Part shown: positions 1 through 64,000 of the stretch, one piece after another
How the letters are laid out: each line of letters opens with the position of its first letter
Numbering within the stretch: position 1 is the stretch's first letter
Source of the DNA: Candidatus Fermentibacteraceae bacterium
Lineage (GTDB): Bacteria; Fermentibacterota; Fermentibacteria; Fermentibacterales; JCC-6
NCBI GenBank assembly: GCA_041750285.1
Contig: JBGSZS010000011.1
Location: forward strand, 64,001-128,000
DNA length: 64,000 nucleotides
Direction: 5' to 3'
The notes under the pieces: generated by a model
Database searches by the model: none
What the model was told of the DNA's origin: nothing
What the model saw: the letters and a program-made list of their open reading frames with translations, nothing else
Translations under genes and position numbers: made by a program

Positions 1-78
1 CGCAAGCGACAGAAGATCGCAAATCACAAGCGTAAGAAAAGGCGTCGCGCCAACAGGCACAAGAAGAAGATCCGTTAG
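1..78 (+). CDS. Small basic protein, bS22 / AURKAIP1-COX24-like ribosomal protein (5' end outside the window)
   Basis: Frame 1 reads RKRQKIANHKRKKRRRANRHKKKIR-TAG, resembling the Bacteroidota bS22 pattern KRKRHKxATHKRKKRxRxNRHKKK. Too short for the ORF track. Confidence 0.75.
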   Translation, partial: RKRQKIANHKRKKRRRANRHKKKIR

Positions 79-81
79 AAA

Positions 82-567
82 TTGATTGTAGCGGTTCTTT
101 CCGATACGCATGTTCCCACACGGGCCGGCAACCTGCCCGGAAGAGTTTACGAGGTCTGCTGCGAGGCAGACCTCGTCCTTCATTGCGGCGATTTCGTCGA
201 ACCGGAGGTATACCGCGACCTGCAGCGTTTCGCCCCCGTCACGGGTGTGCTGGGCAACATGGACGGTTACGGCCTCCGTGCCATCCTTCCCGAAACCCTC
301 ACGTTCACGCTCGAAGGCGTCAAGGTATGCATGACACATGGCTCAGGCCCCCGGACCGGTCTTCGGGAAAGGGTGAGGGCCCTGTTTGAACCGGAGGACC
401 CGGGGATCATCCTTTTCGGCCATTCCCACCGGTTCACCGAGTACAGGGAGAGCGGTCTTCTGATGCTCAACCCCGGTGCGGTCGAGGGAAGCAGGGGTTG
501 CAGGTCGATGGCGCTCCTCACCATTGGCAATGGCGCCGAACCCTCTGTTGAACAGATACTCTTCTGA
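82..567 (+). CDS. YfcE/MJ0936-family metallophosphoesterase
   Basis: Motifs SDTH, HCGD, GNMD, THG, FGHSH and NPG. Confidence 0.92.
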   Translation: MIVAVLSDTHVPTRAGNLPGRVYEVCCEADLVLHCGDFVEPEVYRDLQRFAPVTGVLGNMDGYGLRAILPETLTFTLEGVKVCMTHGSGPRTGLRERVRALFEPEDPGIILFGHSHRFTEYRESGLLMLNPGAVEGSRGCRSMALLTIGNGAEPSVEQILF

Positions 568-568
568 C

Positions 569-597
569 TTGAAACAGGGGACCCGACAGGTTATCTT
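569..597 (+). promoter_or_regulatory. Sigma70-like promoter for tRNA-Arg
   Basis: TTGAAA (569-574), 17-nt spacer, TATCTT (592-597), just upstream of the tRNA. Confidence 0.55.
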
Positions 598-608
598 ACA
601 GGCTCATT

Positions 609-684
<76 letters not shown>

Positions 685-688
685 GTCG

Positions 689-724
689 ATGGAGGGGCGC
701 TGTTCGGCGTCCCTCCATTTCTTT
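689..724 (+). terminator. Intrinsic terminator after tRNA-Arg
   Basis: Hairpin ATGGAGGGGCGC...GCGTCCCCTCCAT followed by TTCTTT. Confidence 0.7.
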
Positions 725-784
725 GACCTTGTATCAGATGCAGGATGACAGGCCGTTACAGACTCTCCAAACGAAATGCGAAGC

Positions 785-814
785 TTGACAATCGAGAACG
801 CTGTGGAATAGAGT
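785..814 (+). promoter_or_regulatory. Sigma70-like promoter for the 914 gene
   Basis: TTGACA (785-790), 18-nt spacer, TAGAGT (809-814). Confidence 0.5.
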
Positions 815-913
815 TACGATAACAGCCAAACCTGTGTTGCGGCGGCAGCGTCAGGAACATTCCCGGCACGTCGCTCCACAACAGGGTTTCGCATTGAACG
901 GAGGTAGAAGAGG

Positions 914-1555
914 ATGTCATCAAAGGGGTCTTTCTTCTTGATTGCTGCTCTGATGGTGTTTGCAGCTTTCGCAAACGCCGGTGAGCTTCCCGCCACCGCC
1001 GGCCCGAGCTGGCAGTACGCACCCGTGGCGCAGGGCACCGACATGGGTTCCAGCATTCCCCTCTACAACGACCGGGTTGATTCAGCCATCGACCAGAACC
1101 AGCCCAGCGGATCAACCTACATCGCGGCGTTCAGCCAGACCGGCCTCGCCCAGTCATTCCAGCAGACTAACACCAACATCAACGGTGCCGGTATCCTTCT
1201 CCAGGCCTCCGTCGGCTCAAGCGCTCCCGTCACCATCCAGCTCTGGACAAACCTTCCGAATGCCGGGGGTTCCATGCTGGCTGAAGCCACCGCTACAGGC
1301 ACTGCGGGGACATGGGTCGACGTATACTGGACCTACGTCACTGTCACCCCCGCGACCACGTACTATCTGGTGTTCACCGGCAACACGAGTCTGGGAATAG
1401 CCGGCGAGATAAACAATCCCTACGCCTTCGGCCAGTGCTACGCAAACGCTGGTTACGGTTCGTACCCGAACTTCGATTACGCCTTCAGGACCTTCTACCA
1501 GTTGGACGTCGCCCTTTCCCGCGACACCTGGGCGGGTGTGAAGAGCTCCTTCTAG
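914..1555 (+). CDS. Secreted beta-rich protein with C-terminal TWAGVKSSF motif
   Basis: GGAGG RBS, Sec signal ending AFANA, beta-sandwich-like body, C-terminus ALSRDTWAGVKSSF. Confidence 0.85.
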   Translation: MSSKGSFFLIAALMVFAAFANAGELPATAGPSWQYAPVAQGTDMGSSIPLYNDRVDSAIDQNQPSGSTYIAAFSQTGLAQSFQQTNTNINGAGILLQASVGSSAPVTIQLWTNLPNAGGSMLAEATATGTAGTWVDVYWTYVTVTPATTYYLVFTGNTSLGIAGEINNPYAFGQCYANAGYGSYPNFDYAFRTFYQLDVALSRDTWAGVKSSF

Positions 1556-1573
1556 CACACCCGTTTTGTAAGG

Positions 1574-1606
1574 GAGGCCCGGGCCGCAAAGCCCGGGCCT
1601 CTTTTC
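1574..1606 (+). terminator. Intrinsic terminator
   Basis: GAGGCCCGGGC-CGCAAA-GCCCGGGCCTC followed by TTTT. Confidence 0.8.
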
Positions 1607-1611
1607 GATAT

Positions 1612-1646
1612 CAAGAGAGCGGCCCGCTCCTTTCGGAACGGGCCGC
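1612..1646 (-). terminator. Hairpin, probable terminator of the S8 gene
   Basis: GCGGCCCG...CGGGCCGC inverted repeat just past the S8 stop codon. Confidence 0.55.
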
Positions 1647-1663
1647 ACGCGTCTCTTCAGTTG

Positions 1664-3424
1664 CTAGCGCAGCAGCGTGAGCCTTGAAACCGCGGCGCCC
1701 GAGGGGCCTGAAACCCTCACGAAATAGAGGCCGTTGGCGAGGTTGCCGGGAATGTTCCACATGAAGTTGTGGGAACCCGGGTTGATGTCGCCGTTGTGTA
1801 CCGAGGCCACTGCACGACCCGCGACGTCGTAGACGTTGAGGGATACGGTCTGGGCCGCGGGGACGTAGAGGGAGAAGGAGGCGTGGGAAACGGCAGGGTT
1901 GGGGGAAACGCCGGAGAGGAACATGGTCGATGGGTCGACCGCGGCGCCGCTGGCCTCTTCGTTCCCAACCATCTCAAGGGCGGCCAGGACTGCCTGATAG
2001 ATGTCAACACGGCCTGCGCCGTAGATGTTGTCCTTGCCCGCAGCCCCGAGGTCGACGGATGTCATCTCCAGAAGGGAGTCCATCTGGGCGTTGGTGAGGT
2101 TGGGGTTGGCATCGAGGAGGAGGGCCATGCAGCCGGCGATGTGCGGCGTTGCCATCGAGGTTCCGCTCATCGTGGTGTAGCCCGAGGGGTTGCTGTAGCT
2201 GAGGCTCACAACGTCTACGCCGGGTCCGGAGATGTCGGGGTCGATGAGGCCGATGGCCGGGGCGGTGTCGGGGTAGTCGAACCAGGGGGCGTCGTACTTC
2301 CAGGTGGAGTAACCGACGCTGGAGAAGGAAGCGATGTTGTCATTGCTGTCGGTGGCGCCAACGGTTACAACGGCCGAAAGACCGCCGGTCGTTGTCTGGT
2401 CGGGGTGAAGCCATGGGGGAGGGCAGTCGCCGGGGGTGCGGATGTCGCCCGGGTAGGAGGGATTTCCGCCCTCGTTACCGGCGGCGATGGCATGGTGAAC
2501 ACCTGCTGCAAGGCTGTTCTCGACTACTTCCCGCCACTCCTGACGGTTCGGATTCTGGCTCTGGGGCCAGCCGAAGGATGAAGAGACTACGCTTGCGCCA
2601 TGCTCGACGGCGAACTCGTAGGCATCCCAGCACTGCTGTTCGGTGGAGAACGTCATGGCGGTCTTGAGCGCCATGATGGTAGCCTCGGGTGCAACGCCGG
2701 TCTGGGTGCCGGAGGTGCCGTCACCCGCAACCGTGCCGGCCGTGTGGGTGCCGTGACCGCTTGTGTCCATGGGGTCGCCGGTGCCGCTTGCGAAGTTCCA
2801 GCCGTAGTGGTAACCGGCGGCGGTGTCGTGCCACATCTGGTTGTGGATGTCGTTGTGGTTGTAGTTGACACCCGTGTCGACGACGGCGACGATGATGCCT
2901 TCGCCTTCGTAACCGAGGGCCCAGACGTCGGGGGCGTTTATCTTCTCAAGACCCCAGGTGGTGGCGAGCCTGACCTCTTCGGGAGTTGGTTCCCTGACGT
3001 CGACCGGTTCGATGCTGATGTCGGTGTAGGTGACCAGGGAGATGTATTCAACATCACCCCGAAGGGAGAGCTGCCTGATCGCCTGCGGTGTTGCGTGGCA
3101 TCCTATGGCATTGACTATCCAGCTCTGGTGAACCTCTGTGACTGCTCCGCCGGGAAAGTCGGCCATGGCTTCCACTATCGGCTGCTGAGCCTGGGTGGCG
3201 AAGGCCTTGAGCACGCTGACGGCGAGCTCCCGTCTCTGGTCGGGCGTCATGTTGGAGGCAACGCTGTTTATGTAGTCGAGGTCTGCGCGTCCAACCGGCA
3301 TTACAAGCACGGGGATGAGCCGGTCGGGGGCCGACAGGGCCATCTCCAGTTGAAGCTGCTCGCTGATGACACCGGCGAAGCCGGAGGCAGCGATGAGAAG
3401 AACTAGAAGCAAGGGGGTTTTCAT
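1664..3424 (-). CDS. S8 subtilisin-family serine peptidase with propeptide and T9SS-type C-terminal domain
   Basis: Signal peptide MKTPLLLVLL; catalytic triad VAVVDTG, HGTHTAG, GTSMATP; oxyanion AAGN; tail SPNP...VYDVAGR...GLYFVRV...RLTLLR. Start moved to ATG 3424 because of a GAAAGG RBS. Confidence 0.95.
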   Translation of the reverse strand: MKTPLLLVLLIAASGFAGVISEQLQLEMALSAPDRLIPVLVMPVGRADLDYINSVASNMTPDQRRELAVSVLKAFATQAQQPIVEAMADFPGGAVTEVHQSWIVNAIGCHATPQAIRQLSLRGDVEYISLVTYTDISIEPVDVREPTPEEVRLATTWGLEKINAPDVWALGYEGEGIIVAVVDTGVNYNHNDIHNQMWHDTAAGYHYGWNFASGTGDPMDTSGHGTHTAGTVAGDGTSGTQTGVAPEATIMALKTAMTFSTEQQCWDAYEFAVEHGASVVSSSFGWPQSQNPNRQEWREVVENSLAAGVHHAIAAGNEGGNPSYPGDIRTPGDCPPPWLHPDQTTTGGLSAVVTVGATDSNDNIASFSSVGYSTWKYDAPWFDYPDTAPAIGLIDPDISGPGVDVVSLSYSNPSGYTTMSGTSMATPHIAGCMALLLDANPNLTNAQMDSLLEMTSVDLGAAGKDNIYGAGRVDIYQAVLAALEMVGNEEASGAAVDPSTMFLSGVSPNPAVSHASFSLYVPAAQTVSLNVYDVAGRAVASVHNGDINPGSHNFMWNIPGNLANGLYFVRVSGPSGAAVSRLTLLR

Positions 3425-3519
3425 ACCGTTCCTTTCAGTGTTGGGAAAAGGGAACAACAACATACGAAAAATATAATGAATTCCGCGGGAAAAAAACGGG
3501 GTCGGTGAAGAAGGACATG

Positions 3520-3954
3520 TCAGGGAAGGATCCTGACTGCGGATACGAATCGTCTGACGTAGTTGGACTGGTCTATCGGGGTTACCGTGACCCCGATGTT
3601 CCTGTAGGAAGAGGAATGGACGAAGTTGCCGTTGCCGATGTAAATGCCCACATGACCGGGATTCTGGAAAATGAGAAGGTCGCCGGGAAGGATGCTGTCG
3701 CGGGGGACCTCGGTTCCCGCCGATGCCATGGCACCCGCCGTGCGGGGGAGGGTGACGCCGTTGTCACCGAATACCCTGTACACAAGACCGCTGCAGTCGA
3801 AACCCGACGAATCGGTTCCGCCCCATACGTAGGGAGTGCCAACGTGTGAGAGGGCATCGGATACGATGGCGTCGGCGAGGTCGACACGAGGAAGCGAATC
3901 GGAGGCTGTTGCAGCAGCGAGAACCATGGCGGCCAATAATGCGCAGAAAGGCAT
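3520..3954 (-). CDS. NlpC/P60 (C40) cell-wall peptidase
   Basis: GTPYVWGG, FDCSG, LPRTA, PGDLLIF, HVGIYIG, HSS. Confidence 0.93.
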   Translation of the reverse strand: MPFCALLAAMVLAAATASDSLPRVDLADAIVSDALSHVGTPYVWGGTDSSGFDCSGLVYRVFGDNGVTLPRTAGAMASAGTEVPRDSILPGDLLIFQNPGHVGIYIGNGNFVHSSSYRNIGVTVTPIDQSNYVRRFVSAVRILP

Positions 3955-3955
3955 G

Positions 3956-4720
3956 TCAGTACTGTCCCATCTTGTTCAGGCGCATGGCCTTTCTCTCAAA
4001 GACCCTGAAAACCATAAGACCCGCGGCCAGGTAGAACAGGCTGTTGGCCGTTATAAGGATGTACCACCATGCCGGGAAATTGGTTCCATGAACGGTGTGG
4101 GAGTTCACCGTGTGGGCCCCCGCAACGAATGGAAGCAGTGCCCATCCCGTGAACGGGTAGACAGGAAGCAGCATCATCCCGATCAGGGCGAATGACAGGA
4201 TCCCGTAGACCGAGCCGATCCTCTTGTGGATCAGACCGATGCCGCCAAGCATGAACGATATCCCGACGAGCGAGAGAATACTGAGGAGGAGAACGCCATA
4301 GAAGAATGGGAAATCCACCGTCAGCATCCTGCCCGTCGTGAGCATGGAGAGGAAAAGCATTATCGTGACGAAGATGTAGTTGAACAGGATGCCGTTGAGA
4401 ATCCTGAACAGAAAGATCATGTCCGCCCCCAGGGGTGACAGGTAGAGCTGCTCGAGCGTGCCTGTCTGGGATTCATTCATGACCTCCCCGCCCGTGGCCT
4501 GTATTGACATCATCGCCATCAGCCAGAGCACATAGCCCACCACCATTGAATCGAGGGAGTCGCCTGAGACGCTTCCGCCGGCGATGGCCCTCACCCCCCA
4601 GAACATTCCGAGGAATACAAGGTACATCACCAGCACCAGGGCGCCTGTGTTGAAGAAATATCTTTTCAGACCCCACCCCATGAGCCTCAGCTCGGCAACG
4701 GCAAGGGTCAGCATCCGCAT
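3956..4720 (-). CDS. ABC-2 type transporter permease
   Basis: About 6 TM segments and an ESQTGTLEQLYLSP motif. The ATG at 4720 overlaps the ATPase stop (TGATG). Confidence 0.88.
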   Translation of the reverse strand: MRMLTLAVAELRLMGWGLKRYFFNTGALVLVMYLVFLGMFWGVRAIAGGSVSGDSLDSMVVGYVLWLMAMMSIQATGGEVMNESQTGTLEQLYLSPLGADMIFLFRILNGILFNYIFVTIMLFLSMLTTGRMLTVDFPFFYGVLLLSILSLVGISFMLGGIGLIHKRIGSVYGILSFALIGMMLLPVYPFTGWALLPFVAGAHTVNSHTVHGTNFPAWWYILITANSLFYLAAGLMVFRVFERKAMRLNKMGQY

Positions 4721-5667
4721 CAGGGCTCCCTCCGGATCATCTGCAGAAAGATGTCCTCGAGATCGTTCCCGCTGGTGCTGAAATCCTTCACGACCGATCC
4801 GCCCCCGCGAAGGATATCCATCAGATCCATGATGCTGCCGGGCTGGTGCAGCCTTATCCTCAGCCTGCACGAGCCGTCATCGCATACTGTCTGACACGGT
4901 CCCAGAGCTTCGGCAGCCTCGGTCTGCGCCTGTGTCAGGGGCGCCTCAAGGACAACCTCGACGGTTTTCTCAGAGAATCGAGCCTTCAGGCTCTGAAGGG
5001 TTTCATCGGAAATGATCCGGCCCGATCTGATGATAAGCACCCTGTCGCACAGGGATTCGATGAAGCCCATGTCGTGCGAGGTCACCAGGATGGTCTTGCC
5101 GTGCTCCCCGACAAGCGATCTGATCCAGTTGCGCATGGAGAGGGCGATCTCAACGTCGAGCCCCATCGTCGGTTCGTCGAGGAACAGGACTTCGGGATCG
5201 TGCACGAAGGCGCATGCCATTGCGACCTTTTGTTTCATTCCGCTGGAGAACTGCCTCACCTCCTTGTTGCGAACTTCCCAGAGCTCGAGCTTCCTGAGGA
5301 GGTGTTCGATCATGGGGGTCGCCCGCCTGGCGGAAATTCCCCTGATCCCGGCGAAGTACAGGAGGTTCTCGCGGGGGGAGAGGTACCAGTAGATGTTCCT
5401 TGCTCCCTCGAGCACTGCGCCGGCACTTTCGAGAACGCGCTTCCTGTTTTTGGCGACGGAAAGGCCGTTCACGAGTATCTCGCCGCTGTCATGGCTTACG
5501 AGGCCGAGGATGGATTTGAGGGTTGTTGTCTTTCCCGAGCCGTTAGGGCCCAGGATTCCCAGTATCTCACCCTTTCGGGCCTGAAATGAGAGGCCGTCGA
5601 CGGCTATGGTCCTGCCGTAGGTCTTCCTGAGGTTTTCGACATGAATCAGAACGCCGGGGTCGGTCAT
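4720..5667 (-). CDS. ABC transporter ATP-binding protein (DrrA-like)
   Basis: Walker A GPNGSGKTT, signature FSSGMKQK, Walker B LFLDEPT, H-loop. True start is MTDPGV at 5667. Confidence 0.93.
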   Translation of the reverse strand: MTDPGVLIHVENLRKTYGRTIAVDGLSFQARKGEILGILGPNGSGKTTTLKSILGLVSHDSGEILVNGLSVAKNRKRVLESAGAVLEGARNIYWYLSPRENLLYFAGIRGISARRATPMIEHLLRKLELWEVRNKEVRQFSSGMKQKVAMACAFVHDPEVLFLDEPTMGLDVEIALSMRNWIRSLVGEHGKTILVTSHDMGFIESLCDRVLIIRSGRIISDETLQSLKARFSEKTVEVVLEAPLTQAQTEAAEALGPCQTVCDDGSCRLRIRLHQPGSIMDLMDILRGGGSVVKDFSTSGNDLEDIFLQMIRREP

Positions 5668-5682
5668 GACCTGTCCAAATGG

Positions 5683-5713
5683 AAAAGGGGGGCGGAAACG
5701 AGTTCCGCCCCCC
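5683..5713 (-). terminator. Intrinsic terminator after the 5723 gene
   Basis: GGGGGGCGGAA-ACGAG-TTCCGCCCCCC with an adjacent AAAA, which is a U tract on the minus strand. Confidence 0.8.
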
Positions 5714-5722
5714 GCAGCAGGA

Positions 5723-6556
5723 TTAGAAGGAGCTCTTGATGTTTGCCCAGGTGGAGGGGGAGAGGGACTGGGGGTCCCAGTCGATGTCGAGAACGTAGAG
5801 GAAGGAGTTCTGGGGGTAGACGTAGAGGTATTCGCCGTCGTAGTCGATACCGCCGTTGACTTCGGCCTCTTCGGTGAAGGTGGCGGACCACACCGGTGTG
5901 GGATTGGGTGAGCCGTCAGGGTTGATGTAGTGGATGAAGATATTGTCTTCGTCGGCAAGGCCGCAGGCAACGAACAGGTAGTCGCCCCAGACCGCGAGGC
6001 CGTAGACGGATGTGTAGGGGATCTCGGTCCAGCCGCTGATGCTTGTTTCTGTTCCGGTGTAGGGGCCCCAGGCGAGGACATCTTCGTTGGGGGAACCGAC
6101 ATACACCTGACCCTTGCCGGCACCGATCCCGAAGAGGTTGGTATATCCGGCAGGACCGGCGATGTTGGCCACGTGCGACCCGTTCTCGGCAAAAACGGCG
6201 AACATGCTGGTGCCGTAATCGGTCATGAACCAGCGGTTGCCGGTGCCGTACTCGCAGTAGGCCTGATCGTCGGGGTCGACGCCTTCGGTGATCTCCCAGG
6301 AACCTTCGGGGGCGCCGGTGACCATGTCGAACTCGTAGTTCACCAGGTCGCTCCAGTTGAGTATCCAGATGCTGTTGGGAACGTTGTCCTGGATGGCAAG
6401 GCCGTAGGAGGCGCTGAGGCCGCCTATGAGGGTGCTTACGACGGTGTAGCTTCCCCTGTTGTAGCTGGGATTCTCGGAATGGCTCGGGCCTCCCGTTCTG
6501 ACAGAGGCGAACGCGCTGACGGTAAGGCAGACAAGTAACACGGCAAGAATTCTCAT
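5723..6556 (-). CDS. Secreted beta-propeller-like protein with C-terminal TWANIKSSF motif
   Basis: Signal peptide MRILAVLLVCLTVSAFA; repeated YGLA/FGIG/GGID blade starts; ends SLSPSTWANIKSSF. Confidence 0.85.
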   Translation of the reverse strand: MRILAVLLVCLTVSAFASVRTGGPSHSENPSYNRGSYTVVSTLIGGLSASYGLAIQDNVPNSIWILNWSDLVNYEFDMVTGAPEGSWEITEGVDPDDQAYCEYGTGNRWFMTDYGTSMFAVFAENGSHVANIAGPAGYTNLFGIGAGKGQVYVGSPNEDVLAWGPYTGTETSISGWTEIPYTSVYGLAVWGDYLFVACGLADEDNIFIHYINPDGSPNPTPVWSATFTEEAEVNGGIDYDGEYLYVYPQNSFLYVLDIDWDPQSLSPSTWANIKSSF

Positions 6557-6688
6557 GATCCTCTCCATTCATTTCTGAGTGCAGGCTTCAATCTAATATT
6601 TCATTCGGGCTGTTCTGTCAATAAGCTGTCCATCACATCCCGGCCTTCGCTGCGGCTATATTCATCGCAATGACGGGGGAGGTCTTCA

Positions 6689-7282
6689 ATGAAAAGGGCG
6701 GTTGGCATTTTGCTCATCGTTGTCCCTATTGCGTTTGCCTTCAGGGGCGGTTCGGTTCCCGAAGCACGATATGACGGCTCGGCGGGTTCGGTCTGGCTTG
6801 ACCGATTTCTTGCCTGTGATGGGATGTCGTACTCAGCCTTTCTGTCCGAGCTTGAGCTTTTCGAGGCCGAAACGGGCAGGGGCTGGGGCCGGCGGCCTTC
6901 CACATGGCGATGGGCGCCCCGCATGAGGGAGTGGGAACGCATCGCTCCCGAAATGGAGGGGCTGGCGGATCTTCTTGGAAGGCTTGACCTCGAGTGGTCA
7001 CAGCACGCCTACCTCGATGCCCTGACGGCGTATGTCGACTACTACAGGTTCAGCATGAGGTCAACGTACGGACTGGAAGACAGCCGGACAAGGTTCTTCG
7101 AGAGCTTTGCCGGGGACGGTCCGCTTCAATTGGGCAACCCGCCCGAAGCGGACTGCGAATCCCTTGACCTTGTCGCCCGGGCGGTGGGGGAGATCAGGGC
7201 AATGCTCAGCCCCGAACAGATGGAGAGCGCTGCAGAGCTTGTCTCCTCGGGATGCCGTTCGTTCAGACCGTATCGGTACTGA
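6689..7282 (+). CDS. Hypothetical exported protein
   Basis: GGAGG RBS, N-terminal signal peptide, helical body, no recognised family. Confidence 0.7.
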   Translation: MKRAVGILLIVVPIAFAFRGGSVPEARYDGSAGSVWLDRFLACDGMSYSAFLSELELFEAETGRGWGRRPSTWRWAPRMREWERIAPEMEGLADLLGRLDLEWSQHAYLDALTAYVDYYRFSMRSTYGLEDSRTRFFESFAGDGPLQLGNPPEADCESLDLVARAVGEIRAMLSPEQMESAAELVSSGCRSFRPYRY

Positions 7283-7829
7283 GCCTTCCGTAGACCAGGA
7301 CATTCCGGGGGGAACCGCGAAGCACGAATGATTCACGCAGTTTGCCCTCGAGGGTGAAACCCATCCTTTCGAGAAGCCTCTCCGACCTTGTATTGCCTTC
7401 GATGACACGCGCCTCAACCCTGTGCAGGTTCATGGTTCCGAAAGCGTAGGTCAGAACTGCGCCGAGGGCCTCGGTCATGTAACCCCTGCAAACAAAGCTT
7501 CTGTCGAGATCGAAGGCCGCTTCCGCAAGCAGATCATGAAAACTGAACTCCTGCAGTGACACGCTTCCCGCGTAATCGCCGGTTGCCTTCTCACGTATCG
7601 CCCAGTTCAGGGAAACACCCCGTTCATGACCGTTGATGTACTCGTCCAGAACGCCCTCGAGACAATCGGGTCCGTCTGCTGGATCGGTCACGAACTCGAC
7701 CGTGAGGGGGTCGGAAAGGCAGCGGAAAATGCTTTCGAGATCGGTGCTCCTGAATGCGCCAAGCACCAGCCGGGTTGTTTCCAGAACGGGAAAGCGCCCG
7801 GGCCAGAGAACCTCGGGGTGTGGGTTCAA
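7263..7829 (-). CDS. GNAT acetyltransferase, RimJ/RimL family
   Basis: FPVLETTRLVL, GYMTEAL, NLHRVEA, NTRSERLLERMGFTLEG. Confidence 0.9.
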   Translation of the reverse strand: MNPHPEVLWPGRFPVLETTRLVLGAFRSTDLESIFRCLSDPLTVEFVTDPADGPDCLEGVLDEYINGHERGVSLNWAIREKATGDYAGSVSLQEFSFHDLLAEAAFDLDRSFVCRGYMTEALGAVLTYAFGTMNLHRVEARVIEGNTRSERLLERMGFTLEGKLRESFVLRGSPRNVLVYGRLSTDTV

Positions 7830-8324
7830 CTACTCTTTTCCGGGGTGGATCAGCATCGCCTTCCTGAACTCCACCGTGTTCTTCTTCAGTTCCCGGTTCA
7901 TCACGGCGAGGGTCGTGAAGGTCTGGTCGGTGAATTGAAGCCTCTTTACGAGAACCCTCATGAAACCCATCAGGAACCTGGCCGCAAGCTTCGGCTTCTC
8001 ATCCATCAGCTTCTGGAAGCGGTCGAAGCTCATTCGGTGAAGTATGGAATCCTCGTTGGCTATCACCGTGGCGGAACGGGGGGAACCGTCGATGAAGCTC
8101 ATCTCGCCGAACACGTCGCCCTCGGCGAAGATTGCCAGGGGAACGACGTCCTCGTCCCAGCTGTCCGCCGCGGTGGCAGAACCGCTTTTGATGACGAACA
8201 GGTCACGGCTTGCATCGTCCTTGAGAATGATGGGGGAATCCTTGCGGTAAAGCTCGCTGTCGCAGCATGCGAGGAACTCTTCCTTCTCGTCGGCGGTAAG
8301 GTGTTCAAAGAACAGGTTTGGCAT
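7830..8324 (-). CDS. Stand-alone cyclic nucleotide-binding domain protein
   Basis: GDVFGEMSFIDGSPRSATV phosphate-binding cassette; no C-terminal HTH; start MPNLFF at 8324. Confidence 0.88.
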   Translation of the reverse strand: MPNLFFEHLTADEKEEFLACCDSELYRKDSPIILKDDASRDLFVIKSGSATAADSWDEDVVPLAIFAEGDVFGEMSFIDGSPRSATVIANEDSILHRMSFDRFQKLMDEKPKLAARFLMGFMRVLVKRLQFTDQTFTTLAVMNRELKKNTVEFRKAMLIHPGKE

Positions 8325-8381
8325 ATTCCTTTTCCTTTCCGGTATGTTTTCACAGAGCCTATTGTAATGGAAAGGATGACC

Positions 8382-9503
8382 ATGGAAAAGAGACTGGTTC
8401 CTCTCCTTCCCCTGGCGCTTCTCGCGCTTGTTTCCTGCGGGGAGCGGCAGGATGGTGACTCCGGAGCACCGGAGGACGGGCGGCAACCCGTGATCGTGGT
8501 TACCGACACCATTGGCGTCGAGACGGGTGACGAGAGGCTTACCTTCGGTTTCATCACCGGGACCGGGATGACCCCCAATGGTGATGTTGCAGTGCTGGAC
8601 GCACAGAAGGCAACCCTTCAGGTCTTCTCTCCCGAAGGTGAAGAGCTGCTTTCGATGGGGGGGTTCGGCCCGGGTCCGGGCGAGTTTCAGTTCCCGATGG
8701 CCATGGCGGTGCTTCAAGACGGGTACGCCGTTTCCGACCTCATGGGGGGCAAGATCGTGTTCTTCGATGAAAACGGCGTTTTCCAGAGGGAACTGACCGG
8801 TTTCTTCCCAACACCTCCAATGAGCATAGTCGCCTCGACACCGGGAGGAGTGGCGGGGGTCTCAATGAAGGTCGAGGCAGGAGGCGACGGCGCTCCCAGT
8901 GCATCGATGATCCTGGCTTCGTGGCGCGACTCGCCTGAACCCTCCATTTTGTTTCATTCGATCCCCGTTCCGATGGATGGCGGAAGGATCATGTCCAGAC
9001 CCGAGTTCGAAGTATCGCCAGGTCCCGGCGGTTCGGTCTTTTTTGCCGAAGAATCGGACTCGCTCCTTCTGGTCCTCGGTTTTTCGCCTGAAGGCGAAAC
9101 GATCTTCTCTGTCAGTGAACCCTTCGAGAGGACACCCAAATCCGAAGAGGAGCTTGCGGAGGAGTCCCTCAGCATTTCGCTGCGGATAACCAACGGAGAG
9201 TCCACCCTCGATCGAACACGGAGCAGGGACGAACACCCCTACAGAACCGTTGTGACCGGAATAGGCGTCGATTCACTGGGCAGGGTCTGGCTGGAGATGG
9301 GGAACACCGGCCAGCCTTTCTTCAGGGTCTATTCACCCGATGGCGGCAGCTTTGCCACCGTGGTTCCCGAAAACCCGGAAGGGCTTTCGAGGGCCGACTA
9401 CAGCATCACCCCATACGGCGCCGTCGCCGGTGAGCCCGACCCCCTGGACTGGCCCAAGGTCTATCTTCTTTCCATACCCACAGGAAACGAGGTTGAGCAA
9501 TGA
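8382..9503 (+). CDS. 6-bladed beta-propeller (NHL-like) lipoprotein
   Basis: Lipobox LVSC; GGFGPGPGEFQFP and GIGVDSLGRVW motifs. Confidence 0.82.
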   Translation: MEKRLVPLLPLALLALVSCGERQDGDSGAPEDGRQPVIVVTDTIGVETGDERLTFGFITGTGMTPNGDVAVLDAQKATLQVFSPEGEELLSMGGFGPGPGEFQFPMAMAVLQDGYAVSDLMGGKIVFFDENGVFQRELTGFFPTPPMSIVASTPGGVAGVSMKVEAGGDGAPSASMILASWRDSPEPSILFHSIPVPMDGGRIMSRPEFEVSPGPGGSVFFAEESDSLLLVLGFSPEGETIFSVSEPFERTPKSEEELAEESLSISLRITNGESTLDRTRSRDEHPYRTVVTGIGVDSLGRVWLEMGNTGQPFFRVYSPDGGSFATVVPENPEGLSRADYSITPYGAVAGEPDPLDWPKVYLLSIPTGNEVEQ

Positions 9504-9985
9504 TCAGACCAGGAGAGCAAATCGAGCGTTTCGTGCTGAAAACCCATCTGGGAGAGGAATTCGACTCCGAGGCTCACGGTGACAAATGCCTTCTGCTTTC
9601 ATTTCACCCCCTCGCCTGGACATCCGTGTGCGCCGCTCAGATGAAGGGCCTTGAAGACAGCATGTCGTTCTTCGAGTCGCGCGGCGTGCTGCCCGTGGGC
9701 ATAAGCGTGGATGCCCACACCGCAAAGAAGCCATGGGCCGAGCACCTGGGTCTTCAGAATCTCATTCTTCTGTCAGATTTCTGGCCGCATGGCGGCCTTG
9801 CGGAGAGACTCGGTCTCTTCATCCCGGAGAAGGGCATCAGCGGAAGGGCAAACGTGCTGGTGAGCTGCGGTCCCGGGGCAAAGGTGCTCTGGGCCAGGCA
9901 GTACGACATTCCCCAGCTTCCCGACATCGAAGAGGTCAGGGCGGCAGTTGACACCTGCTGCGGAGGGTGTTGTTCTTGCCGGTGA
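9500..9985 (+). CDS. Peroxiredoxin, AhpC/TSA family (AhpE-like)
   Basis: FHPLAWTSVC peroxidatic motif, GISVD, LLSDFWPHG, conserved Arg. Confidence 0.9.
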   Translation: MIRPGEQIERFVLKTHLGEEFDSEAHGDKCLLLSFHPLAWTSVCAAQMKGLEDSMSFFESRGVLPVGISVDAHTAKKPWAEHLGLQNLILLSDFWPHGGLAERLGLFIPEKGISGRANVLVSCGPGAKVLWARQYDIPQLPDIEEVRAAVDTCCGGCCSCR

Positions 9986-10647
9986 CCTTTTTCGGATCGG
10001 TGATCTTCGATCTTGACGGAACACTTCTCGACAGCATGCCCGACATCATGAGGGTGGGCAATGAACTCATGCGCAGGAACGGACTCGCCCCGCGCTCACG
10101 GGATGACTTCAGGGCTGCCGTGGGCATGGGCCTCGAGGAACTTTACCGTCGCATCCTCGGCCCGGACGCGCCAGCCCGCCTTGTCGAGCGGATGGCGTCC
10201 GAGGCCGGGGAGGCCCACGAGAAAGTTGCAGAGAGCACCGCAGCGCCCTACCCGGGCATTCCCGGGCTTCTTCTGCAGCTTGCTGAATGCGGAGTTCGAA
10301 TGGGCGTGCTTTCGAACAAGCCCCATGGGGCGGTTACCGGAAGTCTCGAACGCTTCTTCCCCGGGACGCGGTTCGAGGCGGTGAGGGGTGCGCTTCCCGG
10401 CAGACCGGTCAAGCCGGGAAGGGAGACCGTCCTTGCCATGCTGGCTGGGATGGGCGTCAAGCCCGGTGATACAGCAATGGTGGGCGACGGCGAACCCGAC
10501 ATGCGGGTGGCAGTGGCCGCCCGTATGATTCCCGTAGGTTGCACATGGGGATTCACGCCTGCCTTCAGGCTGAAGGAGCTTGGAGCAAGGTATCTCGCGG
10601 ATGATCCGGAAGAGCTCGGGAGGATAATCAGGACGGGGAAGAAATGA
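9982..10647 (+). CDS. HAD-family hydrolase (phosphoglycolate phosphatase-like)
   Basis: IFDLDGTLLDS, LSNK, KP, MVGD. Start uncertain within 9967-9982; the GTG at 9982 overlaps the Prx stop. Confidence 0.9.
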   Translation: MTFFGSVIFDLDGTLLDSMPDIMRVGNELMRRNGLAPRSRDDFRAAVGMGLEELYRRILGPDAPARLVERMASEAGEAHEKVAESTAAPYPGIPGLLLQLAECGVRMGVLSNKPHGAVTGSLERFFPGTRFEAVRGALPGRPVKPGRETVLAMLAGMGVKPGDTAMVGDGEPDMRVAVAARMIPVGCTWGFTPAFRLKELGARYLADDPEELGRIIRTGKK

Positions 10648-11551
10648 CCCTGAGGATCGGCCCCGTATCGAACTCAAGTCTTTCGGGTACCTTCTGAAAG
10701 GTCTGGAACTCGCCGTCGAGTTCAAGAAGAACATCCCCATCGGGAATCACGGAGAAAGTGGCCGCCCTTGCACCGATGGCCTGTTTCATGTCCATAAGGC
10801 TCCCGTTGAAGATCCTTCCGATGTTTGCGGCTATCGTTGCGAACCGCACCGGGGCTATCCGTACCGCGTCAAGCAGCCCGTCGTCGATCACCGCTCCCGG
10901 GGAGAGGCTCATGCCGCCTCCGCTGAACCTTCCCACACCAATCGTCAGGGAGAAGTAGCGACCGGAGTGAAAGGCCTTTCCGTCGGCGAGTACAGTTGCG
11001 CTGAACCCGGGGGGATGCAGTGCGGCAACGAAAAGTGAAACAAGGTAGCCACTTTTCTTGAGGGGCAGCAGCTTTCTCAGTGCAAGGGTCCTTTTCAGCA
11101 CGAAAGCATCGAAACCGAGCCCCGCTGAGTTCATGAACGGTTTTCGAACGCCGTCAACCGTGCATACGCCGGTATCTACGGCCCTGATGAAACCCTGCTT
11201 CAGCAGCCTGACGGCTTCGGCCCTGTCCTGCGGGATGCCAAGGCTTCTTATCCAGTCGTTCCCGCTGCCGGCTGGTATATGGCAGAGAACCGGAGGTGTC
11301 TCGATGGATGAGAGGACGGATCCAACAGATGAGAGTGTTCCGTCGCCGCCGAAAACTGCAACACCGCCAAAGCCTTCAGCAATAGCCTGCTGTGAAAGGG
11401 CAGAAGTGGTGGAGGGGTGACTCGTGAAGGCATGCGAAAAATCGAGTCCCGCAGTTTCAAGCAGGTGCTGAGTTTCGGGCCAGGCCCCCGCTGCAGCACC
11501 GCCTGAAGCCGCGGGGTTCACAATGATGAACCATCTCCCGTGGTATTCCAT
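10628..11551 (-). CDS. Diacylglycerol kinase family lipid kinase (YegS/DagK)
   Basis: IVNPAA, GGDGT, IPAGSGND, GLGFDA, DDGLLD, LDGE. Confidence 0.92.
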   Translation of the reverse strand: MEYHGRWFIIVNPAASGGAAAGAWPETQHLLETAGLDFSHAFTSHPSTTSALSQQAIAEGFGGVAVFGGDGTLSSVGSVLSSIETPPVLCHIPAGSGNDWIRSLGIPQDRAEAVRLLKQGFIRAVDTGVCTVDGVRKPFMNSAGLGFDAFVLKRTLALRKLLPLKKSGYLVSLFVAALHPPGFSATVLADGKAFHSGRYFSLTIGVGRFSGGGMSLSPGAVIDDGLLDAVRIAPVRFATIAANIGRIFNGSLMDMKQAIGARAATFSVIPDGDVLLELDGEFQTFQKVPERLEFDTGPILRVISSPS

Positions 11552-11579
11552 GCCGGGAATATGAACAGGAAACAACGGG

Positions 11580-11607
11580 TTGACGAAACCTTCCCAGTGT
11601 GTAGAAT
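11580..11607 (+). promoter_or_regulatory. Sigma70-like promoter of the rex-hydrogenase operon
   Basis: TTGACG (11580-11585), 16-nt spacer, TAGAAT (11602-11607). Confidence 0.7.
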
Positions 11608-11614
11608 ATGAGTG

Positions 11615-11632
11615 TTGTGAAATTGGTAACAG
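11615..11632. promoter_or_regulatory. Putative Rex operator 1
   Basis: TTGTGAAATTGGTAACAG compared with the Rex consensus TTGTGAA-N4-TTCACAA; directly downstream of the -10 box. Confidence 0.7.
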
Positions 11633-11654
11633 CGTTACGGAAAAAACAATGACT

Positions 11655-11672
11655 TTGTGATTGGTGGGACAA
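11655..11672. promoter_or_regulatory. Putative Rex operator 2
   Basis: TTGTGATTGGTGGGACAA, an 18-bp TTGT...ACAA site abutting the rex ATG. Confidence 0.55.
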
Positions 11673-12308
11673 ATGAGGCCTGCGATACCGGCAAACACTG
11701 TTGAAAGGCTCAGCCTGTACCGAAGACTTCTCGAGGCATGGCTGGAAAAGGGGACTGTAAGCCTTTACTCGCATCAGATAGCCTCGATGGCCTGCGTGAC
11801 ACCGGCACAGGTGAGGCGTGACCTGATGGCGATAGGTTACACGGGCAGCCCCAGCAGGGGTTACTCGGTCGATGCCCTTGAAGAGAGCATCGCTCTGTTC
11901 CTCGGCAGCGACCAGGTCAGGAAGATCGCGCTGGTTGGGATGGGAAACCTCGGAAGGGCGCTGACCACCTACTTCACATCACGCGTTCCACGCTTCAAGA
12001 TGGCCGCCGCCTTTGACACCGATTCAAGAAAGACCGGCCGGGTGATAGCCGGATGCATGGTTTACGGCATTGAGGAGATTCCCCGCATCATCCCCGCCGA
12101 AGGCATCCGAACAGCAGTCCTGGCCCTTCCGGTAGACAGCGCCCAGGAGATGGCAGACCGCCTCGTGAACGCCGGGATAAAGGGCATTCTCAATTACGCG
12201 CCGGTTCCTCTCAGGCTGCCGGCGGATGTATTCTTGGAAAACCGGGATGTGACCGCCTCCCTCGAGAAGGTGGCGTTCTTCTCCGGACAGCCCCGGGAAG
12301 GAAGCTGA
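11673..12308 (+). CDS. rex: Redox-sensing transcriptional repressor Rex
   Basis: IPxNTVERLSLY, QVRRDL, GYxGxxSRGY winged helix; VGMGNLGRAL Rossmann motif; GIKGILNYAP. Confidence 0.95.
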   Translation: MRPAIPANTVERLSLYRRLLEAWLEKGTVSLYSHQIASMACVTPAQVRRDLMAIGYTGSPSRGYSVDALEESIALFLGSDQVRKIALVGMGNLGRALTTYFTSRVPRFKMAAAFDTDSRKTGRVIAGCMVYGIEEIPRIIPAEGIRTAVLALPVDSAQEMADRLVNAGIKGILNYAPVPLRLPADVFLENRDVTASLEKVAFFSGQPREGS

Positions 12309-12311
12309 TCC

Positions 12312-12788
12312 ATGGGCGAGTGCAAAGTTGCCAGGGTGCTTGGAAAGTATCCTGGAGCAGGCAGGGACAAGCTGATCCCCATCCTCCAGGAGGTTCAGGA
12401 GGCGGAGGGATTCCTCCGAAGGGAAGCCGTGGTGATGATCGGTCGGCATCTGGGTGTTCCGACCAGCCAGATCTTCGGCGTTGCCACCTTTTACAACCAG
12501 TTCAGGTTTGAGCCGGTGGGAAGGTTCCACATCCAGATCTGCCGGGGAACCGCCTGTCACGTGAAGGGTTCGGCAAAGCTTCTGGATACGCTCAAACGCG
12601 AACTTGGCGTGGAGCCGGGAAGGACCACCAGGGATGGGCTGTTCAGCATCGAGGTGGTGGCCTGCATCGGCGCCTGCGGACTTGCCCCCGTGATCTCCAT
12701 AAATGGCGAGTTCCATGCCAGGGTGACTCCCGAGGAGATACCGGTTCTTCTGGAAGGCTGCCGCAAAAAATCACGGGAGGTGAGCTGA
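12312..12788 (+). CDS. hydC: [FeFe]-hydrogenase [2Fe-2S] subunit (HydC / NuoE-like)
   Basis: LIPILQEVQ, GVATFY, CRGTACHV, ACIGAC. Confidence 0.92.
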   Translation: MGECKVARVLGKYPGAGRDKLIPILQEVQEAEGFLRREAVVMIGRHLGVPTSQIFGVATFYNQFRFEPVGRFHIQICRGTACHVKGSAKLLDTLKRELGVEPGRTTRDGLFSIEVVACIGACGLAPVISINGEFHARVTPEEIPVLLEGCRKKSREVS

Positions 12789-14779
12789 TGCCCGTGATAC
12801 TGGACAACTGCTGCGGTCTGTGCACCCATTCCCCAGCCTCTCCCTGCCCGCAGGCCGTGGAATGCCTCAGCGACGGGCCGCTCTGCCACAGTGATGAATC
12901 CTGCGCGCTAAAAAGGGAGTCGTGGAAGACCGCTGTGAGCCACAGTGGAAAAAAGACCCCGGTCATCTTCGTTGGAGCCGGTACCTGCGGCCTCGGTGCG
13001 GGGGCGGCGGCTACGATGGTTGCGATCCGTGAGTTTCTCGAAGCCCGCTCGCTGGAATGCATAATGGTGGAGGTCGGCTGCATAGGCCTTTGTGCAGTGG
13101 AGCCGATAGTCGACATCGAGCTGCCGGGCAGACCAAGGGTCTCCTTCATGGAAGTCACGCATGACCGGGTTGGCGTTCTTCTCGATTCCATGCTTGTGAG
13201 GGGTGAGGTGCCTTCCAAAATGGCGCTCTGTCAGTTCCCGGGAAGCGGTGAGCCGTGGAGCGGGGTCCCCCTCTTCAACGAACATCCCTTCTTTGCCCCA
13301 CAGACGAGATGGGTCCTCGAGAACTGCGGCATAATGGACCCGGTGAGCCTTGATGAATACATGGCGGAAGGCGGATACCGCGCCTTCTCGACGGCCCTCA
13401 GGACACTCACGCCCGACCAGGTCTGTTCCATCGTCGAAGGGAGCGGCCTCAGGGGAAGGGGCGGCGGCGGCTTCCCCACGGGAAGGAAATGGCGGTTCGC
13501 CCTGAACACCCCCTCGGGATCCAAGTATGTGATCTGCAATGCGGATGAGGGTGATCCCGGGGCATTCATGGACAGGGCGGTCATCGAGGGTGACCCCCAC
13601 AGGCTGATCGAAGGGATAGCCATTGCCTCGTATGCTGTGGGAGCCAACAACGCCTACATCTACATAAGGGCCGAGTACCCCCTGGCGATCCGGAGGCTGA
13701 AGGTTGCCCTGGAGCAGGCGGAGAGGAATGGCCTGCTCGGAACCAACATCTTCGACAGCGGCTTCGATCTTCACATCATGATAAAAATGGGCGCAGGCGC
13801 TTTCGTATGCGGCGAGGAGACGGCCCTGATCCACAGCATCGAGGGCCAGAGGGGCATGCCTTCTCCAAAGCCGCCGTTCCCCGCGGTCAGCGGGCTCTTC
13901 GGCAAACCCACGGTGATCAACAATGTAGAGACGCTTGCCAACGTTCCCGGGATCATCCGCCAGGGCGCGGAGTGGTTCCGATCCAAAGGCACTCCGAACA
14001 GCCCGGGAACAAAGGTGTTCGCCCTTTCAGGCAAGATCGCGAACACAGGGCTGATCGAGGTCGCCATGGGGATAAGCCTTGATGAGATCCTGTTCGGAAT
14101 GGGTGGCGGCATTCCCAACGGCAAGGCCTTCAAGGCGGTTCAGATCGGCGGCCCTTCAGGCGGTTGCATACCGGCAGGCCATACCGACCTCCTCATCGAC
14201 TACGAATCCCTGGGTGCATTCGGAGCCATGATGGGTTCAGGCGGACTCGTGGTTATGGATGAGGACACCTGCATGGTGGATGTGGCCAAGTTCTTCATGG
14301 ACTTCATACAAAGGGAAAGCTGCGGCAAGTGCATCCCCTGCCGCGAGGGCACCCGCCGGATGCTCGAGATACTCAGGGCCATAACCCGCGGTTACCGTGA
14401 CGAGACCCCTGAGCAGTCCCTTGAAAGGTTCAGGGGCATACTGAACCTGGAGAGGCTCGGGCAGGTCATCAGGAAGACCAGCCTCTGCGGCCTTGGCCAG
14501 ACCGCTCCCAACCCTGTGCTCAGCACGCTCAGGTGGTTCAGGGACGAGTACGAAGCGCACATCTTCGAGAGAAGGTGTCCCGCGGGGGTCTGCACGGGGC
14601 TGCTCACCTACTCCATTGACGAGGAGAAGTGCCGCGGATGCACCCTCTGTGCCAAAAAATGTCCCTCCGGCGCCATCAAGGGCGCAAGGAAGAGCCCCCA
14701 TTACATAGTGACCCAGGAATGCATCGGATGCGGCGCCTGCCTTGAGGTCTGCCCCTTCGGCGCCGTCAAGGTTCAGTGA
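12788..14779 (+). CDS. hydB: [FeFe]-hydrogenase diaphorase subunit (HydB / NuoF-like), bifurcating type
   Basis: N-terminal thioredoxin-like 2Fe-2S domain (GTCG...GCIGLC); GLRGRGGGGFP; CNADEGDPGAFMDR; GAFVCGEETAL; GGPSG; ESCGKCIPCREG; two C-terminal CxxCxxCxxxCP motifs. Confidence 0.95.
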   Translation: MPVILDNCCGLCTHSPASPCPQAVECLSDGPLCHSDESCALKRESWKTAVSHSGKKTPVIFVGAGTCGLGAGAAATMVAIREFLEARSLECIMVEVGCIGLCAVEPIVDIELPGRPRVSFMEVTHDRVGVLLDSMLVRGEVPSKMALCQFPGSGEPWSGVPLFNEHPFFAPQTRWVLENCGIMDPVSLDEYMAEGGYRAFSTALRTLTPDQVCSIVEGSGLRGRGGGGFPTGRKWRFALNTPSGSKYVICNADEGDPGAFMDRAVIEGDPHRLIEGIAIASYAVGANNAYIYIRAEYPLAIRRLKVALEQAERNGLLGTNIFDSGFDLHIMIKMGAGAFVCGEETALIHSIEGQRGMPSPKPPFPAVSGLFGKPTVINNVETLANVPGIIRQGAEWFRSKGTPNSPGTKVFALSGKIANTGLIEVAMGISLDEILFGMGGGIPNGKAFKAVQIGGPSGGCIPAGHTDLLIDYESLGAFGAMMGSGGLVVMDEDTCMVDVAKFFMDFIQRESCGKCIPCREGTRRMLEILRAITRGYRDETPEQSLERFRGILNLERLGQVIRKTSLCGLGQTAPNPVLSTLRWFRDEYEAHIFERRCPAGVCTGLLTYSIDEEKCRGCTLCAKKCPSGAIKGARKSPHYIVTQECIGCGACLEVCPFGAVKVQ

Positions 14780-14791
14780 GGAAGGTTGGCA

Positions 14792-16507
14792 ATGAAGATC
14801 ACACTGAACGGAAGAACAATGGAGGCAAGGGAAGGCGAGACCATCCTCTCCGCTGCGAGAAGGCTGGGACTCGACATTCCCACGCTCTGTCACATGGAGG
14901 GCCTTCCGCCAACCGGCACCTGCCGAGTGTGCGTGGTGGAGGACCGCAAGACCGGGAAGCTCATACCCTCCTGCTCCTTCCCCGTATCCGACGGGATGGA
15001 CATCGCAACCCATTCCAACCAGGCCGTTGCCGCCAGGAAGACGATAATCGAGCTCCTTCTCGCATCACACCCCGACGACTGCCTTTACTGCCCGGGGAAC
15101 GGAACCTGTGTTCTTCAGCGATACGCACAGGAGCTGGGGGTCAGGCAGAGGAGCTATTCGGGAGCCAGGAACAGGATCAATCTCGACGTGTCAAGCCCGT
15201 CCATAATCCGCGATCCGGAGAAGTGCATACTCTGCGGAAGGTGCGTGAGGGTCTGCTCCGAAGTTCAGGGAGTCTCGGCCATCGATTTCACCGGAAGGGG
15301 CAGCAGCGCACAGATCGGGTGCGCGTTCAACGAGGGGCTGAACGTTTCCAGCTGCGTGAACTGCGGACAGTGCGTGATGGTCTGCCCCACGGGCGCCCTC
15401 ACGGAGCGCAGGGATGTGGACAGGGTTCTCAAGGCTCTTGACGACCCTTCGATGACCGTGGTCGTTCAGCACGCGCCGGCCGTTTCCGTCACACTCGCAG
15501 AGGAGTTCGGGATCAAGCCCGGAAGCGAAATCGTCGACAGGATGAACGCAGCTTTCAGAAGGATGGGGTTCGACAGGGTTTTCCCGACAAGCTTCAGCGC
15601 CGACCTCACAGTGATGGAGGAAGCCCACGAGCTTGTTCAGAGGGTTCGCAGCGGAGGCCCTTTCCCCATGTTCACGAGCTGTTCTCCGGGCTGGATCAAG
15701 TACCTCGAGGAGTTCTTCCCACAGATGCTCGGCAACGCTTCCACATGCAAGAGCCCCCAGCAGATGATGGGTGCCGTCATAAAAAGGCTCTGGGCTCCCG
15801 CCTCAGGTCTCGACCCGAGGAAGGTCTTCAGTGTTTCCGTCATGCCCTGCACGGCAAAGAAGTTCGAAGCCGCCAGACCGGAGATGGGGGATGGGGCACC
15901 CGATGTTGACGCAGTCATAACCACCAGGGAACTGGCGGAGATGGTCCGGATGTTCGGAATAGACATTTCTTCGCTGGAAGGCGAGGAAGCCGACAGCCCC
16001 TTCGGTGAGAGAAGCTCGGCCGGCAAGCTTTTCGGCGCCTCGGGCGGCGTCATGGAAGCCGCAGCCAGAACCGCCTACCACATGCTCACGGGAGAAAACC
16101 TCAAGGAATTGAGGATCGAGGCGGTCAGGGGACTGGATGACGTTAAGGAAACAAGGCTGACCATTGCCGGGATCGAGCTGAAACTGGCGGTGGTGAGCGG
16201 ACTTGGCAATGCGGGACGACTGCTGCGTGACATCATCGATGGGAAGCGGGAGTACCACTTCGTTGAGGTCATGACATGCCCCGGTGGCTGCATCAACGGT
16301 GGTGGCCAGCCATTCCTCACCGATCCGGAGAGGGTCAGGGCAAGGATGCAGAGCCTGTACGAGATCGACAGGAACGCGACACTCAGGGTCGCCCACGAGA
16401 ACAGATCGATCGCCGCGCTCTACCGTGATCATCTTGACGAACCCGGCAGCGGAAAGGCCCATCACATCCTTCACACCACATATTCTCCCAGGGAGGTTCT
16501 CAGGTAG
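14792..16507 (+). CDS. hydA: [FeFe]-hydrogenase catalytic subunit HydA (group A3)
   Basis: 2Fe-2S, His-ligated 4Fe-4S and 2x4Fe-4S domains; H-cluster motifs FTSCSPGW, MPCTAKKFE, EVMTCPGGCINGGGQP. Confidence 0.96.
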   Translation: MKITLNGRTMEAREGETILSAARRLGLDIPTLCHMEGLPPTGTCRVCVVEDRKTGKLIPSCSFPVSDGMDIATHSNQAVAARKTIIELLLASHPDDCLYCPGNGTCVLQRYAQELGVRQRSYSGARNRINLDVSSPSIIRDPEKCILCGRCVRVCSEVQGVSAIDFTGRGSSAQIGCAFNEGLNVSSCVNCGQCVMVCPTGALTERRDVDRVLKALDDPSMTVVVQHAPAVSVTLAEEFGIKPGSEIVDRMNAAFRRMGFDRVFPTSFSADLTVMEEAHELVQRVRSGGPFPMFTSCSPGWIKYLEEFFPQMLGNASTCKSPQQMMGAVIKRLWAPASGLDPRKVFSVSVMPCTAKKFEAARPEMGDGAPDVDAVITTRELAEMVRMFGIDISSLEGEEADSPFGERSSAGKLFGASGGVMEAAARTAYHMLTGENLKELRIEAVRGLDDVKETRLTIAGIELKLAVVSGLGNAGRLLRDIIDGKREYHFVEVMTCPGGCINGGGQPFLTDPERVRARMQSLYEIDRNATLRVAHENRSIAALYRDHLDEPGSGKAHHILHTTYSPREVLR

Positions 16508-18526
16508 ATGGATTCAATACAGGAACCCCTGGTACAGACGGTTCCCGAGAAGTGCAGGGTCTGTTACACCTGCGTCCGGGAATGCCCCGCCAAGGCGATA
16601 AGGATTCAGGAGGGGCAGGCCGAGGTTGTCACCGAGAGGTGCATCGCCTGCGGCAATTGCGTCAAGGTCTGCACAAGGGGCGCCAAGAAGGCCAGGGTGA
16701 ACATCTCCGACGTGGAGACGCTCCTCGCTTCCGGCCGCAGGGTGGCTGCCATGATCGCGCCAAGTTTTCCAGCCGATTTTCCTGGCATCACACCCCGGAA
16801 GCTGGTGGGGATGCTCAACAAACTGGGCTTTCACCCGGTGACCGAGGTCGCATTCGGCGCAGACCTCGTTGCCCATGCCTACAGGGAGCTTCTGCGCAGC
16901 CATCCCGACAGGCGTTACATAGCCGTGAACTGTCCCGCTGTCGTGACCTATGTTGAGAAGTACATGCCGCAGCTGATCCCATTCCTCGCACCGATCGTTT
17001 CGCCGATGGTAGCCGAGGCCAGGGTGGTGAGGCGGTTCTACGGCGATGACACCGCAGTGGTCTTCATCGGTCCCTGCATCGCGAAGAAGGACGAAGCGCC
17101 TTCCGAGGTTGACCAGGTCCTGACGTTCATAGAACTGCAGGAACTCTTCAGGAAGGCCGGCATCAACCCGGACCAGGTCGAGGAGGCATCCTTCAATCCG
17201 CCGTCCCCCGGTCTCGGCATGGTCTTCCCCATAAGCGGGGGCATGCTTCAAGCCGCCGACATCAAGGAAGACCTGGTGTCGGGAGACATAGTTACCGCCG
17301 AGGGCAGGGCGGGATTCCTCGAGGCCCTGAAAGAGTTCGGCAACATGGACATGGACGCAAGGCTCCTGGAGCTGCTCTGCTGCGACGGCTGCATCATGGG
17401 CCCGGGGATGTCGACGAAGGAAGCCATCTTCAGGCGCCGCGCAAGGATCAGCCAGTACTCCAGGAACAAGCTCGAAGAGATAAACTTCAACCACTGGAAC
17501 GTGGCCATGGAGCGGGCGGGCGAGGTCGACCTCGAAAGGGGTTTCGCGGAAAAGGACACAAGGCTTTCGTCACCGGAAGAGGACGATGTTCATGAGATCC
17601 TCCACCGGATGGGCAAGTTCACGCCCGAAGACGAGCTCAACTGCGGTGCCTGCGGGTACGACACCTGCCGCGAGCACGCCATCGCCATACTCAAGGGGCT
17701 CGCCGAGAGCGAGATGTGCCTTCCCTATGCGATAGACCAGCTGAAGCTGACCGTTGACGAACTGGCTGGAACAAGGGTCGCCCTGAAGCACGCCGAGAAG
17801 ATGGCCGGCATGGGCCAGCTTGCCGCCGGCATAGCACATGAGGTGAACAATCCCCTTGGTGTGGTGCTGATGTACGCCCACACGCTTCTGGACGAAAGGT
17901 CGGCCCAAGACCCGGAACTGGCCGAAGACCTCAGGACGATCGCCGTGCACGCGGACCGGTGCAAGAAGATCGTGGCCGGCCTGCTCGATTTCGCAAGGCA
18001 GAACAAGGTCTCCCGCAGGGAAACCGATCTGCCCGCATTCGCTGTGAAAGTCGCGTCGGACCTGCCGAGGCCCGACGGTGTGGAGTTCATGACCGAAAAC
18101 AGGATGAGGGACCCGATGGTGAGCCTCGATGACGACCAGTTCGCCCAGGTCGTGATCAATCTCGTCCAGAACGCATACCAGGCAATGAGCGGCGGAGGCA
18201 GGCTGCTGCTGTCCTTCGATGACCGCGACAACAAGGTCAGCATGAAGGTCACCGATACCGGCACGGGGATCGAACCCGAGAACATGAAGAAGATCTTCGA
18301 GCCCTTTTTCACCACCAAGCCCAGGGGCAAGGGTACGGGGCTCGGGCTTGCGGTGACCTATGGAATAGTGAAAATGCACCGTGGAGGGATAACGGCCGTT
18401 TCCAACACCGACCCCGGGAAGGGTCCCACGGGCACCACATTCACAGTCACCCTCCCCCGGAGGGTCAATGAGGATGAAGGAAGGACCGACAATGAAGGAG
18501 CACCTGACAATTCTCCTGGTGGATGA
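16508..18526 (+). CDS. Sensory-type [FeFe]-hydrogenase domain fused to a histidine kinase (group C-like)
   Basis: 2x4Fe-4S; variant H-domain motifs AVNCP, GPCIAKKDE, ELLCCDGCIMGPG; FeS module LNCGACGYDTC...MC; HisKA AGIAHEVNNPL; HATPase N, G1, F, G2 boxes. Confidence 0.9.
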   Translation: MDSIQEPLVQTVPEKCRVCYTCVRECPAKAIRIQEGQAEVVTERCIACGNCVKVCTRGAKKARVNISDVETLLASGRRVAAMIAPSFPADFPGITPRKLVGMLNKLGFHPVTEVAFGADLVAHAYRELLRSHPDRRYIAVNCPAVVTYVEKYMPQLIPFLAPIVSPMVAEARVVRRFYGDDTAVVFIGPCIAKKDEAPSEVDQVLTFIELQELFRKAGINPDQVEEASFNPPSPGLGMVFPISGGMLQAADIKEDLVSGDIVTAEGRAGFLEALKEFGNMDMDARLLELLCCDGCIMGPGMSTKEAIFRRRARISQYSRNKLEEINFNHWNVAMERAGEVDLERGFAEKDTRLSSPEEDDVHEILHRMGKFTPEDELNCGACGYDTCREHAIAILKGLAESEMCLPYAIDQLKLTVDELAGTRVALKHAEKMAGMGQLAAGIAHEVNNPLGVVLMYAHTLLDERSAQDPELAEDLRTIAVHADRCKKIVAGLLDFARQNKVSRRETDLPAFAVKVASDLPRPDGVEFMTENRMRDPMVSLDDDQFAQVVINLVQNAYQAMSGGGRLLLSFDDRDNKVSMKVTDTGTGIEPENMKKIFEPFFTTKPRGKGTGLGLAVTYGIVKMHRGGITAVSNTDPGKGPTGTTFTVTLPRRVNEDEGRTDNEGAPDNSPGG

Positions 18527-18881
18527 CGACCAGGATTTCATAGAACAGATGCGTTACATGCTCGAGAGCGCCGGGCATATCGTTCACTCGGCTCCCGGAC
18601 GCGAGAAGGCCATGGAGGCCCTCGATGGCATGAAGCCCGACCTTGCCGTCATCGACCTGATGATGGACCGGAACGACGACGGTTTCGTGCTTGCATACAG
18701 GATGAAGAAGATGTATCCGGAGGTGCCGGTCATAATGGTGACCGCCGTTACGAGCGAAACCGGAATCGACTTCGGTTCCTCCGCAGATACCGGCGGCTGG
18801 ATGAGGGCCGACGCCCTTCTCCAGAAACCCGTGCGGTTCGAACAGCTCGATGCCACGATGCGGCGGCTTCTGAATGGCTGA
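18492..18881 (+). CDS. Single-domain response regulator (CheY-like)
   Basis: ILLVDDD, IDLMM phospho-Asp, VTA, QKP. Confidence 0.9.
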   Translation: MKEHLTILLVDDDQDFIEQMRYMLESAGHIVHSAPGREKAMEALDGMKPDLAVIDLMMDRNDDGFVLAYRMKKMYPEVPVIMVTAVTSETGIDFGSSADTGGWMRADALLQKPVRFEQLDATMRRLLNG

Positions 18882-20043
18882 CGAAATCATCCTCAAACTC
18901 CTGGTCGTCGACGACGAGGCGGGAATGCGCATGGGCGTCCGCCGGGCGCTGAGGGGATTCCAGACCGAGACCGACGACACGGGCACGACGGTGAAACTCA
19001 CGGTTGACGAGGCTGAAAGCGGTGAGCAGGCAATAGAGCTCATTCAGTCCGCCCCGCCGGACATAGTGCTTCTGGACCACAGGATGGGCGGAATCACAGG
19101 CATCGATGTGCTGAACTGGATGGAACAGAACAGCCCCGATGTCATCGCCATAATGATCACCGCCTACGCCTCGCTTGAGAATGCCATCAGCGCGACGAAA
19201 AAGGGTGCCTTCGACTTCCTTCCCAAACCATTCACCCCCGCCGAGTTGAAGGTAGCGGTCAGGCAGGCCGTCAAACACGTGCTTGCCCTGCGGGAGGCCC
19301 GTGAGCTGGCCGAGGAGAAGAAGCGGGTCCGCTTCCAGTTCATCAGCGTGCTGGCCCACGAGCTGAAGGCCCCCCTGGGAGCCATCGAGGGCTACCTGTA
19401 CCTTCTTCAGGACGGCACCGCCCTGAAGAATCCCGAAACCCTTCCCAGGGTCGTTGAAAGAAGTCTCATCCGTCTGCAGGGCATGCGGAAGCTGATCTTC
19501 GACCTTCTCGACCTGACCAGGATAGAGAGCGGAGAGAAGAAGCGGGAGCTTTCGCGAGTGGACCTTGCGGCGATCGCGATGACCAGCCGTGAGACCATGC
19601 TCCCCGACGCCGTGGCAAGGGGGATCACCATAACGCTGGATTCACCCGGGGAGCTCTTCATGAACGGTGACAGGGGCGAGATAGAGATCGTCCTGAACAA
19701 CCTCATCTCGAACGCGGTGAAGTACAACCGGGACAATGGAGCTGTCACTGTGAAGCTCTCCGATTCCGCAGACGAGGTGACCATTTCGGTCTCCGATACC
19801 GGCATTGGAATGACCCCGGAGGAGTGTGAACACCTTTTCGGCGAATTCGTAAGGATAAAGAACGACAAGACCCGGAACATACTTGGCAGCGGCCTCGGCT
19901 TGAACATCGTGAAGAGGATAGCCTCGCTGTACGATGGAAGAGTCTCTGTCGAAAGCACTCCCGACGTGGGAAGCACCTTCTCGGTGGTGCTTGGAAAAGG
20001 GAACGAAAAGGATCGGGTTGCTGCAGACGAGTTGACCGGATAA
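18874..20043 (+). CDS. Hybrid receiver-histidine kinase
   Basis: N-terminal REC (LVVDDE, LLDHRM, PKPF), then HELKAPL, NLISNAVKY, DTGIG, GSGLGL. Confidence 0.92.
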   Translation: MADEIILKLLVVDDEAGMRMGVRRALRGFQTETDDTGTTVKLTVDEAESGEQAIELIQSAPPDIVLLDHRMGGITGIDVLNWMEQNSPDVIAIMITAYASLENAISATKKGAFDFLPKPFTPAELKVAVRQAVKHVLALREARELAEEKKRVRFQFISVLAHELKAPLGAIEGYLYLLQDGTALKNPETLPRVVERSLIRLQGMRKLIFDLLDLTRIESGEKKRELSRVDLAAIAMTSRETMLPDAVARGITITLDSPGELFMNGDRGEIEIVLNNLISNAVKYNRDNGAVTVKLSDSADEVTISVSDTGIGMTPEECEHLFGEFVRIKNDKTRNILGSGLGLNIVKRIASLYDGRVSVESTPDVGSTFSVVLGKGNEKDRVAADELTG

Positions 20044-20088
20044 GTCGACTCACACTATATCATCTCCGTCATGAAAAGGAGATGACAT

Positions 20089-22173
20089 ATGTTCTGTGCG
20101 TTTCTGCTCTGGGTTTCCGTTTCCGGCTCGTCACTCACCCGCGCCGCCGGTTCGCTCGACAACCTGATCTACATCTGCCCTACCGCCGGTTCGGATTGGC
20201 AAAGTACTGAAACCCCTCTGATCATGGGTTTTGATGACCAGGTGCGGAGTGATCTTTCCATCACCGTGAACGGATCCGTTTCGGGAGCCGTGCCTTTTTC
20301 CGAATACGTCTCCGGGGATGGCAGAAGGCTGGTGCTCACTCCTTTGCATCCCTTCAGCCATGGCGAGGAGGTTCGTGTCCGGGTCGAGTCCCCGTGTTCA
20401 GGCCGTGTGGAGTGGCAGTTCATGGTAAGGCCTGTCGATCCCGTGCGGCCGGCGCCTGTGGAGACGGAGCCCCCGGGGCAGCCCTTCACGCCTGATCCTT
20501 ATCCTCTCAGTCCCGCCGGCAACTCTCCCAACGCCGTAGCACTGCCATCCGATTTCCCGCTTTTCACCTTCAACACGTACGGAACAACGGCCCCAGGCAA
20601 CCTCTTCTTCAGCCCCATGAACCCGATGGGGGGGAACACGAGCACCTACCTGATAATCGCCGGTCCCGGGGGTGACGTTCTGTTCTACAACAACGGTGTC
20701 TCAGGGTATTTCGGCCCCGAGGTCCAGTCCGACGGATGCCTCTACTATGCCTACGGCGGCATCATGACGGACGAAACGTTCTTCACCATGCTCGACATGA
20801 ACTATGTCCCGGTCGATTCATTCATGGTCGTCGGCTACACAACGGACTGCCACGGTATGACAGTTGCCCAGAACGACAATGTCATACTTCTGGGAATGGA
20901 CGAGCGCTACATCGACATGTCGCTGATCGTCCCCGGAGGCAACCCGAACGCCCTGGTCCAGGGGCTGCTCATCCAGGAGCAGGACAGGAACCACATGCCG
21001 GTATTCCAATGGAGCAGCTTCGACCATTTCGAGATCACCGACGCATGTTCCTACGTGAACCTCACCGGCCCGGTGGTGGACTATGTGCACTGCAACTCCG
21101 TCGACGAGGACCAGGACGGAGGGATCCTCGTCTCATGCCTCGCCATGACGGAATGCACCAAGATAGACAGGTCCACCGGCGAACTGGTCTGGCGTTTCGG
21201 AGGGTACCTCTCGGAAAACCCCAGCTTCACGATCCTCAACGACCCCCTGGGCGGATTCAGCTCCCAGCATGATTTCCGCCATGTGGAAGGCAGCCTCTAC
21301 TCGGTGTTCGACAACGGAACCCACCACAGCCCTCAGATATCCAGGGGCAGCATCTACGAGATCGACACCCAGAACCTCACTGCCGACCTCGTATTCAACT
21401 TTCAGGTTACAGGGCTCTACGGTTCCCACATGGGATCGACCCAGGTGCTGCCGAACGGCAACGTACTGGTGGGCTGGGGTGATGTGACGGGCTACCAGGT
21501 CAGGCCCGACATGACCGAGGTCTCGCCTGCGGGAACACAGGTCTTTCGCGGCCGCATGAACCAGCTGGTCCTTGAGAGCTACCGCGCCTACCGGTTCGAC
21601 TGGGAGGGCCAGGCACTGGTGCCGTACCTGGTCGCCCTGGTCCTTCCCGCACAGAACTGCGTTCAGCTGACCTTCAACGTATTCGGCGACGACGAATACT
21701 CATCCTACGACATCTACCAGGGAATCACCCCGGGAAACCTCTCGTTCCTGCTTAACACACAGAACAGACAGATCAACGTATGGGAGCTGCCGGTCGGAAT
21801 GAACTACTTCGCCGTTAAGGCAAGGGACATGCAGGGAGTTCCGACCGGGTTCTCGAACATCGATTCCGCCATGGTTACCTGGACGGGTCTTGAAGGCCGC
21901 TTCGCGGCTGAAGTGCAGCAGTCCCTCAGTGTCTCTGCCTATCCCAATCCCGCCTCTTCCAGCGTGACGGTGGTCTGGCCCGGGATCTCCGCGGGATCGG
22001 TGATCGAGATCTTCGACACAAGCGGACGGGTTGTCGCGAGAAGCAGCCATGATGAGGCATCGGGAGCCTGTTCCGGCGTCATGTCCGTCGAGGACCTTCC
22101 CAACGGGCTCTATACGATACGGGTAAGGACGGCGGAGCTTGCGGGATCGACCCGGGTGACGGTGATCCGCTAG
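20089..22173 (+). CDS. Aryl-sulfate sulfotransferase-like protein with Ig-like N-terminus and T9SS-type C-terminal domain
   Basis: DYVHCNS, QHD, FDNG, GSTQVLPNGN, SYRAYR motifs; tail YPNP...IFDTSGR...GLYTIRV...RVTVIR. Confidence 0.82.
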   Translation: MFCAFLLWVSVSGSSLTRAAGSLDNLIYICPTAGSDWQSTETPLIMGFDDQVRSDLSITVNGSVSGAVPFSEYVSGDGRRLVLTPLHPFSHGEEVRVRVESPCSGRVEWQFMVRPVDPVRPAPVETEPPGQPFTPDPYPLSPAGNSPNAVALPSDFPLFTFNTYGTTAPGNLFFSPMNPMGGNTSTYLIIAGPGGDVLFYNNGVSGYFGPEVQSDGCLYYAYGGIMTDETFFTMLDMNYVPVDSFMVVGYTTDCHGMTVAQNDNVILLGMDERYIDMSLIVPGGNPNALVQGLLIQEQDRNHMPVFQWSSFDHFEITDACSYVNLTGPVVDYVHCNSVDEDQDGGILVSCLAMTECTKIDRSTGELVWRFGGYLSENPSFTILNDPLGGFSSQHDFRHVEGSLYSVFDNGTHHSPQISRGSIYEIDTQNLTADLVFNFQVTGLYGSHMGSTQVLPNGNVLVGWGDVTGYQVRPDMTEVSPAGTQVFRGRMNQLVLESYRAYRFDWEGQALVPYLVALVLPAQNCVQLTFNVFGDDEYSSYDIYQGITPGNLSFLLNTQNRQINVWELPVGMNYFAVKARDMQGVPTGFSNIDSAMVTWTGLEGRFAAEVQQSLSVSAYPNPASSSVTVVWPGISAGSVIEIFDTSGRVVARSSHDEASGACSGVMSVEDLPNGLYTIRVRTAELAGSTRVTVIR

Positions 22174-22631
22174 ATACCCAGCCCGACCCCGAGCGAGACC
22201 ACCCAGTCATGGTCTTCGTCGGAACCGCTGACATGTCTGTAGACACCGGCTGTACCCATGAGAAGGTTTGCGCCGAACCTGGCCTCTCCACCGATATAGG
22301 TCTGATCCCTGGGAAGGCTTCCCCAGGTATCGCCCCATGTGTGCATAACCGCAGCCGTCAGGTCGGTGTAGAAGATGTCGATGAATGCCATTGCAAATGC
22401 GAACCGGGCACCAAGATGGGCCTTGCCCGCGCCAAGACCGGGTTCGAGCCTGGCAAGGATGCCCGCCTTCGGTCCCCACAGTGAACCCATCTCGATGGAG
22501 GCCAGACCGATCGAAGCGTTGAAACGTTGTGGTGACGTGACCTGAAGGCTTACGGTGGGTGTGAAGGGCAGACCGGTACGGGCTGAGGCGGCAGAGACCA
22601 GAACCAGCAGCAGAAGCGGGGCAGACCTCAT
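22170..22631 (-). CDS. Hypothetical exported protein, possible small outer-membrane beta-barrel
   Basis: Signal peptide and amphipathic strands ending VVSLGVGLGI. Confidence 0.7.
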   Translation of the reverse strand: MRSAPLLLLVLVSAASARTGLPFTPTVSLQVTSPQRFNASIGLASIEMGSLWGPKAGILARLEPGLGAGKAHLGARFAFAMAFIDIFYTDLTAAVMHTWGDTWGSLPRDQTYIGGEARFGANLLMGTAGVYRHVSGSDEDHDWVVSLGVGLGI

Positions 22632-22645
22632 TCCGAAGCTCCTAT

Positions 22646-23479
22646 TCAGGTGAGGGCTTTAATGCAGCCTATGTTCCTGGCCTGAAGCTTGCCGGGCTCG
22701 GTGCCCTCGCTGATCTGGAACTCGAAGACCAGGTTTCTGTCGGGCAGCCTGAAGTAGTCAACGTTGTCAGGCAGGTTCGAATCGTGAAAGAATATGTTGG
22801 CATACGGTGAGAGGGGATCGCGGTTGTCGATGCGCCACAGCTCGTCGTTGCTCTTAACCATGTACCTGAAGAACCCGAAGCCCTTGTCGTGACTGACGCA
22901 CATTCCCCTCACCCACGAGTTTATCTCCCCCCAGACACCCGGGGTCTCCAGGGCCTTGAAGGGGAGAAGATTGGGTATGAGGTAGCCCGATACGAACATG
23001 TCTGCTTCGCGGCGCAGCTCCAGGGCTATGTTGTCGAACGCCATCACCTCGACCCGGCAGCCCCTGCCCTGCAGGGCGTGAACCACCCTTACGAAGTCGC
23101 CGTCTCCGCTTGCAAGAAGGACCCTGTCAAGGCGTTCGGACTGCAGCAGGGCATCAACGCCCATCTCGAGGTCAACGTTGGACTTGGCGTACCTGCTGCC
23201 CGAATCGTCGCTGTACCACTTGACCGTTTTCAGTATCACCTTGTAGCCGATGTCGCGAAGCGCGGTATGAAAGCGGTTCTGCCCTTCCTTGTATTCCCTG
23301 TCCGTTCGTGCCCTTGCGTCGTCAAAACTAACATAGGCGTTGAGCCTCACCGGGTAGCCGCCACCCCTGCAGGCGAACTGGCGCAGGACCTCGTAGCGCA
23401 TCCCGAAACCGCCGTTCATGGTGAGATTGCTCACGTCGACATAAACACCAACCTTGTTTCCGTGACCCTGCGAAGACAT
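22646..23479 (-). CDS. NYN (LabA/DUF88) PIN-like nuclease domain plus C-terminal cold-shock/OB-like domain
   Basis: YVDVSN, NVDLEMGVD, SGDGDF, GCRVEV; tail KGFGF...IFFHDS; GGAGGA RBS before ATG 23479. Confidence 0.88.
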   Translation of the reverse strand: MSSQGHGNKVGVYVDVSNLTMNGGFGMRYEVLRQFACRGGGYPVRLNAYVSFDDARARTDREYKEGQNRFHTALRDIGYKVILKTVKWYSDDSGSRYAKSNVDLEMGVDALLQSERLDRVLLASGDGDFVRVVHALQGRGCRVEVMAFDNIALELRREADMFVSGYLIPNLLPFKALETPGVWGEINSWVRGMCVSHDKGFGFFRYMVKSNDELWRIDNRDPLSPYANIFFHDSNLPDNVDYFRLPDRNLVFEFQISEGTEPGKLQARNIGCIKALT

Positions 23480-23516
23480 TATTTCCTCCATGAGAGAACG
23501 CTGGAAAGGGTAATCA

Positions 23517-24107
23517 ATGAATACGATTATACCTTCGGAAGCTTTTACCGACCAACCCGTTCCCCTGATCCCGTGGCTCAGGGGTCTGGGGGTGTCCACG
23601 AAGAACATCACGGAGGATGACTGCCGGAAGGCAGCCCTGCCCCCTGATCCCGCCGGATGTGAAAGGCTTCTCAAGGTCTCGGCCCTTGTGGTGCATCATT
23701 CCGCCACAGAAAGCGGGGGAGCGGCAGCCTTTCGCGTTCTCCACCGCCTGGTGAAGGGTTGGAGGGATGTTGGCTACCACTTCGTCATAGGCAACGGCAC
23801 ACACTCGCCCGACGGATGTCTGGAGAGGGGAAGACCCGAGTACTGCAGGGGAGCCCACGCAAAGGGGGCAAACGAATTCTCACTGGGTATCTGCCTTGTT
23901 GGCGACTTCATGACGGGCAGGCCAACCCCTGCGCAGATGGGCACACTTGGAACCGTGCTTCGTGAACTAATGGCCTCGCAAGGCCTGGAGAAGGGTTCCG
24001 TGCTGCTCCACAGACAGGTCAGGGGCAGCTCCACCGAATGCCCGGGCAAGAACCTCACCCTCGCCATGGTGCATGAAGCAATTGACGGACAGAAAGATAG
24101 CACGTAA
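23517..24107 (+). CDS. N-acetylmuramoyl-L-alanine amidase (Amidase_2 / PGRP-like)
   Basis: VVHHSA, GWRDVGYHFVI, GAHAKGAN, SLGICLVG, HRQV...TECPG. Confidence 0.9.
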   Translation: MNTIIPSEAFTDQPVPLIPWLRGLGVSTKNITEDDCRKAALPPDPAGCERLLKVSALVVHHSATESGGAAAFRVLHRLVKGWRDVGYHFVIGNGTHSPDGCLERGRPEYCRGAHAKGANEFSLGICLVGDFMTGRPTPAQMGTLGTVLRELMASQGLEKGSVLLHRQVRGSSTECPGKNLTLAMVHEAIDGQKDST

Positions 24108-24174
24108 CCTGCCCGGGTGTTGCACAAAATCCCCGTCTTTGCTATATACCCGCGTCACCGGAAGGAACGAAAGA

Positions 24175-24399
24175 ATGACTTTTGTACTCACCATACTTCA
24201 TGTTGTCGTGAGCATCCTGCTTGTCGGGGTGGTTCTGCTTCAGAAATCCAAGGGCGACGGCCTCTCCGGCGCGTTCGGGGGTGGCGGCGCACTCACGGCC
24301 AGCTTCGGAAACACCGGAGCCGTGAGTTTCCTCAGCAGGGCAACCACTGTGCTTGCGGTGCTTTTCATGATCTTTTCATTTCTGCTGGCCATCGTCTGA
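24175..24399 (+). CDS. secG: Preprotein translocase subunit SecG
   Basis: VLLQKSKGDGLSGAFGGG, FG, FLSRATTVLA; two TM helices; followed by tRNA-Leu. Confidence 0.95.
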   Translation: MTFVLTILHVVVSILLVGVVLLQKSKGDGLSGAFGGGGALTASFGNTGAVSFLSRATTVLAVLFMIFSFLLAIV

Positions 24400-24406
24400 T
24401 GAGTGT

Positions 24407-24494
24407 GCCGGGGTGGTGGAATTGGCAGACACGCTAGGCTAAGGACCTAGTGGGCGAATAGCCTGTGCGGGTTCAAGTCCCGCCCCCGGTACCA
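24407..24494 (+). tRNA. tRNA-Leu with anticodon AAG
   Basis: Acceptor stem GCCGGGG/CCCCGGT, discriminator A plus CCA, D loop GGAATTGGCAGAC, long variable arm, T loop TTCAAGT. Anticodon stem CTAGG/CCTAG encloses CT-AAG-GA, with AAG at 24441-24443. Confidence 0.95.
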
Positions 24495-24496
24495 GA

Positions 24497-24530
24497 CAAG
24501 GAAAACCCCGCTCCGGCGGGGTTTTCCTTG
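24497..24530 (+). terminator. Terminator hairpin after tRNA-Leu
   Basis: CAAGGAAAACCCCGC-TCCG-GCGGGGTTTTCCTTG perfect inverted repeat. Confidence 0.8.
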
Positions 24531-24534
24531 TGGC

Positions 24535-24571
24535 AAAAAAGGAGAGCCGGCTTTTTGGGCCGGCTCTCTCC
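24535..24571 (-). terminator. Intrinsic terminator of the 24587 gene
   Basis: GAGAGCCGGC...GCCGGCTCTC preceded by AAAAAA, a U tract on the minus strand. Confidence 0.8.
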
Positions 24572-24586
24572 ATGGGTCTTACAAGG

Positions 24587-25252
24587 TTACCAGGAGGCCT
24601 TGATCTGGCCCCAGGTTGTCTCGGTGAGGGAGAAGGAGGGCTGGAGAACGATGTCGTCCCAGAAGATGGGGGTGCCGTTGTTACCGAAGATGTCGAGTGC
24701 GCCGAGGGTGAGGGTGGCGGACTCGCTCCAGAAGAACGTGTCGAACATGACATCGTTGTAGTAAACCCACTGGTTGTTGGCGTCGAGGTCGAAAACGACT
24801 TCCACGGGAACCCACTGGTCGTAGATGATGGTGGCGGTGCCCGTGCCCTCTTCAGTGGCTACCTGACCGGTGCTGTTGTTGAACTTGATGTCGGTGCACC
24901 ATTCATTTGTTCCGCTGGGGATGTAGATGCTGAGAAGGATGAAGTACTGGGTGCCGGTGGAACCCGACGGAATGTAGCAGCTCGCGGACATGGACCAGAC
25001 GCCGGCATTTACGCCGGTGAACTGCTGAACGATGTCGGTGGTCTGGATGGCGGAAAAGGAGTTGGGCGCGCTCTGGGCCTGGGCGGTGCTTACGAGGCCG
25101 TCGGCACCGGGGTTGCCGTCCCAGCCTTCCCATCCGCCCTGACCGATTATTCCGCCGCCGGCTGCATAGGAATCGAAGTTGTCGGACCAGTCAGCGAAGG
25201 CGGCGCCTGTCGCAAGAAGCATGCAGATCGATAACGTGTGGATGAGTTTCAT
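24587..25252 (-). CDS. Secreted jelly-roll-like protein with C-terminal TWGQIKASW motif
   Basis: Signal peptide ending AAFA; WSDNFDSY start and FWDDI end typical of beta-sandwich modules; ends SLTETTWGQIKASW. Confidence 0.85.
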   Translation of the reverse strand: MKLIHTLSICMLLATGAAFADWSDNFDSYAAGGGIIGQGGWEGWDGNPGADGLVSTAQAQSAPNSFSAIQTTDIVQQFTGVNAGVWSMSASCYIPSGSTGTQYFILLSIYIPSGTNEWCTDIKFNNSTGQVATEEGTGTATIIYDQWVPVEVVFDLDANNQWVYYNDVMFDTFFWSESATLTLGALDIFGNNGTPIFWDDIVLQPSFSLTETTWGQIKASW

Positions 25253-25348
25253 TCTTTCCCCTCCATTTCGGACAAAAACGGGGCATGATGACAAGCATTT
25301 TTCCCAAGCCCCCAACTGTTTGCTTTATTGCATAAAAGAACTGCGCTG

Positions 25349-28300
25349 TCAAGGAACCGTGCCGGCCCAGGATTCGGGGCGTGGAACGTCGAAACCGAGC
25401 CTTTCCAGCTCATCGAGCAATCTGCAGTAATCCTCGAGCATCTCCTTCCTTATGGAATGCTCATCCACATGGCGTCTGAGCTCTTCGCACACGAGCAGGG
25501 CCTCATCGGTGGCCCCGCTGTCCAGCAATACGAGACCAAGAACTCCATTGGCATAGGCCGTGTTCAGGACATCACCTGCAAGCTCGTTCACCTTCAGCGA
25601 TTCCCTGGCGCTAGCGCAGGCGCCTTCGCGGTCGCCCGAAAGCCATTGGATCCTTGCCCTGTTGACCAGTGAAGTGGCAGTGGTGCGGTAATTCCTTGAG
25701 CTCCTGGCCAGCTCGAGCGAGTCGTTTGTGTACTCCATGGCGCCGCCGATGTCGCCGAGTTTGGTGGCCAGAAGTCCCAGATTTCCGAGAACGGTGCACT
25801 CGTGCACCCTGTCGCCCGTCTTTCTTGCTGCGTCTAGCGCTTCGAGGAAAAGCTCACCCGCCCGGTCGAACTTCCCCTTCCTGGCGCATGCGATGGCAAG
25901 GCTGTTAAGGGAGTAGCCCAGTCCCTGAAGGTTGCCGTGCCTTGCGTGTGTCTGAACAGCCAGCTCTGCGTAGCTCTCCGACAGCCGGTCATCTCCCTGC
26001 CTGAAGGCGTGGACCGCCATGTTGGAAAGCAGCGAGGCGGCTTCGGAGCCCAGACCATGTTTTTCAAGCGTTTCCGCAGCCTCGCGGTACAGGGCCATGG
26101 CGCTGTCTGAAAGACCAACGCTGCTGCGGTGGTTTGCGAGGGTCATCTTTGTCTTCGCGGCGATGATCTCATCCCCCGAATCAACCGCCGCATTCAGCGC
26201 ATCCTGGATGGTCCGCTCGAACTCGGCGTTCCTGCCGAGTTCCTGCAGGACCTTCGCTTTTGCGCGAAGAGAAGTCGCAAGCCAGAGGGGGCTCTTTCTG
26301 AGCCCTGCTTCAGCCAGCATCCTGTCCACTATCCCCAGTGCCTCTTCGTGGGCACCCCTCCGTTCAACCATCTCCTGGCGCACGAGAAGTGCCTGCATCG
26401 AAGCCTGCCACATCCCGTCGTCAATTGCGTCTCCCGTAAGCTCCAGTATCCTCTCCGAAAGACCGTTCGCCTCTTCGGGCCTGCCACCGTCCCTGGCGAT
26501 CCTCATTGCCCTCAGGGCCCACTTCAGTGCGTTTTCGGTATCACATGCAGAGTCCCAGTGCGAAAAGATGACAGGGGAAAGGGCATCGGTCTCGGTTGGG
26601 TAAATCCTCTCCAAAGCCAGGGCCGCTGTCCGGTGGAGAACCCTGGCGTTCTGCTTGAGAAGGGTTTCGTACGCTGCCATTCCAACAAGGGCATGACGGA
26701 ATCCAAGCTCCATGGGACCCAGTTCGGAAAGGAAACCCTTTTCGACAAGCCCGGCCATGGTTTGTCCGAGACGTTCCGCATTCAGGGACAGATCCTTGAG
26801 AACGGTCTCGAGAAGCTCGCGGGAGAACCTCTCACCCAGGACCGAGGCATACTGAAGAATCCTGCGCTCCTCTCCCGGCAAACGGTCCATCCTTGCCTGG
26901 GTGAGGACGCTGATGGAGGAGGGGATCCGAACCCTGTCACAGGGAACGGTCTGTTCCCATGTTCCGGGCTCGACCTCCCTCAGCCCTCCGGATTCTATGA
27001 GGCTCAGAACGAGCTCTTCCACGACGAACGGGTTTCCCCGTGCCACCCTGCGGATCAGCTCAGCGAGTTCGGGCTGCAACTGCTTCCAGGGTGGAAGCGA
27101 GAGGATGTGGGACGCGATCCCGATCGTGTCATCGTCGGACAGGGGCGCGAGTTCGATCCTCTCCGGAGCGAAGAGCGGGAAACCGAGGTCGGGGACCGGC
27201 GGCCGGGAAGTCATGATGATCCCGGAGGGCAGAACCATCATTCCCTGGGACAGTACTCCCCTGAGAACGGAAAGGGAGACCTCGTCCGCCCAATGAAGGT
27301 CCTCCAGGAGAAGAAGGGTGTCACCCATCGAGAAAACGGCCTCGAGAGCTGGTCTGATTGCGTTCATGACGGACTGGGAATTCGCCGCCGCACCACCCTT
27401 CAGCCCCACGGCGTCAAGGCTCAGTATCTCTGCGATGCTTTCCGCAAGGTTGTCAAGCGCCGCTCTGGTTCGTGCCACCGGACACTTTGCGGAAAGGGTC
27501 CTGATCGCCGATGCATACCATTCCCTCGAACCGCCGCTGTTCTCGTCGGCATCGAAAAAATCCCTGAGAAGGCTTATCCAGAGCCAGCACGAAGGCTGGG
27601 CATGGGAAAGCGCCTTGCCGTGAAGCACACGGAATCCGGTACGATCACTCACGCAGTGGTGAGCCAGCCGGGACTTCCCGATCCCGGCATCGGCGCAGAT
27701 CAAAAAGACCGCTGGTTCAGAGCCCTCCTGCGAGGATTCATGAATGGCGTTCACTATCCGGTCCGTGATCTCCCTTCGGCCAACGAAAGGTGAACCGGTG
27801 AGCCTGGCGGCCCTCTGCCACCTCTCCATCCTGAGCCTGCCCGGCCCCAGCGGCCTGAAGGAGTCTATCTCGGAACCGGTACCCCGGACCGTCATTGAAC
27901 CGAGATCCCGCCAGGAGTAAAGGTCGCCACACTCTCTCCGCACTGCTCCGCTGACGAGCGTTGAGCCTGTCATGGCGGCTTCCTCGAGCCTCGAGGCTAT
28001 GTTCACCGTAAGGCCCGTCGCGGTGATGTGGCCCGAAGGGTCGGGAGCCACGGTCAAGGGTCCGAAGTCGATCCCCACCCTTGCCGAGACGGCTGCGGCA
28101 CCGCCCAGGGCCCCGCGTATGTCCTCGAGCAGCTCAAGCATTCGCAGAGCACAGCCGACAGCCCTTACGCTGTCGTTCTCGGTGGCGGCCACCGCGCCGA
28201 AGAGGGCCATCAGCCTGTCACCCTCGAACTTGTCAACATAGCCTCCGTACAGGGTGACCACCGTGGAGAGCAGGCCCATGATCCTGCCAAGAAGCAGGTG

Positions 28301-28468
28301 AAGCTCCTCGTGATCCATTGATTCCGACAGAAGCGTGAAACCCGTGAGGTCAAGGAAAAGAACGGCCGCCCTCCGCCGTTCACCTTCGGTCAGTTTCGCC
28401 GTGCCGCCGCACGAAAGCGCTCCGGCTCCGGCGATCCTTTCCATGGCGTCATCAAGGACCATCGACAT
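25349..28468 (-). CDS. Class III adenylate/guanylate cyclase - STAND NTPase - TPR protein
   Basis: LFLDLTGFT, DKFEGDRLMALFG, VNIASRLE; FVGR, AGIGKSRL, LLLEDLHWAD, GNPF; C-terminal TPRs. Confidence 0.9.
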   Translation of the reverse strand: MSMVLDDAMERIAGAGALSCGGTAKLTEGERRRAAVLFLDLTGFTLLSESMDHEELHLLLGRIMGLLSTVVTLYGGYVDKFEGDRLMALFGAVAATENDSVRAVGCALRMLELLEDIRGALGGAAAVSARVGIDFGPLTVAPDPSGHITATGLTVNIASRLEEAAMTGSTLVSGAVRRECGDLYSWRDLGSMTVRGTGSEIDSFRPLGPGRLRMERWQRAARLTGSPFVGRREITDRIVNAIHESSQEGSEPAVFLICADAGIGKSRLAHHCVSDRTGFRVLHGKALSHAQPSCWLWISLLRDFFDADENSGGSREWYASAIRTLSAKCPVARTRAALDNLAESIAEILSLDAVGLKGGAAANSQSVMNAIRPALEAVFSMGDTLLLLEDLHWADEVSLSVLRGVLSQGMMVLPSGIIMTSRPPVPDLGFPLFAPERIELAPLSDDDTIGIASHILSLPPWKQLQPELAELIRRVARGNPFVVEELVLSLIESGGLREVEPGTWEQTVPCDRVRIPSSISVLTQARMDRLPGEERRILQYASVLGERFSRELLETVLKDLSLNAERLGQTMAGLVEKGFLSELGPMELGFRHALVGMAAYETLLKQNARVLHRTAALALERIYPTETDALSPVIFSHWDSACDTENALKWALRAMRIARDGGRPEEANGLSERILELTGDAIDDGMWQASMQALLVRQEMVERRGAHEEALGIVDRMLAEAGLRKSPLWLATSLRAKAKVLQELGRNAEFERTIQDALNAAVDSGDEIIAAKTKMTLANHRSSVGLSDSAMALYREAAETLEKHGLGSEAASLLSNMAVHAFRQGDDRLSESYAELAVQTHARHGNLQGLGYSLNSLAIACARKGKFDRAGELFLEALDAARKTGDRVHECTVLGNLGLLATKLGDIGGAMEYTNDSLELARSSRNYRTTATSLVNRARIQWLSGDREGACASARESLKVNELAGDVLNTAYANGVLGLVLLDSGATDEALLVCEELRRHVDEHSIRKEMLEDYCRLLDELERLGFDVPRPESWAGTVP

Positions 28469-28534
28469 GTTTTCAAGTGTCAGCCGCTTGTCCAGCTCAC
28501 CCTCCGTTCGGGCTGCGTGCCATTATTGCCACAG

Positions 28535-30382
28535 TCAGTCCCTGGCGAGAACCACCACCCTGTCTCCCGGGCCAAGTGTTACGGGGCGTGATTTGGGCGG
28601 GTTGATGAAGATCCCGCCGCCGGTCCTGTAACCAAGAGCTGTCTTGCCCCGTTTGATGGCTGAGGCGACGATCGTGTGGAAATTGGTCACGACCCCGCAC
28701 TGCACGTAAACGTCAGCCGGCTTGAGGTATATCTCGGAACCGTCCGGATCGAACAACTCGCTGAATACGTCCTTCAGCCTCCGGTTCTCGGAGATCTGCG
28801 TCAGAAGAAGGCTTACGAGCTTGTCACTGACAATGAAGTCGTCGGTGTTCGAAACCTCGGCAAGCCTTCTGTTCCGTTCATCCAGCATCTCCGTCACGAT
28901 GGTGAAGGAGTGACCGCCCCTTTTCCGGATGTCGCGGAGATGGAGGAGGGTTATCAGAGTCCTGGCGTCTGCCTGCTGGGGCGGGAGGTGCTCGGAACAG
29001 CTCTGGATTATCACGTGATCGCAGGCATCCATGTCCAGGGAGTCGAGGAAAGCCCTGTCCGTTATGTCTCCGTGGTGAAGGCTGACATCGAGGTTCCTGA
29101 GACCTGTCGAATCCAATTCCCCATTTTCAGTGGCAAGTGTGAGCCTGGAGCCCGGGGCGGCGTAGCTGTCAAGTTCCTGGACGATCATGGGCACCTTGCG
29201 GTTCCATCCGAGAAGCAGGATGCATTCCGGAATGGGGCGTTCTTCACGTGCAGCGGCGATGAGGGATTCGTTGACCCGCACGGTCTGAATGCCGGAAACC
29301 CTTGTTGCATCGTCATCCGCTGCGATCACGACTATACCGTGATCCCGTCCGACAACAGTGTCCGCCGGAGGATTGAGAAGGATCGTTCCCTCCCTGTCGA
29401 TGAGCCCTATCAGACATGAATCCTCGAAGGCGTGAACCGCCCTGGAGTAGGGTTCACCGGCCAGCAGCCTCTCCCGACTGAAATAGATCTCGTTCCCCTC
29501 GAAGCCGAGCAGTTCGCTGTAAACGCTCGAAAGGCCGGGCTGCCTGCAGGTCTGTGCGGTGATCCTTGCGATGATGTCTCCCGCCAGGATGAGCCGTGCC
29601 TCACTTCCTCCCACCATCTCCGCAACCCTCAGATTGTCGGGCGACCTGAGAATGCTCACTATGTGGTAGGGTTCGGTCTTTCTTGCGGGATTGTTCACGA
29701 GCGCCAGCATGGTCTTGATGACGGAGGAGTCAGGGGCATCGTCATCGGGCGGGAGGATGATGACCGATGAAGCGTCCCTGTGGTTGACTATCTCGAGGTC
29801 TATCGTCTCGATGGGGCAGCCCGTGCGGCATACCACCTTCGTGGAGCCCCTTCGGGGAATCCTGACCCTCAGTTCATCCTCCATCTCAACCTTGTCACGC
29901 TCGGCCAGAATGGCGATGCATGCCTTCCTGCGGGATGCGTTTGCCTCAACGAGTTCGGAGACCACGGTGAAAACCTGGGAACTCCATCCCAGAACGACCG
30001 TATGCCCTCGTTCGGCAACGAAAGAGCGTCCCTTTCTCATGGCATCGAGCCTGTTCTCGATACCAGTCGTGATGATTCCGATAAGCGTTCCCATGACGAA
30101 AAGTCCGCCAACTGTTACTGTGAGCATCGCGAGCAGGAAGAAAAGTGAACCCTGGTCTCCGGCCATGTTCCCGGGGTCTATCGCCCTCATCAGGCTTGCC
30201 CAGGCGATGCCGAAAAAATCCCTTTCCAGCGGATCTGTGCCTGACGCAGCAACCATGGAAGCGACAACCAGGACAAGAAGGGCGGTGACGATGAACAGCA
30301 TCGCTATCATCGAACCGGCTCCCCTTGCGGTCATGCCGTCGAACCAGTAGCGGAACCTTCTGCCGAAGCCCATGCCTCCCAT
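28535..30382 (-). CDS. CASTOR/POLLUX-like ion channel with tandem RCK domains
   Basis: RFRYWFD, RAIDPG pore region, RKGRSFVAE, HTVVLGW, QTCRQPGLS, GSEIYLKP, INPPK. Confidence 0.88.
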   Translation of the reverse strand: MGGMGFGRRFRYWFDGMTARGAGSMIAMLFIVTALLVLVVASMVAASGTDPLERDFFGIAWASLMRAIDPGNMAGDQGSLFFLLAMLTVTVGGLFVMGTLIGIITTGIENRLDAMRKGRSFVAERGHTVVLGWSSQVFTVVSELVEANASRRKACIAILAERDKVEMEDELRVRIPRRGSTKVVCRTGCPIETIDLEIVNHRDASSVIILPPDDDAPDSSVIKTMLALVNNPARKTEPYHIVSILRSPDNLRVAEMVGGSEARLILAGDIIARITAQTCRQPGLSSVYSELLGFEGNEIYFSRERLLAGEPYSRAVHAFEDSCLIGLIDREGTILLNPPADTVVGRDHGIVVIAADDDATRVSGIQTVRVNESLIAAAREERPIPECILLLGWNRKVPMIVQELDSYAAPGSRLTLATENGELDSTGLRNLDVSLHHGDITDRAFLDSLDMDACDHVIIQSCSEHLPPQQADARTLITLLHLRDIRKRGGHSFTIVTEMLDERNRRLAEVSNTDDFIVSDKLVSLLLTQISENRRLKDVFSELFDPDGSEIYLKPADVYVQCGVVTNFHTIVASAIKRGKTALGYRTGGGIFINPPKSRPVTLGPGDRVVVLARD

Positions 30383-30476
30383 TGGAACCCCCTGTTCGTC
30401 AGTGTGCGTCATCCGGGTGGGGTGCGTGAGTGCCAAGGTGAGAATATATGCCAGAAACGGCAGCGGTTCACCCGGG

Positions 30477-30504
30477 TTGACAGGACAGTGTCCGGTGCGA
30501 TATT
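30477..30504 (+). promoter_or_regulatory. Sigma70-like promoter of the tetR-RND operon
   Basis: TTGACA (30477-30482), 16-nt spacer, GATATT preceded by TGc. Confidence 0.55.
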
Positions 30505-30509
30505 GCCGA

Positions 30510-30525
30510 CTGACCGTTCGGTCAG
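30510..30525. promoter_or_regulatory. Putative TetR operator
   Basis: Perfect inverted repeat CTGACCG-TT-CGGTCAG between the promoter and the GGAGG RBS of tetR. Confidence 0.75.
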
Positions 30526-30540
30526 CTTGGAGGCACGTTC

Positions 30541-31155
30541 ATGGATCCATCATCGAGTTCGAAGGACAGAATACTGGATGCGGCAGGTCAGGTGTTCCGC
30601 GAGAAGGGCTTTGCAGGGGCTTCCATGCAGCTTATTGCCCGGAAGGCCGGTGTTTCCAAGAGCCTGCTGTACCATCATTTCGAATCCAAGCAGGAGCTCT
30701 GGCGCGCCATGGTCGACCAGTGCTTCCAGCGCTCCGGGATACTTGAGCGTTTCTACAGCATAGTCGCAAGCGGAGACATGAGGAGCCTTGCGGATTTCGC
30801 CGAGGGTGAGGAAGGGCTTTTCCACTTTCTTGGACGCAATCCCGGTGTTGTCCGCATGATGAACTGGCTCGACCTCGAGGGAGGGTTTGGAAAGGGCTTT
30901 CCGGATCCCTGTGCAAGGGATGCGGTTCTTGCAAGGATTCGCGAAATGGTCGACCGCGGAGTGATACGGGCCGACATCGACCCGGTGGTGCTGCCCATAG
31001 TCTACATGTCCATCTGCGTGAACTGGTTCAGCGCCCGCTGGAAGTACCTGGACTGGTTTGCCGGGGAAAGGGACGAGGAAAGCATAGACCGCCGGTTCAT
31101 CAGGGGTGCCATAGACATTCTTCTGAGGGGGATGACACCTGATGGGAAGGATTGA
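30541..31155 (+). CDS. TetR/AcrR family regulator
   Basis: RILDAA...FREKGF...IARKAGVSKSLLYHHFESK helix-turn-helix. Confidence 0.95.
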   Translation: MDPSSSSKDRILDAAGQVFREKGFAGASMQLIARKAGVSKSLLYHHFESKQELWRAMVDQCFQRSGILERFYSIVASGDMRSLADFAEGEEGLFHFLGRNPGVVRMMNWLDLEGGFGKGFPDPCARDAVLARIREMVDRGVIRADIDPVVLPIVYMSICVNWFSARWKYLDWFAGERDEESIDRRFIRGAIDILLRGMTPDGKD

Positions 31156-32206
31156 ACTCCTTGCCGGATCTCTGATGCTCGTTTCGGCTGTGTCCTGCGG
31201 AACACCCGGAGCCGGGCAATCAAGGGTGGTCTCGGTCACCGTCGAAGAGGCCCGCGCAGGGGGCTTCACGCGAAACGTCATGGCGCCTGCATTTCTTGAG
31301 TCAGCCGATGAAGCCCTTGTGGAGGTGTCCGTTCCGGGAAGGATCACCGCGGTCCACGTTGCCGAGGGGGATACCGTTGTTGCGGGAGAGATCCTTGTTT
31401 CAACCACGACAGACGGTGCAGGCGCTTCGGGAGTATCCGCCTCACTCGCAGCGGTTTCCGCATGCGAGGCCCTCGATGACTACCACCGTGGCAACCTCGA
31501 AAGGGTTGCCTCGCTGCTCGAAACGGGTGCCGCGAGTCCCGGGGACTACGAGAAAGCTCTTGCCGGGGCCCGGACTGCCGCCTCATCCCTGAGCTCGGCA
31601 AGGGCCGCCCATGCCGGCGCACTGGACGGTCTTTCCAGGGGAACGGTCGCAGCCCCTTTTACAGGGATCGTCACCCGTGTGCTGGCGAGGGTTGGTAATC
31701 CCGCGGCAGGGCCGATGGTGGCGCTGTCCGGCATTGGAGCCCTTCAGTGCAGGGTTTTCCTTTCACAGAACTCGCTTCCCTGGATCGAACCGGGTCTTCC
31801 CGCCTTCTTCGTCACCAGCCATCATCCGGGGCTCCTCTTCATGGGAACTGTATCGGCCGCCGCTTCTTCGGTCGACCCCGCAAGCGGACTCGTCCCCGTA
31901 ACCGTTCAGATCCCCGATTCCACCGGGCTCCTTCTTTCCGGCATGTCGGGCATGGTGACGATAGCCCTCGAGACCCTTCCCGGGGGAGTCGTTCTTCCAA
32001 GGAATGCCTTCATCACCGATCCAGACGGCCTCGACCGGGTATTCCTGATCAGGCGCGGAAGGGCGGTGGCAGTCGGGCCGGTCACCGGTCCGGAGAGCGG
32101 GTTCGATCGTCTGGTGCTTTCGGGGGTTCTTCCGGGTGACAGCGTCGTGCTCATGGGCAACAGACTGCTGACGGAGGGAGACAGCGTGAGGGTGGTTGCG
32201 CAGTGA
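31142..32206 (+). CDS. RND efflux periplasmic adaptor (MFP) lipoprotein 1
   Basis: Lipobox AVSC; VAEGDTVVAG; APFTGIV; GMSG. Confidence 0.88.
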   Translation: MGRIELLAGSLMLVSAVSCGTPGAGQSRVVSVTVEEARAGGFTRNVMAPAFLESADEALVEVSVPGRITAVHVAEGDTVVAGEILVSTTTDGAGASGVSASLAAVSACEALDDYHRGNLERVASLLETGAASPGDYEKALAGARTAASSLSSARAAHAGALDGLSRGTVAAPFTGIVTRVLARVGNPAAGPMVALSGIGALQCRVFLSQNSLPWIEPGLPAFFVTSHHPGLLFMGTVSAAASSVDPASGLVPVTVQIPDSTGLLLSGMSGMVTIALETLPGGVVLPRNAFITDPDGLDRVFLIRRGRAVAVGPVTGPESGFDRLVLSGVLPGDSVVLMGNRLLTEGDSVRVVAQ

Positions 32207-35200
32207 GCCTTCCCGGACTCGCCGTCAGGAGGAAGACCGCGTTCACGATGCTTTTCCTGCTCATGGCAGGGGCGGGTGTGTTCGGATTCCTCCAGATGGG
32301 CCTCGATTTCTTCCCACCCGTCGACACGGGGTCCATCGTGATCGTAACGATCCTGCCGGGAGCGGGACCGGAGGAGATCGAAACCCTTGTCACGGACATT
32401 ATCGAGGGGGCGGTGAGCGGGGTGGAATCGGTATCCACCGTGGAGTCCGAAAGCAGCGCCTCCGTCAGCGGGATAACCGTGGAGCTTTCCCTGGGAGCCG
32501 ACATCGAAGCGGCCGAGGAGGATATCCGCAAAGCAGTCGATTCGGTTCGCGACGACCTTCCCGATAATGCCCGCGAACCCCTGATCATGGCCCTTGAATC
32601 GAGTTACAAACCTCTTGTGATAGTTGGTTTCGAGAGTTCCACACTTCCAAGCCACGAACTGAGGCGGGTGGTGGAAGAAGAGATCGTCCCCGTGCTGGGC
32701 AGGGTCGAGGGCATATCCGGAACGACGGTCAGCGGAGGTGAGGAGAGGATCGTGAGGGTCGGGGCCGATCCGGTGCTTCTCTGGAGAAGGGGGCTCACCA
32801 TCTCCGCCGTCTACGGCGCCCTTTCCGCCGTCCAGTCCGATCAGCCCGGCGGAATGCTCGAGTCAGCGGAGCTTGAGACATCCATGAGCATGAAGACGGG
32901 TTTCAGAAACCTCAACCAGATAAACGAACTGGTCGTCGGGGAGTACGGTGGTACCCCCGTGCGGATCCGGGATGTGGCCGACGTTGCTTCCGGCCACCGC
33001 GAGCAGGTGAACAGGGTCAGGCTTGATGGCAGCAACACCGTTGTCGTCGTGTTCAGGAAGAGTGCCGACGCAAACACGGTGGAGACTTGCAGAGCCCTTG
33101 ATGAGGAACTCTCGAGGATCGGGGCCATCTACTCCCACATGCTTTCCCCCAGCGTTGTCTACACGCAGGAAAGCTTCATTGCCGACTCGGTGGAAAGCCT
33201 GACCTGGACCGCCCTGCAGGCGATACTCCTGGCAGCGGCAGTACTCGTCCTGTTCCTCGGTTCCTTCGCGAACGCCGGGATAGTGAGCATCTCCATGCCC
33301 GTCTCCTTCATTGCGACCTTCGCGGCCATGAGGCTCGCCGGAGTGAACCTCAACATCCTGTCCCTGGCGGGGCTGAGCATTTCCATCGGAATGATCGTAG
33401 ACAACTCCGTGGTGGTTCTGGAGAACGTGCACAGGCTCGCAGCAGGCGGGGCCGACCGGATCACCTCCGCCGACAGGGGAGCCTCTGAGGTGGGTCTGGC
33501 CGTTACCGCATCGGCACTCACCACGGTGGCCGTCTTCATTCCGATGCTGTTCGTGAAGGGGATGACGGGACAGATCTTCCGTGACCTCAGCATTACGATC
33601 GCAGCAGCGATCCTCATCAGCCTTTTCGTCAGCCAGACCCTCATTCCAATGCTTGCTTCGCTGCCGAAGAGCGTGGTAAGACACCACAGGCGCGGATCCC
33701 TCCTCGCCTGGTTCGTTGAAAGGGTCGACGGCCTCGAGCTGTTCTACGCGCGCGTCCTTTCCTGGTGCCTTGACAGGAAAGCCCTTCTTCTGTGGCTTCT
33801 CCTGGCCCTGGTGCTGGGAACCGGCGCCCTTCTGCCCCTCATACCCACGGCTTTCCTGCCCGAGCTCAAGGAGGGGGTGGTCGAGATCAACGCCACCCTT
33901 CCCCAGGGCACAAGCCTCGCCTTCGCTGACAGCGTTGCGGCCGCGCTGGAAGATTCACTGCTGGCAACGGTGCATCCCGGAGACCTGAGACACAGCTGGC
34001 TTCAGACCGGACGAAGCGAGGGGGTGGGTGCTATCTTCGGTTCGGACGCATCCTGCAGGATAAGCATATCGCTTTACTTTCAGGATGAGTCGCAGATGAC
34101 GGGATCCATAAGCGATTACGAATCGGGCTTCAGGAACGTGCTGGACGCGGTACCGGGGCTGACTTACACCGTTGAGACCGGTCTGCCCATTGGCAACAGC
34201 TTCCCGATCCAGATCGCACTCTACGGCAACGACCTGGCCGGGCTAAGGGATGCGGGGGAGAGGCTCAAACGAGCTCTGACGGGCATTGAGGGAACGGTCG
34301 ACCACCGTTCATCCCTGGATGAGTGGGTTCCCCAGATCGATTTCATTCCCGATCCTGCCGTCATGTCGCTTCGTGGAGCATCTCCGGCGGCAGTCGCGGT
34401 CGAGGTGAGCATTGGCATGCTGGGGGTGGACGCCTCAGTGCTCACCGACAACGGCCGCCAGGTGCCGGTGAACCTTCAGTACCGTGAGGAGTTCCGCTCA
34501 ACCCCGGAGGCGGTGGCCGCCCTTCCGGTGTTCGGCGCGCCCCTCGATTCCTGGGGAAGGCTGGAGAGGTTGCAGGTTCCCCGTGGAATAAACCGCAGGG
34601 ACCGGTCAAGATGTGTCCTTGTATCGTGCGGTGTGCGGGGGAGGCCGCTCGGAGGGATGGAATCGGAGATCGATGAAGTGATGGACACGCTGGACCTGGG
34701 CGGAATGCGCTGGGAACTCCTTGGTGACATACCGGACCAGAGGGAGGCTTTCGGTGCCATGCAGCTTGCGATCATAGTGGCCGTTCTGCTCGTGTACATG
34801 GTCATGGCGGCCCAGTTCGAGTCCCTCCTCGAACCGTTCATCCTCATTCTGGAGATCCCCATGGCAATGGCGGGTGTCGTTCTGGTTCACCTGCTGACCG
34901 GAACCACCCTGGGGCTTACCTCACTCGTGGGCATACTCATGCTTGCGGGAATAGTGGTGAACAACGGGATCGTCCTTGTCGACTTCGCCAACAGGAAAAG
35001 GGCATCCGGGGGAGGAACGGCCGAGGAGGCAGTGATCCTTGCGGGCCGCACGAGGCTGAGGCCGATCCTGATGACCGCGGCCACTACCATCCTTGCCCTT
35101 CTCCCCCTGGCACTCGGGGGTTCGCCCAGCGCCGATGTCTGGGCGCCGATGGCAAGAACCGTCGCCGGGGGCATGCTTCTCGCCACCCCGTTGACCCTTC

Positions 35201-35265
35201 TGATCGTGCCGGTGCTTTACACCAGGATCGACGGCATTCGAAGGAAGGGCGGCAGAAAGCCATGA
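32203..35265 (+). CDS. RND efflux permease (AcrB/AcrD/AcrF family)
   Basis: GMIVDNSVVVLEN, GIVVNNGIVLVD, RLRPILMT; 1020 aa. Confidence 0.95.
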   Translation: MSLPGLAVRRKTAFTMLFLLMAGAGVFGFLQMGLDFFPPVDTGSIVIVTILPGAGPEEIETLVTDIIEGAVSGVESVSTVESESSASVSGITVELSLGADIEAAEEDIRKAVDSVRDDLPDNAREPLIMALESSYKPLVIVGFESSTLPSHELRRVVEEEIVPVLGRVEGISGTTVSGGEERIVRVGADPVLLWRRGLTISAVYGALSAVQSDQPGGMLESAELETSMSMKTGFRNLNQINELVVGEYGGTPVRIRDVADVASGHREQVNRVRLDGSNTVVVVFRKSADANTVETCRALDEELSRIGAIYSHMLSPSVVYTQESFIADSVESLTWTALQAILLAAAVLVLFLGSFANAGIVSISMPVSFIATFAAMRLAGVNLNILSLAGLSISIGMIVDNSVVVLENVHRLAAGGADRITSADRGASEVGLAVTASALTTVAVFIPMLFVKGMTGQIFRDLSITIAAAILISLFVSQTLIPMLASLPKSVVRHHRRGSLLAWFVERVDGLELFYARVLSWCLDRKALLLWLLLALVLGTGALLPLIPTAFLPELKEGVVEINATLPQGTSLAFADSVAAALEDSLLATVHPGDLRHSWLQTGRSEGVGAIFGSDASCRISISLYFQDESQMTGSISDYESGFRNVLDAVPGLTYTVETGLPIGNSFPIQIALYGNDLAGLRDAGERLKRALTGIEGTVDHRSSLDEWVPQIDFIPDPAVMSLRGASPAAVAVEVSIGMLGVDASVLTDNGRQVPVNLQYREEFRSTPEAVAALPVFGAPLDSWGRLERLQVPRGINRRDRSRCVLVSCGVRGRPLGGMESEIDEVMDTLDLGGMRWELLGDIPDQREAFGAMQLAIIVAVLLVYMVMAAQFESLLEPFILILEIPMAMAGVVLVHLLTGTTLGLTSLVGILMLAGIVVNNGIVLVDFANRKRASGGGTAEEAVILAGRTRLRPILMTAATTILALLPLALGGSPSADVWAPMARTVAGGMLLATPLTLLIVPVLYTRIDGIRRKGGRKP

Positions 35266-36323
35266 GAAACACGGCCGCTGCAGTACTCTCGATCGCTTTC
35301 CTTTCGGGGTGCTCCCCGGGCGGGACCGCTTCCCCGGGTCCGGTGGAAGTGGAAACACTTTCAGTCTCTCCTTCGGAGATCAGACTGACTGTCGAGTTCA
35401 GTGCCCGGTTGGAACCGGGCTCAGAGGCTTTTCTCGTGTCTCCGGGTGGATTGATCCGGTCGATAACCGTAAGCGAGGGGGATTCGGTGGAGACCGGAGA
35501 GGTCGTGGCGGTGCTGAGCGGCGACGCGGCTCTCTCGGGGGCCGCAGCCGCAGCAGGGGCAGAGCTGCATGCCGCTCTTGCCCGGGCGGAGAGCGCGGCG
35601 AACGATGCTGCCCGCATCAGTGAACTTCACGAAGCGGGTGCGGTGAGTGATAACGCTCTTCTTGGCGCCCTTGCCGCCTCGGCTGCCGCAGAAGCCGCCG
35701 TTGATGCCGCCAGACACGCTAGTGCCGCGGCAGTCGCGGGGGAGAGGACGGGCATTCTGAGGGCTCCGTTCGATGGCATCGTTGGATCGGTCAGGGGAAG
35801 GGGAGGCATGCTTTCATCGCCCGGGGACATCGTCGCTTCAGTTATCGGCGGAGGCCTCATGGCAAGGCTTCTGGTTCCCGAACGCCACCTTCTGGAGATC
35901 CGTCCGGGGCTGACCTGCGAATTCCATCCCGGTGTGGGGGAATACCCTCCCCTTGAGGGTGTCGTTGAGACCGTGGCGCATTCCGTGGATCCGATAACGG
36001 GTCTCGTGCCGGTCACACTGTGCTTTTCGGGAGAAGGGGACACCCTGGTCCGTCCGGGCGTAAGCGGTGTTGTATCCATCGAACTGGTCCGGGTCCGGGA
36101 AGCAGTGGTTATCCCGGCGGACGCCGTTATCATCGCGGGAGGAACGATGCAGGTTCCCGTTCTGCTGGAGGAGGGGACCGTGGACTTCAGGGATGTGCAG
36201 GTCGGCATCCAGTCCGGTGATTCCATCGAGGTGAAAGGCGGCCTGGAGTTCGGTGAGGAGGTCGTAGTCGGATCATCAGCGCCCCTGGTTCGCGGCATCG
36301 GCGCAGTCAGGGTCGGACCCTGA
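35262..36323 (+). CDS. RND efflux periplasmic adaptor (MFP) lipoprotein 2
   Basis: Lipobox LSGC; VSEGDSVETG; RAPFDGIV; GLEFGEEVV. Confidence 0.88.
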   Translation: MRNTAAAVLSIAFLSGCSPGGTASPGPVEVETLSVSPSEIRLTVEFSARLEPGSEAFLVSPGGLIRSITVSEGDSVETGEVVAVLSGDAALSGAAAAAGAELHAALARAESAANDAARISELHEAGAVSDNALLGALAASAAAEAAVDAARHASAAAVAGERTGILRAPFDGIVGSVRGRGGMLSSPGDIVASVIGGGLMARLLVPERHLLEIRPGLTCEFHPGVGEYPPLEGVVETVAHSVDPITGLVPVTLCFSGEGDTLVRPGVSGVVSIELVRVREAVVIPADAVIIAGGTMQVPVLLEEGTVDFRDVQVGIQSGDSIEVKGGLEFGEEVVVGSSAPLVRGIGAVRVGP

Positions 36324-36368
36324 TCCATCCCGCCCTTCAGTGTGCATATTAGGCCCATTGGAATGGAG

Positions 36369-37220
36369 ATGCCGGTGCGGATCATCCAGGTTTTAACAGC
36401 GGCCATTCTGCTTGTGGCCTGTTCCCGCGGCGAGATGGCCGACCCACTCGAAGACGCCTTTCTGAAAGCCGCGGACGCATACGCACGGGGCGACCTTGAA
36501 GGGTCGGAATCATGGCTTCGCTCAGTGCTCGCCGCCGATTCGGCAAACACTGATGCCTGGCACAACCTTTCAGTGGTCCTGCTGGAACAGGGAAGGTACG
36601 GAGAGGCTGCGGCCGCCGCCGGCAGGGTGCTGGAGCTGCAGCCTCGAAGAAGGGGGACCCGGGCCCTTCTCTGCGGAGCCCTGCTCGGAATGGGGAATGT
36701 TGGCGGCGCGATCACGGCGGGTGAACTTGCCGTGTCGACCGATCCATCCGACGCATCCGCCTTCAACAATCTGGGACGCGCCTACCTCGAGGCGGGAAGA
36801 CTGCCCGACGCCGCAGGATGCTTCATCACGGCCATACGAAGGGCTCCCTCCGACCCTTCACCCCATTACAATCTGGCCTGCATGCACATAATGGCCGGCG
36901 AGCCGGAATTGGCCCTTCCCCTCCTTCAGCAGACGGTTTCGCTTGCACCGGCGTATCCCGGAGCAAGAACCCAGCTTGCCGTTGTTTACGGAATGCTCGA
37001 GTCCTACGAGGAGGCTGGATACGAGGCCGGGATGGCTCTGGCCATGAATCCCCGCGACCTGATGGCGATGAACTGCCTTGCCCTGTCCCGCCAAAACCTC
37101 GGGATGAACGATCAGGCCGTTTCGATCTACAAGGAAATGCTCCCTCTGGTAGCCGATTCCCTCGCAAGGGAGCAACTTCTGTCAAGGATGGAGATGCTGG
37201 CCGGTGAAAACGAACGGTAG
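36369..37220 (+). CDS. TPR-repeat lipoprotein
   Basis: LVAC lipobox; repeated AWHNL / AFNNLG / HYNLA TPR units. Start approximate. Confidence 0.85.
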   Translation: MPVRIIQVLTAAILLVACSRGEMADPLEDAFLKAADAYARGDLEGSESWLRSVLAADSANTDAWHNLSVVLLEQGRYGEAAAAAGRVLELQPRRRGTRALLCGALLGMGNVGGAITAGELAVSTDPSDASAFNNLGRAYLEAGRLPDAAGCFITAIRRAPSDPSPHYNLACMHIMAGEPELALPLLQQTVSLAPAYPGARTQLAVVYGMLESYEEAGYEAGMALAMNPRDLMAMNCLALSRQNLGMNDQAVSIYKEMLPLVADSLAREQLLSRMEMLAGENER

Positions 37221-37842
37221 TGGCGTGAACCTGAGGCAAGTGGTTCTCGGACCGATAGAGACCAACTGCTGGATCGCCGCATGCCCCGAAACCGGTCTGG
37301 CCATCGTGGTGGATCCGGGCGGGGGCACTGCCTCCCTCGGCCCGCTCATGGCCGCCATGGGCGTCACTGAGCTCAACGCCGTGATCAACACCCACGGCCA
37401 TTTCGATCATGTCTGGGGCAACGGAGAGCTTGGGGTTCCCACAATGATCCACAGGCTCGATGCCTCAATGCTTTCACACGCCCGTGAGGCCGCTGCTTCG
37501 TACGGATTCCAGATACCCGCCCCTCCAGCCCCTTCACGGCTTCTGGATGACACCGATGAGATCAGGGTGGGAAACCTCCGTTTCACGGTCATTCACACTC
37601 CCGGTCATTCTCCGGGAAGCATCTGCCTTCTCGGACATGGGCTTCTCTTTTCGGGGGACACCATCTTCCAGGGTTCGATAGGAAGGACGGACCTTCCGGG
37701 CGGTGATTTCCGGGAGATCTCCCGGTCCATAAGGGAAAGGATCATGCCACTCCCTGAAACACTGAGGGTCCTTCCCGGTCACGGACCCGAAACCACCCTG
37801 AAAAGGGAGACGGCCACGAATCCCTTCTTCCCCCGGACTTGA
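37204..37842 (+). CDS. MBL-fold metallo-hydrolase (glyoxalase II-like)
   Basis: THGHFDH, TPGHSPG, FSGD, GRTDLPGG, PGHG. Confidence 0.93.
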   Translation: MKTNGSGVNLRQVVLGPIETNCWIAACPETGLAIVVDPGGGTASLGPLMAAMGVTELNAVINTHGHFDHVWGNGELGVPTMIHRLDASMLSHAREAAASYGFQIPAPPAPSRLLDDTDEIRVGNLRFTVIHTPGHSPGSICLLGHGLLFSGDTIFQGSIGRTDLPGGDFREISRSIRERIMPLPETLRVLPGHGPETTLKRETATNPFFPRT

Positions 37843-39239
37843 AGCGCACCGCATCGCTGGACATGACCCGCGGCTCGGTGACGGGCAGGCTCCTTCGCCT
37901 GGCCTGGCCGGTCATGGCGGCCCATCTGCTTCAGACCCTCTACAATCTGGCCGACGCCTTCTGGCTGGGGAAGCTGGGAAGACAGAGCCTCGTGGCGCCA
38001 ACAATCTCCATGAACGTCGTCTTCATTGCCATGGCGCTGGCGATGGGTCTCGGATCCGCCGGAACCACCCTTGTCTCCCAGTACAGGGGTGCCGGACGCG
38101 ATGATCTCGCCCGGAGGGCGGGAGGTCAGACCTTTCTCATCCTCTCCGTGATCGGGGTGATCCTGGGCATCATCGGCCTGCTTTTCGCCCCGGCGATACT
38201 GAGGCTTCTCAACACCCCCGCAGATTCCCTTGTCGAGACCCGGACATATCTGAACTGGATACTTGCCGGGCTTCCCCTGATGTTTCCCTTCTTCGTCTAC
38301 CAGGGCATAAGCACCGGACTTGGCAACACAATGGGCCCCCTTCAGGTAAGCCTTGTCACCGTGGTTCTGAACGCCGTCCTCGACCCCCTTCTCATCTTCG
38401 GGGCCGGTCCGGTCCCCGCCCTGGGTGTCACCGGCGCCGCGGCCGCAACGGTGTTCTGCCACTCCCTCGCTTCCGTGATAGGTACAGTGCGTCTGTTCAG
38501 GGGGCTTTCCGGCTTCAGGTTGAATGCGGCCAGCCTCAGACCGGAAGCTCAGACCATCTCAAGGCTCCTTTCCATCGGCCTTCCGACAAGCATCGGCCAG
38601 GCCGGGACCAGTCTGGGATTCACAGTGCTGCTCGGCATCGTGAATTCCTTCGGCAGTGCCGTGACAGCCGCCTTCGGAGTGGGGAACCGCATCATCCACC
38701 TCGCCCTCGTCCCAGCCATGGGCCTTTCCCAGGCGAATGCGGCCGCCGTCGGGCAGTGCCTCGGGGCCGGGCTTCCGGCAAGGGCCGCGAAGTCAACCTT
38801 CAGGGCTCTTCTTGTCATTGGTCTTCTGCTGCTTCCCATCACCGTACCGATGTTCTTCCTGGGTGGCGCCATATCGGGCCTGTTCGTAAACGACCCCGCT
38901 GTCATGGATGTCGGCAGGACCATGTTCCGCATCACCACTCCTTCCGTTTACGCCTTCGGTTTCGTCACGGTGCTCTTCGGCAGCTTCCAGGGGTCCGGCT
39001 TCACGCTTCCCGTAATGGTGCTGAACATGGCCAGGCTGTGGGTCCTGAGGATCCCGCTGGCGTACTTCCTTGCGTTTCACAGTTCTTTGGGAAGGGACGG
39101 GCTCTGGTGGGCCATGTTCGTCTCGAACGTGCTTACGGCTGCCGCAGGGGGGGTCTGGTTCGCCACAGGGACGTGGAAGAGGAAGTCCTCCGAGATCCTG
39201 GGGGCTTCATCACTTGCGTCCGAGGGGGCTTTGGAATAA
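37839..39239 (+). CDS. MATE family efflux transporter
   Basis: DMTRG, LYNLADAFWLGKLG, NAVLDPLLIFG, GVTGAAAAT; about 12 TM segments. Confidence 0.93.
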   Translation: MKRTASLDMTRGSVTGRLLRLAWPVMAAHLLQTLYNLADAFWLGKLGRQSLVAPTISMNVVFIAMALAMGLGSAGTTLVSQYRGAGRDDLARRAGGQTFLILSVIGVILGIIGLLFAPAILRLLNTPADSLVETRTYLNWILAGLPLMFPFFVYQGISTGLGNTMGPLQVSLVTVVLNAVLDPLLIFGAGPVPALGVTGAAAATVFCHSLASVIGTVRLFRGLSGFRLNAASLRPEAQTISRLLSIGLPTSIGQAGTSLGFTVLLGIVNSFGSAVTAAFGVGNRIIHLALVPAMGLSQANAAAVGQCLGAGLPARAAKSTFRALLVIGLLLLPITVPMFFLGGAISGLFVNDPAVMDVGRTMFRITTPSVYAFGFVTVLFGSFQGSGFTLPVMVLNMARLWVLRIPLAYFLAFHSSLGRDGLWWAMFVSNVLTAAAGGVWFATGTWKRKSSEILGASSLASEGALE

Positions 39240-39330
39240 GGTTGACATGCATGGAAAGAGACCGGGACGGATGAAGCGGGCGGTTCGGAGCCCTGCCTGA
39301 CATCAGGATCAGGAATGAGAGGAAGATAAA

Positions 39331-41571
39331 ATGACTGTTCTGCTGTTGGTTCTGGCCGCTCTGAGCGGTTTCAACGGAGAATGGCATTCCCTTGGCGGGG
39401 AATACCGTGGACTTGCCGTGGCTACTCCGCGTGATTTCACTCCCGAAGGTCTTTCGATAGACCTTTCCGTTCCCGGCTTCGGAATGGTCCCTGAGAACGG
39501 ATACACCAGGATCGAACTCCCCGGCTTCAACTGGGACACCGACCTTGCCCCGGGTTCACCCGAGCTTCCCGTGGTGCCCCTTGCCATAGGTATTCCCCCC
39601 GGTATGGAGGCGAGGGTGGCTTCAGTCGAGGCAACCTGGACCCCAGTCGGGTCTTTCAGCATCCACCCCGTTCAGCCCCTCGGATACGACAGCGATCCCC
39701 AACCACCTGCGTTCGTCGGGCTCTCAGGTGACCTCCAGGGAGTTCACCCCTCGGAAAACGCGGTTCTATCGGCTTCCCAGACCCTTTTCGGGCTGAATAC
39801 CGCGCGGCTGCTTCTGAACCCCTTCCGCTGGAACCCCGAAACAGGGCTTCTGGAGGCAGCAGCTTCCATGACAGTAAACATCTCCTTCGACGGAAGCCAG
39901 GGCATTCAGACACCCCTCGTGCCGGAGAGGGCCAGGATGCTCGAAAGCCTCGTAATCAACTTCGACCTGATGGAGATTCCCCTGAACCCTGAACCCATCA
40001 CGCAGGACGATGTTGTCTACATCGTGATAACGGTGGAGGAGAACCTTCCCGAGATCACCCCCCTGATTTCCATGGTGAATCTCATGGGGCACCGGGTGGT
40101 CATCGAGGTGCTGCCTCTCAACTCGACTCCGGCAGTGATAAAGGCAGCCATCCAGGCGCACTTCCAGGACGGAACGACAAGGTTCGCGTTGATCGCGGCC
40201 ACCCATCAGCAGCTGCCGTCGTTCAACTTCGGGCCGTTCTACGGCGACTACTACTACCAGACGCTCGACGGCGACAACCTGCCCGACATAGCCGTGGGCC
40301 GCTTTCCGGCAGGAGCCGGAAACCTGGCCAACATGATCGAAAAGTCCATGAGCTACTCCACCTTCACCGGCACCCCCGGGATGCCGTCGATCCCCGCAAC
40401 CGGAATGCTCTGCGCACACGAGGAGGAGTATCCCTCCAAGTACACGGCCAACAAGAACAACATCAAGAACTGGGACTACGCCATAATCGATCCCGTCTTC
40501 GACACTTTCTTCCCCCCCGAGGGAGCCACCCTGCAGCAGGTTCAGGAAAGGATCAATGCCGGTGTGGGCACCGTGAACTACCGCGGACACGGTTCCATAA
40601 CGACCTGGCAGTGGTCACCCGGCTGGAGCGCCGGATCCATTTACGCACTCACCAACACCTTTTTCCCGCCGGTGTTCAACATCGCGTGCGAGAACGGAAC
40701 CCACGACAAGAACTACAACTGTCTCTGCGAGAGCTGGCTTTATGCGGTTGGCAAGGGTGCGAGCGGAACCTGCGGCGCGAGCGCTCCCTCCGCGACCGTC
40801 GTGAACCACAGGTTCGACAGGGTTCTGTACTGGCAGCTCTACGACGAAGGCAACACCTGCGCAGCTGAGACCCATGCCGCAGCCCAGGCCGACATAGTCA
40901 CCCTCTACGGTGCGTCGGGACTGGAGAATGCCAGGATGTACCACTGGTTCGGCGATCCATCGATGGACATCTTCAACTGTGACGAAACCGGATCTCCTTT
41001 TCCCCTTTCACTGTCCTGTCCTTCCCATGCCTTTGAGGGTGAGAATACGGTAACCGTGACAGTAACCTCCCAGGGAGCGCCGGTATCCGGAGCTGTAGTG
41101 ACGATCACAGACGGCATCGGCAATCACCCGGAACACCCCGAGACCTTCTACGTCCAGGCAACCACCGATGCCTCAGGGCAGGCTGAGTTGACTTTCAATG
41201 CGCAGGGCGGTTCGGAACTCATGGTCGGCGCCAGAAAGCACAATCTGACACCCGCCTTCGACACCATACAGACCTGGCCCCAGGGCATTCAGGGCTCCAC
41301 ACCCGACTCCGCCCTGCTCCTCCCTGCATCCCCCAACCCTTCGGCCTCCATCGTGCAGCTTGGAATGGACATTGCCGTTCCGGGTTTCTACAGCATTAGT
41401 GTGGTCGACCTGGCGGGCAGGATAGTCGAACCCGTTTCAAGCGGCGTCTTCGAAGCCGGACAGCACAGGTTCCAGCACTCGACTGAAGGGCTCGCACCCG
41501 GCCTTTACTTCGTGCTGCTTCAGGGAAACGGTTTCTCAGCGTCCACCCGGATGCTTGTCGTTGGCAGATGA
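39331..41571 (+). CDS. C25 (gingipain-family) cysteine peptidase with propeptide and T9SS-type C-terminal domain
   Basis: PGSPELPV propeptide; PDIAVGRF; catalytic NYRGHG and NIAC; FGDPS; tail SPNP...DLAGR...GLYFV. Confidence 0.92.
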   Translation: MTVLLLVLAALSGFNGEWHSLGGEYRGLAVATPRDFTPEGLSIDLSVPGFGMVPENGYTRIELPGFNWDTDLAPGSPELPVVPLAIGIPPGMEARVASVEATWTPVGSFSIHPVQPLGYDSDPQPPAFVGLSGDLQGVHPSENAVLSASQTLFGLNTARLLLNPFRWNPETGLLEAAASMTVNISFDGSQGIQTPLVPERARMLESLVINFDLMEIPLNPEPITQDDVVYIVITVEENLPEITPLISMVNLMGHRVVIEVLPLNSTPAVIKAAIQAHFQDGTTRFALIAATHQQLPSFNFGPFYGDYYYQTLDGDNLPDIAVGRFPAGAGNLANMIEKSMSYSTFTGTPGMPSIPATGMLCAHEEEYPSKYTANKNNIKNWDYAIIDPVFDTFFPPEGATLQQVQERINAGVGTVNYRGHGSITTWQWSPGWSAGSIYALTNTFFPPVFNIACENGTHDKNYNCLCESWLYAVGKGASGTCGASAPSATVVNHRFDRVLYWQLYDEGNTCAAETHAAAQADIVTLYGASGLENARMYHWFGDPSMDIFNCDETGSPFPLSLSCPSHAFEGENTVTVTVTSQGAPVSGAVVTITDGIGNHPEHPETFYVQATTDASGQAELTFNAQGGSELMVGARKHNLTPAFDTIQTWPQGIQGSTPDSALLLPASPNPSASIVQLGMDIAVPGFYSISVVDLAGRIVEPVSSGVFEAGQHRFQHSTEGLAPGLYFVLLQGNGFSASTRMLVVGR

Positions 41572-42476
41572 AAAATCCGGCGCCGATCCTGCTTTTTGCA
41601 TGCGCCTGCATGCAGGAACCCGGACCGGCGCCGCTGCACCCTTCATTCATCGCCGCTGAAAGGGCTCTGGGGCAGACACACTCGCAGAACTGCGTTTTCA
41701 CTTCCGACAACAGGTACGCAGTGGTGGGCGACGGCGGGTCGCTGCTGTTTCTCGAACTCGTTCACGGAAGGGTGCACGGCCTTGCCGTCCTCCCGTCACC
41801 AGTGCTTCATCTGACAACACAGCAGGGGCTTGGCGGTGTTCTTGCCATTACTGCCGATTCGCTCTACCTTGTCGTTCCGGGTTCATTCTCCGTAACGGAG
41901 CGCGCCTGGATCCCTTCCGGGGTCTCGGCCTGCGCCGTCTCGGGAAACAGGGTGTTCCTTGCCTTTGCCGACGGCGCTCTCCGTGGTTATGACCAGGAGA
42001 CCCTGGCAGAAGTGGTTGCCCGCTCTGTCTCTCCCGCCGTTTCATGTCTGGCGGGTTCACAGGGATACCTCACTGCGGCATCGGGTTCTCTTCTGTCATG
42101 CTATGAGCCTGAGCGGCTCGACCCCCTGGCGGAATACGGCGCATGGGGAGGGGTCTCACATCTCGCTTCAGCCGGAGATAACAGGGTCTGTGCCTCCGTC
42201 GGGGGAGGCAACGAGGTCGCCCTCTTCTCGGTCCCCGGGCTCGAGCTTCAGGAGATGTTCACGGTTCCCGGAACCCCGCTGGTTTCCGCTGTCCAGGAGG
42301 AACGGGAGTACGCCTTCGCGTACACCGACCAGGGCATCCTGGTGGTCGTCGGCTCGGGAGGCGGATTGGAATGGAGGACGACTGAGTTCGGCGAAGTGCT
42401 CGACATCGTCATCTCAAAGGACGGATGGAACGCCCTGCTGCTGTCGGAGAGTTCGATAACCATCCTTGAGAAGTAG
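41568..42476 (+). CDS. Beta-propeller (WD40/YVTN-like) exported protein
   Basis: Short lipoprotein-like N-terminus and repeated four-strand units; overlaps the C25 stop (ATGA). Confidence 0.7.
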   Translation: MKNPAPILLFACACMQEPGPAPLHPSFIAAERALGQTHSQNCVFTSDNRYAVVGDGGSLLFLELVHGRVHGLAVLPSPVLHLTTQQGLGGVLAITADSLYLVVPGSFSVTERAWIPSGVSACAVSGNRVFLAFADGALRGYDQETLAEVVARSVSPAVSCLAGSQGYLTAASGSLLSCYEPERLDPLAEYGAWGGVSHLASAGDNRVCASVGGGNEVALFSVPGLELQEMFTVPGTPLVSAVQEEREYAFAYTDQGILVVVGSGGGLEWRTTEFGEVLDIVISKDGWNALLLSESSITILEK

Positions 42477-42482
42477 AGGCGG

Positions 42483-43340
42483 TTACTCGCCGGGAACCTC
42501 TATCCTGACGGTGTTCCCTGCACGGTAGACAGAGAGGGCCACCGTTTCTCCAGTGTTTATGATGCCCCTGAGGGATTCGGGGTGGTAAACCCTCATTCCG
42601 CCGGCATCAATGACAAGGTCCCCGCTTCGAAGACCGCAGCCTTCCGCCCTCGAACCTTCGCATACGTCGACGATGAGAACGCCGGAAGGAGTCTCTTCGT
42701 CCATTTCCCCCAGGGTGTATGCCAGGGCCGAAACGCCGAATGGAGAACCCGAGCCCCTGACCCCGTTCACCAGGCTGCTGCTCCAGACGCTCCAGAGTTG
42801 GGAGGGAAGAAGGGCCAGCCTGTCATTTCCATCCCCGTCCGGAATGGTTCCGGTGACGATCCCGAGAAGGCGCCCCGAAGCGTCGTATGCGGCGGCACCC
42901 ATCAGCCCCGGGGCCGGTCCCATGGATAGAACGACGGAGCCGTCGTTCCTGGTGTCGGTCGTTCTGGTCTGAAGGAACGTGATCCCGTCGGAGCGGTATC
43001 CGGCAATGAATACCGCCTCCCCTGACACTGGAGCATCCAGCCGGGGGTCATTCCATCTCGAGAAAGGCTCACCGTCGAACACAAGCATGGCAAGACCGAG
43101 ATCGCGAAAAAGGATTGCGCTGTCGGGAAGAAGCCTGCCTTCGTCGGTTATGACGAAGGGCATGGCCCCGCTTGCGAAGCTGAAGAGCGTGACGGCATGG
43201 CTCGGGGAGACCGGAGCGCCGTTGCAGACTTCCACGAGTCCCATGGAATCGAGCCGCCCGAGTGCGATCACTGAGGGAGCGGCGTCCGGCATCTCCGGGA
43301 TGAACGCGCGCCCGGAGAGAACGAGAAGTAAGAGAAGCAT
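42483..43340 (-). CDS. HtrA-like trypsin-PDZ protein with degenerate catalytic motifs
   Basis: DLGLAML, PGLMGAAAYDASGRLLGI, PDZ GVLIVDV.EGS.AE.CGLRSGDLV. Confidence 0.75.
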   Translation of the reverse strand: MLLLLLVLSGRAFIPEMPDAAPSVIALGRLDSMGLVEVCNGAPVSPSHAVTLFSFASGAMPFVITDEGRLLPDSAILFRDLGLAMLVFDGEPFSRWNDPRLDAPVSGEAVFIAGYRSDGITFLQTRTTDTRNDGSVVLSMGPAPGLMGAAAYDASGRLLGIVTGTIPDGDGNDRLALLPSQLWSVWSSSLVNGVRGSGSPFGVSALAYTLGEMDEETPSGVLIVDVCEGSRAEGCGLRSGDLVIDAGGMRVYHPESLRGIINTGETVALSVYRAGNTVRIEVPGE

Positions 43341-43347
43341 CGGCCTC

Positions 43348-43785
43348 CTAGAACGTGGTTAGGGTCACGGGCCTTGTATAGGCCGACGGGGGGATCGGAG
43401 TGTACTGCTCTTCGGAGTTCCCGGAAGGGGATGCCGGCGCAACGGGGGGCATGAAGATCCTGGCGGCGAAGACAAGCATGGCAGCGAAAGGAATGATCAC
43501 CGCTGCCCTCCGCAGGAGTACAAACCTGGAACCTGCCCGGGTTTTAAGGGGGGACGTGTCATAATCGCGCAGTGAAAGCCTTGATCTTACAGCTGCCTCG
43601 AGGTTTTGGGGAGGGTTGAAGTCGGGGAGGGAAGCGACCGCCCCGGAAAGGGCCCGGGAGATCTCGAGAGCCCTCCGGCAATCCGCGCAGCCGTTGAGAT
43701 GAAAGCGGAGCATGCTTTCCTGCCTGGCATCGGTTTCACCGTCGATGCTGAGGCTTATCAATTCGAGGGCTTCACTGCATTTCAT
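43348..43785 (-). CDS. Zinc-finger (zf-HC2) anti-sigma factor
   Basis: C...IDGE...HLNGCADC plus one TM helix; ATG overlaps the sigma stop. Confidence 0.9.
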   Translation of the reverse strand: MKCSEALELISLSIDGETDARQESMLRFHLNGCADCRRALEISRALSGAVASLPDFNPPQNLEAAVRSRLSLRDYDTSPLKTRAGSRFVLLRRAAVIIPFAAMLVFAARIFMPPVAPASPSGNSEEQYTPIPPSAYTRPVTLTTF

Positions 43786-44375
43786 CGCCAATGCTCCCAT
43801 ACATCCTGCAGAGTTTCTCTAAGGGCCGCCCTGGCCCTGTTTATCCTGGATTTCACGGTACCTATCCTTATGTTCAATATTTCCGAAATCTCATCGTAGG
43901 ACAACCCTTCCTTCTCCCTGAGCAGGAAAGGCTCGCGGTAGTGGTGCGGGAGAAGGGAGATGGCTTTCTCCAGTTTCAGCTGAAGGTCCCGGCTGCCCTC
44001 CCTGTCGTGGGGTGAGTCGACCTCCTGAGTGGAGACAACGGCATTCTCGAGGGGAACGCTGTTCCAGCGGGAGCGCCGTCTCCATTCCTTCTTCGCCAGG
44101 TTGCTCGCTATGGTGAATATCCAGGTAACCAGAGGCCTTTCGGGGTCGTAGTTCGTGCGGTATCTATAAACCCTGCAGAATGTCACCTGGAGAAGTTCTT
44201 CAGCGTCGTCCTCGTTTCCGAGCATCCGAAGCAGGAGGGAGTAGACAGGTTTGCTGAACCTGTCCATGATTTCGCTGAAGGCGTCTTCATCGCCCCTGCA
44301 GAGGGCCACCATCAGTTCGGAATCAGCCCTGGAATCACGCTTCTTTTTCATCAGACCCGCAAGAAGCACTCCCAT
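43782..44375 (-). CDS. ECF RNA polymerase sigma factor (RpoE/SigW-like)
   Basis: DAEELLQVTF, TWIFTIASN, GLSYDEISEIL, GTVKSRINRAR; GGAGG RBS. Confidence 0.95.
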   Translation of the reverse strand: MGVLLAGLMKKKRDSRADSELMVALCRGDEDAFSEIMDRFSKPVYSLLLRMLGNEDDAEELLQVTFCRVYRYRTNYDPERPLVTWIFTIASNLAKKEWRRRSRWNSVPLENAVVSTQEVDSPHDREGSRDLQLKLEKAISLLPHHYREPFLLREKEGLSYDEISEILNIRIGTVKSRINRARAALRETLQDVWEHWR

Positions 44376-44484
44376 GTGTCAAACCTCCGGAGTATGATTT
44401 CACAATCTATTACCCCGTGGCCGACCTCTTGTTCCCGCTGCCGTTCCTTGACCCCGCGGCCCTTCCGTCGTAAGGATACACCCT

Positions 44485-46395
44485 ATGAAAAGGAAACCGG
44501 GAATCTCAGTTCTACGCAGGCTTGTCTCCTACGCCGCACCCTACAGGGGCAGGGTATGGCTGGCCATTTTTTTCTCGGTGGTGTTCGCGGTCTCAAGCGG
44601 CGCAACACTGGGTATGATACTTCCTCTGTTCGATGATGTCCTGACTCAGCGGGATGCGGGTTCCGACGCCCCCGGCCTTGCCGAAGCGATCCGGCGGGAG
44701 GCGGGCGCTTCGTGGAGAAGCTTCACCTCAGGCATCGGCAGGTCAGATCCCGCCGAGTCGGCCGCTCACCTGTCCGACACCGGGAAGGCACTGAGACGGG
44801 GTCTCAGGACAGCGGATCCCCGCCAGGCGCTTCTTGCGGTGATCATCATCGTCGTGGGACTGATCCTCCTCAAGAACTTCGCCGCCTTCATGCAGGCCTT
44901 CCACCTGACCCTGGTGGAGGAGAGGCTGCTGGAAGACCTGAGGGGCAGGATATACAAACACATCCTCGGCCTGCATCTGGGTTTCTTCACGGGCAGCAGG
45001 ACCGGTGAGCTCACCACCCTTCTCACGGCCGACGTCATGCGGATAAAGGGGGCAGTGACTCAGTCGCTTGTCACCGTACTGAAGGAAGCCGTTCTTCTCC
45101 TCGTATTCCTCTCCCTGGCACTTCTTTCGTCCTGGCGTCTGACGCTCGTCACATTCCTGGTATTCCCTCCGGGAATGGCCCTGATCACATCACTGGCAAG
45201 GAAGCTCAGGAAAAGCACCCACCGGTCCCAGGAGCGCATGGCTGACTTCGCGAGCGTCCTGCAGGAGTCCCTTGTGGGCATCCGGGTCGTGAAGGCTTTC
45301 GGAATGGAGGCGTTCGAGGAGGGCAGGTTCACCCTGGCATCTTCCGACCATCGCCGGCACGAACTGCACCTGCGGCGCGTGAAGGCTTTCTCGGGTCCCC
45401 TGACTGAAATCCTCGGAGCGGTGGTGAGCGCCGTCGTTCTCTGGTTCGGGGGAAGGGAGGTCATCCAGGGTGACGGCATGAGCGCCGGAAGATTCCTCGT
45501 CTTCCTCGCGGCAGTTCTGAGCATGATGGATCCGGTGAAGGCTTTGGGAAAGGCCTGGGCCGGCATTCAGGAGGGGCTTGCTTCCGCAGACCGCCTTTTT
45601 GGAATACTCGACACGAAACCACTTGTCGTTGACGCCGCCGCTCCCGTGCGCATCATGTCCTTTGACGACTGCATCGCCTTCAACGATGTCTCTTTCTCAT
45701 ATCTGCCGGGCAAGAGGGTCCTTCACAACGTGAACCTCACGATAAGGAAGGGGGAGATGGTTGCCCTTGTGGGACCGAGCGGCGGCGGCAAGAGCACTCT
45801 TGCGGACATGATCCCGCGCTTCCATGACCCGCTGTCCGGTTCGGTGACCATCGACGGCATGGACCTCAGATCAGTGGAGACCGCAAGCCTCAGACGGCTG
45901 CTTGGCCTTGTCACGCAGGAGACGATCCTGTTCAATGATACGGTTCGCAACAACATTGCCTATGGCAACCCCGAAACGCCCATCTCGGAGATTCACAGGG
46001 CTGCTGAGACTGCAAATGCCATGGAGTTCATCCAGAAACTGCCGAAGGGTTTCGACACCGTGATCGGTGAACGGGGCGCCACACTTTCCGGGGGACAGAG
46101 GCAAAGGCTGGCAATCGCCAGGGCCGTTCTCAAGAACCCGCCCATACTCGTTTTCGACGAGGCTACATCCAGTCTCGACACCCGCAGCGAGAAACTCGTA
46201 CAGAAAGCTGTGGAATGCCTTGTGGCCGGCAGGACATCGGTCGTCACCGCCCACAGGCTCAGCACCATCAGAAAGGCTGACCGCGTCATCTACATCGAGG
46301 ATGGCCGCATTCTCGAGGAGGGCACCCACGAATCCCTTCTCGCCAGGGGAGGCAGGTACCGCGCGCTCTATGAACTGCAGTTCGCAGAAGACTGA
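44485..46395 (+). CDS. msbA: MsbA-like ABC exporter (TMD-NBD fusion)
   Basis: GPSGGGKST, LSGGQRQR, FDEATS, AHRLST; adjacent to a GT9 gene. Confidence 0.8.
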   Translation: MKRKPGISVLRRLVSYAAPYRGRVWLAIFFSVVFAVSSGATLGMILPLFDDVLTQRDAGSDAPGLAEAIRREAGASWRSFTSGIGRSDPAESAAHLSDTGKALRRGLRTADPRQALLAVIIIVVGLILLKNFAAFMQAFHLTLVEERLLEDLRGRIYKHILGLHLGFFTGSRTGELTTLLTADVMRIKGAVTQSLVTVLKEAVLLLVFLSLALLSSWRLTLVTFLVFPPGMALITSLARKLRKSTHRSQERMADFASVLQESLVGIRVVKAFGMEAFEEGRFTLASSDHRRHELHLRRVKAFSGPLTEILGAVVSAVVLWFGGREVIQGDGMSAGRFLVFLAAVLSMMDPVKALGKAWAGIQEGLASADRLFGILDTKPLVVDAAAPVRIMSFDDCIAFNDVSFSYLPGKRVLHNVNLTIRKGEMVALVGPSGGGKSTLADMIPRFHDPLSGSVTIDGMDLRSVETASLRRLLGLVTQETILFNDTVRNNIAYGNPETPISEIHRAAETANAMEFIQKLPKGFDTVIGERGATLSGGQRQRLAIARAVLKNPPILVFDEATSSLDTRSEKLVQKAVECLVAGRTSVVTAHRLSTIRKADRVIYIEDGRILEEGTHESLLARGGRYRALYELQFAED

Positions 46396-47320
46396 CCATC
46401 TGCTGATTCGTCTGCACTCCCTGGGGGACGTCGTTCTGGCGGCGCCCACGGCAGCTGCCGCTGCGGCACACGGTTCGGCTGCCTTTCTGACCCGTACTGC
46501 CTTTCTTCCCGTCGTCCGCCGCTTCAGGGGAAGCGTAACCCCCATCGGGTGTGACGGCGGTGCCTTCCATCTGGCGCGGGCAGCCGCGGGACACCGCGGC
46601 GGGATCATCGTGGACCTTCAGAACAACATCCAGACAAGGCTTGCCTTTCCCCGGGCGAAACGGTTTCGTTTCGACAGGGCCCTGAGAAGAAGGATCATCG
46701 CCCTGGGGCGGAACGCGGGCGAAATGCCCTTTCGTCCCGAGGCATTCCTGAAAGCTGCGGGCTTCTCCGGTCATGACCCCGAACCCAGGCTGGAACGGCA
46801 TGCCTGCCCCCCACGACATGGCTTCACCGTTGGGATAGTAACGGGCGGGCGATGGCCCCTCAAGGCACTGCCCGAAGCGGTCGCCGCCGAACTTGCAAGG
46901 CTTTTCTGCGATCTCGAAGGAGCCCGGGTCTTCCTGCTCGGTGACCGTCCGGACCTGCCGGAAGCGGGGAGGATCCTCGAATCCTGCGGAAGCAGGGATG
47001 TTCTGAACGTTTGTGGCGAGGGAGATGTGGAAACCCTTCTTAAAAGGATCGAGGGGCTCGATCTGCTCGTTTCCCCCGACTCGGGGCCCGGGCACCTTGC
47101 AAGGGGCCTCGGCGTGCCCACGCTGGTGGTCTTCACATCGACATCGCCGAGGCTCGGTTTCTGGAAGCGCTCCGCAAAGGACTGCCATGAAGTACCGGGT
47201 GTCCCCTGCAGGCCGTGCCACAGGCACGGAGGGAGGGAATGCCCCCTTGGTGTGGCCGCCTGCCGCACCAGGCTCGTTCCCCGGGAGATCCACGACCTTG
47301 CGATCGGGCTGACAAGGTGA
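46370..47320 (+). CDS. Glycosyltransferase family 9 (LPS heptosyltransferase-like)
   Basis: LIRLHSLGDVVL, VDLQ, DSGPGHLA, CRPC. Confidence 0.9.
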   Translation: MNCSSQKTDHLLIRLHSLGDVVLAAPTAAAAAAHGSAAFLTRTAFLPVVRRFRGSVTPIGCDGGAFHLARAAAGHRGGIIVDLQNNIQTRLAFPRAKRFRFDRALRRRIIALGRNAGEMPFRPEAFLKAAGFSGHDPEPRLERHACPPRHGFTVGIVTGGRWPLKALPEAVAAELARLFCDLEGARVFLLGDRPDLPEAGRILESCGSRDVLNVCGEGDVETLLKRIEGLDLLVSPDSGPGHLARGLGVPTLVVFTSTSPRLGFWKRSAKDCHEVPGVPCRPCHRHGGRECPLGVAACRTRLVPREIHDLAIGLTR

Positions 47321-49866
47321 GCGCGGACACCAGTCCAATGATGCGCCAGTACCTGGCCCTGAAGGAGCGCCACTCCCAATGTGTGCTGCTCTTCAGAATG
47401 GGTGACTTCTACGAGGCATTCTTCGACGATGCCGAACTGATAAGCAGGCTGCTCGGCATCACGCTCACCGCCAGACAGAAGAAGGACGACGGCACCGGCA
47501 TCCCTCTTGCCGGCTTTCCCCACCATGCGCTTGACGGATACCTTGCGAGGCTCCTCAGGTCGGGATGCCGCGTGGCCATCTGCGAACAGATGGAAGACCC
47601 TGCAAAGGCGAAGGGGCTTGTTCACAGGGATGTCATCGAGGTCGTGACCCCCGGCACGGTCATCAGCGGAGAAAGCCTGGATCCCGGACAGACAGTTCTG
47701 CTGGCCTCCGCCCTGACATTGGGCAGCGCTTCCGCCCTGATCCTGTGCGACCTGTCCACCGGGGAGATTCGTTCCACGAGCATGGAGGCCCCCCTTCTTC
47801 TTCCGGAGATATCCAGGATGGCTCCCAGGGAACTTCTCGTTCCCGCCGGAACACTCCTGTCCTGCCCCTCCGACTGTGAGCTGACCGAGCTGGAGAGATG
47901 GAAGTTCGACACTGACCATGGAAGAAGGCTTGTGGAACAACGATTCGGGAAGGGTGCCCCCGAAGGTTTCCAGCTCACGGAGAGCCCCCCCCTGCTGGGC
48001 GCGATGGGGGCATTGCTGGCCTATCTCGAGGAAACGAAAAGGGCATCCCTTGCACATCTTCAGTTCGCGGGGAGCTACCGCAGGGATCAATCACTGGTCA
48101 TCGACGGCGAAACGGCTGTCAGCCTGGGAATAACGCACGGCGTCCCCGGAGAGGAGGAGGCGGTACTCTCCGACGTTACGGACCGCACGGTCACGGCGGC
48201 CGGTTCAAGGCTCTGGAGGCAGTGGCTTTCCGCCCCCCCAAGGGATCCGGGGACCATCACGGAAAGGTACAGGGCAATAGCCGAGCTGATGGAAAACGGC
48301 CTGTCCGAGGCTGTCCGCAACCGCTTGAAGGGCTGTTGCGACCTTGCCCGGCAGACCGGCAGGCTGGGCTCACTTCGCACCACCCCTCGCGATCTGAGGG
48401 CCATCTGCGCGACCGCCCGTCATCTTCCCGGCATTGCCGGGCTTCTTGCTTCCTCAAAGAACCCCATACTGCGCCGCATCGCCGGGATGGACACGCTGGA
48501 CGACATCGCAGAACTCATCGACGGGAACATCAGTCCCGATCCTCCCGCGAGGATCTCCGACGGCGGGGTGATTCGCGCCGGTGCGAATGCAGAGCTGGAT
48601 CAGCTCAGGGAGGTGAGGTCCGGCGGCCGGGAATGGATGAGGGAGATGGCCGAGAGGGAGAAGAAGAGCACCGGCATCGCCAGAATGAGCATCGGCTACA
48701 ACAAAGTCTTCGGCTACTACATCGAGGTCTCCAGATCATCCCTTCCCCAGGTGCCCGAAAGCTGGACGCGCAGACAGACCCTTGTGGGTGCCGAGCGCTT
48801 CATAACGCCCGAGCTCAAGGAATGGGAGGGAAGGATACTCAGGGCGGAGGAGCTTACCGCAGCCCTTGAAGAGAGCCTTTTTCAGGACGTCAGGAACCGC
48901 GTGGCCGGAAGCCTTCTGAGGATAGCGGAGACGGGAAGGATGCTCGCCGCGCTGGACGTTCTGGCTTCACTGGCGGCACTGGCGGCTGAGCGCCGCTGGT
49001 GCATGCCTGAACTTGTGGACGTACCGAGGCTGGAGATAGTCGAGGGAAGGCATCCTGTTCTGGAAAAGCTTCTTCCCGCCGGCGAATGCGTACCCAACTC
49101 CATCCTGCTCGAGCCGGGCAGGCGAATACTCCTTGTCACCGGGCCGAACATGGCGGGAAAGTCAACGATCCTCAGGCAGGCCGCCCTGACGCTGGTACTC
49201 GCCCAGACCGGCTCCTTCGTGCCGGCGGAGAGAATGGTTTTCAGCCCGATGGACAGGCTGTACACCAGGATCGGAGGGGCTGACCGCCTGACGAGGGGGC
49301 AGTCGACGTTCCTTGTTGAAATGGCCCAGGCGGCCTCCATCCTGAACGGATCGACCAGTCGCAGCCTTGCCGTTCTGGACGAGGTGGGGAGGGGCACCAG
49401 CACCTTCGATGGCCTCTCCCTTGCATGGGCGATGCTCGAGTACCTTCACGACCACAGGGAACACAGACCGCTCGTCCTTTTCGCCACGCACTACCATGAG
49501 CTGGTGGCCCTCGCTTCAAGGCTCCGGGAAGCGGCAAACGTGAACGTTCTCGTCAGGGAGACGGGGGAGGGGGTGGCGTTCCTCTACAGGATGGAGGACG
49601 GCGCCACTGACAGGTCGTACGGGATCCATGTGGCCTCCATGGCCGGTGTTCCGGCAGCAGTCATCCGCAGGGCCGCCCGTGTCCTTTCGGACCTTGAGGC
49701 GGGCCGGCACCTTCTGCCGTCCGGAACCGACGCGGAAGGTCAGCTCTCGCTGCCTCTTTCCAACCCGGCCCATCCGGTCATCGAGGAGATCAGGAACATC
49801 GACCCGGACAGCCTGACCCCGCTGAAGGCCATCGAGCTTCTCTACAGCCTCAGGGAGAAACTCTGA
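47317..49866 (+). CDS. mutS: DNA mismatch repair protein MutS
   Basis: SPMMRQY, FRMGDFYE, GRHPV, TGPNMAGKST, DEVGRGTST, ATHYHEL, SYGIHVA; GTG overlaps the GT9 stop. Confidence 0.98.
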   Translation: MSADTSPMMRQYLALKERHSQCVLLFRMGDFYEAFFDDAELISRLLGITLTARQKKDDGTGIPLAGFPHHALDGYLARLLRSGCRVAICEQMEDPAKAKGLVHRDVIEVVTPGTVISGESLDPGQTVLLASALTLGSASALILCDLSTGEIRSTSMEAPLLLPEISRMAPRELLVPAGTLLSCPSDCELTELERWKFDTDHGRRLVEQRFGKGAPEGFQLTESPPLLGAMGALLAYLEETKRASLAHLQFAGSYRRDQSLVIDGETAVSLGITHGVPGEEEAVLSDVTDRTVTAAGSRLWRQWLSAPPRDPGTITERYRAIAELMENGLSEAVRNRLKGCCDLARQTGRLGSLRTTPRDLRAICATARHLPGIAGLLASSKNPILRRIAGMDTLDDIAELIDGNISPDPPARISDGGVIRAGANAELDQLREVRSGGREWMREMAEREKKSTGIARMSIGYNKVFGYYIEVSRSSLPQVPESWTRRQTLVGAERFITPELKEWEGRILRAEELTAALEESLFQDVRNRVAGSLLRIAETGRMLAALDVLASLAALAAERRWCMPELVDVPRLEIVEGRHPVLEKLLPAGECVPNSILLEPGRRILLVTGPNMAGKSTILRQAALTLVLAQTGSFVPAERMVFSPMDRLYTRIGGADRLTRGQSTFLVEMAQAASILNGSTSRSLAVLDEVGRGTSTFDGLSLAWAMLEYLHDHREHRPLVLFATHYHELVALASRLREAANVNVLVRETGEGVAFLYRMEDGATDRSYGIHVASMAGVPAAVIRRAARVLSDLEAGRHLLPSGTDAEGQLSLPLSNPAHPVIEEIRNIDPDSLTPLKAIELLYSLREKL

Positions 49867-49881
49867 TACCGCTTCTCTCCG

Positions 49882-49910
49882 TTGACAATACACTGCCAAT
49901 GGGGTAAACT
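49882..49910 (+). promoter_or_regulatory. Sigma70-like promoter of the putative selenoprotein gene
   Basis: TTGACA (49882-49887), 17-nt spacer, TAAACT (49905-49910). Confidence 0.75.
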
Positions 49911-49952
49911 AATGCCAGAGACGTTTCATGAACCGAAAGGATGGTACCGGGA

Positions 49953-50960
49953 ATGCGTGGTGTTGTTCTCTGTGTGGCTCTCTTACCGTTCACCGTGTTC
50001 GCCGCCACGGTGCTGAACAGCTTCGACGCCCCGGACACGGGCATAAGCGGCCTGGCCTGGGGGAACGGCCATCTCTGGGCGGTCGACGGCACCACCCAGT
50101 ACGTCTACCAGCTGGACCCCACCGACGGCGAGGTGCTTTCCTCGTTCTACATCACCGATCAGACCCCATCCTACAATCCGGTGCCCAGCGGCCTTGCATG
50201 GGGCGGTTCGATGATCTACGCCCCGATGACCTACGCCTCCTCCTACGGTAAAGTCTACAAGTATGACGAGTCGGGAGTGCTTCAGGGCACCTTCGACTCC
50301 TACTGTTGAGGCAGCCCCCTCTACTCGTCGGTGACGGGTGCATGCTTCGATTCGAACTACATCTACATTCTCGGAACCAACTATTCGGGAGCTCCCGTGG
50401 TTGCCAGGTTCACCACGGCGGGTTCGGTCAGCAGCTACATGACCCTGTTCCCCGGTCTCGGCACTGGCTACCATGACATAGCCTTCCTTTCGGGAGGCGG
50501 TGTATGGATCGCCCGTGACAACGCAGACAGTCCGATACTCGCCTACAATGCCAGCGGAGTTCTCTCCGGATACGTAGAAGGATCGGTGATCTCCGCGGCA
50601 TGCGGTCTTGCCGTCGATTCCGAGGGCCATCTCTGGGCCAGCAACCCCGACGACGACATGATCTACCAGATCGATGTGATCACCGCATCCGGGGAAGAGA
50701 ACTCATCCGCGGTCACCCCAAGGTCTCTCACGGTCAGCTCGAACCCCTTCGTCGGTTCGGTCCTGATCACGGGTCAGGGTTTTGTCGGCGCCGATGTCCG
50801 GATCTTCGACGTGTTCGGCAGGACCGTCGAATCAGCGCCATTTTCCGGCAGTTATCTCTGGAACGCGCAGTCCGTCTCCCCGGGCATCTACTTCGCAAGG
50901 GTGTCAGACAGCTCTGAAACCCTCGTGACAAGGCTGGTCAAGACCGCAGGAACGCGCTAG
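49953..50960 (+). CDS. Putative secreted beta-propeller selenoprotein (Cys-Sec) with T9SS-type C-terminal domain; in-frame TGA at 50307-50309
   Basis: ORFs 49941-50309 and 50331-50960 share a frame and are joined by sense codons (YC-U-GSPLYSSVTGAC). The first part has the signal peptide and the second has the sorting tail. A SECIS-like hairpin follows the TGA. Start is 49941 or 49953. Confidence 0.75.
50322..50340 (+). promoter_or_regulatory. Bacterial SECIS-like hairpin
   Basis: TACTCGTC-GGT-GACGGGTG: 8-bp stem including 2 G-U pairs, apical GGU, 20 nt between the TGA and the loop. Confidence 0.7.
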
Positions 50961-50967
50961 GCGATTC

Positions 50968-50998
50968 GAGGGGGTGGCTTCGGCCACCCTCTCTTTTT
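50968..50998 (+). terminator. Intrinsic terminator
   Basis: GAGGGGGTGGC-TTCG-GCCACCCTCTC-TTTTT. Confidence 0.85.
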
Positions 50999-51066
50999 GT
51001 CCCCGTACTATACAGGTGTTTACATTGCGGTTCGAATTCGCTATGTATCCCCCGGGAGGTAAACAC

Positions 51067-51447
51067 ATGAACACATGGCTTGTTTCACAGGAAACGGGGG
51101 GCCGGCAGGTCAGTCCGATCAGGGTGCATTTTCAGGGTGGCGACAGGGTGGCCATTCTGCTGAACCTCGGAGACTCAGGCGCAACCGCCGTGCTCTCCGA
51201 AAGGGTCTGGTGTCTGACGGGTCCGGGCTGCGGTTCGGGCAGGCTTTACAGGACATTGTCCACCAGCAGGGCGGGTTCACGGGGAATGATGCTCCTTCGC
51301 GGCGCCAGGATAATGGACGAGGGCCGGCTTGCCGAGAACATGACCATCGGCATAATACGCGAGCTTCTCGACCTCGACGTGCACGACACTGCCAGCTGCC
51401 GTGCGGTGCCTTTCCCGGCGGGTCACCACGGCGGCTCGTGCGCCTGA
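51067..51447 (+). CDS. Hypothetical protein
   Basis: GGGAGG RBS before ATG 51067; no recognised family. Confidence 0.5.
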   Translation: MNTWLVSQETGGRQVSPIRVHFQGGDRVAILLNLGDSGATAVLSERVWCLTGPGCGSGRLYRTLSTSRAGSRGMMLLRGARIMDEGRLAENMTIGIIRELLDLDVHDTASCRAVPFPAGHHGGSCA

Positions 51448-51541
51448 TGCCCGTCCCAGGCTGAACCGACAGATTGAATAACGGTACCCTTCCAGAGCGG
51501 CTTTGATTATCGTATGGAGAAGGCGTTCACGAAGGGATGAG

Positions 51542-51925
51542 ATGTTTCAGGGAAGATGCACCGCACAGAAGCTTGCCATTGCCAGGGTCCTGTGCGAAAC
51601 ACACGATCACCCCAGCGCTTCCATGATACATGAGCGCGTCCGTGAGGTAATTCCAAACATCAGCCTCGCAACCGTATACAGGAACCTTGAAGCCATGCTG
51701 GCCGCCGGCAGGATCAATGCGGTTTCCGGCGCGCCTGAATGCCGCTTCGATGCCAATACGCTGCCACACCACCACTTTTTCTGTCAGCGCTGCCACTTGC
51801 TCAGGGATGTCCCCGCCAACGGCGTGGGAGTCTCCCTGACCTACCCGGAATCCATAGACGGCTGCAGCGTAACCGGTGCGCAGCTTCTTTTCTCCGGCTA
51901 CTGCCACGCGTGCAGGCCGGACTGA
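51542..51925 (+). CDS. Fur/PerR family transcriptional regulator
   Basis: HPSA, ISLATVYRNL, RFDAN..PHHHFFCQRC, GYCHAC. Confidence 0.92.
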   Translation: MFQGRCTAQKLAIARVLCETHDHPSASMIHERVREVIPNISLATVYRNLEAMLAAGRINAVSGAPECRFDANTLPHHHFFCQRCHLLRDVPANGVGVSLTYPESIDGCSVTGAQLLFSGYCHACRPD

Positions 51926-51945
51926 CCGATCGGAAGGGTAACCAA

Positions 51946-52449
51946 ATGGACTCCCGAGCGTTTCACAAGCTTAGCTACGGAATGTACGTGGTGGCCTCAG
52001 GCCCCGAAGGCGAATGCAATGCCCAGATCGCAAACACCGTTTTCCAGATCACATCAGAGCCTCCCAGGATGGGCATCAGCATCAACAAACAGAACTACAC
52101 GCACGAGTTCTTCCTGAAAAGCGGTGTCTTTTCCGTTTCCGTGATCACGGAAGAGGCCGACATGGTGTTCATCGGCCGTTTCGGCTTCAGGTGCGGCCGC
52201 GAATACCCGAAGATGCAGGGCATCGCGACCATGATCGGAACGACAGGTGTCCCCATCATCACCGAGAACGTCTGTGCCTATCTCGAGGGCAGGATCGTCG
52301 GCAGCCTCGACTGCGGGACCCACACGCTCTTTCTGGGCGAGGTCGTTGATTCCGGCATCCTCAGCGATGCCACTCCCATGACCTACGCTCATTACCACCT
52401 CGTAAAAAAGGGCAGGTCGCCAAAGACGGCCCCCACCTACACGGGCTGA
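51946..52449 (+). CDS. Flavin reductase-like protein (resembles the N-domain of high-molecular-weight rubredoxin)
   Basis: AFHKLSYGMYVV, NAQIANTVFQITSEP, GTHTLFLGEV, MTYAHYH, KGRSPKTAPTY. Confidence 0.88.
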   Translation: MDSRAFHKLSYGMYVVASGPEGECNAQIANTVFQITSEPPRMGISINKQNYTHEFFLKSGVFSVSVITEEADMVFIGRFGFRCGREYPKMQGIATMIGTTGVPIITENVCAYLEGRIVGSLDCGTHTLFLGEVVDSGILSDATPMTYAHYHLVKKGRSPKTAPTYTG

Positions 52450-52453
52450 CCGC

Positions 52454-53185
52454 TTGGATGGGATCAGTCTTTTCCTCCCCGCATACAACGAGGAGGAAAA
52501 CGTGGCCTTCATGGTCGCAAGCGCCCGCAGGGTCCTCGAAGCCATAGCCGGATCCAGCTGGGAAGTGATAGTGGTCAATGACGGCTCGACCGACAGGACA
52601 GGGGAGATCACGCTCGAGCTGTCCCGGCAGGATCCAAGGGTAAGACTGGTTGACCACGGCCGCAACCTGGGCTTCGGCAGCGCCGTTAGAACGGGAATTG
52701 CCAGCTCCCGTTACCCCTGGGTCTTCTACACCGACTGCGACGGGCAGTTCGATCTCGATGAGCTCAGAACACTGTGGGAAAGAAGGTCCGGGGCCGATGT
52801 GATATCGGGTTTCCGGCGCCACCGCAGGGACCCCGGGATGCGGCTCATCTACTCCCTGGGCTGGAACGTAGTCACGCTGATGCTGTTCATGAAGGGCTTC
52901 AAGGATGTTGACGCCTCGTTCAAGCTCTACAGAAGAAGCATTTTCGGGAAGGTGAAGCCCCTCTCGACAAGCGGAACGGTCGATTTCGAGATCCTCACCC
53001 TTGCAAGGGGAATGGGATACAGGGTCCTTCAGGTCCCCGTGTCGCACTTTCCCAGAAGGGCGGGCACTGTCAGCTTCGAAACCTCGCGCAGGGGGTTTTT
53101 CGCGTTCGTGAGATTCGGCGCGATATGGGAGTTGTGGGTTCAGCTCTGGGCATTCAGGGTTCGTACCTGGCGTGGTGTGCGGTGA
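52454..53185 (+). CDS. GT2 glycosyltransferase, polyprenyl-phosphate sugar synthase (DPM1-like)
   Basis: PAYNEEEN, VNDGSTDRT, NLGFG, TDCDGQF, DVDASFKL. Confidence 0.9.
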   Translation: MDGISLFLPAYNEEENVAFMVASARRVLEAIAGSSWEVIVVNDGSTDRTGEITLELSRQDPRVRLVDHGRNLGFGSAVRTGIASSRYPWVFYTDCDGQFDLDELRTLWERRSGADVISGFRRHRRDPGMRLIYSLGWNVVTLMLFMKGFKDVDASFKLYRRSIFGKVKPLSTSGTVDFEILTLARGMGYRVLQVPVSHFPRRAGTVSFETSRRGFFAFVRFGAIWELWVQLWAFRVRTWRGVR

Positions 53186-54357
53186 GGCGCAGGGCACTTC
53201 TCGCAACCCCGCTTCCTCCACTCGAAACCGGCCTTGCCACCTATGCGGCACGAATCCTTTCCATAACCCGTGATGCGGTTGACTGGACCGTTGCATTCAC
53301 ACAGGGAAGCGAGGCCCTTCCCGGTTTCCGGTGCATACCGATTTCCGGGATCGGCCACTGCGGTCCGGATATTCCAGCTCACAGGGTGTTTCAGCTCGGC
53401 AACTCCACGCACTGCACCGAAGTCTTCCACGCCCTGCGGAAGTGGGGGGGCGCGGCCATTTTTCACGAGACCAACTTCCACCACATACTGAGGCACATGG
53501 CCGATACGACAGGAGACTGGGCCGAGTACCGCAAGCATCTCGAGCACGAGTACGGCTCCGATGCGCAGAGGGTCTCCAGGATCATGGGCAGACCCGCGGA
53601 AAGCCGCGAAGAGTACGACCGAAGGCTCCGGACCCATCCCCTTTCCAAAAGGGTTGCCGGCTGGTGCACTGCCATTGCATGCCTGAATGACGCTGCCAGG
53701 TCGACCCTGCAGGCGGGGGGGTTCGAAAAGAGGATCACCGTGTTGGGGCACCCGCTCGACCCGCTTCCCGACAGACTTCCCCCGCCGCCAGTCACACCGC
53801 CGGGCGAGCTGGTGGTGGGCGTTGCTGGAAGCTTCGGTTACGGAAGGGGCTGGAAGCATGCACTGTCAGTCGTTTCAGCCCTGAGGGCAGACCACGATGC
53901 CGTGCTCGTCGCGCTGGGTGCGGGCTGGCCCGATCCCGGGCTTTCATGGGTGAGGCTCACCGGGCGTCTTCCCGAGGCTGATTATCAGTCCATCCTGAGA
54001 ACGTTCCACATGGCATTGGATCTGAGGGAAGGCTCCTGCGGAGAGACATCGGGAAGTCTTCTCGAACTCCTCAGGGCATCGGTGCCCACCATCGTCACTG
54101 ATTCGGGTTCCTTTGCGGCCATTCCATCGGGTGCCGTGATCAGGGTGTCCGCACGCGACCTTCCCCATTCCGCCGAGGCGGCGGCCCGCTACCTTCTTCA
54201 CAATCCGTCGCTCATGGAAGAACTTTCCTCCCGTGGCGCGGCGTACGCGGCCGGGCAGTCCGACACCGCGGTTTTCGGCCGCGCAATACTCGAGCTGCTC
54301 GAGGGCTCCCATGCGCCGCACGAACGGACCGGAGGGATGGATTGTCAAAACCTCTGA
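53182..54357 (+). CDS. GT4-like (GT-B) glycosyltransferase
   Basis: TPLPPLETGLATY, FQLGNS.H, GETSGSLL, PTIVTDSGSF. Confidence 0.8.
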   Translation: MRRRALLATPLPPLETGLATYAARILSITRDAVDWTVAFTQGSEALPGFRCIPISGIGHCGPDIPAHRVFQLGNSTHCTEVFHALRKWGGAAIFHETNFHHILRHMADTTGDWAEYRKHLEHEYGSDAQRVSRIMGRPAESREEYDRRLRTHPLSKRVAGWCTAIACLNDAARSTLQAGGFEKRITVLGHPLDPLPDRLPPPPVTPPGELVVGVAGSFGYGRGWKHALSVVSALRADHDAVLVALGAGWPDPGLSWVRLTGRLPEADYQSILRTFHMALDLREGSCGETSGSLLELLRASVPTIVTDSGSFAAIPSGAVIRVSARDLPHSAEAAARYLLHNPSLMEELSSRGAAYAAGQSDTAVFGRAILELLEGSHAPHERTGGMDCQNL

Positions 54358-55940
54358 CGGTTCCCTTCACGATCATGCTCACGGTCACCGCCGCTGCAGT
54401 CCCCTGGCTGGGTTTGCTGACTGCCGGGAACGGAATGCCTGTCGGTCTTCCGGCCGACCCGTCCGATGTCGCAGTGGCCGGCGATTCAGACGTTTACGAT
54501 GAGGTGTGGCACTTCTGGTGGACCGAAAGGGCACTTTCCGAGAACCTCGACCCGATGTTCTGTCCCCTGGTCTTTCATCCCAGGGGAGCCTCAATGTCGC
54601 AACACAACATCGGCTGGCCCTCCACCCTTGCAATGGCGAACCCGCTTTTCGCGGGCGATCCTGTCTCTGCGCTCAATGCCTCGCTGTTCCTGGGCACCGC
54701 TCTGGTCTTCGCTGCAGGGGTACTGATCGCCCGTCAGTGGGGCGCCGGCTGGGACGGGGCCTTTCTGGCCGGCTTCATCGCGGCACTCATGCCGTCCAGG
54801 GTGGGGCATCTCTACCAGCACTACATGATAGCCCAGATCGGCTGGGGTATGATGTCGCTGTACTTCTTCACCGATTATCTTGACAGGCAGGGACGCGGGC
54901 TGGTCCTTGCCGGGCTCTTCGCGGGGCTTGCAACACTGGAGAGCCTTTACCACGTCATCTTCGTCTTTCTCGGGGCCTTCACGGTGATGATCCTCAGAAA
55001 CGGCGGATTCACGAAAGCCACGGCCCTGCGGGGTCTGGCCTCCATAGCGGCAGGCGCCGCGCTTGCAGGGGCATGGTTCATTCCCCGCGATGGCGGTACT
55101 GCCAGCTCCTACTTCACATGGATGGAGGCGGTTCACTGGAGTGCCGAACCCGTCTCCTATTTCATGCCCTCGCCCTACGGGCTTGCCGGTGCGTTGTTTT
55201 CCCTTCCTCTGAAGCGACCCTGGATGCCGAATGCCTTCGAGGGCAACGTCTCATTCGGTCTTTCGGTGCTGCTCGTTCTGATCGGGGCGTTCGCCAGGAA
55301 GCGAAGGTGGCTGCTCGTACTCAGCGTGCTTTTCCTTGCCGTGCTGAGTTTCGGGCCGTTGCTGAAGGTCCTCGGAACACCCACCCCTTACGTCCTGCCC
55401 TGGATGGCTCCGGCAAGGCTTTCTCTCTTTGCGAACGCCAGGGTTCCAGCAAGGGTTGCCATGCTTGTCGGGGTGATCGCTGCGGTCACCGCCGGGGTTG
55501 TCCTCAAACGCATGAAACCATTGCTTCGAGGTCTTGTCCTGACGTTCGTTCTGTTCGAGCTCTTCATACCCGTCTTCCCGGTTGTGTCCGCCGCGGTTCC
55601 CCGTGCATGCCTGCAGGCGTCGGGTCCGGTCCTCGACCTCCCGGCGGGCTGCGTGACCCGTATCACGGCCCTTTACCAGACCCGTCACGGGCAGCCCCGT
55701 CTGACTGCCTTTCTGGCAAGGGGCGGTTCCAAAGCGCTTGAAGATGCCGGTTTAAGTGGCCTTCTTATGGGCGATACCGCTATTGTGACCTGCGAAGTTC
55801 TAATGGCCACCACTGCTGAAACAGCCCTTTACCACAGGATGCTTCTTGATCCTGCACAGCGTTCATTTTACGACTCACTTTACGCTTCCGCCTTCCCGTC
55901 GGGCACGGCGGATGACAGTGTCTGGGTGTGGCACCGATGA
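54342..55940 (+). CDS. Polytopic membrane protein, GT-C / YfhO-like
   Basis: Acidic periplasmic loop GDSDVYDEVWHFWW after TM1, many TMs, RVPAR motif, soluble tail. Confidence 0.65.
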   Translation: MSKPLTVPFTIMLTVTAAAVPWLGLLTAGNGMPVGLPADPSDVAVAGDSDVYDEVWHFWWTERALSENLDPMFCPLVFHPRGASMSQHNIGWPSTLAMANPLFAGDPVSALNASLFLGTALVFAAGVLIARQWGAGWDGAFLAGFIAALMPSRVGHLYQHYMIAQIGWGMMSLYFFTDYLDRQGRGLVLAGLFAGLATLESLYHVIFVFLGAFTVMILRNGGFTKATALRGLASIAAGAALAGAWFIPRDGGTASSYFTWMEAVHWSAEPVSYFMPSPYGLAGALFSLPLKRPWMPNAFEGNVSFGLSVLLVLIGAFARKRRWLLVLSVLFLAVLSFGPLLKVLGTPTPYVLPWMAPARLSLFANARVPARVAMLVGVIAAVTAGVVLKRMKPLLRGLVLTFVLFELFIPVFPVVSAAVPRACLQASGPVLDLPAGCVTRITALYQTRHGQPRLTAFLARGGSKALEDAGLSGLLMGDTAIVTCEVLMATTAETALYHRMLLDPAQRSFYDSLYASAFPSGTADDSVWVWHR

Positions 55941-57127
55941 GTTTCCAGGACTCTGTCACCGTCGTTACGGTCCTTCACAACAACGCACCCCTCATGCCGC
56001 AGCTGGCCGACACCCTCAGGGGGCTGGGAACCGGCGCCGTCATCTACGACAGCGGTTCGTCAGACGGTTCCGCACCGGCCGCGGCCCGCCTTCTGCCCGG
56101 TGCAAGGGTCCTGGTCGGCGAAAATCTCGGATTCGGCCACGGCAACAACGTCGCGGTCAGACAAGCCGACACAAAGTACATCCTCTTTCTCAACAGCGAC
56201 GCCGGGATCGAAGCCGGCTCCCTCGAAAGGCTCTTTGACCATCTTGAGGGGCACCCGTCCGTGGCGGCCGTCCAGCCATTGATCAGGGCATGGAAATGGC
56301 CGCTGGTCACCGCGGGAAGCGGGGTCTACGTGACGCCCTTCGGCGAGGCGTGGGACGCCCGTTTCATGCACCTCGAGAGAAGGGCGGGCGACGCCGTATC
56401 GGCCCCCCCCGCAGTATCGGCAGCAGTATCCCTCTGGCGGACCGACGCATTCACGGCGGCAGGCGGTTTCGACCCTGGTTACTTCATGTACTTTGAAGAC
56501 GCCGACCTCTGTCTCCGCGCACGGACCTTGGGATGGGATTTCTCCGTGCTGAGGCAGGCATCCGCCCTTCACATGATCGGTGCCTCCAGCGACAGGTCCC
56601 GTGCTTCCCTCTGGGAACTGGCTTCGTCCATCAGGCTTGCCCGAAGGTTTCTTGGGGGAGGGAAGCTGCCGCGCGGTTTCCTTGCACGCGAGGCCAGGAA
56701 GGAACTGGCCCTTCTGCGCCGCGGGAAGCCTTGGATCCGGCGTCTGCGTGTTCTCTCCAGGGAGATCGGCAAACCCGTTCAGGCACTCGAGCTTCCACCG
56801 GAAGTCCTTGCCGGGCTGCACGGACACCCCTCAGACCTTCCGCTTCCAAGACCAGGCCCCCTGGGTCCCGGCATTCAGGGAACAAGCATTGCGCCTTACG
56901 GTGTGTTTCCAGCATCAGGGGCCACCCTTACCCTGCGCTCAAGGGGACCGGCAGTATCGGGGGGCATGTGCGATGCCGGCGGGACCCTGAGGAAGGAGTT
57001 CTTCGTAAATGCGGGCGAGGCCGTCCGGATCAGGCTTCTCACCGAAGGCGGATTGTCGTACATTTTCTGTGACAGACCCGAATCAAGGCTGGAGGTGAAC
57101 GTTGGCGACATCACCGCGCAGGGGTGA
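55937..57127 (+). CDS. GT2 glycosyltransferase (rhamnosyltransferase-like) with C-terminal extension
   Basis: DSGSSDGS, NLGFGHGNN, LFLNSD, GGFDPGYFMYFEDADL. Confidence 0.9.
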   Translation: MSFQDSVTVVTVLHNNAPLMPQLADTLRGLGTGAVIYDSGSSDGSAPAAARLLPGARVLVGENLGFGHGNNVAVRQADTKYILFLNSDAGIEAGSLERLFDHLEGHPSVAAVQPLIRAWKWPLVTAGSGVYVTPFGEAWDARFMHLERRAGDAVSAPPAVSAAVSLWRTDAFTAAGGFDPGYFMYFEDADLCLRARTLGWDFSVLRQASALHMIGASSDRSRASLWELASSIRLARRFLGGGKLPRGFLAREARKELALLRRGKPWIRRLRVLSREIGKPVQALELPPEVLAGLHGHPSDLPLPRPGPLGPGIQGTSIAPYGVFPASGATLTLRSRGPAVSGGMCDAGGTLRKEFFVNAGEAVRIRLLTEGGLSYIFCDRPESRLEVNVGDITAQG

Positions 57128-57878
57128 GCTTGCCATTGCACTGGCCGGCATCGCGGTCTGGCTTGCCATCGTTCTCTTCCGCGGATTCTCCCCCGAATGG
57201 CTCGCCCTTCCACTTGCTGCGGTGGCGGTCTCGACACTGATCGGCAACCCGATGTTCATCCCGGGGCTCCTCATACTTCTGTGCGCCATGGTGTCCGCAA
57301 CGGGAGCCCCTGTGGCAGCTGTCGCTGGCGTGCTAGCATCCTTTTCGTCCAGCCGCGTCCCGGGCAGGATCGCCGGCTGGCTCGCGCTTTCGGCGTGGGC
57401 GCTGGCGAACCCTTCCATGAGCTTGGTTCCATTGGTCCTTGCATGCGCGCTCGCCTCGCTTTTCGACGCCAGGGGGGTCAGGATGATCCTCGCTGTCGTA
57501 TCGGCCATCCTGCTGCCCTGCCTCGGTTTTCTGCCGAACGCGGACCATGCTGTGCCGTCCACGGCCCGTTGTTTCCTGGAGGAGGGCCACGCCTGGTGGA
57601 AGCTTCAGCCGGTCACGCTGGGTACGGGTGGCGCAGTTCTGGCTCCGCCCGTGCCAGGACCGTTCACCATGACGCTCGAACTGCAATGCGGCGGCGTGAG
57701 GGATTCACTTCCCGTTGCAGCTGTCCTGGCCGGTGAGAACACGATATGCCTTCCCTCCGGCTCCCACACCCTCCGCCTCGATCTCGCGTCCCCTGATTCT
57801 GTTTTCATAGTGCTGCTCCGCGAGCCCCGGCCGTTCACTCATCCCGTCGCACATGTCTTTGCGGAGGCCGAATGGTGA
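57102..57878 (+). CDS. Hypothetical membrane protein with C-terminal beta domain
   Basis: Several TM segments followed by a soluble beta-rich tail; overlaps both neighbours. Confidence 0.65.
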   Translation: MATSPRRGELAIALAGIAVWLAIVLFRGFSPEWLALPLAAVAVSTLIGNPMFIPGLLILLCAMVSATGAPVAAVAGVLASFSSSRVPGRIAGWLALSAWALANPSMSLVPLVLACALASLFDARGVRMILAVVSAILLPCLGFLPNADHAVPSTARCFLEEGHAWWKLQPVTLGTGGAVLAPPVPGPFTMTLELQCGGVRDSLPVAAVLAGENTICLPSGSHTLRLDLASPDSVFIVLLREPRPFTHPVAHVFAEAEW

Positions 57879-59863
57879 ACCGGCCGGCATTGAAGGCGCC
57901 CGTTGCCTCTCTTGCTGCGGGAGCCTGGGTCTTTCTGCTCTGGCGTCTGACAGGAATGCCCGATCCCGGAGGGATGGGGCGGCTTATTCCCATTTCATGG
58001 GCAGTCTGCTCGCTTGTTTCCTGGGGCTCGGGGAAGTTCCTTCCCGCGGCCTGCTCCATGGCGGTCTTTACCGTTTTCAGCATGTTCTGGAGGGTTGTTC
58101 CATGGGGCTGGCAGGGAGCCGCTGCTGCGGCCGTTTCGGGTCTCATCCTGATGGGTTTCGCGCTGGCGGGGCAGCGCATGGGGATCATCAGGGGCATCCT
58201 TCCAATGGCTTTCCTGATGATAGCGACCGTTCCCTTTACTTCCGACGAGGTCCGTTTCTCGGAGATAGCTTCGGACATCGCGGGAACTGACGGGTACCGT
58301 TTCGAGGCAAGGCCGGGCGACCCCGCTCCGGGAGACAGCCACCATACCCTGGTCTACCCGCTCATACTGGCTCCAGGCACCTTTTTCGGTCCAGTCGGAA
58401 TAAGGATCATGGGGCTGTTGCCCCTCATTGGGTGCCTTCTCATGCTTCGCCTTCTGCTTGCAGGGGGCGGACTGCCCTCGCCGGGCATGACGGCGGTCAT
58501 GGCGGCCCTTCTGATGCCTGGCTTCACCCTGCTGGGACCGGCCCTGAGCGGCTGGACCGCGGCTGCGGCCATTTGCGCCTTCGCTCTTCTGCCCAGGGGT
58601 CACAGGGGTTTCTGGGGCACCATTCTGCTCTCGGCTTTCCTGATCGCACTGAAGATGCGCTATGCGGGTGCTGCCGCCGGCATGTTGGTATGCTGGTACC
58701 TCGAGAACAATCACGGTTATCGAAGGAGGCTTCTGGTCCCCCTGGCGGTGCTCGGATTCACGGTCATAGTGCTTGCGATCGACCGTTACCTTCTGAACGG
58801 AGGCGTGCTCTGGGTCAGGTACGGCACCACCGAAACCATCACCGCGATCGGAATGAACCTGTTCAGGCGTCCCTCGATGCTTCTGCGAACAGCCTTCGAG
58901 ATGCTTCTGGACGCAGAGGCGGGGCTCCTGCCGAAAGCACCCTGGGTAATCGCCGCATTTGCCGGCATGCCGCTTCTCAGAAAGTCCGGGGGAACACTTT
59001 TCGGAAGGCTCGCCCTTCCGGCTTTCTTCTACATCGCCGTCCATCTGGTCTGGAGCGGGGAGAGCTGGCACGGTCTGCCCTCTCCGGCAACCCGGATATT
59101 CCTTCCGCTGGTTCCCCTGCTTGCCGCGTCGCTGGCCATGGTTCTCGGGAGAAGCACGACAAGCCTTCTCACGGGCCTTTCCGTTGCCGTTTCCGCGGGG
59201 CTTTCTGCGGTTCCCGTTTCAAGGTTCAACCTCGCATCGGGCTCGGACAACCTGATGAGGCTGATCGATGCAGCCTCTCACGGGGTTTCGATGGTCCGCC
59301 ACTCTGAAGCGGCGATCCTTTTCTGGACGGTGTTCGCGTTCGCCGCGTTCCTTCTCGCAAGGCATGACAGGACAACCGGCCTGACGGTCCTTCTTGCCGG
59401 AGGCGCACTGGCGCTTGCCCTTCCTGCCCGCCCCGGACGCATCGAGGCTGAAGACGCAGGCCCCCGGATGGTCCACGGAGCAATGATCCACCCCATGAAC
59501 CCCGATCCGGGTGAACGGGCTCACTGGTTCTTCTCCAGAGAGCGGACCCTCGTGCTCGACCACCCCGCTCAGCGGCTTTACATGCCCTGCGGAAGGTTGT
59601 CGTTCCGAGCCTCGGGAGAACCGGGAGCGATGCTCGTTGCAGGCGACGACACCATCGATGTGCAAACGGATCTGCTGCCCCTGCCCGGGGCTTTCCAGCA
59701 GCTGCGAAGGGGCTCCGCCATCCCTGACAGACCCGAGAACCGTGAGATGAGGGTATACACTCTCACCCTCCGGGGTCCCGCCACGTTTGCGATCCCCGAA
59801 GGCGGGGCTCCGGTGTATTTCGACTGGTTCGAGATCGCACGGGAAGCGGGGGGTGGGGAATGA
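57872..59863 (+). CDS. Polytopic membrane protein, GT-C-like
   Basis: TSDE acidic motif in a loop, LLDAEAGLL..APW, more than 12 TMs, soluble C-terminal domain. Confidence 0.65.
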   Translation: MVNRPALKAPVASLAAGAWVFLLWRLTGMPDPGGMGRLIPISWAVCSLVSWGSGKFLPAACSMAVFTVFSMFWRVVPWGWQGAAAAAVSGLILMGFALAGQRMGIIRGILPMAFLMIATVPFTSDEVRFSEIASDIAGTDGYRFEARPGDPAPGDSHHTLVYPLILAPGTFFGPVGIRIMGLLPLIGCLLMLRLLLAGGGLPSPGMTAVMAALLMPGFTLLGPALSGWTAAAAICAFALLPRGHRGFWGTILLSAFLIALKMRYAGAAAGMLVCWYLENNHGYRRRLLVPLAVLGFTVIVLAIDRYLLNGGVLWVRYGTTETITAIGMNLFRRPSMLLRTAFEMLLDAEAGLLPKAPWVIAAFAGMPLLRKSGGTLFGRLALPAFFYIAVHLVWSGESWHGLPSPATRIFLPLVPLLAASLAMVLGRSTTSLLTGLSVAVSAGLSAVPVSRFNLASGSDNLMRLIDAASHGVSMVRHSEAAILFWTVFAFAAFLLARHDRTTGLTVLLAGGALALALPARPGRIEAEDAGPRMVHGAMIHPMNPDPGERAHWFFSRERTLVLDHPAQRLYMPCGRLSFRASGEPGAMLVAGDDTIDVQTDLLPLPGAFQQLRRGSAIPDRPENREMRVYTLTLRGPATFAIPEGGAPVYFDWFEIAREAGGGE

Positions 59864-60675
59864 GCACCGAAGTATCGGTGGTGATCCCTTCCAGGAACGG
59901 TCTTGAATTTCTGATGAAGCAGCTTCCGCTGCTCCTCGATGACGAACGTCTCGAGGTGCTGGTGGTGGACGACTGCTCCTCGGACGGCACCACGGAGACC
60001 CTGCGGAAGGCTTTCCCCTCCCTCAGGGTCCTGGCGCGCAGCGGAACCCCCGGATTCTGTTACGCAGTGAACGAAGGGATGCTGGCAGCCTCCTCCGACC
60101 TTCTGATGCTGCTGAACAACGACGTTGCTCCGGAACCGGGCTGTTTCGAGGGAATGGCCCGTTGGCTTTCAGACGCGCCGTCCGGGGTGGCCGTGACCGT
60201 TCCCAGGATCATGAGGCCCGACGGGACCGATGACGGTTCCATGGAGTGGGGTTTTCGCAGGGGACTGGCCTTCACGGCGCCGCGAGCGGGTCATCCCTAT
60301 CCCTCCGGAGCTTGTGCCCTCTGGCGAAGGGCTGCATGGTTCGATCTGGGAGGGCTGAGCACAAGGTACGCTCCGATCTACTGGGAGGACGCTGACCTCG
60401 GAGCGCGCCTGGCGCGAACGGGAATGTCGATGGCCAGGTACGATGGTCCCGGCGTCATGCACGACCACGCAGCAACGATGGGCAGAAGCCCTTCAAGCGA
60501 AACCCTGAGGGAGCGCAACCGCTTCATTTTCATGGAATCATGGTGCTCCTCCGGGGGCATGCGCGCCCGGACGGCTGCATGGCTGCCGGTTCACCTGGCG
60601 CTTGCCAGACTGAGGGGAAACAGGGCCTTCACGAACGGTTACTCACAATACCTGGGGCTGCGCAATGACCTCTGA
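59860..60675 (+). CDS. GT2 glycosyltransferase
   Basis: VSVVIPSRN, VVDDCSSDGT, LLNND, YWEDADL. Confidence 0.9.
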   Translation: MSTEVSVVIPSRNGLEFLMKQLPLLLDDERLEVLVVDDCSSDGTTETLRKAFPSLRVLARSGTPGFCYAVNEGMLAASSDLLMLLNNDVAPEPGCFEGMARWLSDAPSGVAVTVPRIMRPDGTDDGSMEWGFRRGLAFTAPRAGHPYPSGACALWRRAAWFDLGGLSTRYAPIYWEDADLGARLARTGMSMARYDGPGVMHDHAATMGRSPSSETLRERNRFIFMESWCSSGGMRARTAAWLPVHLALARLRGNRAFTNGYSQYLGLRNDL

Positions 60676-62278
60676 GAAGCGTTACGGTTTCGGTGTGGAG
60701 GCTCTGGCGGGATTGGTTGCGGGGGCTTCGGCCCTGGCCGTGCTGGTTGTCGTGATGGTCCTCTTCCTGATGCTCCGCGAACACCAAAGATGGTCCATCT
60801 CACTGGCAACCGGAGTCGCGGCAAGGATCGCGGGGGAGATGGGCGCCCACCCCGACCAGGCGGGCCTCGAGGCTTCATGCCGCGGACTTGTCCCATCCGA
60901 CGCCCTGACCGCGGCGGTGTTCATTGACAGCGCCGGTGTACCCCTTTACGCCTTCCCCGATCTTGGCCCTGACCAGCTCGCCTCGAAGGACTGGGTCTAC
61001 ATTTCCGCCCGGACATCGGGTTCGGTTGGCGTCCTTCGTGCCGAATCCCCCGCGATGTCGCTTGCCGACCCCATCCTCTACGGTCTTGGAGCGATATGCA
61101 TTGCCCTTGCCCTGACCGCCCTTCTCATGCCGGCATACCTTCGCGCAAGGGTGATCGACCCTCTCCGAAGACTGCTCGTGCAGGCGGACAGGTACAGAAG
61201 CGGAAGCGGGAACGATCCCCTTACTGCGTCGGTGTCATTCCACGAACTGGTCGAGCTTCTGGCCCGCCGCGAAAGTGAACTCGAGAGCATGCGCGAACGT
61301 GCCGTGGCAAGGGCGGACCTTGCCGAAAGCAGGGCCGGGGCCGTTCTGGAAACCCTTGACTCGGCCGTCGCGGCCGTTGACGCAACAGGAAGCCTGATTC
61401 TGATGAACGCCAGGGCAAAGGAGCTTTACGGCCTCACGGAGGATGACAGGGGCAGACCGTTCCCGTACTCGAGAACACCACTCGCCGCCGCCGCACTCAC
61501 TCCGGGAGGGGAAGTGGAGTTCGACGGAAGGTCATACAGGGTCAAATCGCTTCGTCACTCCGGGGGCGAACTGGTTGTCACCGCCACCGACATCTCGGAA
61601 GAGCTGATACTCGAGAGGCGTCTGTCCGAGGAGAGGGCGCTGGCTGACCTGGGAGCCTTTTCGGGCGGTGTCGTCCATGAGATAGGGAACACCCTGTGTG
61701 CCCTCAGGGGTTTTCTGGACCTTCTGGGCCGGGGCACGACCGACGGAAGGTCGAGGAAACTCATGGACGAGGCGAGGCTCGAACTGGATTCGGCAAGCCG
61801 CGTCGTCGACGCCTTCAGAACGCTGGCCAGGGGCGGCGAGGAACCGGGGTTCATACCCGTTCCGGGGGAGGAGATCGTTTCCTGCGTCAGACAGGAATGC
61901 CTCAGTTCAGGTGTTTCCTTCAGATGCACCCATGTATTCGAGGAATTCTACCGGACCGATACGGTGCTCCTTGCACGATGCGTGAGGAACCTTCTGGAGA
62001 ACGCGCTGGAAAACTGCAGTAAGGAGGAGGTCACTGTGACCATGGGTGGTCCCGCACCCCTTTCCATAGAGGTCCTTGACGCGGGTCCCGGCCTTCCCGA
62101 TCCTCCCGAGACCGTTTTCAGACCGCTTTACTCCACGGGAAGGGACAAGGGGCACATGGGGATAGGACTGACCGTGAGCAGAAGGATAATCCTGGCAATG
62201 GGAGGCAGGATGACCGCCAGGAATACAGACTCAGGGGCTTCTTTTGTCATCACACTTCCAGGGGAGGGCTCCAGGTGA
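60665..62278 (+). CDS. Sensor histidine kinase (2 TM, PAS-like)
   Basis: VHEIGN, NLLENA, DAGPG, GIGL. Confidence 0.88.
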   Translation: MTSEKRYGFGVEALAGLVAGASALAVLVVVMVLFLMLREHQRWSISLATGVAARIAGEMGAHPDQAGLEASCRGLVPSDALTAAVFIDSAGVPLYAFPDLGPDQLASKDWVYISARTSGSVGVLRAESPAMSLADPILYGLGAICIALALTALLMPAYLRARVIDPLRRLLVQADRYRSGSGNDPLTASVSFHELVELLARRESELESMRERAVARADLAESRAGAVLETLDSAVAAVDATGSLILMNARAKELYGLTEDDRGRPFPYSRTPLAAAALTPGGEVEFDGRSYRVKSLRHSGGELVVTATDISEELILERRLSEERALADLGAFSGGVVHEIGNTLCALRGFLDLLGRGTTDGRSRKLMDEARLELDSASRVVDAFRTLARGGEEPGFIPVPGEEIVSCVRQECLSSGVSFRCTHVFEEFYRTDTVLLARCVRNLLENALENCSKEEVTVTMGGPAPLSIEVLDAGPGLPDPPETVFRPLYSTGRDKGHMGIGLTVSRRIILAMGGRMTARNTDSGASFVITLPGEGSR

Positions 62279-63531
62279 AACGCATTCTGCTGGTGGAGGA
62301 CAAGAGGGGCATGAGAAACATGCTCCGCACGGCCCTGGAAGAGGACGGATGGGAGGTGACCGAGGCCGGGAACACGCCCGACGCCTTCAGGGAGCTTGCT
62401 TCCGCCGCCTTCGACGCCGTTCTCACCGATGTCTGCCTGCCCGGTGAAAGAGACGGCCTTGCGGTCCTGTCCAAAACACCGCCGGGTACCCCCGTCATGC
62501 TCATGACCGCCTACGGAACGATCGACATGGCCGTCGAGGCCATGAAGGCCGGCGCACGCGATTTCATCACCAAGCCCTTTGAACTCGGCGATCTGCTTTC
62601 AAGGCTCTCCTCCCTCGGTACGGGGCAGGGGCATGAGTTGATAGGACGAGATCCGGGACTTCTGGCGGTTCTTCGAAGGGCCGACTCCGCAGCCGCCTGC
62701 GACCTGAACGTCCTTGTCACTGGGGAAAGCGGCACGGGGAAGGAACTGCTGGTTGAGCGGATCCACCGAATGAGCCGCCGGTGTGAGGGTCCCTTCATAC
62801 CCGTCAACTGCGCCGCGATCCCGCGGGACCTCTTGGAGAGCGAGCTTTTCGGCGCGGAAAAGGGAGCCTACACCGGAGCCTTCGAAAGCCGGGCAGGAAG
62901 GTTCGAAATGGCCTCGGGCGGAACCATTTTCCTCGACGAGATAGGGGATCTCGATCCGACGCTCCAGGGAAAGCTTCTGAGGGTTCTTTCGGGATGCACG
63001 TTCACCCGCGTCGGGGGCACCAGGCAGATCCACAGCGAGGCCAGGGTTCTGGCAGCGAGCAACAGGGACCTGCTTTCACTCTCCCGTGAAGGCTGCTTCA
63101 GGGATGACCTTTACTACAGGCTGAGCGAGTTCACGATCCATATTCCACCCCTTCGCGACCGCCGCGACGACATTCCCCTGCTGACCGAACATTTCCTGGC
63201 CGGAAGGGGAAAGCTGGCCCCGGACGCAATCGAGACCCTCATGAACAGCAGCTGGCCCGGAAATGTAAGGCAGCTCAGGAACATCCTTCTCAGGGCCGCA
63301 GTCCTTGCGGATGGAAATCCCATCACGCGTGAGATGCTGGAGGTTCCCGACGAAGCCGCCCGTGAAGGCTCAATGCTCACCGAGTCGGCAAGGGTGTCGC
63401 GCGAACAGGAGCTTAGAATGATTCACGACGCCCTCACGCGATGCGACGGCAACCGTTCGAGGGCGGCAAAGCTCCTGGGTATCAGCTATCGGACGCTGCT
63501 CAACAGACTGAAGGACCACGGTCAGGCTTGA
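62275..63531 (+). CDS. Sigma54-dependent response regulator (NtrC family)
   Basis: REC domain, GESGTGKE, ELFGAEKGAYTGA, FLDEIG, WPGNVRQL, Fis-type HTH. Confidence 0.95.
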   Translation: MKRILLVEDKRGMRNMLRTALEEDGWEVTEAGNTPDAFRELASAAFDAVLTDVCLPGERDGLAVLSKTPPGTPVMLMTAYGTIDMAVEAMKAGARDFITKPFELGDLLSRLSSLGTGQGHELIGRDPGLLAVLRRADSAAACDLNVLVTGESGTGKELLVERIHRMSRRCEGPFIPVNCAAIPRDLLESELFGAEKGAYTGAFESRAGRFEMASGGTIFLDEIGDLDPTLQGKLLRVLSGCTFTRVGGTRQIHSEARVLAASNRDLLSLSREGCFRDDLYYRLSEFTIHIPPLRDRRDDIPLLTEHFLAGRGKLAPDAIETLMNSSWPGNVRQLRNILLRAAVLADGNPITREMLEVPDEAAREGSMLTESARVSREQELRMIHDALTRCDGNRSRAAKLLGISYRTLLNRLKDHGQA

Positions 63532-64000
63532 CGGCTTCGAGTGCCTGGGCGGGAGTAATTCCGGGATCCCGCACAAGGGCGTCGAGAAGCATCTGGGCGC
63601 CCCTGGGGCTGATGCGCTGTTCACATGCCCACGCCATCGTCCCGGTTACCTTGTCCGCTCCGAGGACCCCGTACCAGTCGAACCCGGCCCTCTTCGATGC
63701 CCTGGACCTGTCCGCAAGCAGATTCGCAAGGGCTGAAGGTTTCCAGTCGACCTTTTTCAGAAGTGCTTCGAAATCGTCACCCAGTTCGAGGCTCAGAAGC
63801 CTGTCGACAAGGTGTTCACTGACACCGAGCAGTTGCCATGTGTCGCGGCGTTCCCATGGAGGGGGGGGGAGGAGCGCCTTGAGCCTCTGGAAGGTGTCGG
63901 GACTGATGGGTTCAGGGGGGAGATCCGTGTCGGGGTACATGCGGTCCGCTCCGGGAAGTATGCGCTCGAACGTCGTCCTTCCGCCGGGAAGGGCCTGCCG
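63500..64000 (-). CDS. gatE: Glu-tRNA(Gln) amidotransferase subunit GatE, C-terminal part (5' end outside the window)
   Basis: Open frame from the window edge reads RQALPGGRTTFERILPGADRMYPDTDLPP, matching the GatE pattern R.LP.G.T...R.LPG..RMYP.TD.P rather than GatB DYRYFPEPDL. Confidence 0.8.
   Translation of the reverse strand, partial: RQALPGGRTTFERILPGADRMYPDTDLPPEPISPDTFQRLKALLPPPPWERRDTWQLLGVSEHLVDRLLSLELGDDFEALLKKVDWKPSALANLLADRSRASKRAGFDWYGVLGADKVTGTMAWACEQRISPRGAQMLLDALVRDPGITPAQALEAVKPDRGPSVC

Follow-up and report, generated by a model that had tools for sequence, protein, structure and literature searches.

Three secreted proteins encoded in the window, the whole 64,000-nucleotide stretch of DNA analysed, end in a common segment of 14 residues, here called the TWG tail. 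From sequence comparison and predicted structures we read the tail, at a probability of about 0.6, as a short linear C-terminal sorting or anchoring tag, possibly linked to type IX secretion (T9SS), that would be read by an envelope factor. It is probably an undescribed address tag on small exported proteins.

Three unrelated proteins of the window share a C-terminal tail

The genome under study (G000) comprises 2.55 Mb and is 95% complete. The three window proteins (P0001, P0002 and P0003) end in TW[GA]x[IV]K[SA]S[FW] followed by the stop codon. Translation bears out the identical spacing to the stop claimed in the preliminary description, as well as the Sec signal peptide claimed for each protein. 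The P0001 gene is on the plus strand, the other two on the minus strand.

914–1555, plus strand: P0001 gene, encoding a 213-aa exported protein (from translation and signal peptide) with a Sec signal peptide at about residues 1–22, a body domain of ~140 aa at residues ~57–196 and then the TWG tail
1511–1552, plus strand: P0001 tail, ALSRDTWAGVKSSF, abutting the stop codon; 35.4 bits with tail model A1
5723–6556 (alternative end 6568), minus strand: P0002 gene, encoding a 277-aa exported protein with a signal peptide, a 5-bladed β-propeller and the TWG tail
5726–5767, minus strand: P0002 tail, SLSPSTWANIKSSF, abutting the stop codon; 34.3 bits with A1
5687–5713, minus strand: P0002 terminator-like hairpin of 11 pairs (9 G-C) with a T run, 10 nt past the stop
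24587–25252, minus strand: P0003 gene, encoding a 221-aa exported protein with a signal peptide, a ConA-like lectin/glucanase jelly roll and the TWG tail
24590–24631, minus strand: P0003 tail, SLTETTWGQIKASW, abutting the stop codon; 35.3 bits with A1
24542–24568, minus strand: P0003 terminator-like hairpin of 10 pairs (8 G-C) with a T run, 3′ of the stop

By sequence, the bodies of the three proteins are not detectably related outside the tail. The sole alignments returned by pairwise BLAST are of 24–26 residues at the tail (E 0.02–7), and the three do not align as full-length homologues. At E ≤ 1e-3 the body of P0001 finds 510 relatives, most of them anchored by PEP-CTERM. Each gene had been described as followed by its own terminator hairpin, which holds for P0002 and P0003; the hairpin scan gave none 3′ of P0001 (914–1555). 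RNA-library contigs from three sediment metatranscriptome runs of one study cover the P0002 frame at 5718–6545 and also span parts of the S8 gene, with almost nothing on P0001; such contigs cannot rank expression.

The tail is frequent, C-terminal and conserved

We searched the 22,251 six-frame stop-to-stop frames of at least 60 aa in G000 with the pattern [ST]W[GAS].[IVLM]K..[FWY]. It stands at the exact frame end in 13 frames, against ~0.004 expected (0.0036 from amino-acid frequencies), and 17 of its 18 matches anywhere in a frame lie within 21 residues of the stop, the other being a spurious 81-aa frame. G000 encodes about 28 tail proteins (17 strong, 8 divergent and 3 more found via an independent model), or about 1% of its proteins, and nearly all of them carry signal peptides. 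By a crude heuristic, 64/70 complete tail frames are signal-peptide-like, compared with 32% of 958 control frames, in accordance with the expectation that tail matches nearly always have signal peptides. The tail occurs throughout a whole uncultured phylum, with 1–28 matches in each of the 70/70 Fermentibacterota genomes examined. Internal matches of the tail model at E ≤ 10 are noise, save one weak 13-bit partial match 57 residues before the stop.

The consensus is A-L-[EQ]-x-[TSD]-[TS]-W-[GA]-x-[IV]-K-[AST]-x-aromatic/hydrophobic, then 0–3 residues and the stop. Among 199 tails of two families, all 199 have K and 196 have W; the W position is eight or nine residues from the end in 193 and ten or eleven in the other 6. 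A model built from 16 metagenome YR-type tails puts the tails of G000 itself at the top, and W and K are invariant, at equal spacing, in both alignments A1 and A5. The G000 tail fits the form [ST]-W-G-x-I-K-x-x-aromatic, a few residues before the stop, on proteins that have signal peptides and whose folds are unrelated. Metagenome matches place the tail on many proteins of other uncultured phyla.

Many tails run one to three residues beyond the aromatic (Q, R, K, TE, VE), and 50/88 tails of the P0003 family have 1–3 more residues past the hydrophobic one. The gap between tail and C-terminus is 0–3 residues, with G000 outliers up to 5 and 21. Because the gap to the free C-terminus varies, a receptor that strictly reads the carboxylate is disfavoured. 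Judged from the sequences, the tail is kept by selection as protein and not as a DNA repeat: codons vary at its conserved residues, and the DNA 3′ of the stop is unrelated (28% identity). The tail is kept in 111/114 homologues of P0002, down to 44% identity.

The tail lies outside the predicted body folds

The AlphaFold model of P0002 (pLDDT 91.2) is a 5-bladed propeller that Foldseek matches to glutaminyl-cyclase/NHL-type propellers, and that of P0003 (pLDDT 90.5) is a ConA-like jelly roll matched to TtX122, the calreticulin lectin domain and galectin. The propeller had been anticipated in the preliminary description; of the two bodies described there as β-sandwich-like, the one modelled is this jelly roll. 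In both models the bodies have pLDDT >95, and the tail blocks average about 43–79, dropping toward the C-terminus. In P0002, residues 261–277 have pLDDT 56–64 and include a short helix at 270–276. In P0003, the last 16 residues (206–221) fall in blocks averaging 43–79, the final two at 56 and 43, and a short helix at 214–219 is unpacked against the body. As modelled, the tail is a flexible, low-confidence appendage outside the body fold in two unrelated bodies.

The tail takes the place of known anchors

Among the 120 P0003 homologues listed, 88 have TWG-type tails, 11 have PVELxxFxVE tails, 9 have PEP-CTERM, 3 have a GC-type dockerin and 1 has an IPTL-CTERM-like segment. Among the best 150 of the 510 P0001 homologues, at least 37 carry PEP-CTERM directly after the common ..FDYxFRTY motif, and 2 carry TWG. 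At this position the tail takes the place of the PEP-CTERM, IPTL-CTERM-like or GC-dockerin anchors of homologues in other phyla. Such a swap in two independent body families argues, indirectly, for a sorting or attachment signal (the 'choice-of-anchor' argument).

In the 95% complete G000, the exosortase model PF09721 has no match at E ≤ 0.01 and the PEP-CTERM model PF07589 has none at E ≤ 0.1. Longer P0003 homologues turned out to be Anaerolineae peptidases lacking PF18962, the model of the T9SS C-terminal domain (CTD). No paralogue of the tail bodies in G000 bears a CTD.

Relation to type IX secretion

Pfam models recover the T9SS-type C-terminal domains previously noted on four other window proteins. 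The mutual exclusion seen there extends across G000, in which none of 69 PF18962 matches is on a tail protein. The median length of CTD-bearing frames in G000 is 609 aa, compared with 200–320 aa for tail proteins. We detect no sequence likeness of the tail to the CTD or to its last strand. In addition to the CTD matches, G000 encodes SprA, 5 PorV-like barrels and 3 PorU-like sortases, and it also has a secretin.

Counts of tails and CTDs in six genomes are 1/28, 2/47, 2/38, 12/72, 17/69 and 28/148. The genome with 1 tail match (G018) keeps 28 T9SS-CTD proteins, and since such TWG-poor genomes keep many CTD proteins, the tag is dispensable in some lineages. In a Bacteroidota-type phylum sample of 201 genomes, the tail is found in 64, all of them SprA-positive, and in 0/39 SprA-negative genomes, 37 of which fall in one sampling stratum, so that phylogeny and T9SS are confounded; 98 SprA-positive genomes have no tail. 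One in three of the Bacteroidota-type genomes sampled has a small, single-copy Fn3-like protein with the same tail; cultured Ignavibacteria/Bacteroidota are among the holders of this single-copy form. With the same tail model, neither of two other phyla has a genome with a tail (0/151 and 0/151). Numbers of PorU-like paralogues do not follow those of tails, and a metagenome scan with a narrow pattern (tail, 2–12 codons, PNP) turned up no protein, among 118 stretches, in which tail and CTD are joined in frame.

These results bear on a specific version of the sorting-tag reading, in which small proteins that have no folded CTD would use the T9SS, either by themselves or carried by an adaptor with a CTD, or would dock to a surface component associated with the T9SS, for instance a PorV-like barrel. 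This version is possible, if doubtful. The complete T9SS of G000, the climb of tail numbers with CTD numbers, the confinement of the tail to SprA-positive genomes in the 201-genome sample and its absence from the two other phyla all point toward it. They are offset by the phylogenetic clustering of the SprA-negative genomes, the many SprA-positive genomes without a tail, the dissimilarity of tail and CTD and their separation onto different G000 proteins, the independence of PorU-like counts and the empty metagenome scan; the secretin, moreover, means that another outer-membrane route may exist.

Search for a partner gene

Pfam scans of 71, then 18, proteins adjoining 12 tail loci gave no common partner, and clustering of the flanking frames at 68 tail loci gave no conserved neighbour. 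One propeller family is followed by the only recurrent neighbours, namely a SurA-like lipoprotein (P0168) and a WaaL-fold/TPR membrane protein (P0169). The WaaL-like P0169 was considered as a general reader and rejected because it is missing from 32/70 genomes, being present in only 38/70 (23/46 good ones). Overall, neighbourhood scans and PorU-paralogue counts identified no receptor, protease or translocon tied to the tail. The second export or surface-attachment signal proposed earlier is supported by the tag and anchor-position evidence; the dedicated receptor or processing enzyme proposed with it is not.

Proposed role and alternative explanations

In the sorting-tag reading, Sec export and removal of the signal peptide would leave the tail free. 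A shared envelope component would then bind it, as an added β-strand or as a short helix, and would either hold the protein at the cell surface or outer membrane or pass it to an outer-membrane export route. Since the tag has no membrane-spanning segment, enzymes of the exosortase or sortase type, which act on signals embedded in the membrane, are excluded as its reader. More tentatively, and at somewhat worse than even odds, the TWG tail would be the address tag of an unrecognised envelope-sorting route of the FCB group of phyla. The receptor of this route would recognise the unfolded peptide of 14 residues, which lacks a TM helix, and would either anchor the protein on the surface or work alongside the type IX machinery to bring it across the outer membrane. 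The tag would then be a bacterial counterpart of KDEL or PTS1 that stands in for exosortase-type anchoring. The single-copy Fn3-like tail protein could be an ancestral client, or a part, of that sorting machine.

The helix that AlphaFold places on exactly the W-G-x-I-K-x-x-F segment in both models would also suit an in-plane membrane anchor, in which this amphipathic segment sticks to the leaflet like the C-terminal helix of PBP5/PBP6 or MinD and needs no protein receptor; W, I and F, read from the sequence, line the same side of the helix, next to K. We consider this unlikely, for the helix is just 6–7 residues long and of low confidence, and the conserved glycine and small residues suit a tightly packed interface with a partner better than contact with lipid. 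Known in-plane anchors are poorly conserved in sequence, whereas W, G/A, I/V, K and, further upstream, A-L and [TS] hardly vary between unrelated proteins or among several phyla. A C-terminal pro-peptide or stability tag, clipped by a periplasmic PDZ protease (Ctp/Prc/tricorn-like S41 or HtrA) or setting turnover through it, is very unlikely. Its attractions are the last three residues, [STA]-x-[F/W], which resemble PDZ class I ligands, a 1005-aa tricorn-like S41 PDZ protease near one tail gene in G000 and a PDZ protein that the window encodes within an ECF-sigma operon. Nevertheless, 14 conserved residues far exceed a PDZ ligand, the carboxylate register is lost in the many tails that continue past the aromatic, and the swap with PEP-CTERM or dockerin anchors is left unexplained; S41/PDZ proteases are, to our knowledge, near-universal, but the tail is absent from two sampled phyla. 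That the tail is no signal at all, but a remnant of a common C-terminal domain, a DNA repeat or chance, has a negligible probability. The shortness of the motif is the one point in its favour, and it is already contradicted by the unrelated bodies, which fold without the tail in the models, by the excess over the chance count and by the DNA divergence.

Comparison with known systems

The sorting tag proposed here can be compared with PEP-CTERM/exosortase (PF07589, PF09721), which likewise tags the C-terminus of Sec-exported proteins that are often small and lectin-like, has cargo genes scattered and unlinked to the machinery, and is found at the same position behind the same bodies in P0001 and P0003 homologues. 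PEP-CTERM (PF07589/TIGR02595), however, has a PEP motif, a TM helix and a basic cluster and needs an exosortase; all three motifs are missing from the TWG tail. LPXTG, GlyGly-CTERM, MYXO-CTERM and other tripartite signals combine a motif, a TM helix and charged residues, whereas no hydrophobic stretch occurs within or after the 14 residues of the TWG tail, which sets it apart from LPXTG, PEP-CTERM and GlyGly-CTERM as initially described. The T9SS type A CTD (PF18962/TIGR04183) is a C-terminal signal for export or attachment too, and shares both its genome and its group of phyla with the tail, but it is a folded Ig-like domain of ~70–80 residues and the tail is short and unfolded; P0001–P0003 have no PF18962 or PF13860 match in a Pfam scan at E ≤ 1.

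The dockerin-cohesin system fits in that a small C-terminal plug enters a surface socket and in that a GC-type dockerin holds the tail position in three P0003 homologues. A dockerin, unlike the tail, is a folded module of ~40–70 residues; no dockerin family appeared in Pfam and NCBIfam scans of P0001–P0003, and no cohesin-like partner was identified. The outer-membrane-protein β-signal (BAM) likewise has a C-terminal aromatic after alternating small and hydrophobic residues (I-K-A-S-F in the tail), but it is the last strand of a membrane barrel with the aromatic at the very end, and the tail bodies are a soluble jelly roll and propeller. The eukaryotic KDEL and PTS1/SKL tags are short, unfolded and near-C-terminal, and their receptor, soluble or membrane-bound, reads them without any need for cleavage. 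The analogy is one of possible working only, as domain of life, compartment and sequence differ and there is no sign of relatedness.

The tail has not been assigned to a characterised system in the sources searched: no NCBIfam model matched P0001–P0003 at E ≤ 10, no Pfam model for the tail was found, and searches by motif strings and topics found no paper on it. A term search of the Hyd24-12 genome paper found neither 'C-terminal' nor 'sorting' in the searched text (PMC5030696). As the tail has no family model, the proteins that bear it are annotated merely as 'hypothetical', and a tail model would at once label thousands of exported proteins and offer a handle on the receptor. Discovery of a dedicated machine followed from each of LPXTG, PEP-CTERM and the T9SS CTD, all of which are also used to predict surface proteomes.

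Three exported proteins of the window share a C-terminal tail

Three genes of the window encode proteins with a 14-residue C-terminal ending of the type TW[GA]x[IV]K[SA]S[FW] (hereafter, the tail or TWG tail):

914–1555, plus strand: P0001, C-terminus ALSRDTWAGVKSSF in translation, stop directly after
5723–6556, minus strand (alternative upstream ATG at 6568): P0002, C-terminus SLSPSTWANIKSSF in translation, stop directly after
24587–25252, minus strand: P0003, C-terminus SLTETTWGQIKASW in translation, stop directly after

Translation bears out the coordinates that the preliminary description gave for these genes, but two of the three lie on the minus strand. The description had credited each gene with its own terminator; a terminator-like hairpin is present behind P0002 and P0003, whereas none was found behind P0001. 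Its statements that all three proteins begin with a Sec-type signal peptide and that their bodies are dissimilar hold, pairwise BLAST aligning them over 24–26 residues at the tail only. Immediately 5′ of P0001 lies a tRNA-Arg(CCG) gene (609–684, plus strand), at which RNA-library contigs of foreign organisms stack.

The tail is a protein-level feature, not a DNA repeat. The codons for the conserved L, T/S, G/A and I/V differ from tail to tail, and the 60 nt past the stop are unrelated (mean identity 28%). Numbered from W = 0, the consensus of 199 tails from two families is A(−6), L(−5), [EQ](−4), [TS](−1), W(0), [GA](+1), [IV](+3), K(+4), [AST](+5) and a hydrophobic or aromatic residue at +7, with K present in 199/199 and W in 196/199; the distance from W to the end is 8 or 9 residues in 193 tails and 10 or 11 in the remaining 6. 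The P0002 family, which appears restricted to Fermentibacteria, retains the tail in 111 of 114 homologues (44–88% identity), the other three being truncated in appearance. As anticipated, nearly all tail carriers have signal peptides: a crude heuristic indicates one in 64/70 complete tail frames taken from public contigs of Fermentibacteria, compared with 309/958 (32%) gene-like frames of similar length, and the 6 negative tail frames are short and appear 5′-broken.

The tail recurs throughout the source genome

The 2.55-Mb assembly of Candidatus Fermentibacteraceae bacterium (Fermentibacterota) was searched with a motif regex as 22,251 six-frame stop-to-stop frames (≥60 aa). Exact frame ends match 13 times, versus ~0.0036 expected. 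Anywhere in a frame, the motif matches 18 times (13 terminal, 4 with 1–5 extra residues and 1 with 21), and one such match is a spurious 81-aa frame. A 22-position model built from 17 of the genome's tails (A1) scores those tails at 28–37 bits and all else at ≤20 bits; 8 of the weaker matches are divergent C-terminal tails, a 'TFG' variant family among them. A model built from YR-type metagenome tails only (A5) returns the genome's own tails as its top matches and adds three more (..FGAIKALYR, ..FGAIKAVFR and ..WGVAKALYRR). Counted together, A1, divergent and A5 tails amount to ~28 proteins, so that the ending proposed from three window proteins is indeed a recurrent one.

The 17 tail proteins with a chosen start are 203–321 aa long and comprise at least three multi-member body families and several singletons. 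In one family, three genes stand in tandem on contig C12; a fourth copy (C18:48630–48680, minus strand, with the adjacent frame) is split across two frames, is likely a frameshifted pseudogene, and has a tail decayed to ..SWGQIKNLP. A variant tail with F for W (..[ST]FGxIKAxF plus 1–4 residues) occurs on a family of ~165-aa proteins with the N-terminal motif RYQVVVLxSEIG:

C21:88361–89075, F-for-W variant-tail family
C8:150931–150990, F-for-W variant-tail family
C19:182135–182188, F-for-W variant-tail family

The tail is predicted to lie outside the fold

Structures were predicted for P0003 from 104 sequences and for P0002 from 105. In the P0003 model (mean pLDDT 90.5), the body (residues 21–205, pLDDT >95) is a ConA-like lectin/glucanase jelly roll, while the last 16 residues have block averages of 43–79, with W-G-Q-I-K-A forming a short helix unpacked against the body. 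P0002 (mean pLDDT 91.2) is modelled as a glutaminyl-cyclase/NHL-type propeller with five blades, whose last 17 residues (pLDDT 56–64) include the same short helix. In both models, the tail is placed outside the fold.

The tail takes the place of known anchors

The strongest functional argument for the tail's role is the choice of anchor among homologues. The C-termini of 120 listed P0003 homologues comprise 88 TWG-type tails, 9 PEP-CTERM, 3 GC-type dockerins, 1 IPTL-CTERM-like ending, 11 PVELxxFxVE endings and 8 that are truncated or other; several of the PEP-CTERM are precomputed as PF07589 and one is NCBI-named, as one GC-type dockerin is named so. A search of 1.84 billion representatives with the P0001 body (~140 aa) found 510 relatives at E ≤ 1e-3. 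In the best 150, a clear PEP-CTERM comes straight after the common ..FDYxFRTY motif in at least 37; many more have related TM anchors, two have the TWG tail and one the PVEL tail. Neither exosortase nor PEP-CTERM was found in the source genome. In the P0003 and the P0001 family alike, whose bodies are unrelated, sequence comparison thus indicates that the tail occupies the place where other lineages have a recognised signal for sorting or anchoring.

Homologues of both P0003 and P0001 also show a different short C-terminal ending, ..PVELxxFxVE-stop, at the TWG position; it may be another undescribed tag (P0089, P0095, P0097, P0098, P0102, P0104, P0105, P0107, P0118, P0121, P0123 and P0418). 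It resembles the first strand (V-x-L-x-x-F-x-A) of the Fn3-like body of a small Bacteroidota-type tail protein.

Distribution of the tail

Tails are present in 70/70 Fermentibacterota genomes (14/14 genera; 46/46 high-quality), with 1–28 A1 matches each at E ≤ 1e-3. The strict DNA pattern L-x3-T-W-G-x-I-K-xx-[FY]-stop, scanned across bacteria and archaea at one genome per species, gave ~119 true tail-ending frames and ~6 chance matches on short frames among the 125 matches listed, in which 80 titled loci are nearly all Fermentibacteria, Aegiribacteria, Sabulitectum or 'uncultured bacterium'. In the phylum holding Chryseobacterium, A1 matches 2/201 sampled genomes and A5 64/201, 63 of the 64 with a single match; 16 additional YR-type tails were met incidentally in a metagenome scan. 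Searches in two other phyla, via mis-binned contigs, gave 0/151 and 0/151 genomes. In a protein atlas, a YR-type P0003 homologue sits in a cluster commonest in Eiseniibacteriota, near clusters in Acidobacteriota and Poribacteria, a placement outside Fermentibacterota that we take as a lead only. Pfam and NCBIfam scans of P0001–P0003 found no public family model for the tail, a literature search by motif and topic found no paper on it, and the search terms brought up nothing on it in PMC5030696. The TWG tail is a genuine feature that spans the phylum and has no description in the family libraries and literature searched.

At 11 loci examined, a conserved small (~130–150 aa) signal-peptide protein has an Fn3-like body and ends in ..RRTWGSIKA[LM]FR, with a Maf-like gene after it in 5/11:

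L328–L339, L138 and L139, small Fn3-like tail protein, genomes of a Bacteroidota-type phylum

It occurs in 64/201 sampled genomes, has no Pfam or NCBIfam family, and has atlas clusters in Ignavibacteriota and Bacteroidota. This single-copy protein may be an ancestral client of the tail's proposed receptor (reader), or part of that reader.

Relation to T9SS and search for the reader

Besides SprA, the source genome encodes porU and porV as a pair, together with two further PorU-like genes and four further PorV-like barrels:

C16:91875–96602; C19:140532–147990; C9:174099–175016; C18:134577–135629; C5:27561–28484; C4:106678–107760: three PorU-like sortase paralogues, of which two are in tandem, plus five PorV-like barrels, the latter at C16:91875, C9:174099, C18:134577, C5:27561 and C4:106678

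The three-PorU pattern is also present in 5 other Fermentibacterota genomes. The T9SS-type C-terminal domain (CTD, PF18962) gives 69 matches, 36 above cut-off with a median frame length of 609 aa, and ..tGiEg/gvEe is frequent immediately before it. Four CTD cargo genes lie in the window:

1664–3463, minus strand, T9SS-CTD cargo
20089–22173, plus strand, T9SS-CTD cargo
39331–41571, plus strand, T9SS-CTD cargo
50331–50960, plus strand, T9SS-CTD cargo

Their products are, in this order, an S8 subtilase, a propeller that is arylsulfotransferase-like, a gingipain-like C25 peptidase that has a propeptide, and a protein of 209 aa.

If the tail is a sorting or anchoring tag, a T9SS-linked route is a tentative minority option. 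Tail and CTD counts climb together over six genomes, but this may merely mirror secretome size. In the 201-genome sample, 64/64 tail-positive genomes, every one with the Fn3-like protein, are SprA-positive, and the tail occurs in 0/39 genomes that are SprA-negative (naive Fisher p = 5e-8). As 37/39 SprA-negatives share one sampling stratum, though, the association may reflect a single lineage. The tail is absent from 98 SprA-positive genomes. No source-genome protein has both tail and CTD, in agreement with the preliminary description, and no sequence likeness between the two was found.

Neighbourhoods of tail loci are heterogeneous, and no shared neighbour was found. One operon, syntenic in several genera, has two flanking T9SS-CTD genes:

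L007:8001–12250 (C18:253444–257693): TWG-tailed propeller, 522-aa SurA-like lipoprotein (P0168) and 593-aa polytopic WaaL-like protein carrying a TPR-like domain at its C-terminus (P0169)

P0169 was rejected as a general reader because it is missing from many tail-bearing genomes, being found in 38/70 Fermentibacterota genomes and absent from two same-genus genomes bearing 13–16 tails. PorU-like paralogues do not track tail number, their copy number being equal in tail-poor and tail-rich genomes.

Two other units of the window were observed:

42483–44375, minus strand: ECF sigma factor, zf-HC2 anti-sigma factor and 285-aa protein with C-terminal PDZ, a possible envelope-stress sensor reading C-terminal peptides
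12312–20043, plus strand: NADH-dependent [FeFe]-hydrogenase cluster (2Fe-2S thioredoxin-like, Nuo51-like, HydA-like); next come a histidine kinase with a fused hydrogenase-like domain (16508–18526), a receiver and a hybrid kinase, likely an H2- or redox-sensing two-component system

Proposed role: a tag for sorting or anchoring

The tail is a near-C-terminal, unfolded, strongly conserved 14-mer on exported proteins, evolutionarily interchangeable with known anchors. We favour, at a probability of roughly 0.6, a sorting or anchoring tag with a putative reader, in which a trans-acting envelope component would bind the tail. Viewed as a strand, the tail would turn T/S(−1), G(+1), I(+3), A/S(+5) and F(+7) to one side, a fully conserved face, and W and K to the other, which would suit strand addition to a partner sheet; viewed as a helix, it would have W, I, K and F on a common face, and its G-x-x-x-[AS] would suit tight helix packing. 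On both views, a protein socket suits the residue pattern better than lipid does. A lipid-binding helix is improbable. A pro-peptide recognised by a PDZ protease is slightly less probable still, and an artefact, set beside the excess of exact frame ends over chance, is scarcely credible. Read as a tag, the TWG tail is of a known kind of signal, the C-terminal sorting tag, in a new build: short, with no TM helix and no fold.

Follow-up and report, generated by a model that had tools for sequence, protein, structure and literature searches.

The leucine tRNA gene that follows secG in the genome of an uncultured Fermentibacteraceae bacterium specifies the anticodon AAG, with adenosine at wobble position 34. 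This A34 tRNA is real and is fixed in the clade of the bacterium, that is, in its family (f1) plus f2. In at least two phyla, uncultured bacteria have probably rebuilt the leucine CUN box, independently, on the plan of arginine and of eukaryotes. An inosine tRNA would read CUU, CUC and CUA and a C34 tRNA would read CUG, the G34 and U34 tRNAs having been lost, while an ordinary single-gene TadA would have gained a second, essential substrate. Below, the window is the whole stretch of 64,000 nucleotides that was analysed, and G000 is its genome.

Results

A leucine tRNA with anticodon AAG beside secG

Two tRNAs were called by ARAGORN in the window, one of them tRNA-Leu(aag) (Table 1). Rfam RF00005 matches it over the full model at 24407-24491 (53.3 bits, gathering score 29, E 1.5e-10), and a covariance model of leucine tRNAs, R1, gives it 105.1 bits. 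The 3' end reads GGT-A-CCA, with discriminator A73 and an encoded CCA. Together with the cloverleaf, the long variable arm and a score above threshold, these features identify a class II tRNA-Leu. The anticodon loop occupies 24439-24445, a gap of 7 nt separates the end of secG (24399) from the start of the tRNA (24407), and the inner part of the downstream hairpin (24510-24522) was also listed computationally.

The earlier note, made from the letters of the window, had described a secG-linked class II leucine tRNA with AAG, a stem CTAGG/CCTAG enclosing CTAAGGA, an encoded CCA and a terminator belonging to the tRNA. ARAGORN, RF00005 and the A at 24441 agree with this description, the stem, loop and CCA are read in the sequence, and the 12-bp hairpin is present. 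A recount of the 13 leucine codons of secG gave the same 5 CTT, 4 CTC and 4 CTG. The protein-coding neighbours of the locus are included in Table 1.

Table 1 Features of the tRNA-Leu(AAG) locus in the window, and of genes elsewhere in G000 that are named in the text.
Feature	Position	Strand	Evidence
tRNA-Leu(AAG), class II, 88 nt	24407..24494	+	ARAGORN, Rfam RF00005, Leu covariance model R1
Anticodon arm, stem CTAGG/CCTAG, loop CTAAGGA (C32 U33 A34 A35 G36 G37 A38)	24434..24450	+	sequence
Wobble base A34; the orthologue in the related family f3 has G	24441	+	ortholog comparison, arm-pattern searches
A38, co-varies with A34; G38 in 7/7 GAG orthologues	24445	+	ortholog comparison, arm-pattern searches
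secG, 74 aa, directly 5' of the tRNA	24175..24399	+	Pfam PF03840 SecG, 80.5 bits
Terminator-like hairpin 3' of the tRNA, perfect 12-bp stem, loop TCCG, weak T tail	24500..24527	+	sequence
Arylsulfotransferase-like protein with Por/T9SS C-terminal sorting domain	20089..22173	+	
ORF, no Pfam match	22170..22631	-	
NYN-domain protein	22646..23674	-	
Amidase_2 (N-acetylmuramoyl-L-alanine amidase) protein	23517..24107	+	
ORF, no Pfam match	24587..25315	-	
Adenylate/guanylate cyclase-AAA-TPR protein, 1039 aa	25349..28468	-	
TadA	G000:C9:146647-147072	-	PF14437, 94.1 bits, HAE and PCxxC motifs
tRNA-Arg(ACG)	G000:C16:106807-106883		
tRNA-Arg(ACG), G37 copy	G000:C18:367795-367871		
Odd one of two 'Arg(cct)' calls	G000:C8:3774-3854		
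tRNA-SeC(tca)	G000:C7:86225-86321		

The A34 and G34 forms in the phylum

We compared 70 genomes of the phylum: 60 of the window's family f1 (G000 included), one of f2 and nine of f3, a family of the same order as f1. Family f1 comprises nine genera, g1-g9, with G000 in g1, and all relative genomes are drafts. The AAG arm pattern was found in 51/60 genomes of f1, 1/1 of f2 and 0/9 of f3 (52/70 in the phylum), and the GAG arm pattern in 0/60, 0/1 and 7/9, respectively. The two forms are never found together, neither family group having both. The f1 genomes that lack an AAG match are mostly less than 90% complete, and in G004 and G010 the AAG gene itself was not found. Among the matches listed from the GTDB search described below, those of this clade bear the names Candidatus Fermentibacteria, Fermentibacteraceae, Aegiribacteria, Sabulitectum or Hyd24-12. 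Within f1, GC content is lowest, at about 45-50%, in g8 and part of g2 and g3, and reaches 60-68% in g1 and g9.

The orthologous tRNA was recovered at 30 loci. The 23 f1 loci, from all nine genera, have AAG in a YTAAGGA loop, and the seven f3 loci have GAG in a TTGAGGG loop; G000 has the loop CUAAGGA, and most other genera have UUAAGGA. AAG and GAG orthologues share the same acceptor, D and T arms and differ consistently at positions 34 and 38 only. Since a secG homologue also stands immediately upstream, in the same orientation, at 30/30 of these loci, we conclude that this is one locus at which the wobble base was switched in place. The layout is that of E. coli secG-leuU, in which a leucine tRNA for CUY codons, with anticodon GAG, lies directly after secG; the E. 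coli tRNA has GAG, whereas the tRNA here has AAG.

Some stems have changed on both sides while AAG was kept, from CTAGG/CCTAG to CCAGG/CCTGG in the anticodon arm and from GCGGG/CCCGC to ACGGG/CCCGT in the T arm. Such paired substitutions preserve the helices, as expected of a working gene. The replacement of G34 by A34 at the housekeeping locus, put forward in the earlier note, holds in so far as the same secG-linked tRNA is GAG in f3 and AAG in f1, with no separate GAG gene found in f1; as to its direction, the RpoB tree described below is compatible with a switch from G to A and would also allow a reversal in f3.

In public reads, one independent DNA run contained 83% of the sampled words of an 1801-base stretch (window 23500-25300), with contigs that break inside the tRNA. 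Three sediment RNA-library runs of one study gave contigs over 24169-24410 and 24597-25300, with the tRNA uncovered. Over secG and the minus-strand ORF downstream these contigs are 95-99% identical to the window; they belong to a close relative and, being contigs alone, are not proof of transcription.

The leucine tRNA set and the repeated loss of Leu(UAG)

G000 is a draft of 2.55 Mb in 23 contigs, with 60.4% GC and 95% completeness. A genome-wide scan, with ARAGORN where the earlier note had suggested tRNAscan-SE, gave 48 tRNAs. Those for leucine have the anticodons cag, taa, aag and caa; neither a gag nor a tag gene was found in this 95% complete draft, and the only A34 tRNAs besides Leu(aag) are two Arg(acg).

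ARAGORN did not find tRNA-Arg(UCU) in G000 either, though AGA occurs at about 6.8 per 1000 codons. A single draft thus misses tRNAs, and our statements of absence therefore rest on many genomes. There are two 'Arg(cct)' calls, one of which is unusual in being 81 nt long and in having its anticodon at position 30, and this call and the absence of Arg(UCU) reflect either a gene missing from the draft or a mis-called tRNA. Judging from its tRNA-SeC(tca) gene, the organism probably makes selenoproteins.

We searched for Leu(UAG) with the gene of a family member as query. The UAG arm pattern is present in 9/9 genomes of f3, 1/1 of f2, 25/26 of g2 and 4/4 of g3-g6, and was found in 0/8 of g1 (G000 included), 0/1 of g7, 0/19 of g8 and 0/2 of g9. 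The totals are 0/30 for g1, g7, g8 and g9 together versus 29/30 for g2-g6, at similar completeness. The covariance model R1, made from 25 leucine tRNAs and searched in 31 genomes of the family, separates leucine tRNAs (at least 78.6 bits) from everything else (at most 60.3 bits). It found four leucine genes in 17/19 genomes of g1, g7, g8 and g9, the remaining two having two and three; genomes of g2, g3 and g6 mostly have five, and those of g4 and g5 have four. In G005, G013, G014, G015, G017, G018, G020 and G042, the leucine hits called by ARAGORN are aag, cag, taa and caa only.

The genera without Leu(UAG) are scattered in a maximum likelihood tree of one gene, RpoB (30 rows, LG+G4). In this tree g1 pairs with g8 (support 100), g9 with g6 (100) and g7 with g2 (98). 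These three positions require at least three losses of Leu(UAG), and forcing all UAG-less rows into one clade costs 314 lnL (p-AU 3e-82). Monophyly was rejected neither for f1 (p 0.57) nor for all AAG genomes (p 0.25), and in the unconstrained tree f3 falls inside AAG lineages (SH-aLRT 86-94). In terms of this one-gene tree, a single G-to-A switch is compatible with the data and a reversal in f3 is also possible.

Codon usage

We counted codons with a crude ORF caller of our own, using samples of 16-40 kb for the relatives; as the genomes share ancestry, their counts are not independent of one another. The leucine codon shares in G000 are.280 for CTT,.320 for CTC,.015 for CTA and.337 for CTG, and its 1927 ORFs hold 1149 CTA codons. 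In G014, a genome of 45% GC without a UAG tRNA, 116 of 1315 leucine codons are CTA. CUC and CUA are thus still in use, and in the UAG-less genomes the AAG tRNA is the sole candidate for reading CUU, CUC and CUA.

Unmodified A34 pairs best with U, and inosine forms good pairs with C and U but poor ones with A. With an unmodified A34, CUU would therefore be expected to be favoured in core genes. Instead, CTC is the commonest of the 671 leucine codons (284, or 42%) in a core set of 33 Pfam-verified ribosomal-protein, elongation-factor and RNA-polymerase genes of G000; the same 671 codons include 166 CTT and 3 CTA. The ratio T/(T+C) falls from.46 in the genome to.37 in the core set for Leu and from.33 to.26 for Arg. 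The corresponding values are.21 and.11 for Pro,.15 and.08 for Thr,.19 and.12 for Ala,.16 and.08 for Ser,.30 and.23 for Gly, and.38 in both sets for Val. The ratio is roughly halved in the Pro, Thr and Ser boxes and is lowered by about a third in the Ala box, with Val and Gly as exceptions to the stronger shift of the other G34-read boxes. The share of CGA halves between genome and core genes. From genome to core genes, the leucine CUN box behaves like the arginine I34 box, whose tRNA bacteria are known to edit, shifting in step with it.

In seven GAG genomes, CTT/(CTT+CTC) is.12-.40, versus a mean of.18-.28 for six other boxes, with no systematic excess. Most AAG genomes have an excess of about.1-.2, and in G000 the ratio is.47 against.26. 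The enrichment of CTT despite high GC that the earlier note had pointed out is thus borne out in G000. The comparison with GAG relatives that it proposed agrees for most AAG genomes, with exceptions on both sides, since G013 and G011 have no excess and G033, a GAG genome, has some.

We also considered depletion of CTA as a mark of UAG loss and rejected it. CTA makes up 1.3-2.6% of leucine codons in the GC-rich family with GAG and UAG versus 1.1-1.7% in the window's genus. The codon is as rare with Leu(UAG) as without it, so its rarity is not specific to the loss.

TadA and the likeness of the leucine and arginine anticodon arms

G000 encodes one TadA (Table 1), whose best solved relatives are TadA enzymes (7cph, 2b3j, 1z3a and 2nx8); the NCBIfam TadA equivalog gives it 126 bits, below the cut-off of 150. 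This answers the question of tadA copy number raised in the earlier note with a single copy that carries the HAE and PCxxC motifs. No second TadA-like gene was found in G000, where two further matches of the CDA fold look, by eye, like a dCMP-deaminase type and RibD. There is one TadA match per genome in 37/41 genomes (G000 and 36/40 relatives), in AAG and GAG families alike.

We aligned 30 TadA sequences for a signature of AAG acceptance. Columns 24, 68 and 70 separate f1 from f3, and at column 70 f1 has an aromatic residue that is also seen in S. aureus TadA. None of the three is tied to recognition of base 35, and we rejected them as a signature. A C-terminal extension of TadA may help in Streptococcus (Wulff et al. 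2024, PMC11472039); G000 TadA has no extension of the Streptococcus kind.

The loops of the two arginine tRNAs of G000 differ, being CUACGAA (A37) and CUACGGA (G37). The leucine arm GG-CUAAGGA-CC is one base, at position 35, from the arm of the G37 copy, GG-CUACGGA-CC, and so mimics an Arg(ACG) anticodon arm at the level of sequence. According to Wulff et al. (PMC11472039), S. pyogenes TadA edits tRNA-Arg(ACG) as well as tRNA-Leu(AAG), with the consensus YUAMGRA, and streptococcal tRNA-Leu(AAG) is not a substrate of the E. coli enzyme in vitro. The Leu(AAG) loops of the clade fit YUAMGRA, A38 included, whereas the GAG orthologues have G38. G000 thus combines an AAG anticodon without a Leu(GAG) gene, an encoded TadA and a loop that fits the consensus.

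Occurrence outside the phylum

A search of GTDB species genomes with a 27-nt pattern of the D arm and anticodon arm matched 91 stretches, 80 of which are listed; the pattern is narrow, which makes this a lower bound. ARAGORN identified 78 of the 80 as tRNA-Leu(aag), and contig ends truncate the other two. Among these 80 of 91 matches, other groups with Leu(AAG) are Planctomycetota (at least 14), Patescibacteria/Saccharibacteria/Kazan (at least 8), Actinomycetota/Acidimicrobiia (at least 8), Hydrogenedentota (at least 4), Nitrospiraceae (at least 3), Bacillota (at least 1) and Verrucomicrobiota (at least 1). At least 39 loci thus lie outside the clade, under seven other phylum-level labels. They are 73-88% identical to the window tRNA and differ from it in acceptor stem and length, which marks them as separate tRNAs.

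Two closed chromosomes of 1.8 and 2.1 Mb (G076 and G077), labelled Poriferisodalaceae and belonging to another phylum, have only aag, cag, taa and caa as leucine tRNAs. Drafts labelled Planctomycetes UBA1146, Hydrogenedentota and Nitrospiraceae have kept Leu(tag). Among the matches listed, 7/8 of the Patescibacteria type have the loop UUAAGGG, with G38, and all other groups have A38; this G38 may bear on the status of the Patescibacteria-type tRNAs as TadA substrates.

Discussion

We propose, with good confidence, that TadA edits A34 of Leu(AAG) to inosine and that the resulting IAG anticodon reads CUU, CUC and CUA. The secG-linked leucine tRNA, normally a G34 (GAG) form, carries A34 (AAG) in G000, f1 and f2. 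The single TadA, already needed to edit tRNA-Arg(ACG), would take this tRNA as a further substrate and convert its A34 to inosine, and tRNA-Leu(IAG) would read CUU, CUC and CUA while tRNA-Leu(CAG) reads CUG. Leu(UAG) would then have become dispensable, and it was lost at least three times within f1, with the window's genus among those that lack it; the earlier note had not foreseen this loss. Decoding of the CUN box would thereby arrive at a two-tRNA scheme of INN plus CNN, as for CGN codons of arginine in bacteria.

The main competing explanation is that A34 stays unmodified, with Watson-Crick pairing for CUU and a relaxed 'superwobble' for CUC and CUA, as reported of a few A34 tRNAs from Mollicutes and organelles. 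The earlier note had allowed for either state of A34, and our indirect evidence favours I34. Its appeal lies in the enrichment of CTT in G000 over the mean of the other boxes and in published work: E. coli TadA does not accept tRNA-Leu(AAG) (PMC11472039), further bacterial A34 tRNAs are reported to exist without modification (Torres et al. 2021, PMC8266599), and every ANN tRNA is described as functional in E. coli (Raval et al. 2026, bioRxiv 10.64898/2026.05.15.725136). We nevertheless regard it as unlikely. CTC (284) exceeds CTT (166) among the 671 core leucine codons, and none of the other tRNAs found can read CTC. TadA is encoded in G000 and in 36/40 relatives searched, unlike in the Mollicutes type, which has no TadA. 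The loop is one base from that of a TadA substrate of the same cell, with A38 changed along with A34. Leu(CAG) is kept in the UAG-less genomes checked, so that the A34 tRNA is not the sole tRNA of its four-codon box. Such retention is expected if the A34 tRNA cannot read CUG, which is the inosine pattern.

Two further explanations concern the data. A Leu(GAG) or Leu(UAG) gene might be present yet have escaped us, either dropped from the metagenome bins or too diverged for the queries. All genomes of the clade are drafts, the 95% complete G000 also lacks Arg(UCU), and G004 and G010 lack even the AAG gene. Against this stand the 0/30 UAG arms in four genera versus 29/30 in the other f1 genera at similar completeness, the GAG arm in 0/60, the wide score gap with which R1 recovers leucine tRNAs without any extra gene, and the two closed Poriferisodalaceae chromosomes with the same four-gene set; a missed gene is accordingly very improbable. 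We give next to no probability to an error of sequencing or assembly at base 24441, or to the tRNA being a decaying pseudogene. In one independent DNA run no window-identical contig spans 24441, as an error would allow; yet the same A is found in 52/70 genomes of the phylum, and its conservation across many independent assemblies rules out a sequencing error. The cloverleaf is intact, with compensatory stem changes, and a G34 copy is nowhere to be found in AAG genomes.

If the proposal of a rebuilt box is true, the family offers a graded series from GAG plus UAG through AAG plus UAG to AAG alone, the last step taken at least three times, in which to study by what route and for what reason further tRNAs come to use wobble inosine. 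Should this tRNA be edited, bacteria have come to depend on wobble inosine for a second amino acid, a step that eukaryotes took for eight tRNAs. The related genomes, with their single small TadA, make the co-evolution of enzyme and substrate and its consequences for codon usage testable. Databases of cultured, complete genomes under-report A34 tRNAs, since one 27-nt pattern reached seven other phylum-level groups among the matches listed.

Published accounts place Leu(AAG) almost only in Bacilli (Katanski et al. 2026, PMC13249217; Raval et al. 2026, bioRxiv 10.64898/2026.05.15.725136; Ehrlich et al. 2021, PMC8007984), in keeping with the remark in the earlier note that it is known mainly from some Firmicutes, and the same sources assign nearly all Leu(AAG) genes of GtRNAdb to Bacilli. 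I34 in a bacterial leucine tRNA has been shown for Oenococcus and Streptococcus (PMC13249217; PMC11472039). As these sources have it, Bacilli with Leu(AAG) keep tRNA-Leu(UAG) (PMC13249217), the 15 genera listed with a fixed ANN tRNA are all 60-70% AT (bioRxiv 10.64898/2026.05.15.725136), and A34 tRNAs have replaced G34 isoacceptors only, never others (PMC13249217; bioRxiv 10.64898/2026.05.15.725136). In titles and abstracts, we found no report on tRNAs of Fermentibacteria or on A34 or inosine tRNAs in Planctomycetes; supplementary figures of the two papers of 2026 may list further taxa. The switch described here, which is fixed in an uncultured and mostly GC-rich phylum and after which the U34 isoacceptor was lost more than once, contrasts with that Bacilli-centred, AT-rich, G34-only picture (PMC13249217; bioRxiv 10.64898/2026.05.15.725136). 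What is new is a leucine A34 switch outside Bacilli, in a GC-rich genome, with an arginine-like two-tRNA CUN box in which the A34 would act as I34.

The closest known system is the Leu(AAG to IAG) tRNA of Lactobacillales (Oenococcus oeni, Streptococcus pyogenes, S. mutans). There too, a class II A34 tRNA replaces the G34 form family-wide, AAG and GAG never occur together, TadA is single, the loop fits YUAMGRA and the use of CUU is raised. The present case differs in phylum and in base composition (60% GC in G000 versus genera of 60-70% AT), and editing is here deduced from genes. Bacilli also keep Leu(UAG), whereas it is gone here in 30/30 genomes of four genera. The arginine CGN box of bacteria (ICG plus CCG) has the same architecture, with an A34 tRNA for U-, C- and A-ending codons, a C34 tRNA for G-ending ones and no G34 or U34 tRNA. 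In G000 the two anticodon arms are nearly identical and the codon shift in core genes runs in parallel. The amino acid differs, however, the leucine tRNA is of class II with a long variable arm, and position 35 is A and not C, a base that E. coli TadA does not tolerate according to Wulff et al. (PMC11472039). In eukaryotes, an I34 leucine tRNA likewise replaces the G34 isoacceptor, through ADAT2/ADAT3. The eukaryotic ADAT is a heterodimer with relaxed sequence needs and eight substrates (PMC8266599), whereas the bacteria described here carry a single TadA gene, of the homodimer type, for which gene content suggests two substrates.

Follow-up and report, generated by a model that had tools for sequence, protein, structure and literature searches.

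In the window, a stretch of 64,000 nucleotides from a contig of Candidatus Fermentibacteraceae bacterium (JBGSZS010000011.1), two consecutive open reading frames are parted by a UGA codon (50307–50309) which, judging from the sequence, is almost certainly decoded as selenocysteine (Sec). Taken as a whole, the data are very probably best explained by a single gene for an exported selenoprotein, in which a propeller related to glutaminyl cyclase carries a Cys-Sec pair. A preceding sequence-only reading had supposed that the family was undescribed, and no description of it was found in the literature and NCBIfam entries searched. To that reading the present analysis adds homology with the cyclase, alternation of C-U with C-x-x-U spacing in sister subfamilies and the observation that no form with Cys in place of Sec was seen.

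The upstream ORF (49941 or 49953 to 50309) is closed by the TGA, after which seven sense codons (GGC AGC CCC CTC TAC TCG TCG) precede GTG 50331 and the same frame continues to TAG 50958–50960. When the frame was read again, the proposed read-through product of two same-frame ORFs was confirmed: translation from ATG 49953 gives 335 amino acids, with TGA as codon 119 and Cys118 (TGT 50304–50306) immediately before it. Orthologues have their start codon where ATG 49953 lies, and some of them lack the upstream ATG 49941. The promoter and terminator that had been said to bracket the unit were located as one promoter-like site and one terminator-like hairpin (Table 1).

Table 1. Positions of the gene and its elements in the window, with the basis of each assignment
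Feature	Position	Strand	Basis
Sigma-70-like promoter, TTGACA-17 nt-TAAACT	49882..49910	+	consensus match only
Shine-Dalgarno-like AAAGGA, 11 nt 5' of ATG 49953	49936..49941	+	by eye
Single selenoprotein gene, 335 codons + TAG	49953..50960	+	ORF reading, one fold across TGA, selection on both halves, unsplit relatives without the Cys/Sec motif
Putative N-terminal signal peptide, residues ~1–17/18 (...TVFA/A...)	49953..50006	+	by eye; low-pLDDT hydrophobic N-terminal helix in model
Five-bladed beta-propeller, residues ~19–241	50007..50675	+	model (pLDDT mostly >90); glutaminyl cyclases top fold matches; profile homology
Cys118 codon TGT, Sec partner	50304..50306	+	invariant in 64/64 aligned members
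UGA, probable Sec, residue 119; invariant Gly120 next	50307..50309	+	TGA in 107/107 distinct copies; kept in independent contigs
SECIS-type hairpin, 8-bp stem 50322–50329/50333–50340, apical GGU 50330–50332, 21 nt after UGA	50322..50340	+	covariation; likeness to selD
T9SS type A sorting domain at the C-terminus (beta-sandwich), residues ~258–330	50724..50942	+	TIGR04183; gingipain CTD matches; model
Intrinsic-terminator-like hairpin (11 pairs; 50968–50993) + T run	50968..51003	+	strong hairpin, sequence-predicted

Whether homologues keep the TGA or replace it with a Cys or Trp codon was checked with 150 loci fetched from Fermentibacterota, which comprise 107 distinct sequences from 14 genera. 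The TGA was kept throughout (150/150 copies), and neither TAA or TAG nor a codon for Cys or Trp was registered at this site in any of the 107 distinct copies. Raw BLAST counts of TGC (17), TGT (6), GGT (6) and CCC (1) at the Sec position turned out to be an alignment offset due to C-x-x-U members, since sequence contexts showed TGA in 80 loci of 80. The spacing is C-U in 64 distinct copies and C-x-x-U in 43, and Cys118, Sec119 and Gly120 are invariant in all 64 aligned members. A copy is present in at least 66 of 70 Fermentibacterota genomes, with several diverged paralogues in each and an in-frame TGA in all 150 listed of 409 matches; four genomes (G021, G030, G065 and G067) gave only weak matches to the family. 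A homologue with Cys instead of Sec was absent from 23 matches, from the six unsplit proteins among the best 150 of 29141 matches and from the 150 loci, so the Sec/Cys pairs that usually serve as a supporting criterion for selenoproteins are lacking for this family. These six unsplit relatives (P0031, P0094, P0104, P0160, P0041 and P0043) are devoid of both Cys and Sec.

The same codon was sought in independent sequence data, and both contigs obtained, X3 from DNA and X20 from an RNA library (~90% identical), retain it. X20, one contig assembled from a library in which DNA may also be present, spans the TGA and differs on both sides of one stem pair, by 50323 A>G and 50339 T>C; runs X4 and X20 cover parts of the gene only. 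The dN/dS values of 0.05–0.10 upstream and 0.08–0.22 downstream of the TGA testify to purifying selection on both halves of the gene.

All four components of Sec machinery that were looked for are present in the genome: tRNA-Sec with anticodon TCA (73.2 bits), SelA (434 bits), SelB, registered by its wing domain (53.8 bits), and SelD (341 bits), which is itself a selenoprotein with its own in-frame TGA. Across the phylum SelA was found in 67 of 70 genomes, including 46/46 of high quality.

In E. coli fdhF the SECIS element is a stem-loop situated a few codons past the UGA, with the apical-loop G-U approximately 20 nt from it. A hairpin of this type had been expected 3' of the UGA in the window gene, and a conserved one with covariation was found. 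In the family alignment its stem cells are paired in 93.8% of cases versus 30–62% in slid controls, both sides vary in six of eight stem pairs, giving compensatory changes, and the covariation score of 0.346 (versus 0.123) was reached by 0 of 500 shuffles. GGT is present at +15 to +30 after the TGA in 104 of 107 distinct copies, and the apical GGU loop 18–21 nt past the UGA is conserved in the family. The SECIS of the genome's own selD has the same appearance: both stems have 8 bp and both triloops are GGU, at +23 in selD and at +21 in the window gene. The early stem-loop and the distance of about 20 nt to the apical G-U are shared with fdhF and selD, while here a Val codon that hardly varies encodes the loop G-U, so that protein and RNA constraints overlap, and conservation of the hairpin coincides in part with that of the peptide S-V-T-G. 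Folding of the lone sequence 3' of the UGA gave z from −1.1 to −2.2, with the UGA itself paired in the minimum-energy fold. Since RNAalifold unaided found only four central pairs (−4.1 kcal/mol), the 8-pair helix was specified by hand and then tested against the controls described above. An Rfam scan of positions 49800–51100 (E up to 10) returned four chance-level matches and no SECIS, and a crude genome-wide scan for TGA plus hairpin yielded 108 candidates, mostly noise.

A structure predicted for the joined protein, with Cys substituted for Sec, shows five blades and the sorting domain as one structure (pLDDT 90.6), as the check suggested by the sequence-only reading required, and the five similar motifs listed there coincide with the inner strands of the blades. 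In this model the N-terminal strand 19–25 completes blade 5, so that formation of one propeller requires both halves. The T9SS-type tail proposed earlier was supported by TIGR04183 (T9SS type A sorting domain), which scored 32.5 bits versus a cut-off of 23; Pfam Por_Secre_tail (PF18962) gave 21.7 bits, under its cut-off of 27, and this Pfam model is matched by 47 of 64 family members at E up to 0.1. The sorting domain also matches the gingipain CTD. Of the secretion machinery, the genome has SprA (453 bits, over cut-off) and a full-length PorU-like protein, whose 377 bits stay under the cut-off of 420. The propeller itself matches the DUF6923 repeat (PF21959), a family without known function, marginally (27.8 bits versus a cut-off of 27); among the members 61 of 64 match it at E up to 0.1, with the best E of 1.3e-9. 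The Pfam NHL model (PF01436) gave 12.9 bits, below the cut-off of 20, and NHL propellers (the PknD sensor domain and “Pizza” designs based on it, Brat, TRIM2/3/71) have six blades rather than five and possess neither Sec nor a T9SS tail. The SdiA-regulated/YjiK model PF06977 had no real match in the genome.

The top fold matches to the propeller are five-bladed glutaminyl cyclases. In hhalign the family aligned with 30 cyclases of the phylum at a probability of 95.1% (E 2.9e-8, 207–222 columns in register) versus 0.1% (E 0.47) for the reversed control. The relationship is significant only against this 30-sequence alignment, as comparison with a single cyclase sequence gave 56% probability for one blade, out of register. 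The Glu_cyclase_2 model PF05096, which recognizes the true cyclase of this genome with 248 bits, does not match the window protein at E up to 1 and matches three of 64 family members weakly (best E 0.0011). Fold and profile comparison thus show that the propeller is homologous, though diverged, to glutaminyl cyclase of the plant/bacterial type and has lost the active-site residues. The active site of the cyclase comprises, in papaya numbering (PMC9436314), F22, Q24, F67, E69, W83, W110, N155, W169 and K225. Their aligned counterparts in the window protein are G30, S32, V77, S79, T93, T128, H174, N190 and P232, so none of the nine positions is kept according to this inferred alignment, which combined the hhalign result with spacing onto conserved motifs of phylum cyclases. 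In the cyclase the loop entering blade 3 brings the active-site Trp (W110) near the propeller axis, whereas in the family this loop is five residues longer and contains the invariant insertion Cys-Sec-Gly or Cys-x-x-Sec-Gly. In this comparison the Cys-Sec loop replaces the active-site loop of the cyclase; an old scaffold would thereby have acquired a new catalytic centre. The T9SS domain is an addition relative to the cyclase, and the cyclases compared (papaya 2iwa/2faw, Xanthomonas 3mbr, Zymomonas 3nol and Myxococcus 3nok) have no Sec.

One can suppose that the protein would cross the inner membrane via the Sec translocon and fold in the periplasm, and that T9SS would then carry it to the cell surface or beyond. 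In that location the Cys/Sec pair may cycle between selenol/thiol and selenenylsulfide and convert, by redox chemistry, a substrate bound in a pocket that was retained from the cyclase. The pair may thus serve as a redox catalyst, the likeliest of the functions considered, for which we see about even chances. In mammalian thioredoxin reductase the C-terminal Gly-Cys-Sec-Gly contains such a pair, which forms a selenenylsulfide and shuttles electrons. Both proteins have adjacent Cys and Sec followed by Gly, but in the reductase these residues belong to the flexible C-terminal tail of a flavoprotein, while in the window protein, which has no FAD/NADPH domain and is predicted to be exported, they occupy an internal propeller loop and sister subfamilies have C-x-x-U.

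It is rather unlikely, though worth considering first among the alternatives, that the pair is a soft-ligand binding site instead of a catalytic redox centre, designed for surface capture, sensing or detoxification of a metal, metalloid or chalcogen (e.g. sulfide/polysulfide, selenium, arsenic, mercury). Invariance of Cys, Sec and Gly at alternating spacing fits chelation no less than redox chemistry, and each genome has a number of diverged paralogues, as is often the case for binding proteins. According to the alignment and model, D45 and D175, both acidic and invariant, lie where inner strands end; propeller designs with related sequences, judging from their PDB titles, have Cu2+ or Zn2+ bound on the axis. 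To our knowledge, however, Sec elsewhere serves redox catalysis almost exclusively, and the neighbourhood of the window copy (mutS on the upstream side and, downstream, a small ORF, a gene of the Fur family and a flavin reductase), the order of which is kept in close genera alone, contains neither a metal transporter nor a resistance gene. A gene for a redox partner was not found in this neighbourhood either, so that it offers no hint of the function, and no extracellular electron donor is evident.

Gene order brings in another possibility, namely that the family still acts on N-termini of exported proteins with new selenium-based chemistry, helping proteins to mature in the envelope instead of working as a free extracellular enzyme. 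In at least 29 of the 60 genomes that have a cyclase, a C-x-x-U member immediately follows the true cyclase gene, and in this genome an M48 (BepA/LoiP-like) peptidase, the cyclase and a C-x-x-U member follow each other on one strand; in genus g2, where ~0.9 kb separates the cyclase from the family member, this interval contains no convincing ORF. Together with the end-to-end homology this arrangement favours participation in maturation, but the adjacency may merely reflect tandem duplication, the window copy is away from the cyclase gene, the T9SS tail indicates the cell surface and not the periplasm, and the complete loss of cyclase active-site positions in the inferred alignment makes such a role improbable.

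The UGA itself might be read otherwise than as Sec, by near-cognate Trp or Cys insertion or a local code change, or might mainly terminate translation, producing a secreted fragment of 118 residues and a protein of 209 residues. Gene callers and public annotation do give separate or truncated halves: databases hold N-terminal pieces ending in ...C or ...CGG and C-terminal pieces of ~200 aa, unnamed or labelled “T9SS type A sorting domain-containing protein”. A GTG is available eight codons past the TGA, and partial termination at UGA is expected in any selenoprotein gene. This GTG, however, is the Val codon that gives GU of the SECIS loop, no Shine-Dalgarno sequence is seen before it by eye, and the downstream half lacks a signal peptide. 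Use of TGA in each of the 107 distinct copies, with TAA and TAG absent from all of them, the covarying hairpin combined with complete Sec machinery and the need of both halves for one propeller also make such decoding very improbable; TGA ends the adjacent mutS, which attests its ordinary stop use in this genome. Although one in-frame stop in an otherwise intact gene resembles a fresh nonsense mutation, a pseudogene with a mutated or missequenced Cys or Trp codon is already refuted, as far as sequence data can tell, by the same TGA in every fetched copy from 14 genera and in independent assemblies, and by dN/dS of 0.05–0.22 on either side of it.

With UGA read as Sec, the storage of this family as halves means that hundreds of genes of the phylum are mis-annotated and invisible to selenoprotein catalogues. 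Sec that is never swapped for Cys offers a rare natural test of what selenium does beyond sulfur. A broader interpretation, which we put forward tentatively as possible rather than probable, is that Fermentibacterota have a large cell-surface selenoproteome of at least four unrelated exported families, and that a duplicated glutaminyl cyclase was rebuilt as an enzyme for extracellular chemistry beyond sulfur, with Sec being obligatory because no Cys form is tolerated anywhere. If this is true, the family may account for surface turnover of, for example, polysulfide, thiol or peroxide in sulfidic, anoxic habitats. Considered with the other exported Cys/Sec families of the genome, the family points to investment of selenium in the cell surface by these anaerobes, and no description of such selenium use was found in the literature searched.

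Two more families of this kind are visible in the genome. One is a propeller of the FG-GAP type that has Sec-Cys in vicinal position, the other a thioredoxin-like protein that carries U-x-x-C and is related to NF045500 (Omp28_seleno). The NF045500 model does not match the window protein at E up to 1, and its sole match in the genome is a weak one elsewhere, on C12 (19.6 bits). The folds of the three families are unrelated, and the order of residues is C-U in the window protein versus U-C or U-x-x-C in the other two. A putative signal peptide, a Cys/Sec pair, a GGU-type SECIS loop and a T9SS tail are common to all three, and all of them are split by gene callers.

The frame that begins at ATG 49953 is almost certainly a single gene with a SECIS hairpin and a UGA recoded as Sec; its product is an exported five-bladed protein, one loop of which carries a conserved Cys/Sec pair. 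The sequence-only reading had taken two open reading frames, separated by a single TGA and then seven sense codons before a GTG, for one unit bracketed by one promoter and one terminator, and the layout of the region is as it described. The read-through product has 335 residues and the TGA is its codon 119, immediately 3' of the codon for Cys118; an alternative start of the upstream part is ATG 49941. The neighboring mutS terminates at TGA, which is therefore an ordinary stop in the source genome. The 126-aa ORF and the Fur-family regulator adjoin the selenoprotein gene within the genus only, and glycosyltransferase genes come after the flavin-reductase-like one.

Features of the selenoprotein locus and related genes of the source genome (G000; C, contig; L, fetched locus; plain positions refer to the window)
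Feature	Position	Strand	Remark
Promoter-like site	49882-49910	+	5' flank of the unit
Upstream ORF	ATG 49953 to TGA 50307-50309	+	Frame reading
Downstream continuation	Seven sense codons, GTG 50331, to TAG 50958-50960	+	Same frame
Strong terminator-like hairpin	50968-50993	+	3' flank of the unit
Unmatched 126-aa ORF, Fur-family regulator (63.6 bits), flavin-reductase-like protein (113.7 bits)	Within 51067-52446	+	Downstream of the selenoprotein gene
Second family member, C-G-G-U form, 331 aa	G000:C11:15862-16854 (L044/L180)	-	34% identical; outside the window
Only glutaminyl cyclase gene	C11:16926-17561	-	3' end about 50 nt from the start of the second family member
selD, itself a selenoprotein gene	G000:C18:51102-52022 (L011)		Motif A-G-U-A-G-K; SECIS with 8-bp stem, GGU triloop 23 nt 3' of UGA
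Two tandem FG-GAP/VCBS-like repeat genes	G000:C4, about 41650-43770 (L177)	-	In-frame TGA in Y-G-U-C-T-G
Some seven small genes of about 215 aa each	G000:C21, about 88200-89800 (L178)	-	Also C8:150794, C8:151437, C19:182641, C13:74298
Genes with T-Q-T-G-U-G-[ST]-C and T9SS tail	G000:C18:92681 and C7:100247 (L179)		Thioredoxin-like U-x-x-C selenoprotein type

The source organism is able to decode Sec. All four components whose presence had to be checked were registered in its genome (2.55 Mb in 23 contigs, 95% complete): tRNA-Sec with anticodon TCA (73.2 bits at a cut-off of 47), SelA (434 bits), SelB with its SECIS-binding wing domain (53.8 bits) and SelD (341 bits), whose own gene is interrupted by an in-frame TGA. 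SelA was found in 67 of the 70 genomes of the phylum, among them all 46 that are of high quality; completeness is 61-73% in the three without a match.

A search of 5.8 billion proteins with the read-through query gave 23 matches, named as Candidatus Fermentibacteraceae or Aegiribacteria wherever a name was given. Apart from P0023 and P0024, they are proteins of 186-220 aa that align with its C-terminal portion alone, about 56-62% of the query; gene callers therefore split family members at one and the same site throughout. When all 70 genomes were searched in six frames with reading through stops, 409 matches were obtained, and an in-frame TGA is present in every one of the 150 listed, at identities of 32-87%. 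These 150 of 409 fall in 66 of the 70 genomes (counted by hand), and the other four (G021, G030, G065 and G067) gave weak matches only; a few rows contain a second TGA, or an extra stop where the alignment runs past the end of the gene. Each of 150 fetched loci, whose named records are all Fermentibacteria, Aegiribacteria, Sabulitectum or Hyd24-12 MAGs, has TGA at the aligned site. A regular-expression census of these loci counted 150 copies, among which 107 different 66-nt contexts occur; TGA stands in every one, and TAA or TAG in none. Loci L054 and L150 were dropped from it by length filters, and their TGA was seen in the locus alignments. The pair is adjacent (C-U) in 64 of the contexts and spaced as C-x-x-U in 43, and an alignment of 64 member proteins shows no variation at Cys118, the Sec site or Gly120. 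A second in-frame TGA lies 60 codons past the first in L054 (G011:C7:43511-45058), and another match with two TGA was found in G036:C26; such copies either carry a second Sec or are decaying.

The expected hairpin just 3' of the UGA is unremarkable in a single-sequence fold, and RNAalifold alone gave four central pairs only, but comparison of 70 distinct sequences revealed a conserved helix of up to 8 pairs, beginning 18-21 nt from the UGA and capped by GGU (rarely by GGC, or by a longer loop with GGU or AGU). The 8-pair helix was specified by hand and then tested against versions with the 3' arm slid by 1-3 columns and against shuffles. Standard pairs occupy 93.8% of its cells versus 30-62% in the slid controls, and both-sided changes were registered in 6 of 8 pairs, one of them being C-G in 43 sequences, A-U in 20 and G-C in 7. 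The covariation score is 0.346 versus 0.123 in shuffles, none of 500 reaching it, though the sequences are related, so that shuffle counts overstate significance and the fairer comparison is with the slid controls. In some compensations one of the two changes is synonymous, as when Ser is changed to Gln upstream and the Thr codon ACG becomes ACU. The design is the same as in the genome's own selD, with its 8-bp stem and GGU triloop at +23. Since the codon of the nearly invariant Val127 supplies G-U of the loop, this residue is probably fixed by the RNA.

Purifying selection acts on both sides of the TGA: in 11 orthologue pairs dN/dS is 0.05-0.10 before it, and after it 0.08-0.22 in the propeller and 0.12-0.26 in the tail. 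The five-bladed propeller proposed for the joined halves was reproduced by an AlphaFold2 model built from the 64-sequence alignment (mean pLDDT 90.6, pTM 0.70), with blades 1-2 encoded upstream of the TGA and blades 3-5 downstream. In the model blade 5 is closed by strand 19-25 from the N-terminus, so that folding of either half by itself would not be possible. Sec119 is placed in the loop joining strand 110-115 (outer in blade 2) to strand 126-133 (inner in blade 3), with local pLDDT of about 92. Among the best 150 of 29141 matches of a profile search, six relatives are unsplit, continuous proteins (P0031, P0094, P0104, P0160, P0041 and P0043) with neither Cys nor Sec and with the loop shorter, different or replaced; the Cys/Sec loop is thus a module gained or lost on a common scaffold. 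As to the reads at 50307-50309, the TGA is unchanged in contig X3, assembled from DNA in another study (spanning 50245-50396), and kept in an RNA-library contig about 90% identical (X20, spanning 50073-50389), both being assembled contigs rather than raw reads. In X20 the substitutions 50323 A>G and 50339 T>C convert one stem pair from A-U to G-C. Since assembled contigs are concerned and DNA may be present in an RNA library, co-transcription of both halves is weakly supported.

Regarding export, the N-terminus resembles a signal peptide by eye, and the T9SS-type tail is borne out by a match to the type A sorting domain above the NCBIfam cut-off and by alignment with gingipain C-terminal domains. 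The source genome encodes T9SS machinery (SprA, 453 bits, and PorU-like proteins). Short family forms of about 260 residues lack the sorting domain and end in T-W-G-x-I-K-A-T-F, which no NCBIfam model matches. The more general [TS]-[WF]-G-x-I-K-[AS]-x-F, common to short forms L064-L079 and the unrelated exported selenoproteins of L178, takes the place of the T9SS domain and is likewise matched by no NCBIfam model; it may direct proteins to their C-terminal sorting route or to the outer membrane as a signal specific to the phylum.

The family descends from glutaminyl cyclase. A PDB profile search ranked PknD-derived 'Pizza' designs, Brat, PknD and TRIM NHL domains at the top, and the sole Pfam match is DUF6923 (27.8 at a cut-off of 27; matched by 61 of 64 members). 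Foldseek with the model placed glutaminyl cyclases at the top, the five-bladed class being clearly first. Profile comparison of the family with an alignment of 30 phylum cyclases yielded a probability of 95.1% (E 2.9e-8), the entire propeller being covered in register by 207-222 columns, versus 0.1% (E 0.47) in the reversed control; a single cyclase sequence matched weakly. The genes are also neighbors. The source genome has exactly one true cyclase (PF05096, 248 bits), which is preceded by a gene for a BepA/LoiP-like M48 peptidase and followed by the C-G-G-U member; the three may form an operon that serves to mature exported proteins. With match coordinates cross-checked by hand, a family member was found downstream of the cyclase on the same strand in at least 29 of 60 cyclase-bearing genomes, a lower bound because the family matches listed are 150 of 409; the distance is at most 300 nt in 20 of them and 0.8-1.9 kb in 9. 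This adjacency occurs in genera g1, g2, g3, g4, g6 and g8, and in GTDB families f2 and f3 there is none among these listed matches. Of 30 fetched cyclase loci, 11 have a family member within the flank.

In papaya cyclase the active site comprises F22, Q24, F67, E69, W83, W110, N155, W169 and K225 (PMC9436314); it lies close to the axis of the propeller, and E69 serves as proton shuttle (PMC5837995). According to a mapping inferred from the spacing of conserved motifs in the phylum's cyclases and from the alignment, none of these nine residues is kept in the window's protein, and its Cys-Sec-Gly loop corresponds to the W110-bearing loop lengthened by five residues. This suggests that the Cys/Sec pair may occupy the former active-site place, where it would face the axial pocket. 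Adjacent and C-x-x-U are the two spacings known for selenenylsulfide redox centres. Because both residues are invariant and their spacing alternates only between these two forms, one can assume that Cys and Sec work together, presumably outside the cytoplasm. Redox catalysis by the pair is a putative function with about even chances; binding of metal or chalcogen species is a distinctly less probable role, and participation in maturation of exported proteins is improbable.

The family appears to be new, of a known kind of system. Its claimed absence from earlier descriptions was borne out by the literature searched and by NCBIfam, which has no model for it except its tail. No publication was found linking Fermentibacteria with selenocysteine or seleno- terms or bacterial selenoproteins with propellers, nor, among the records listed, any that relates selenocysteine to type IX secretion in a pertinent sense; the main texts of 2022 and 2026 reviews, deep-Sep and BSepDB do not mention propeller, NHL, T9SS, secretion or Fermentibacter. 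Three traits are unusual: Sec is never replaced by Cys in the copies examined, the expansion is phylum-wide, and the descent is from glutaminyl cyclase.

Other selenoprotein genes were noticed in the same genome. The tandem repeat genes have a GGU-loop hairpin and a T9SS-type tail. The small genes of about 215 aa encode a signal peptide and a C-x-x-U motif (S-G-S-U in one), and one scanned protein has no Pfam or NCBIfam match. Their hairpin encodes R-Y-Q-V-V-V-L, and two translated ones terminate in T-F-G-[SA]-I-K-A-x-F.
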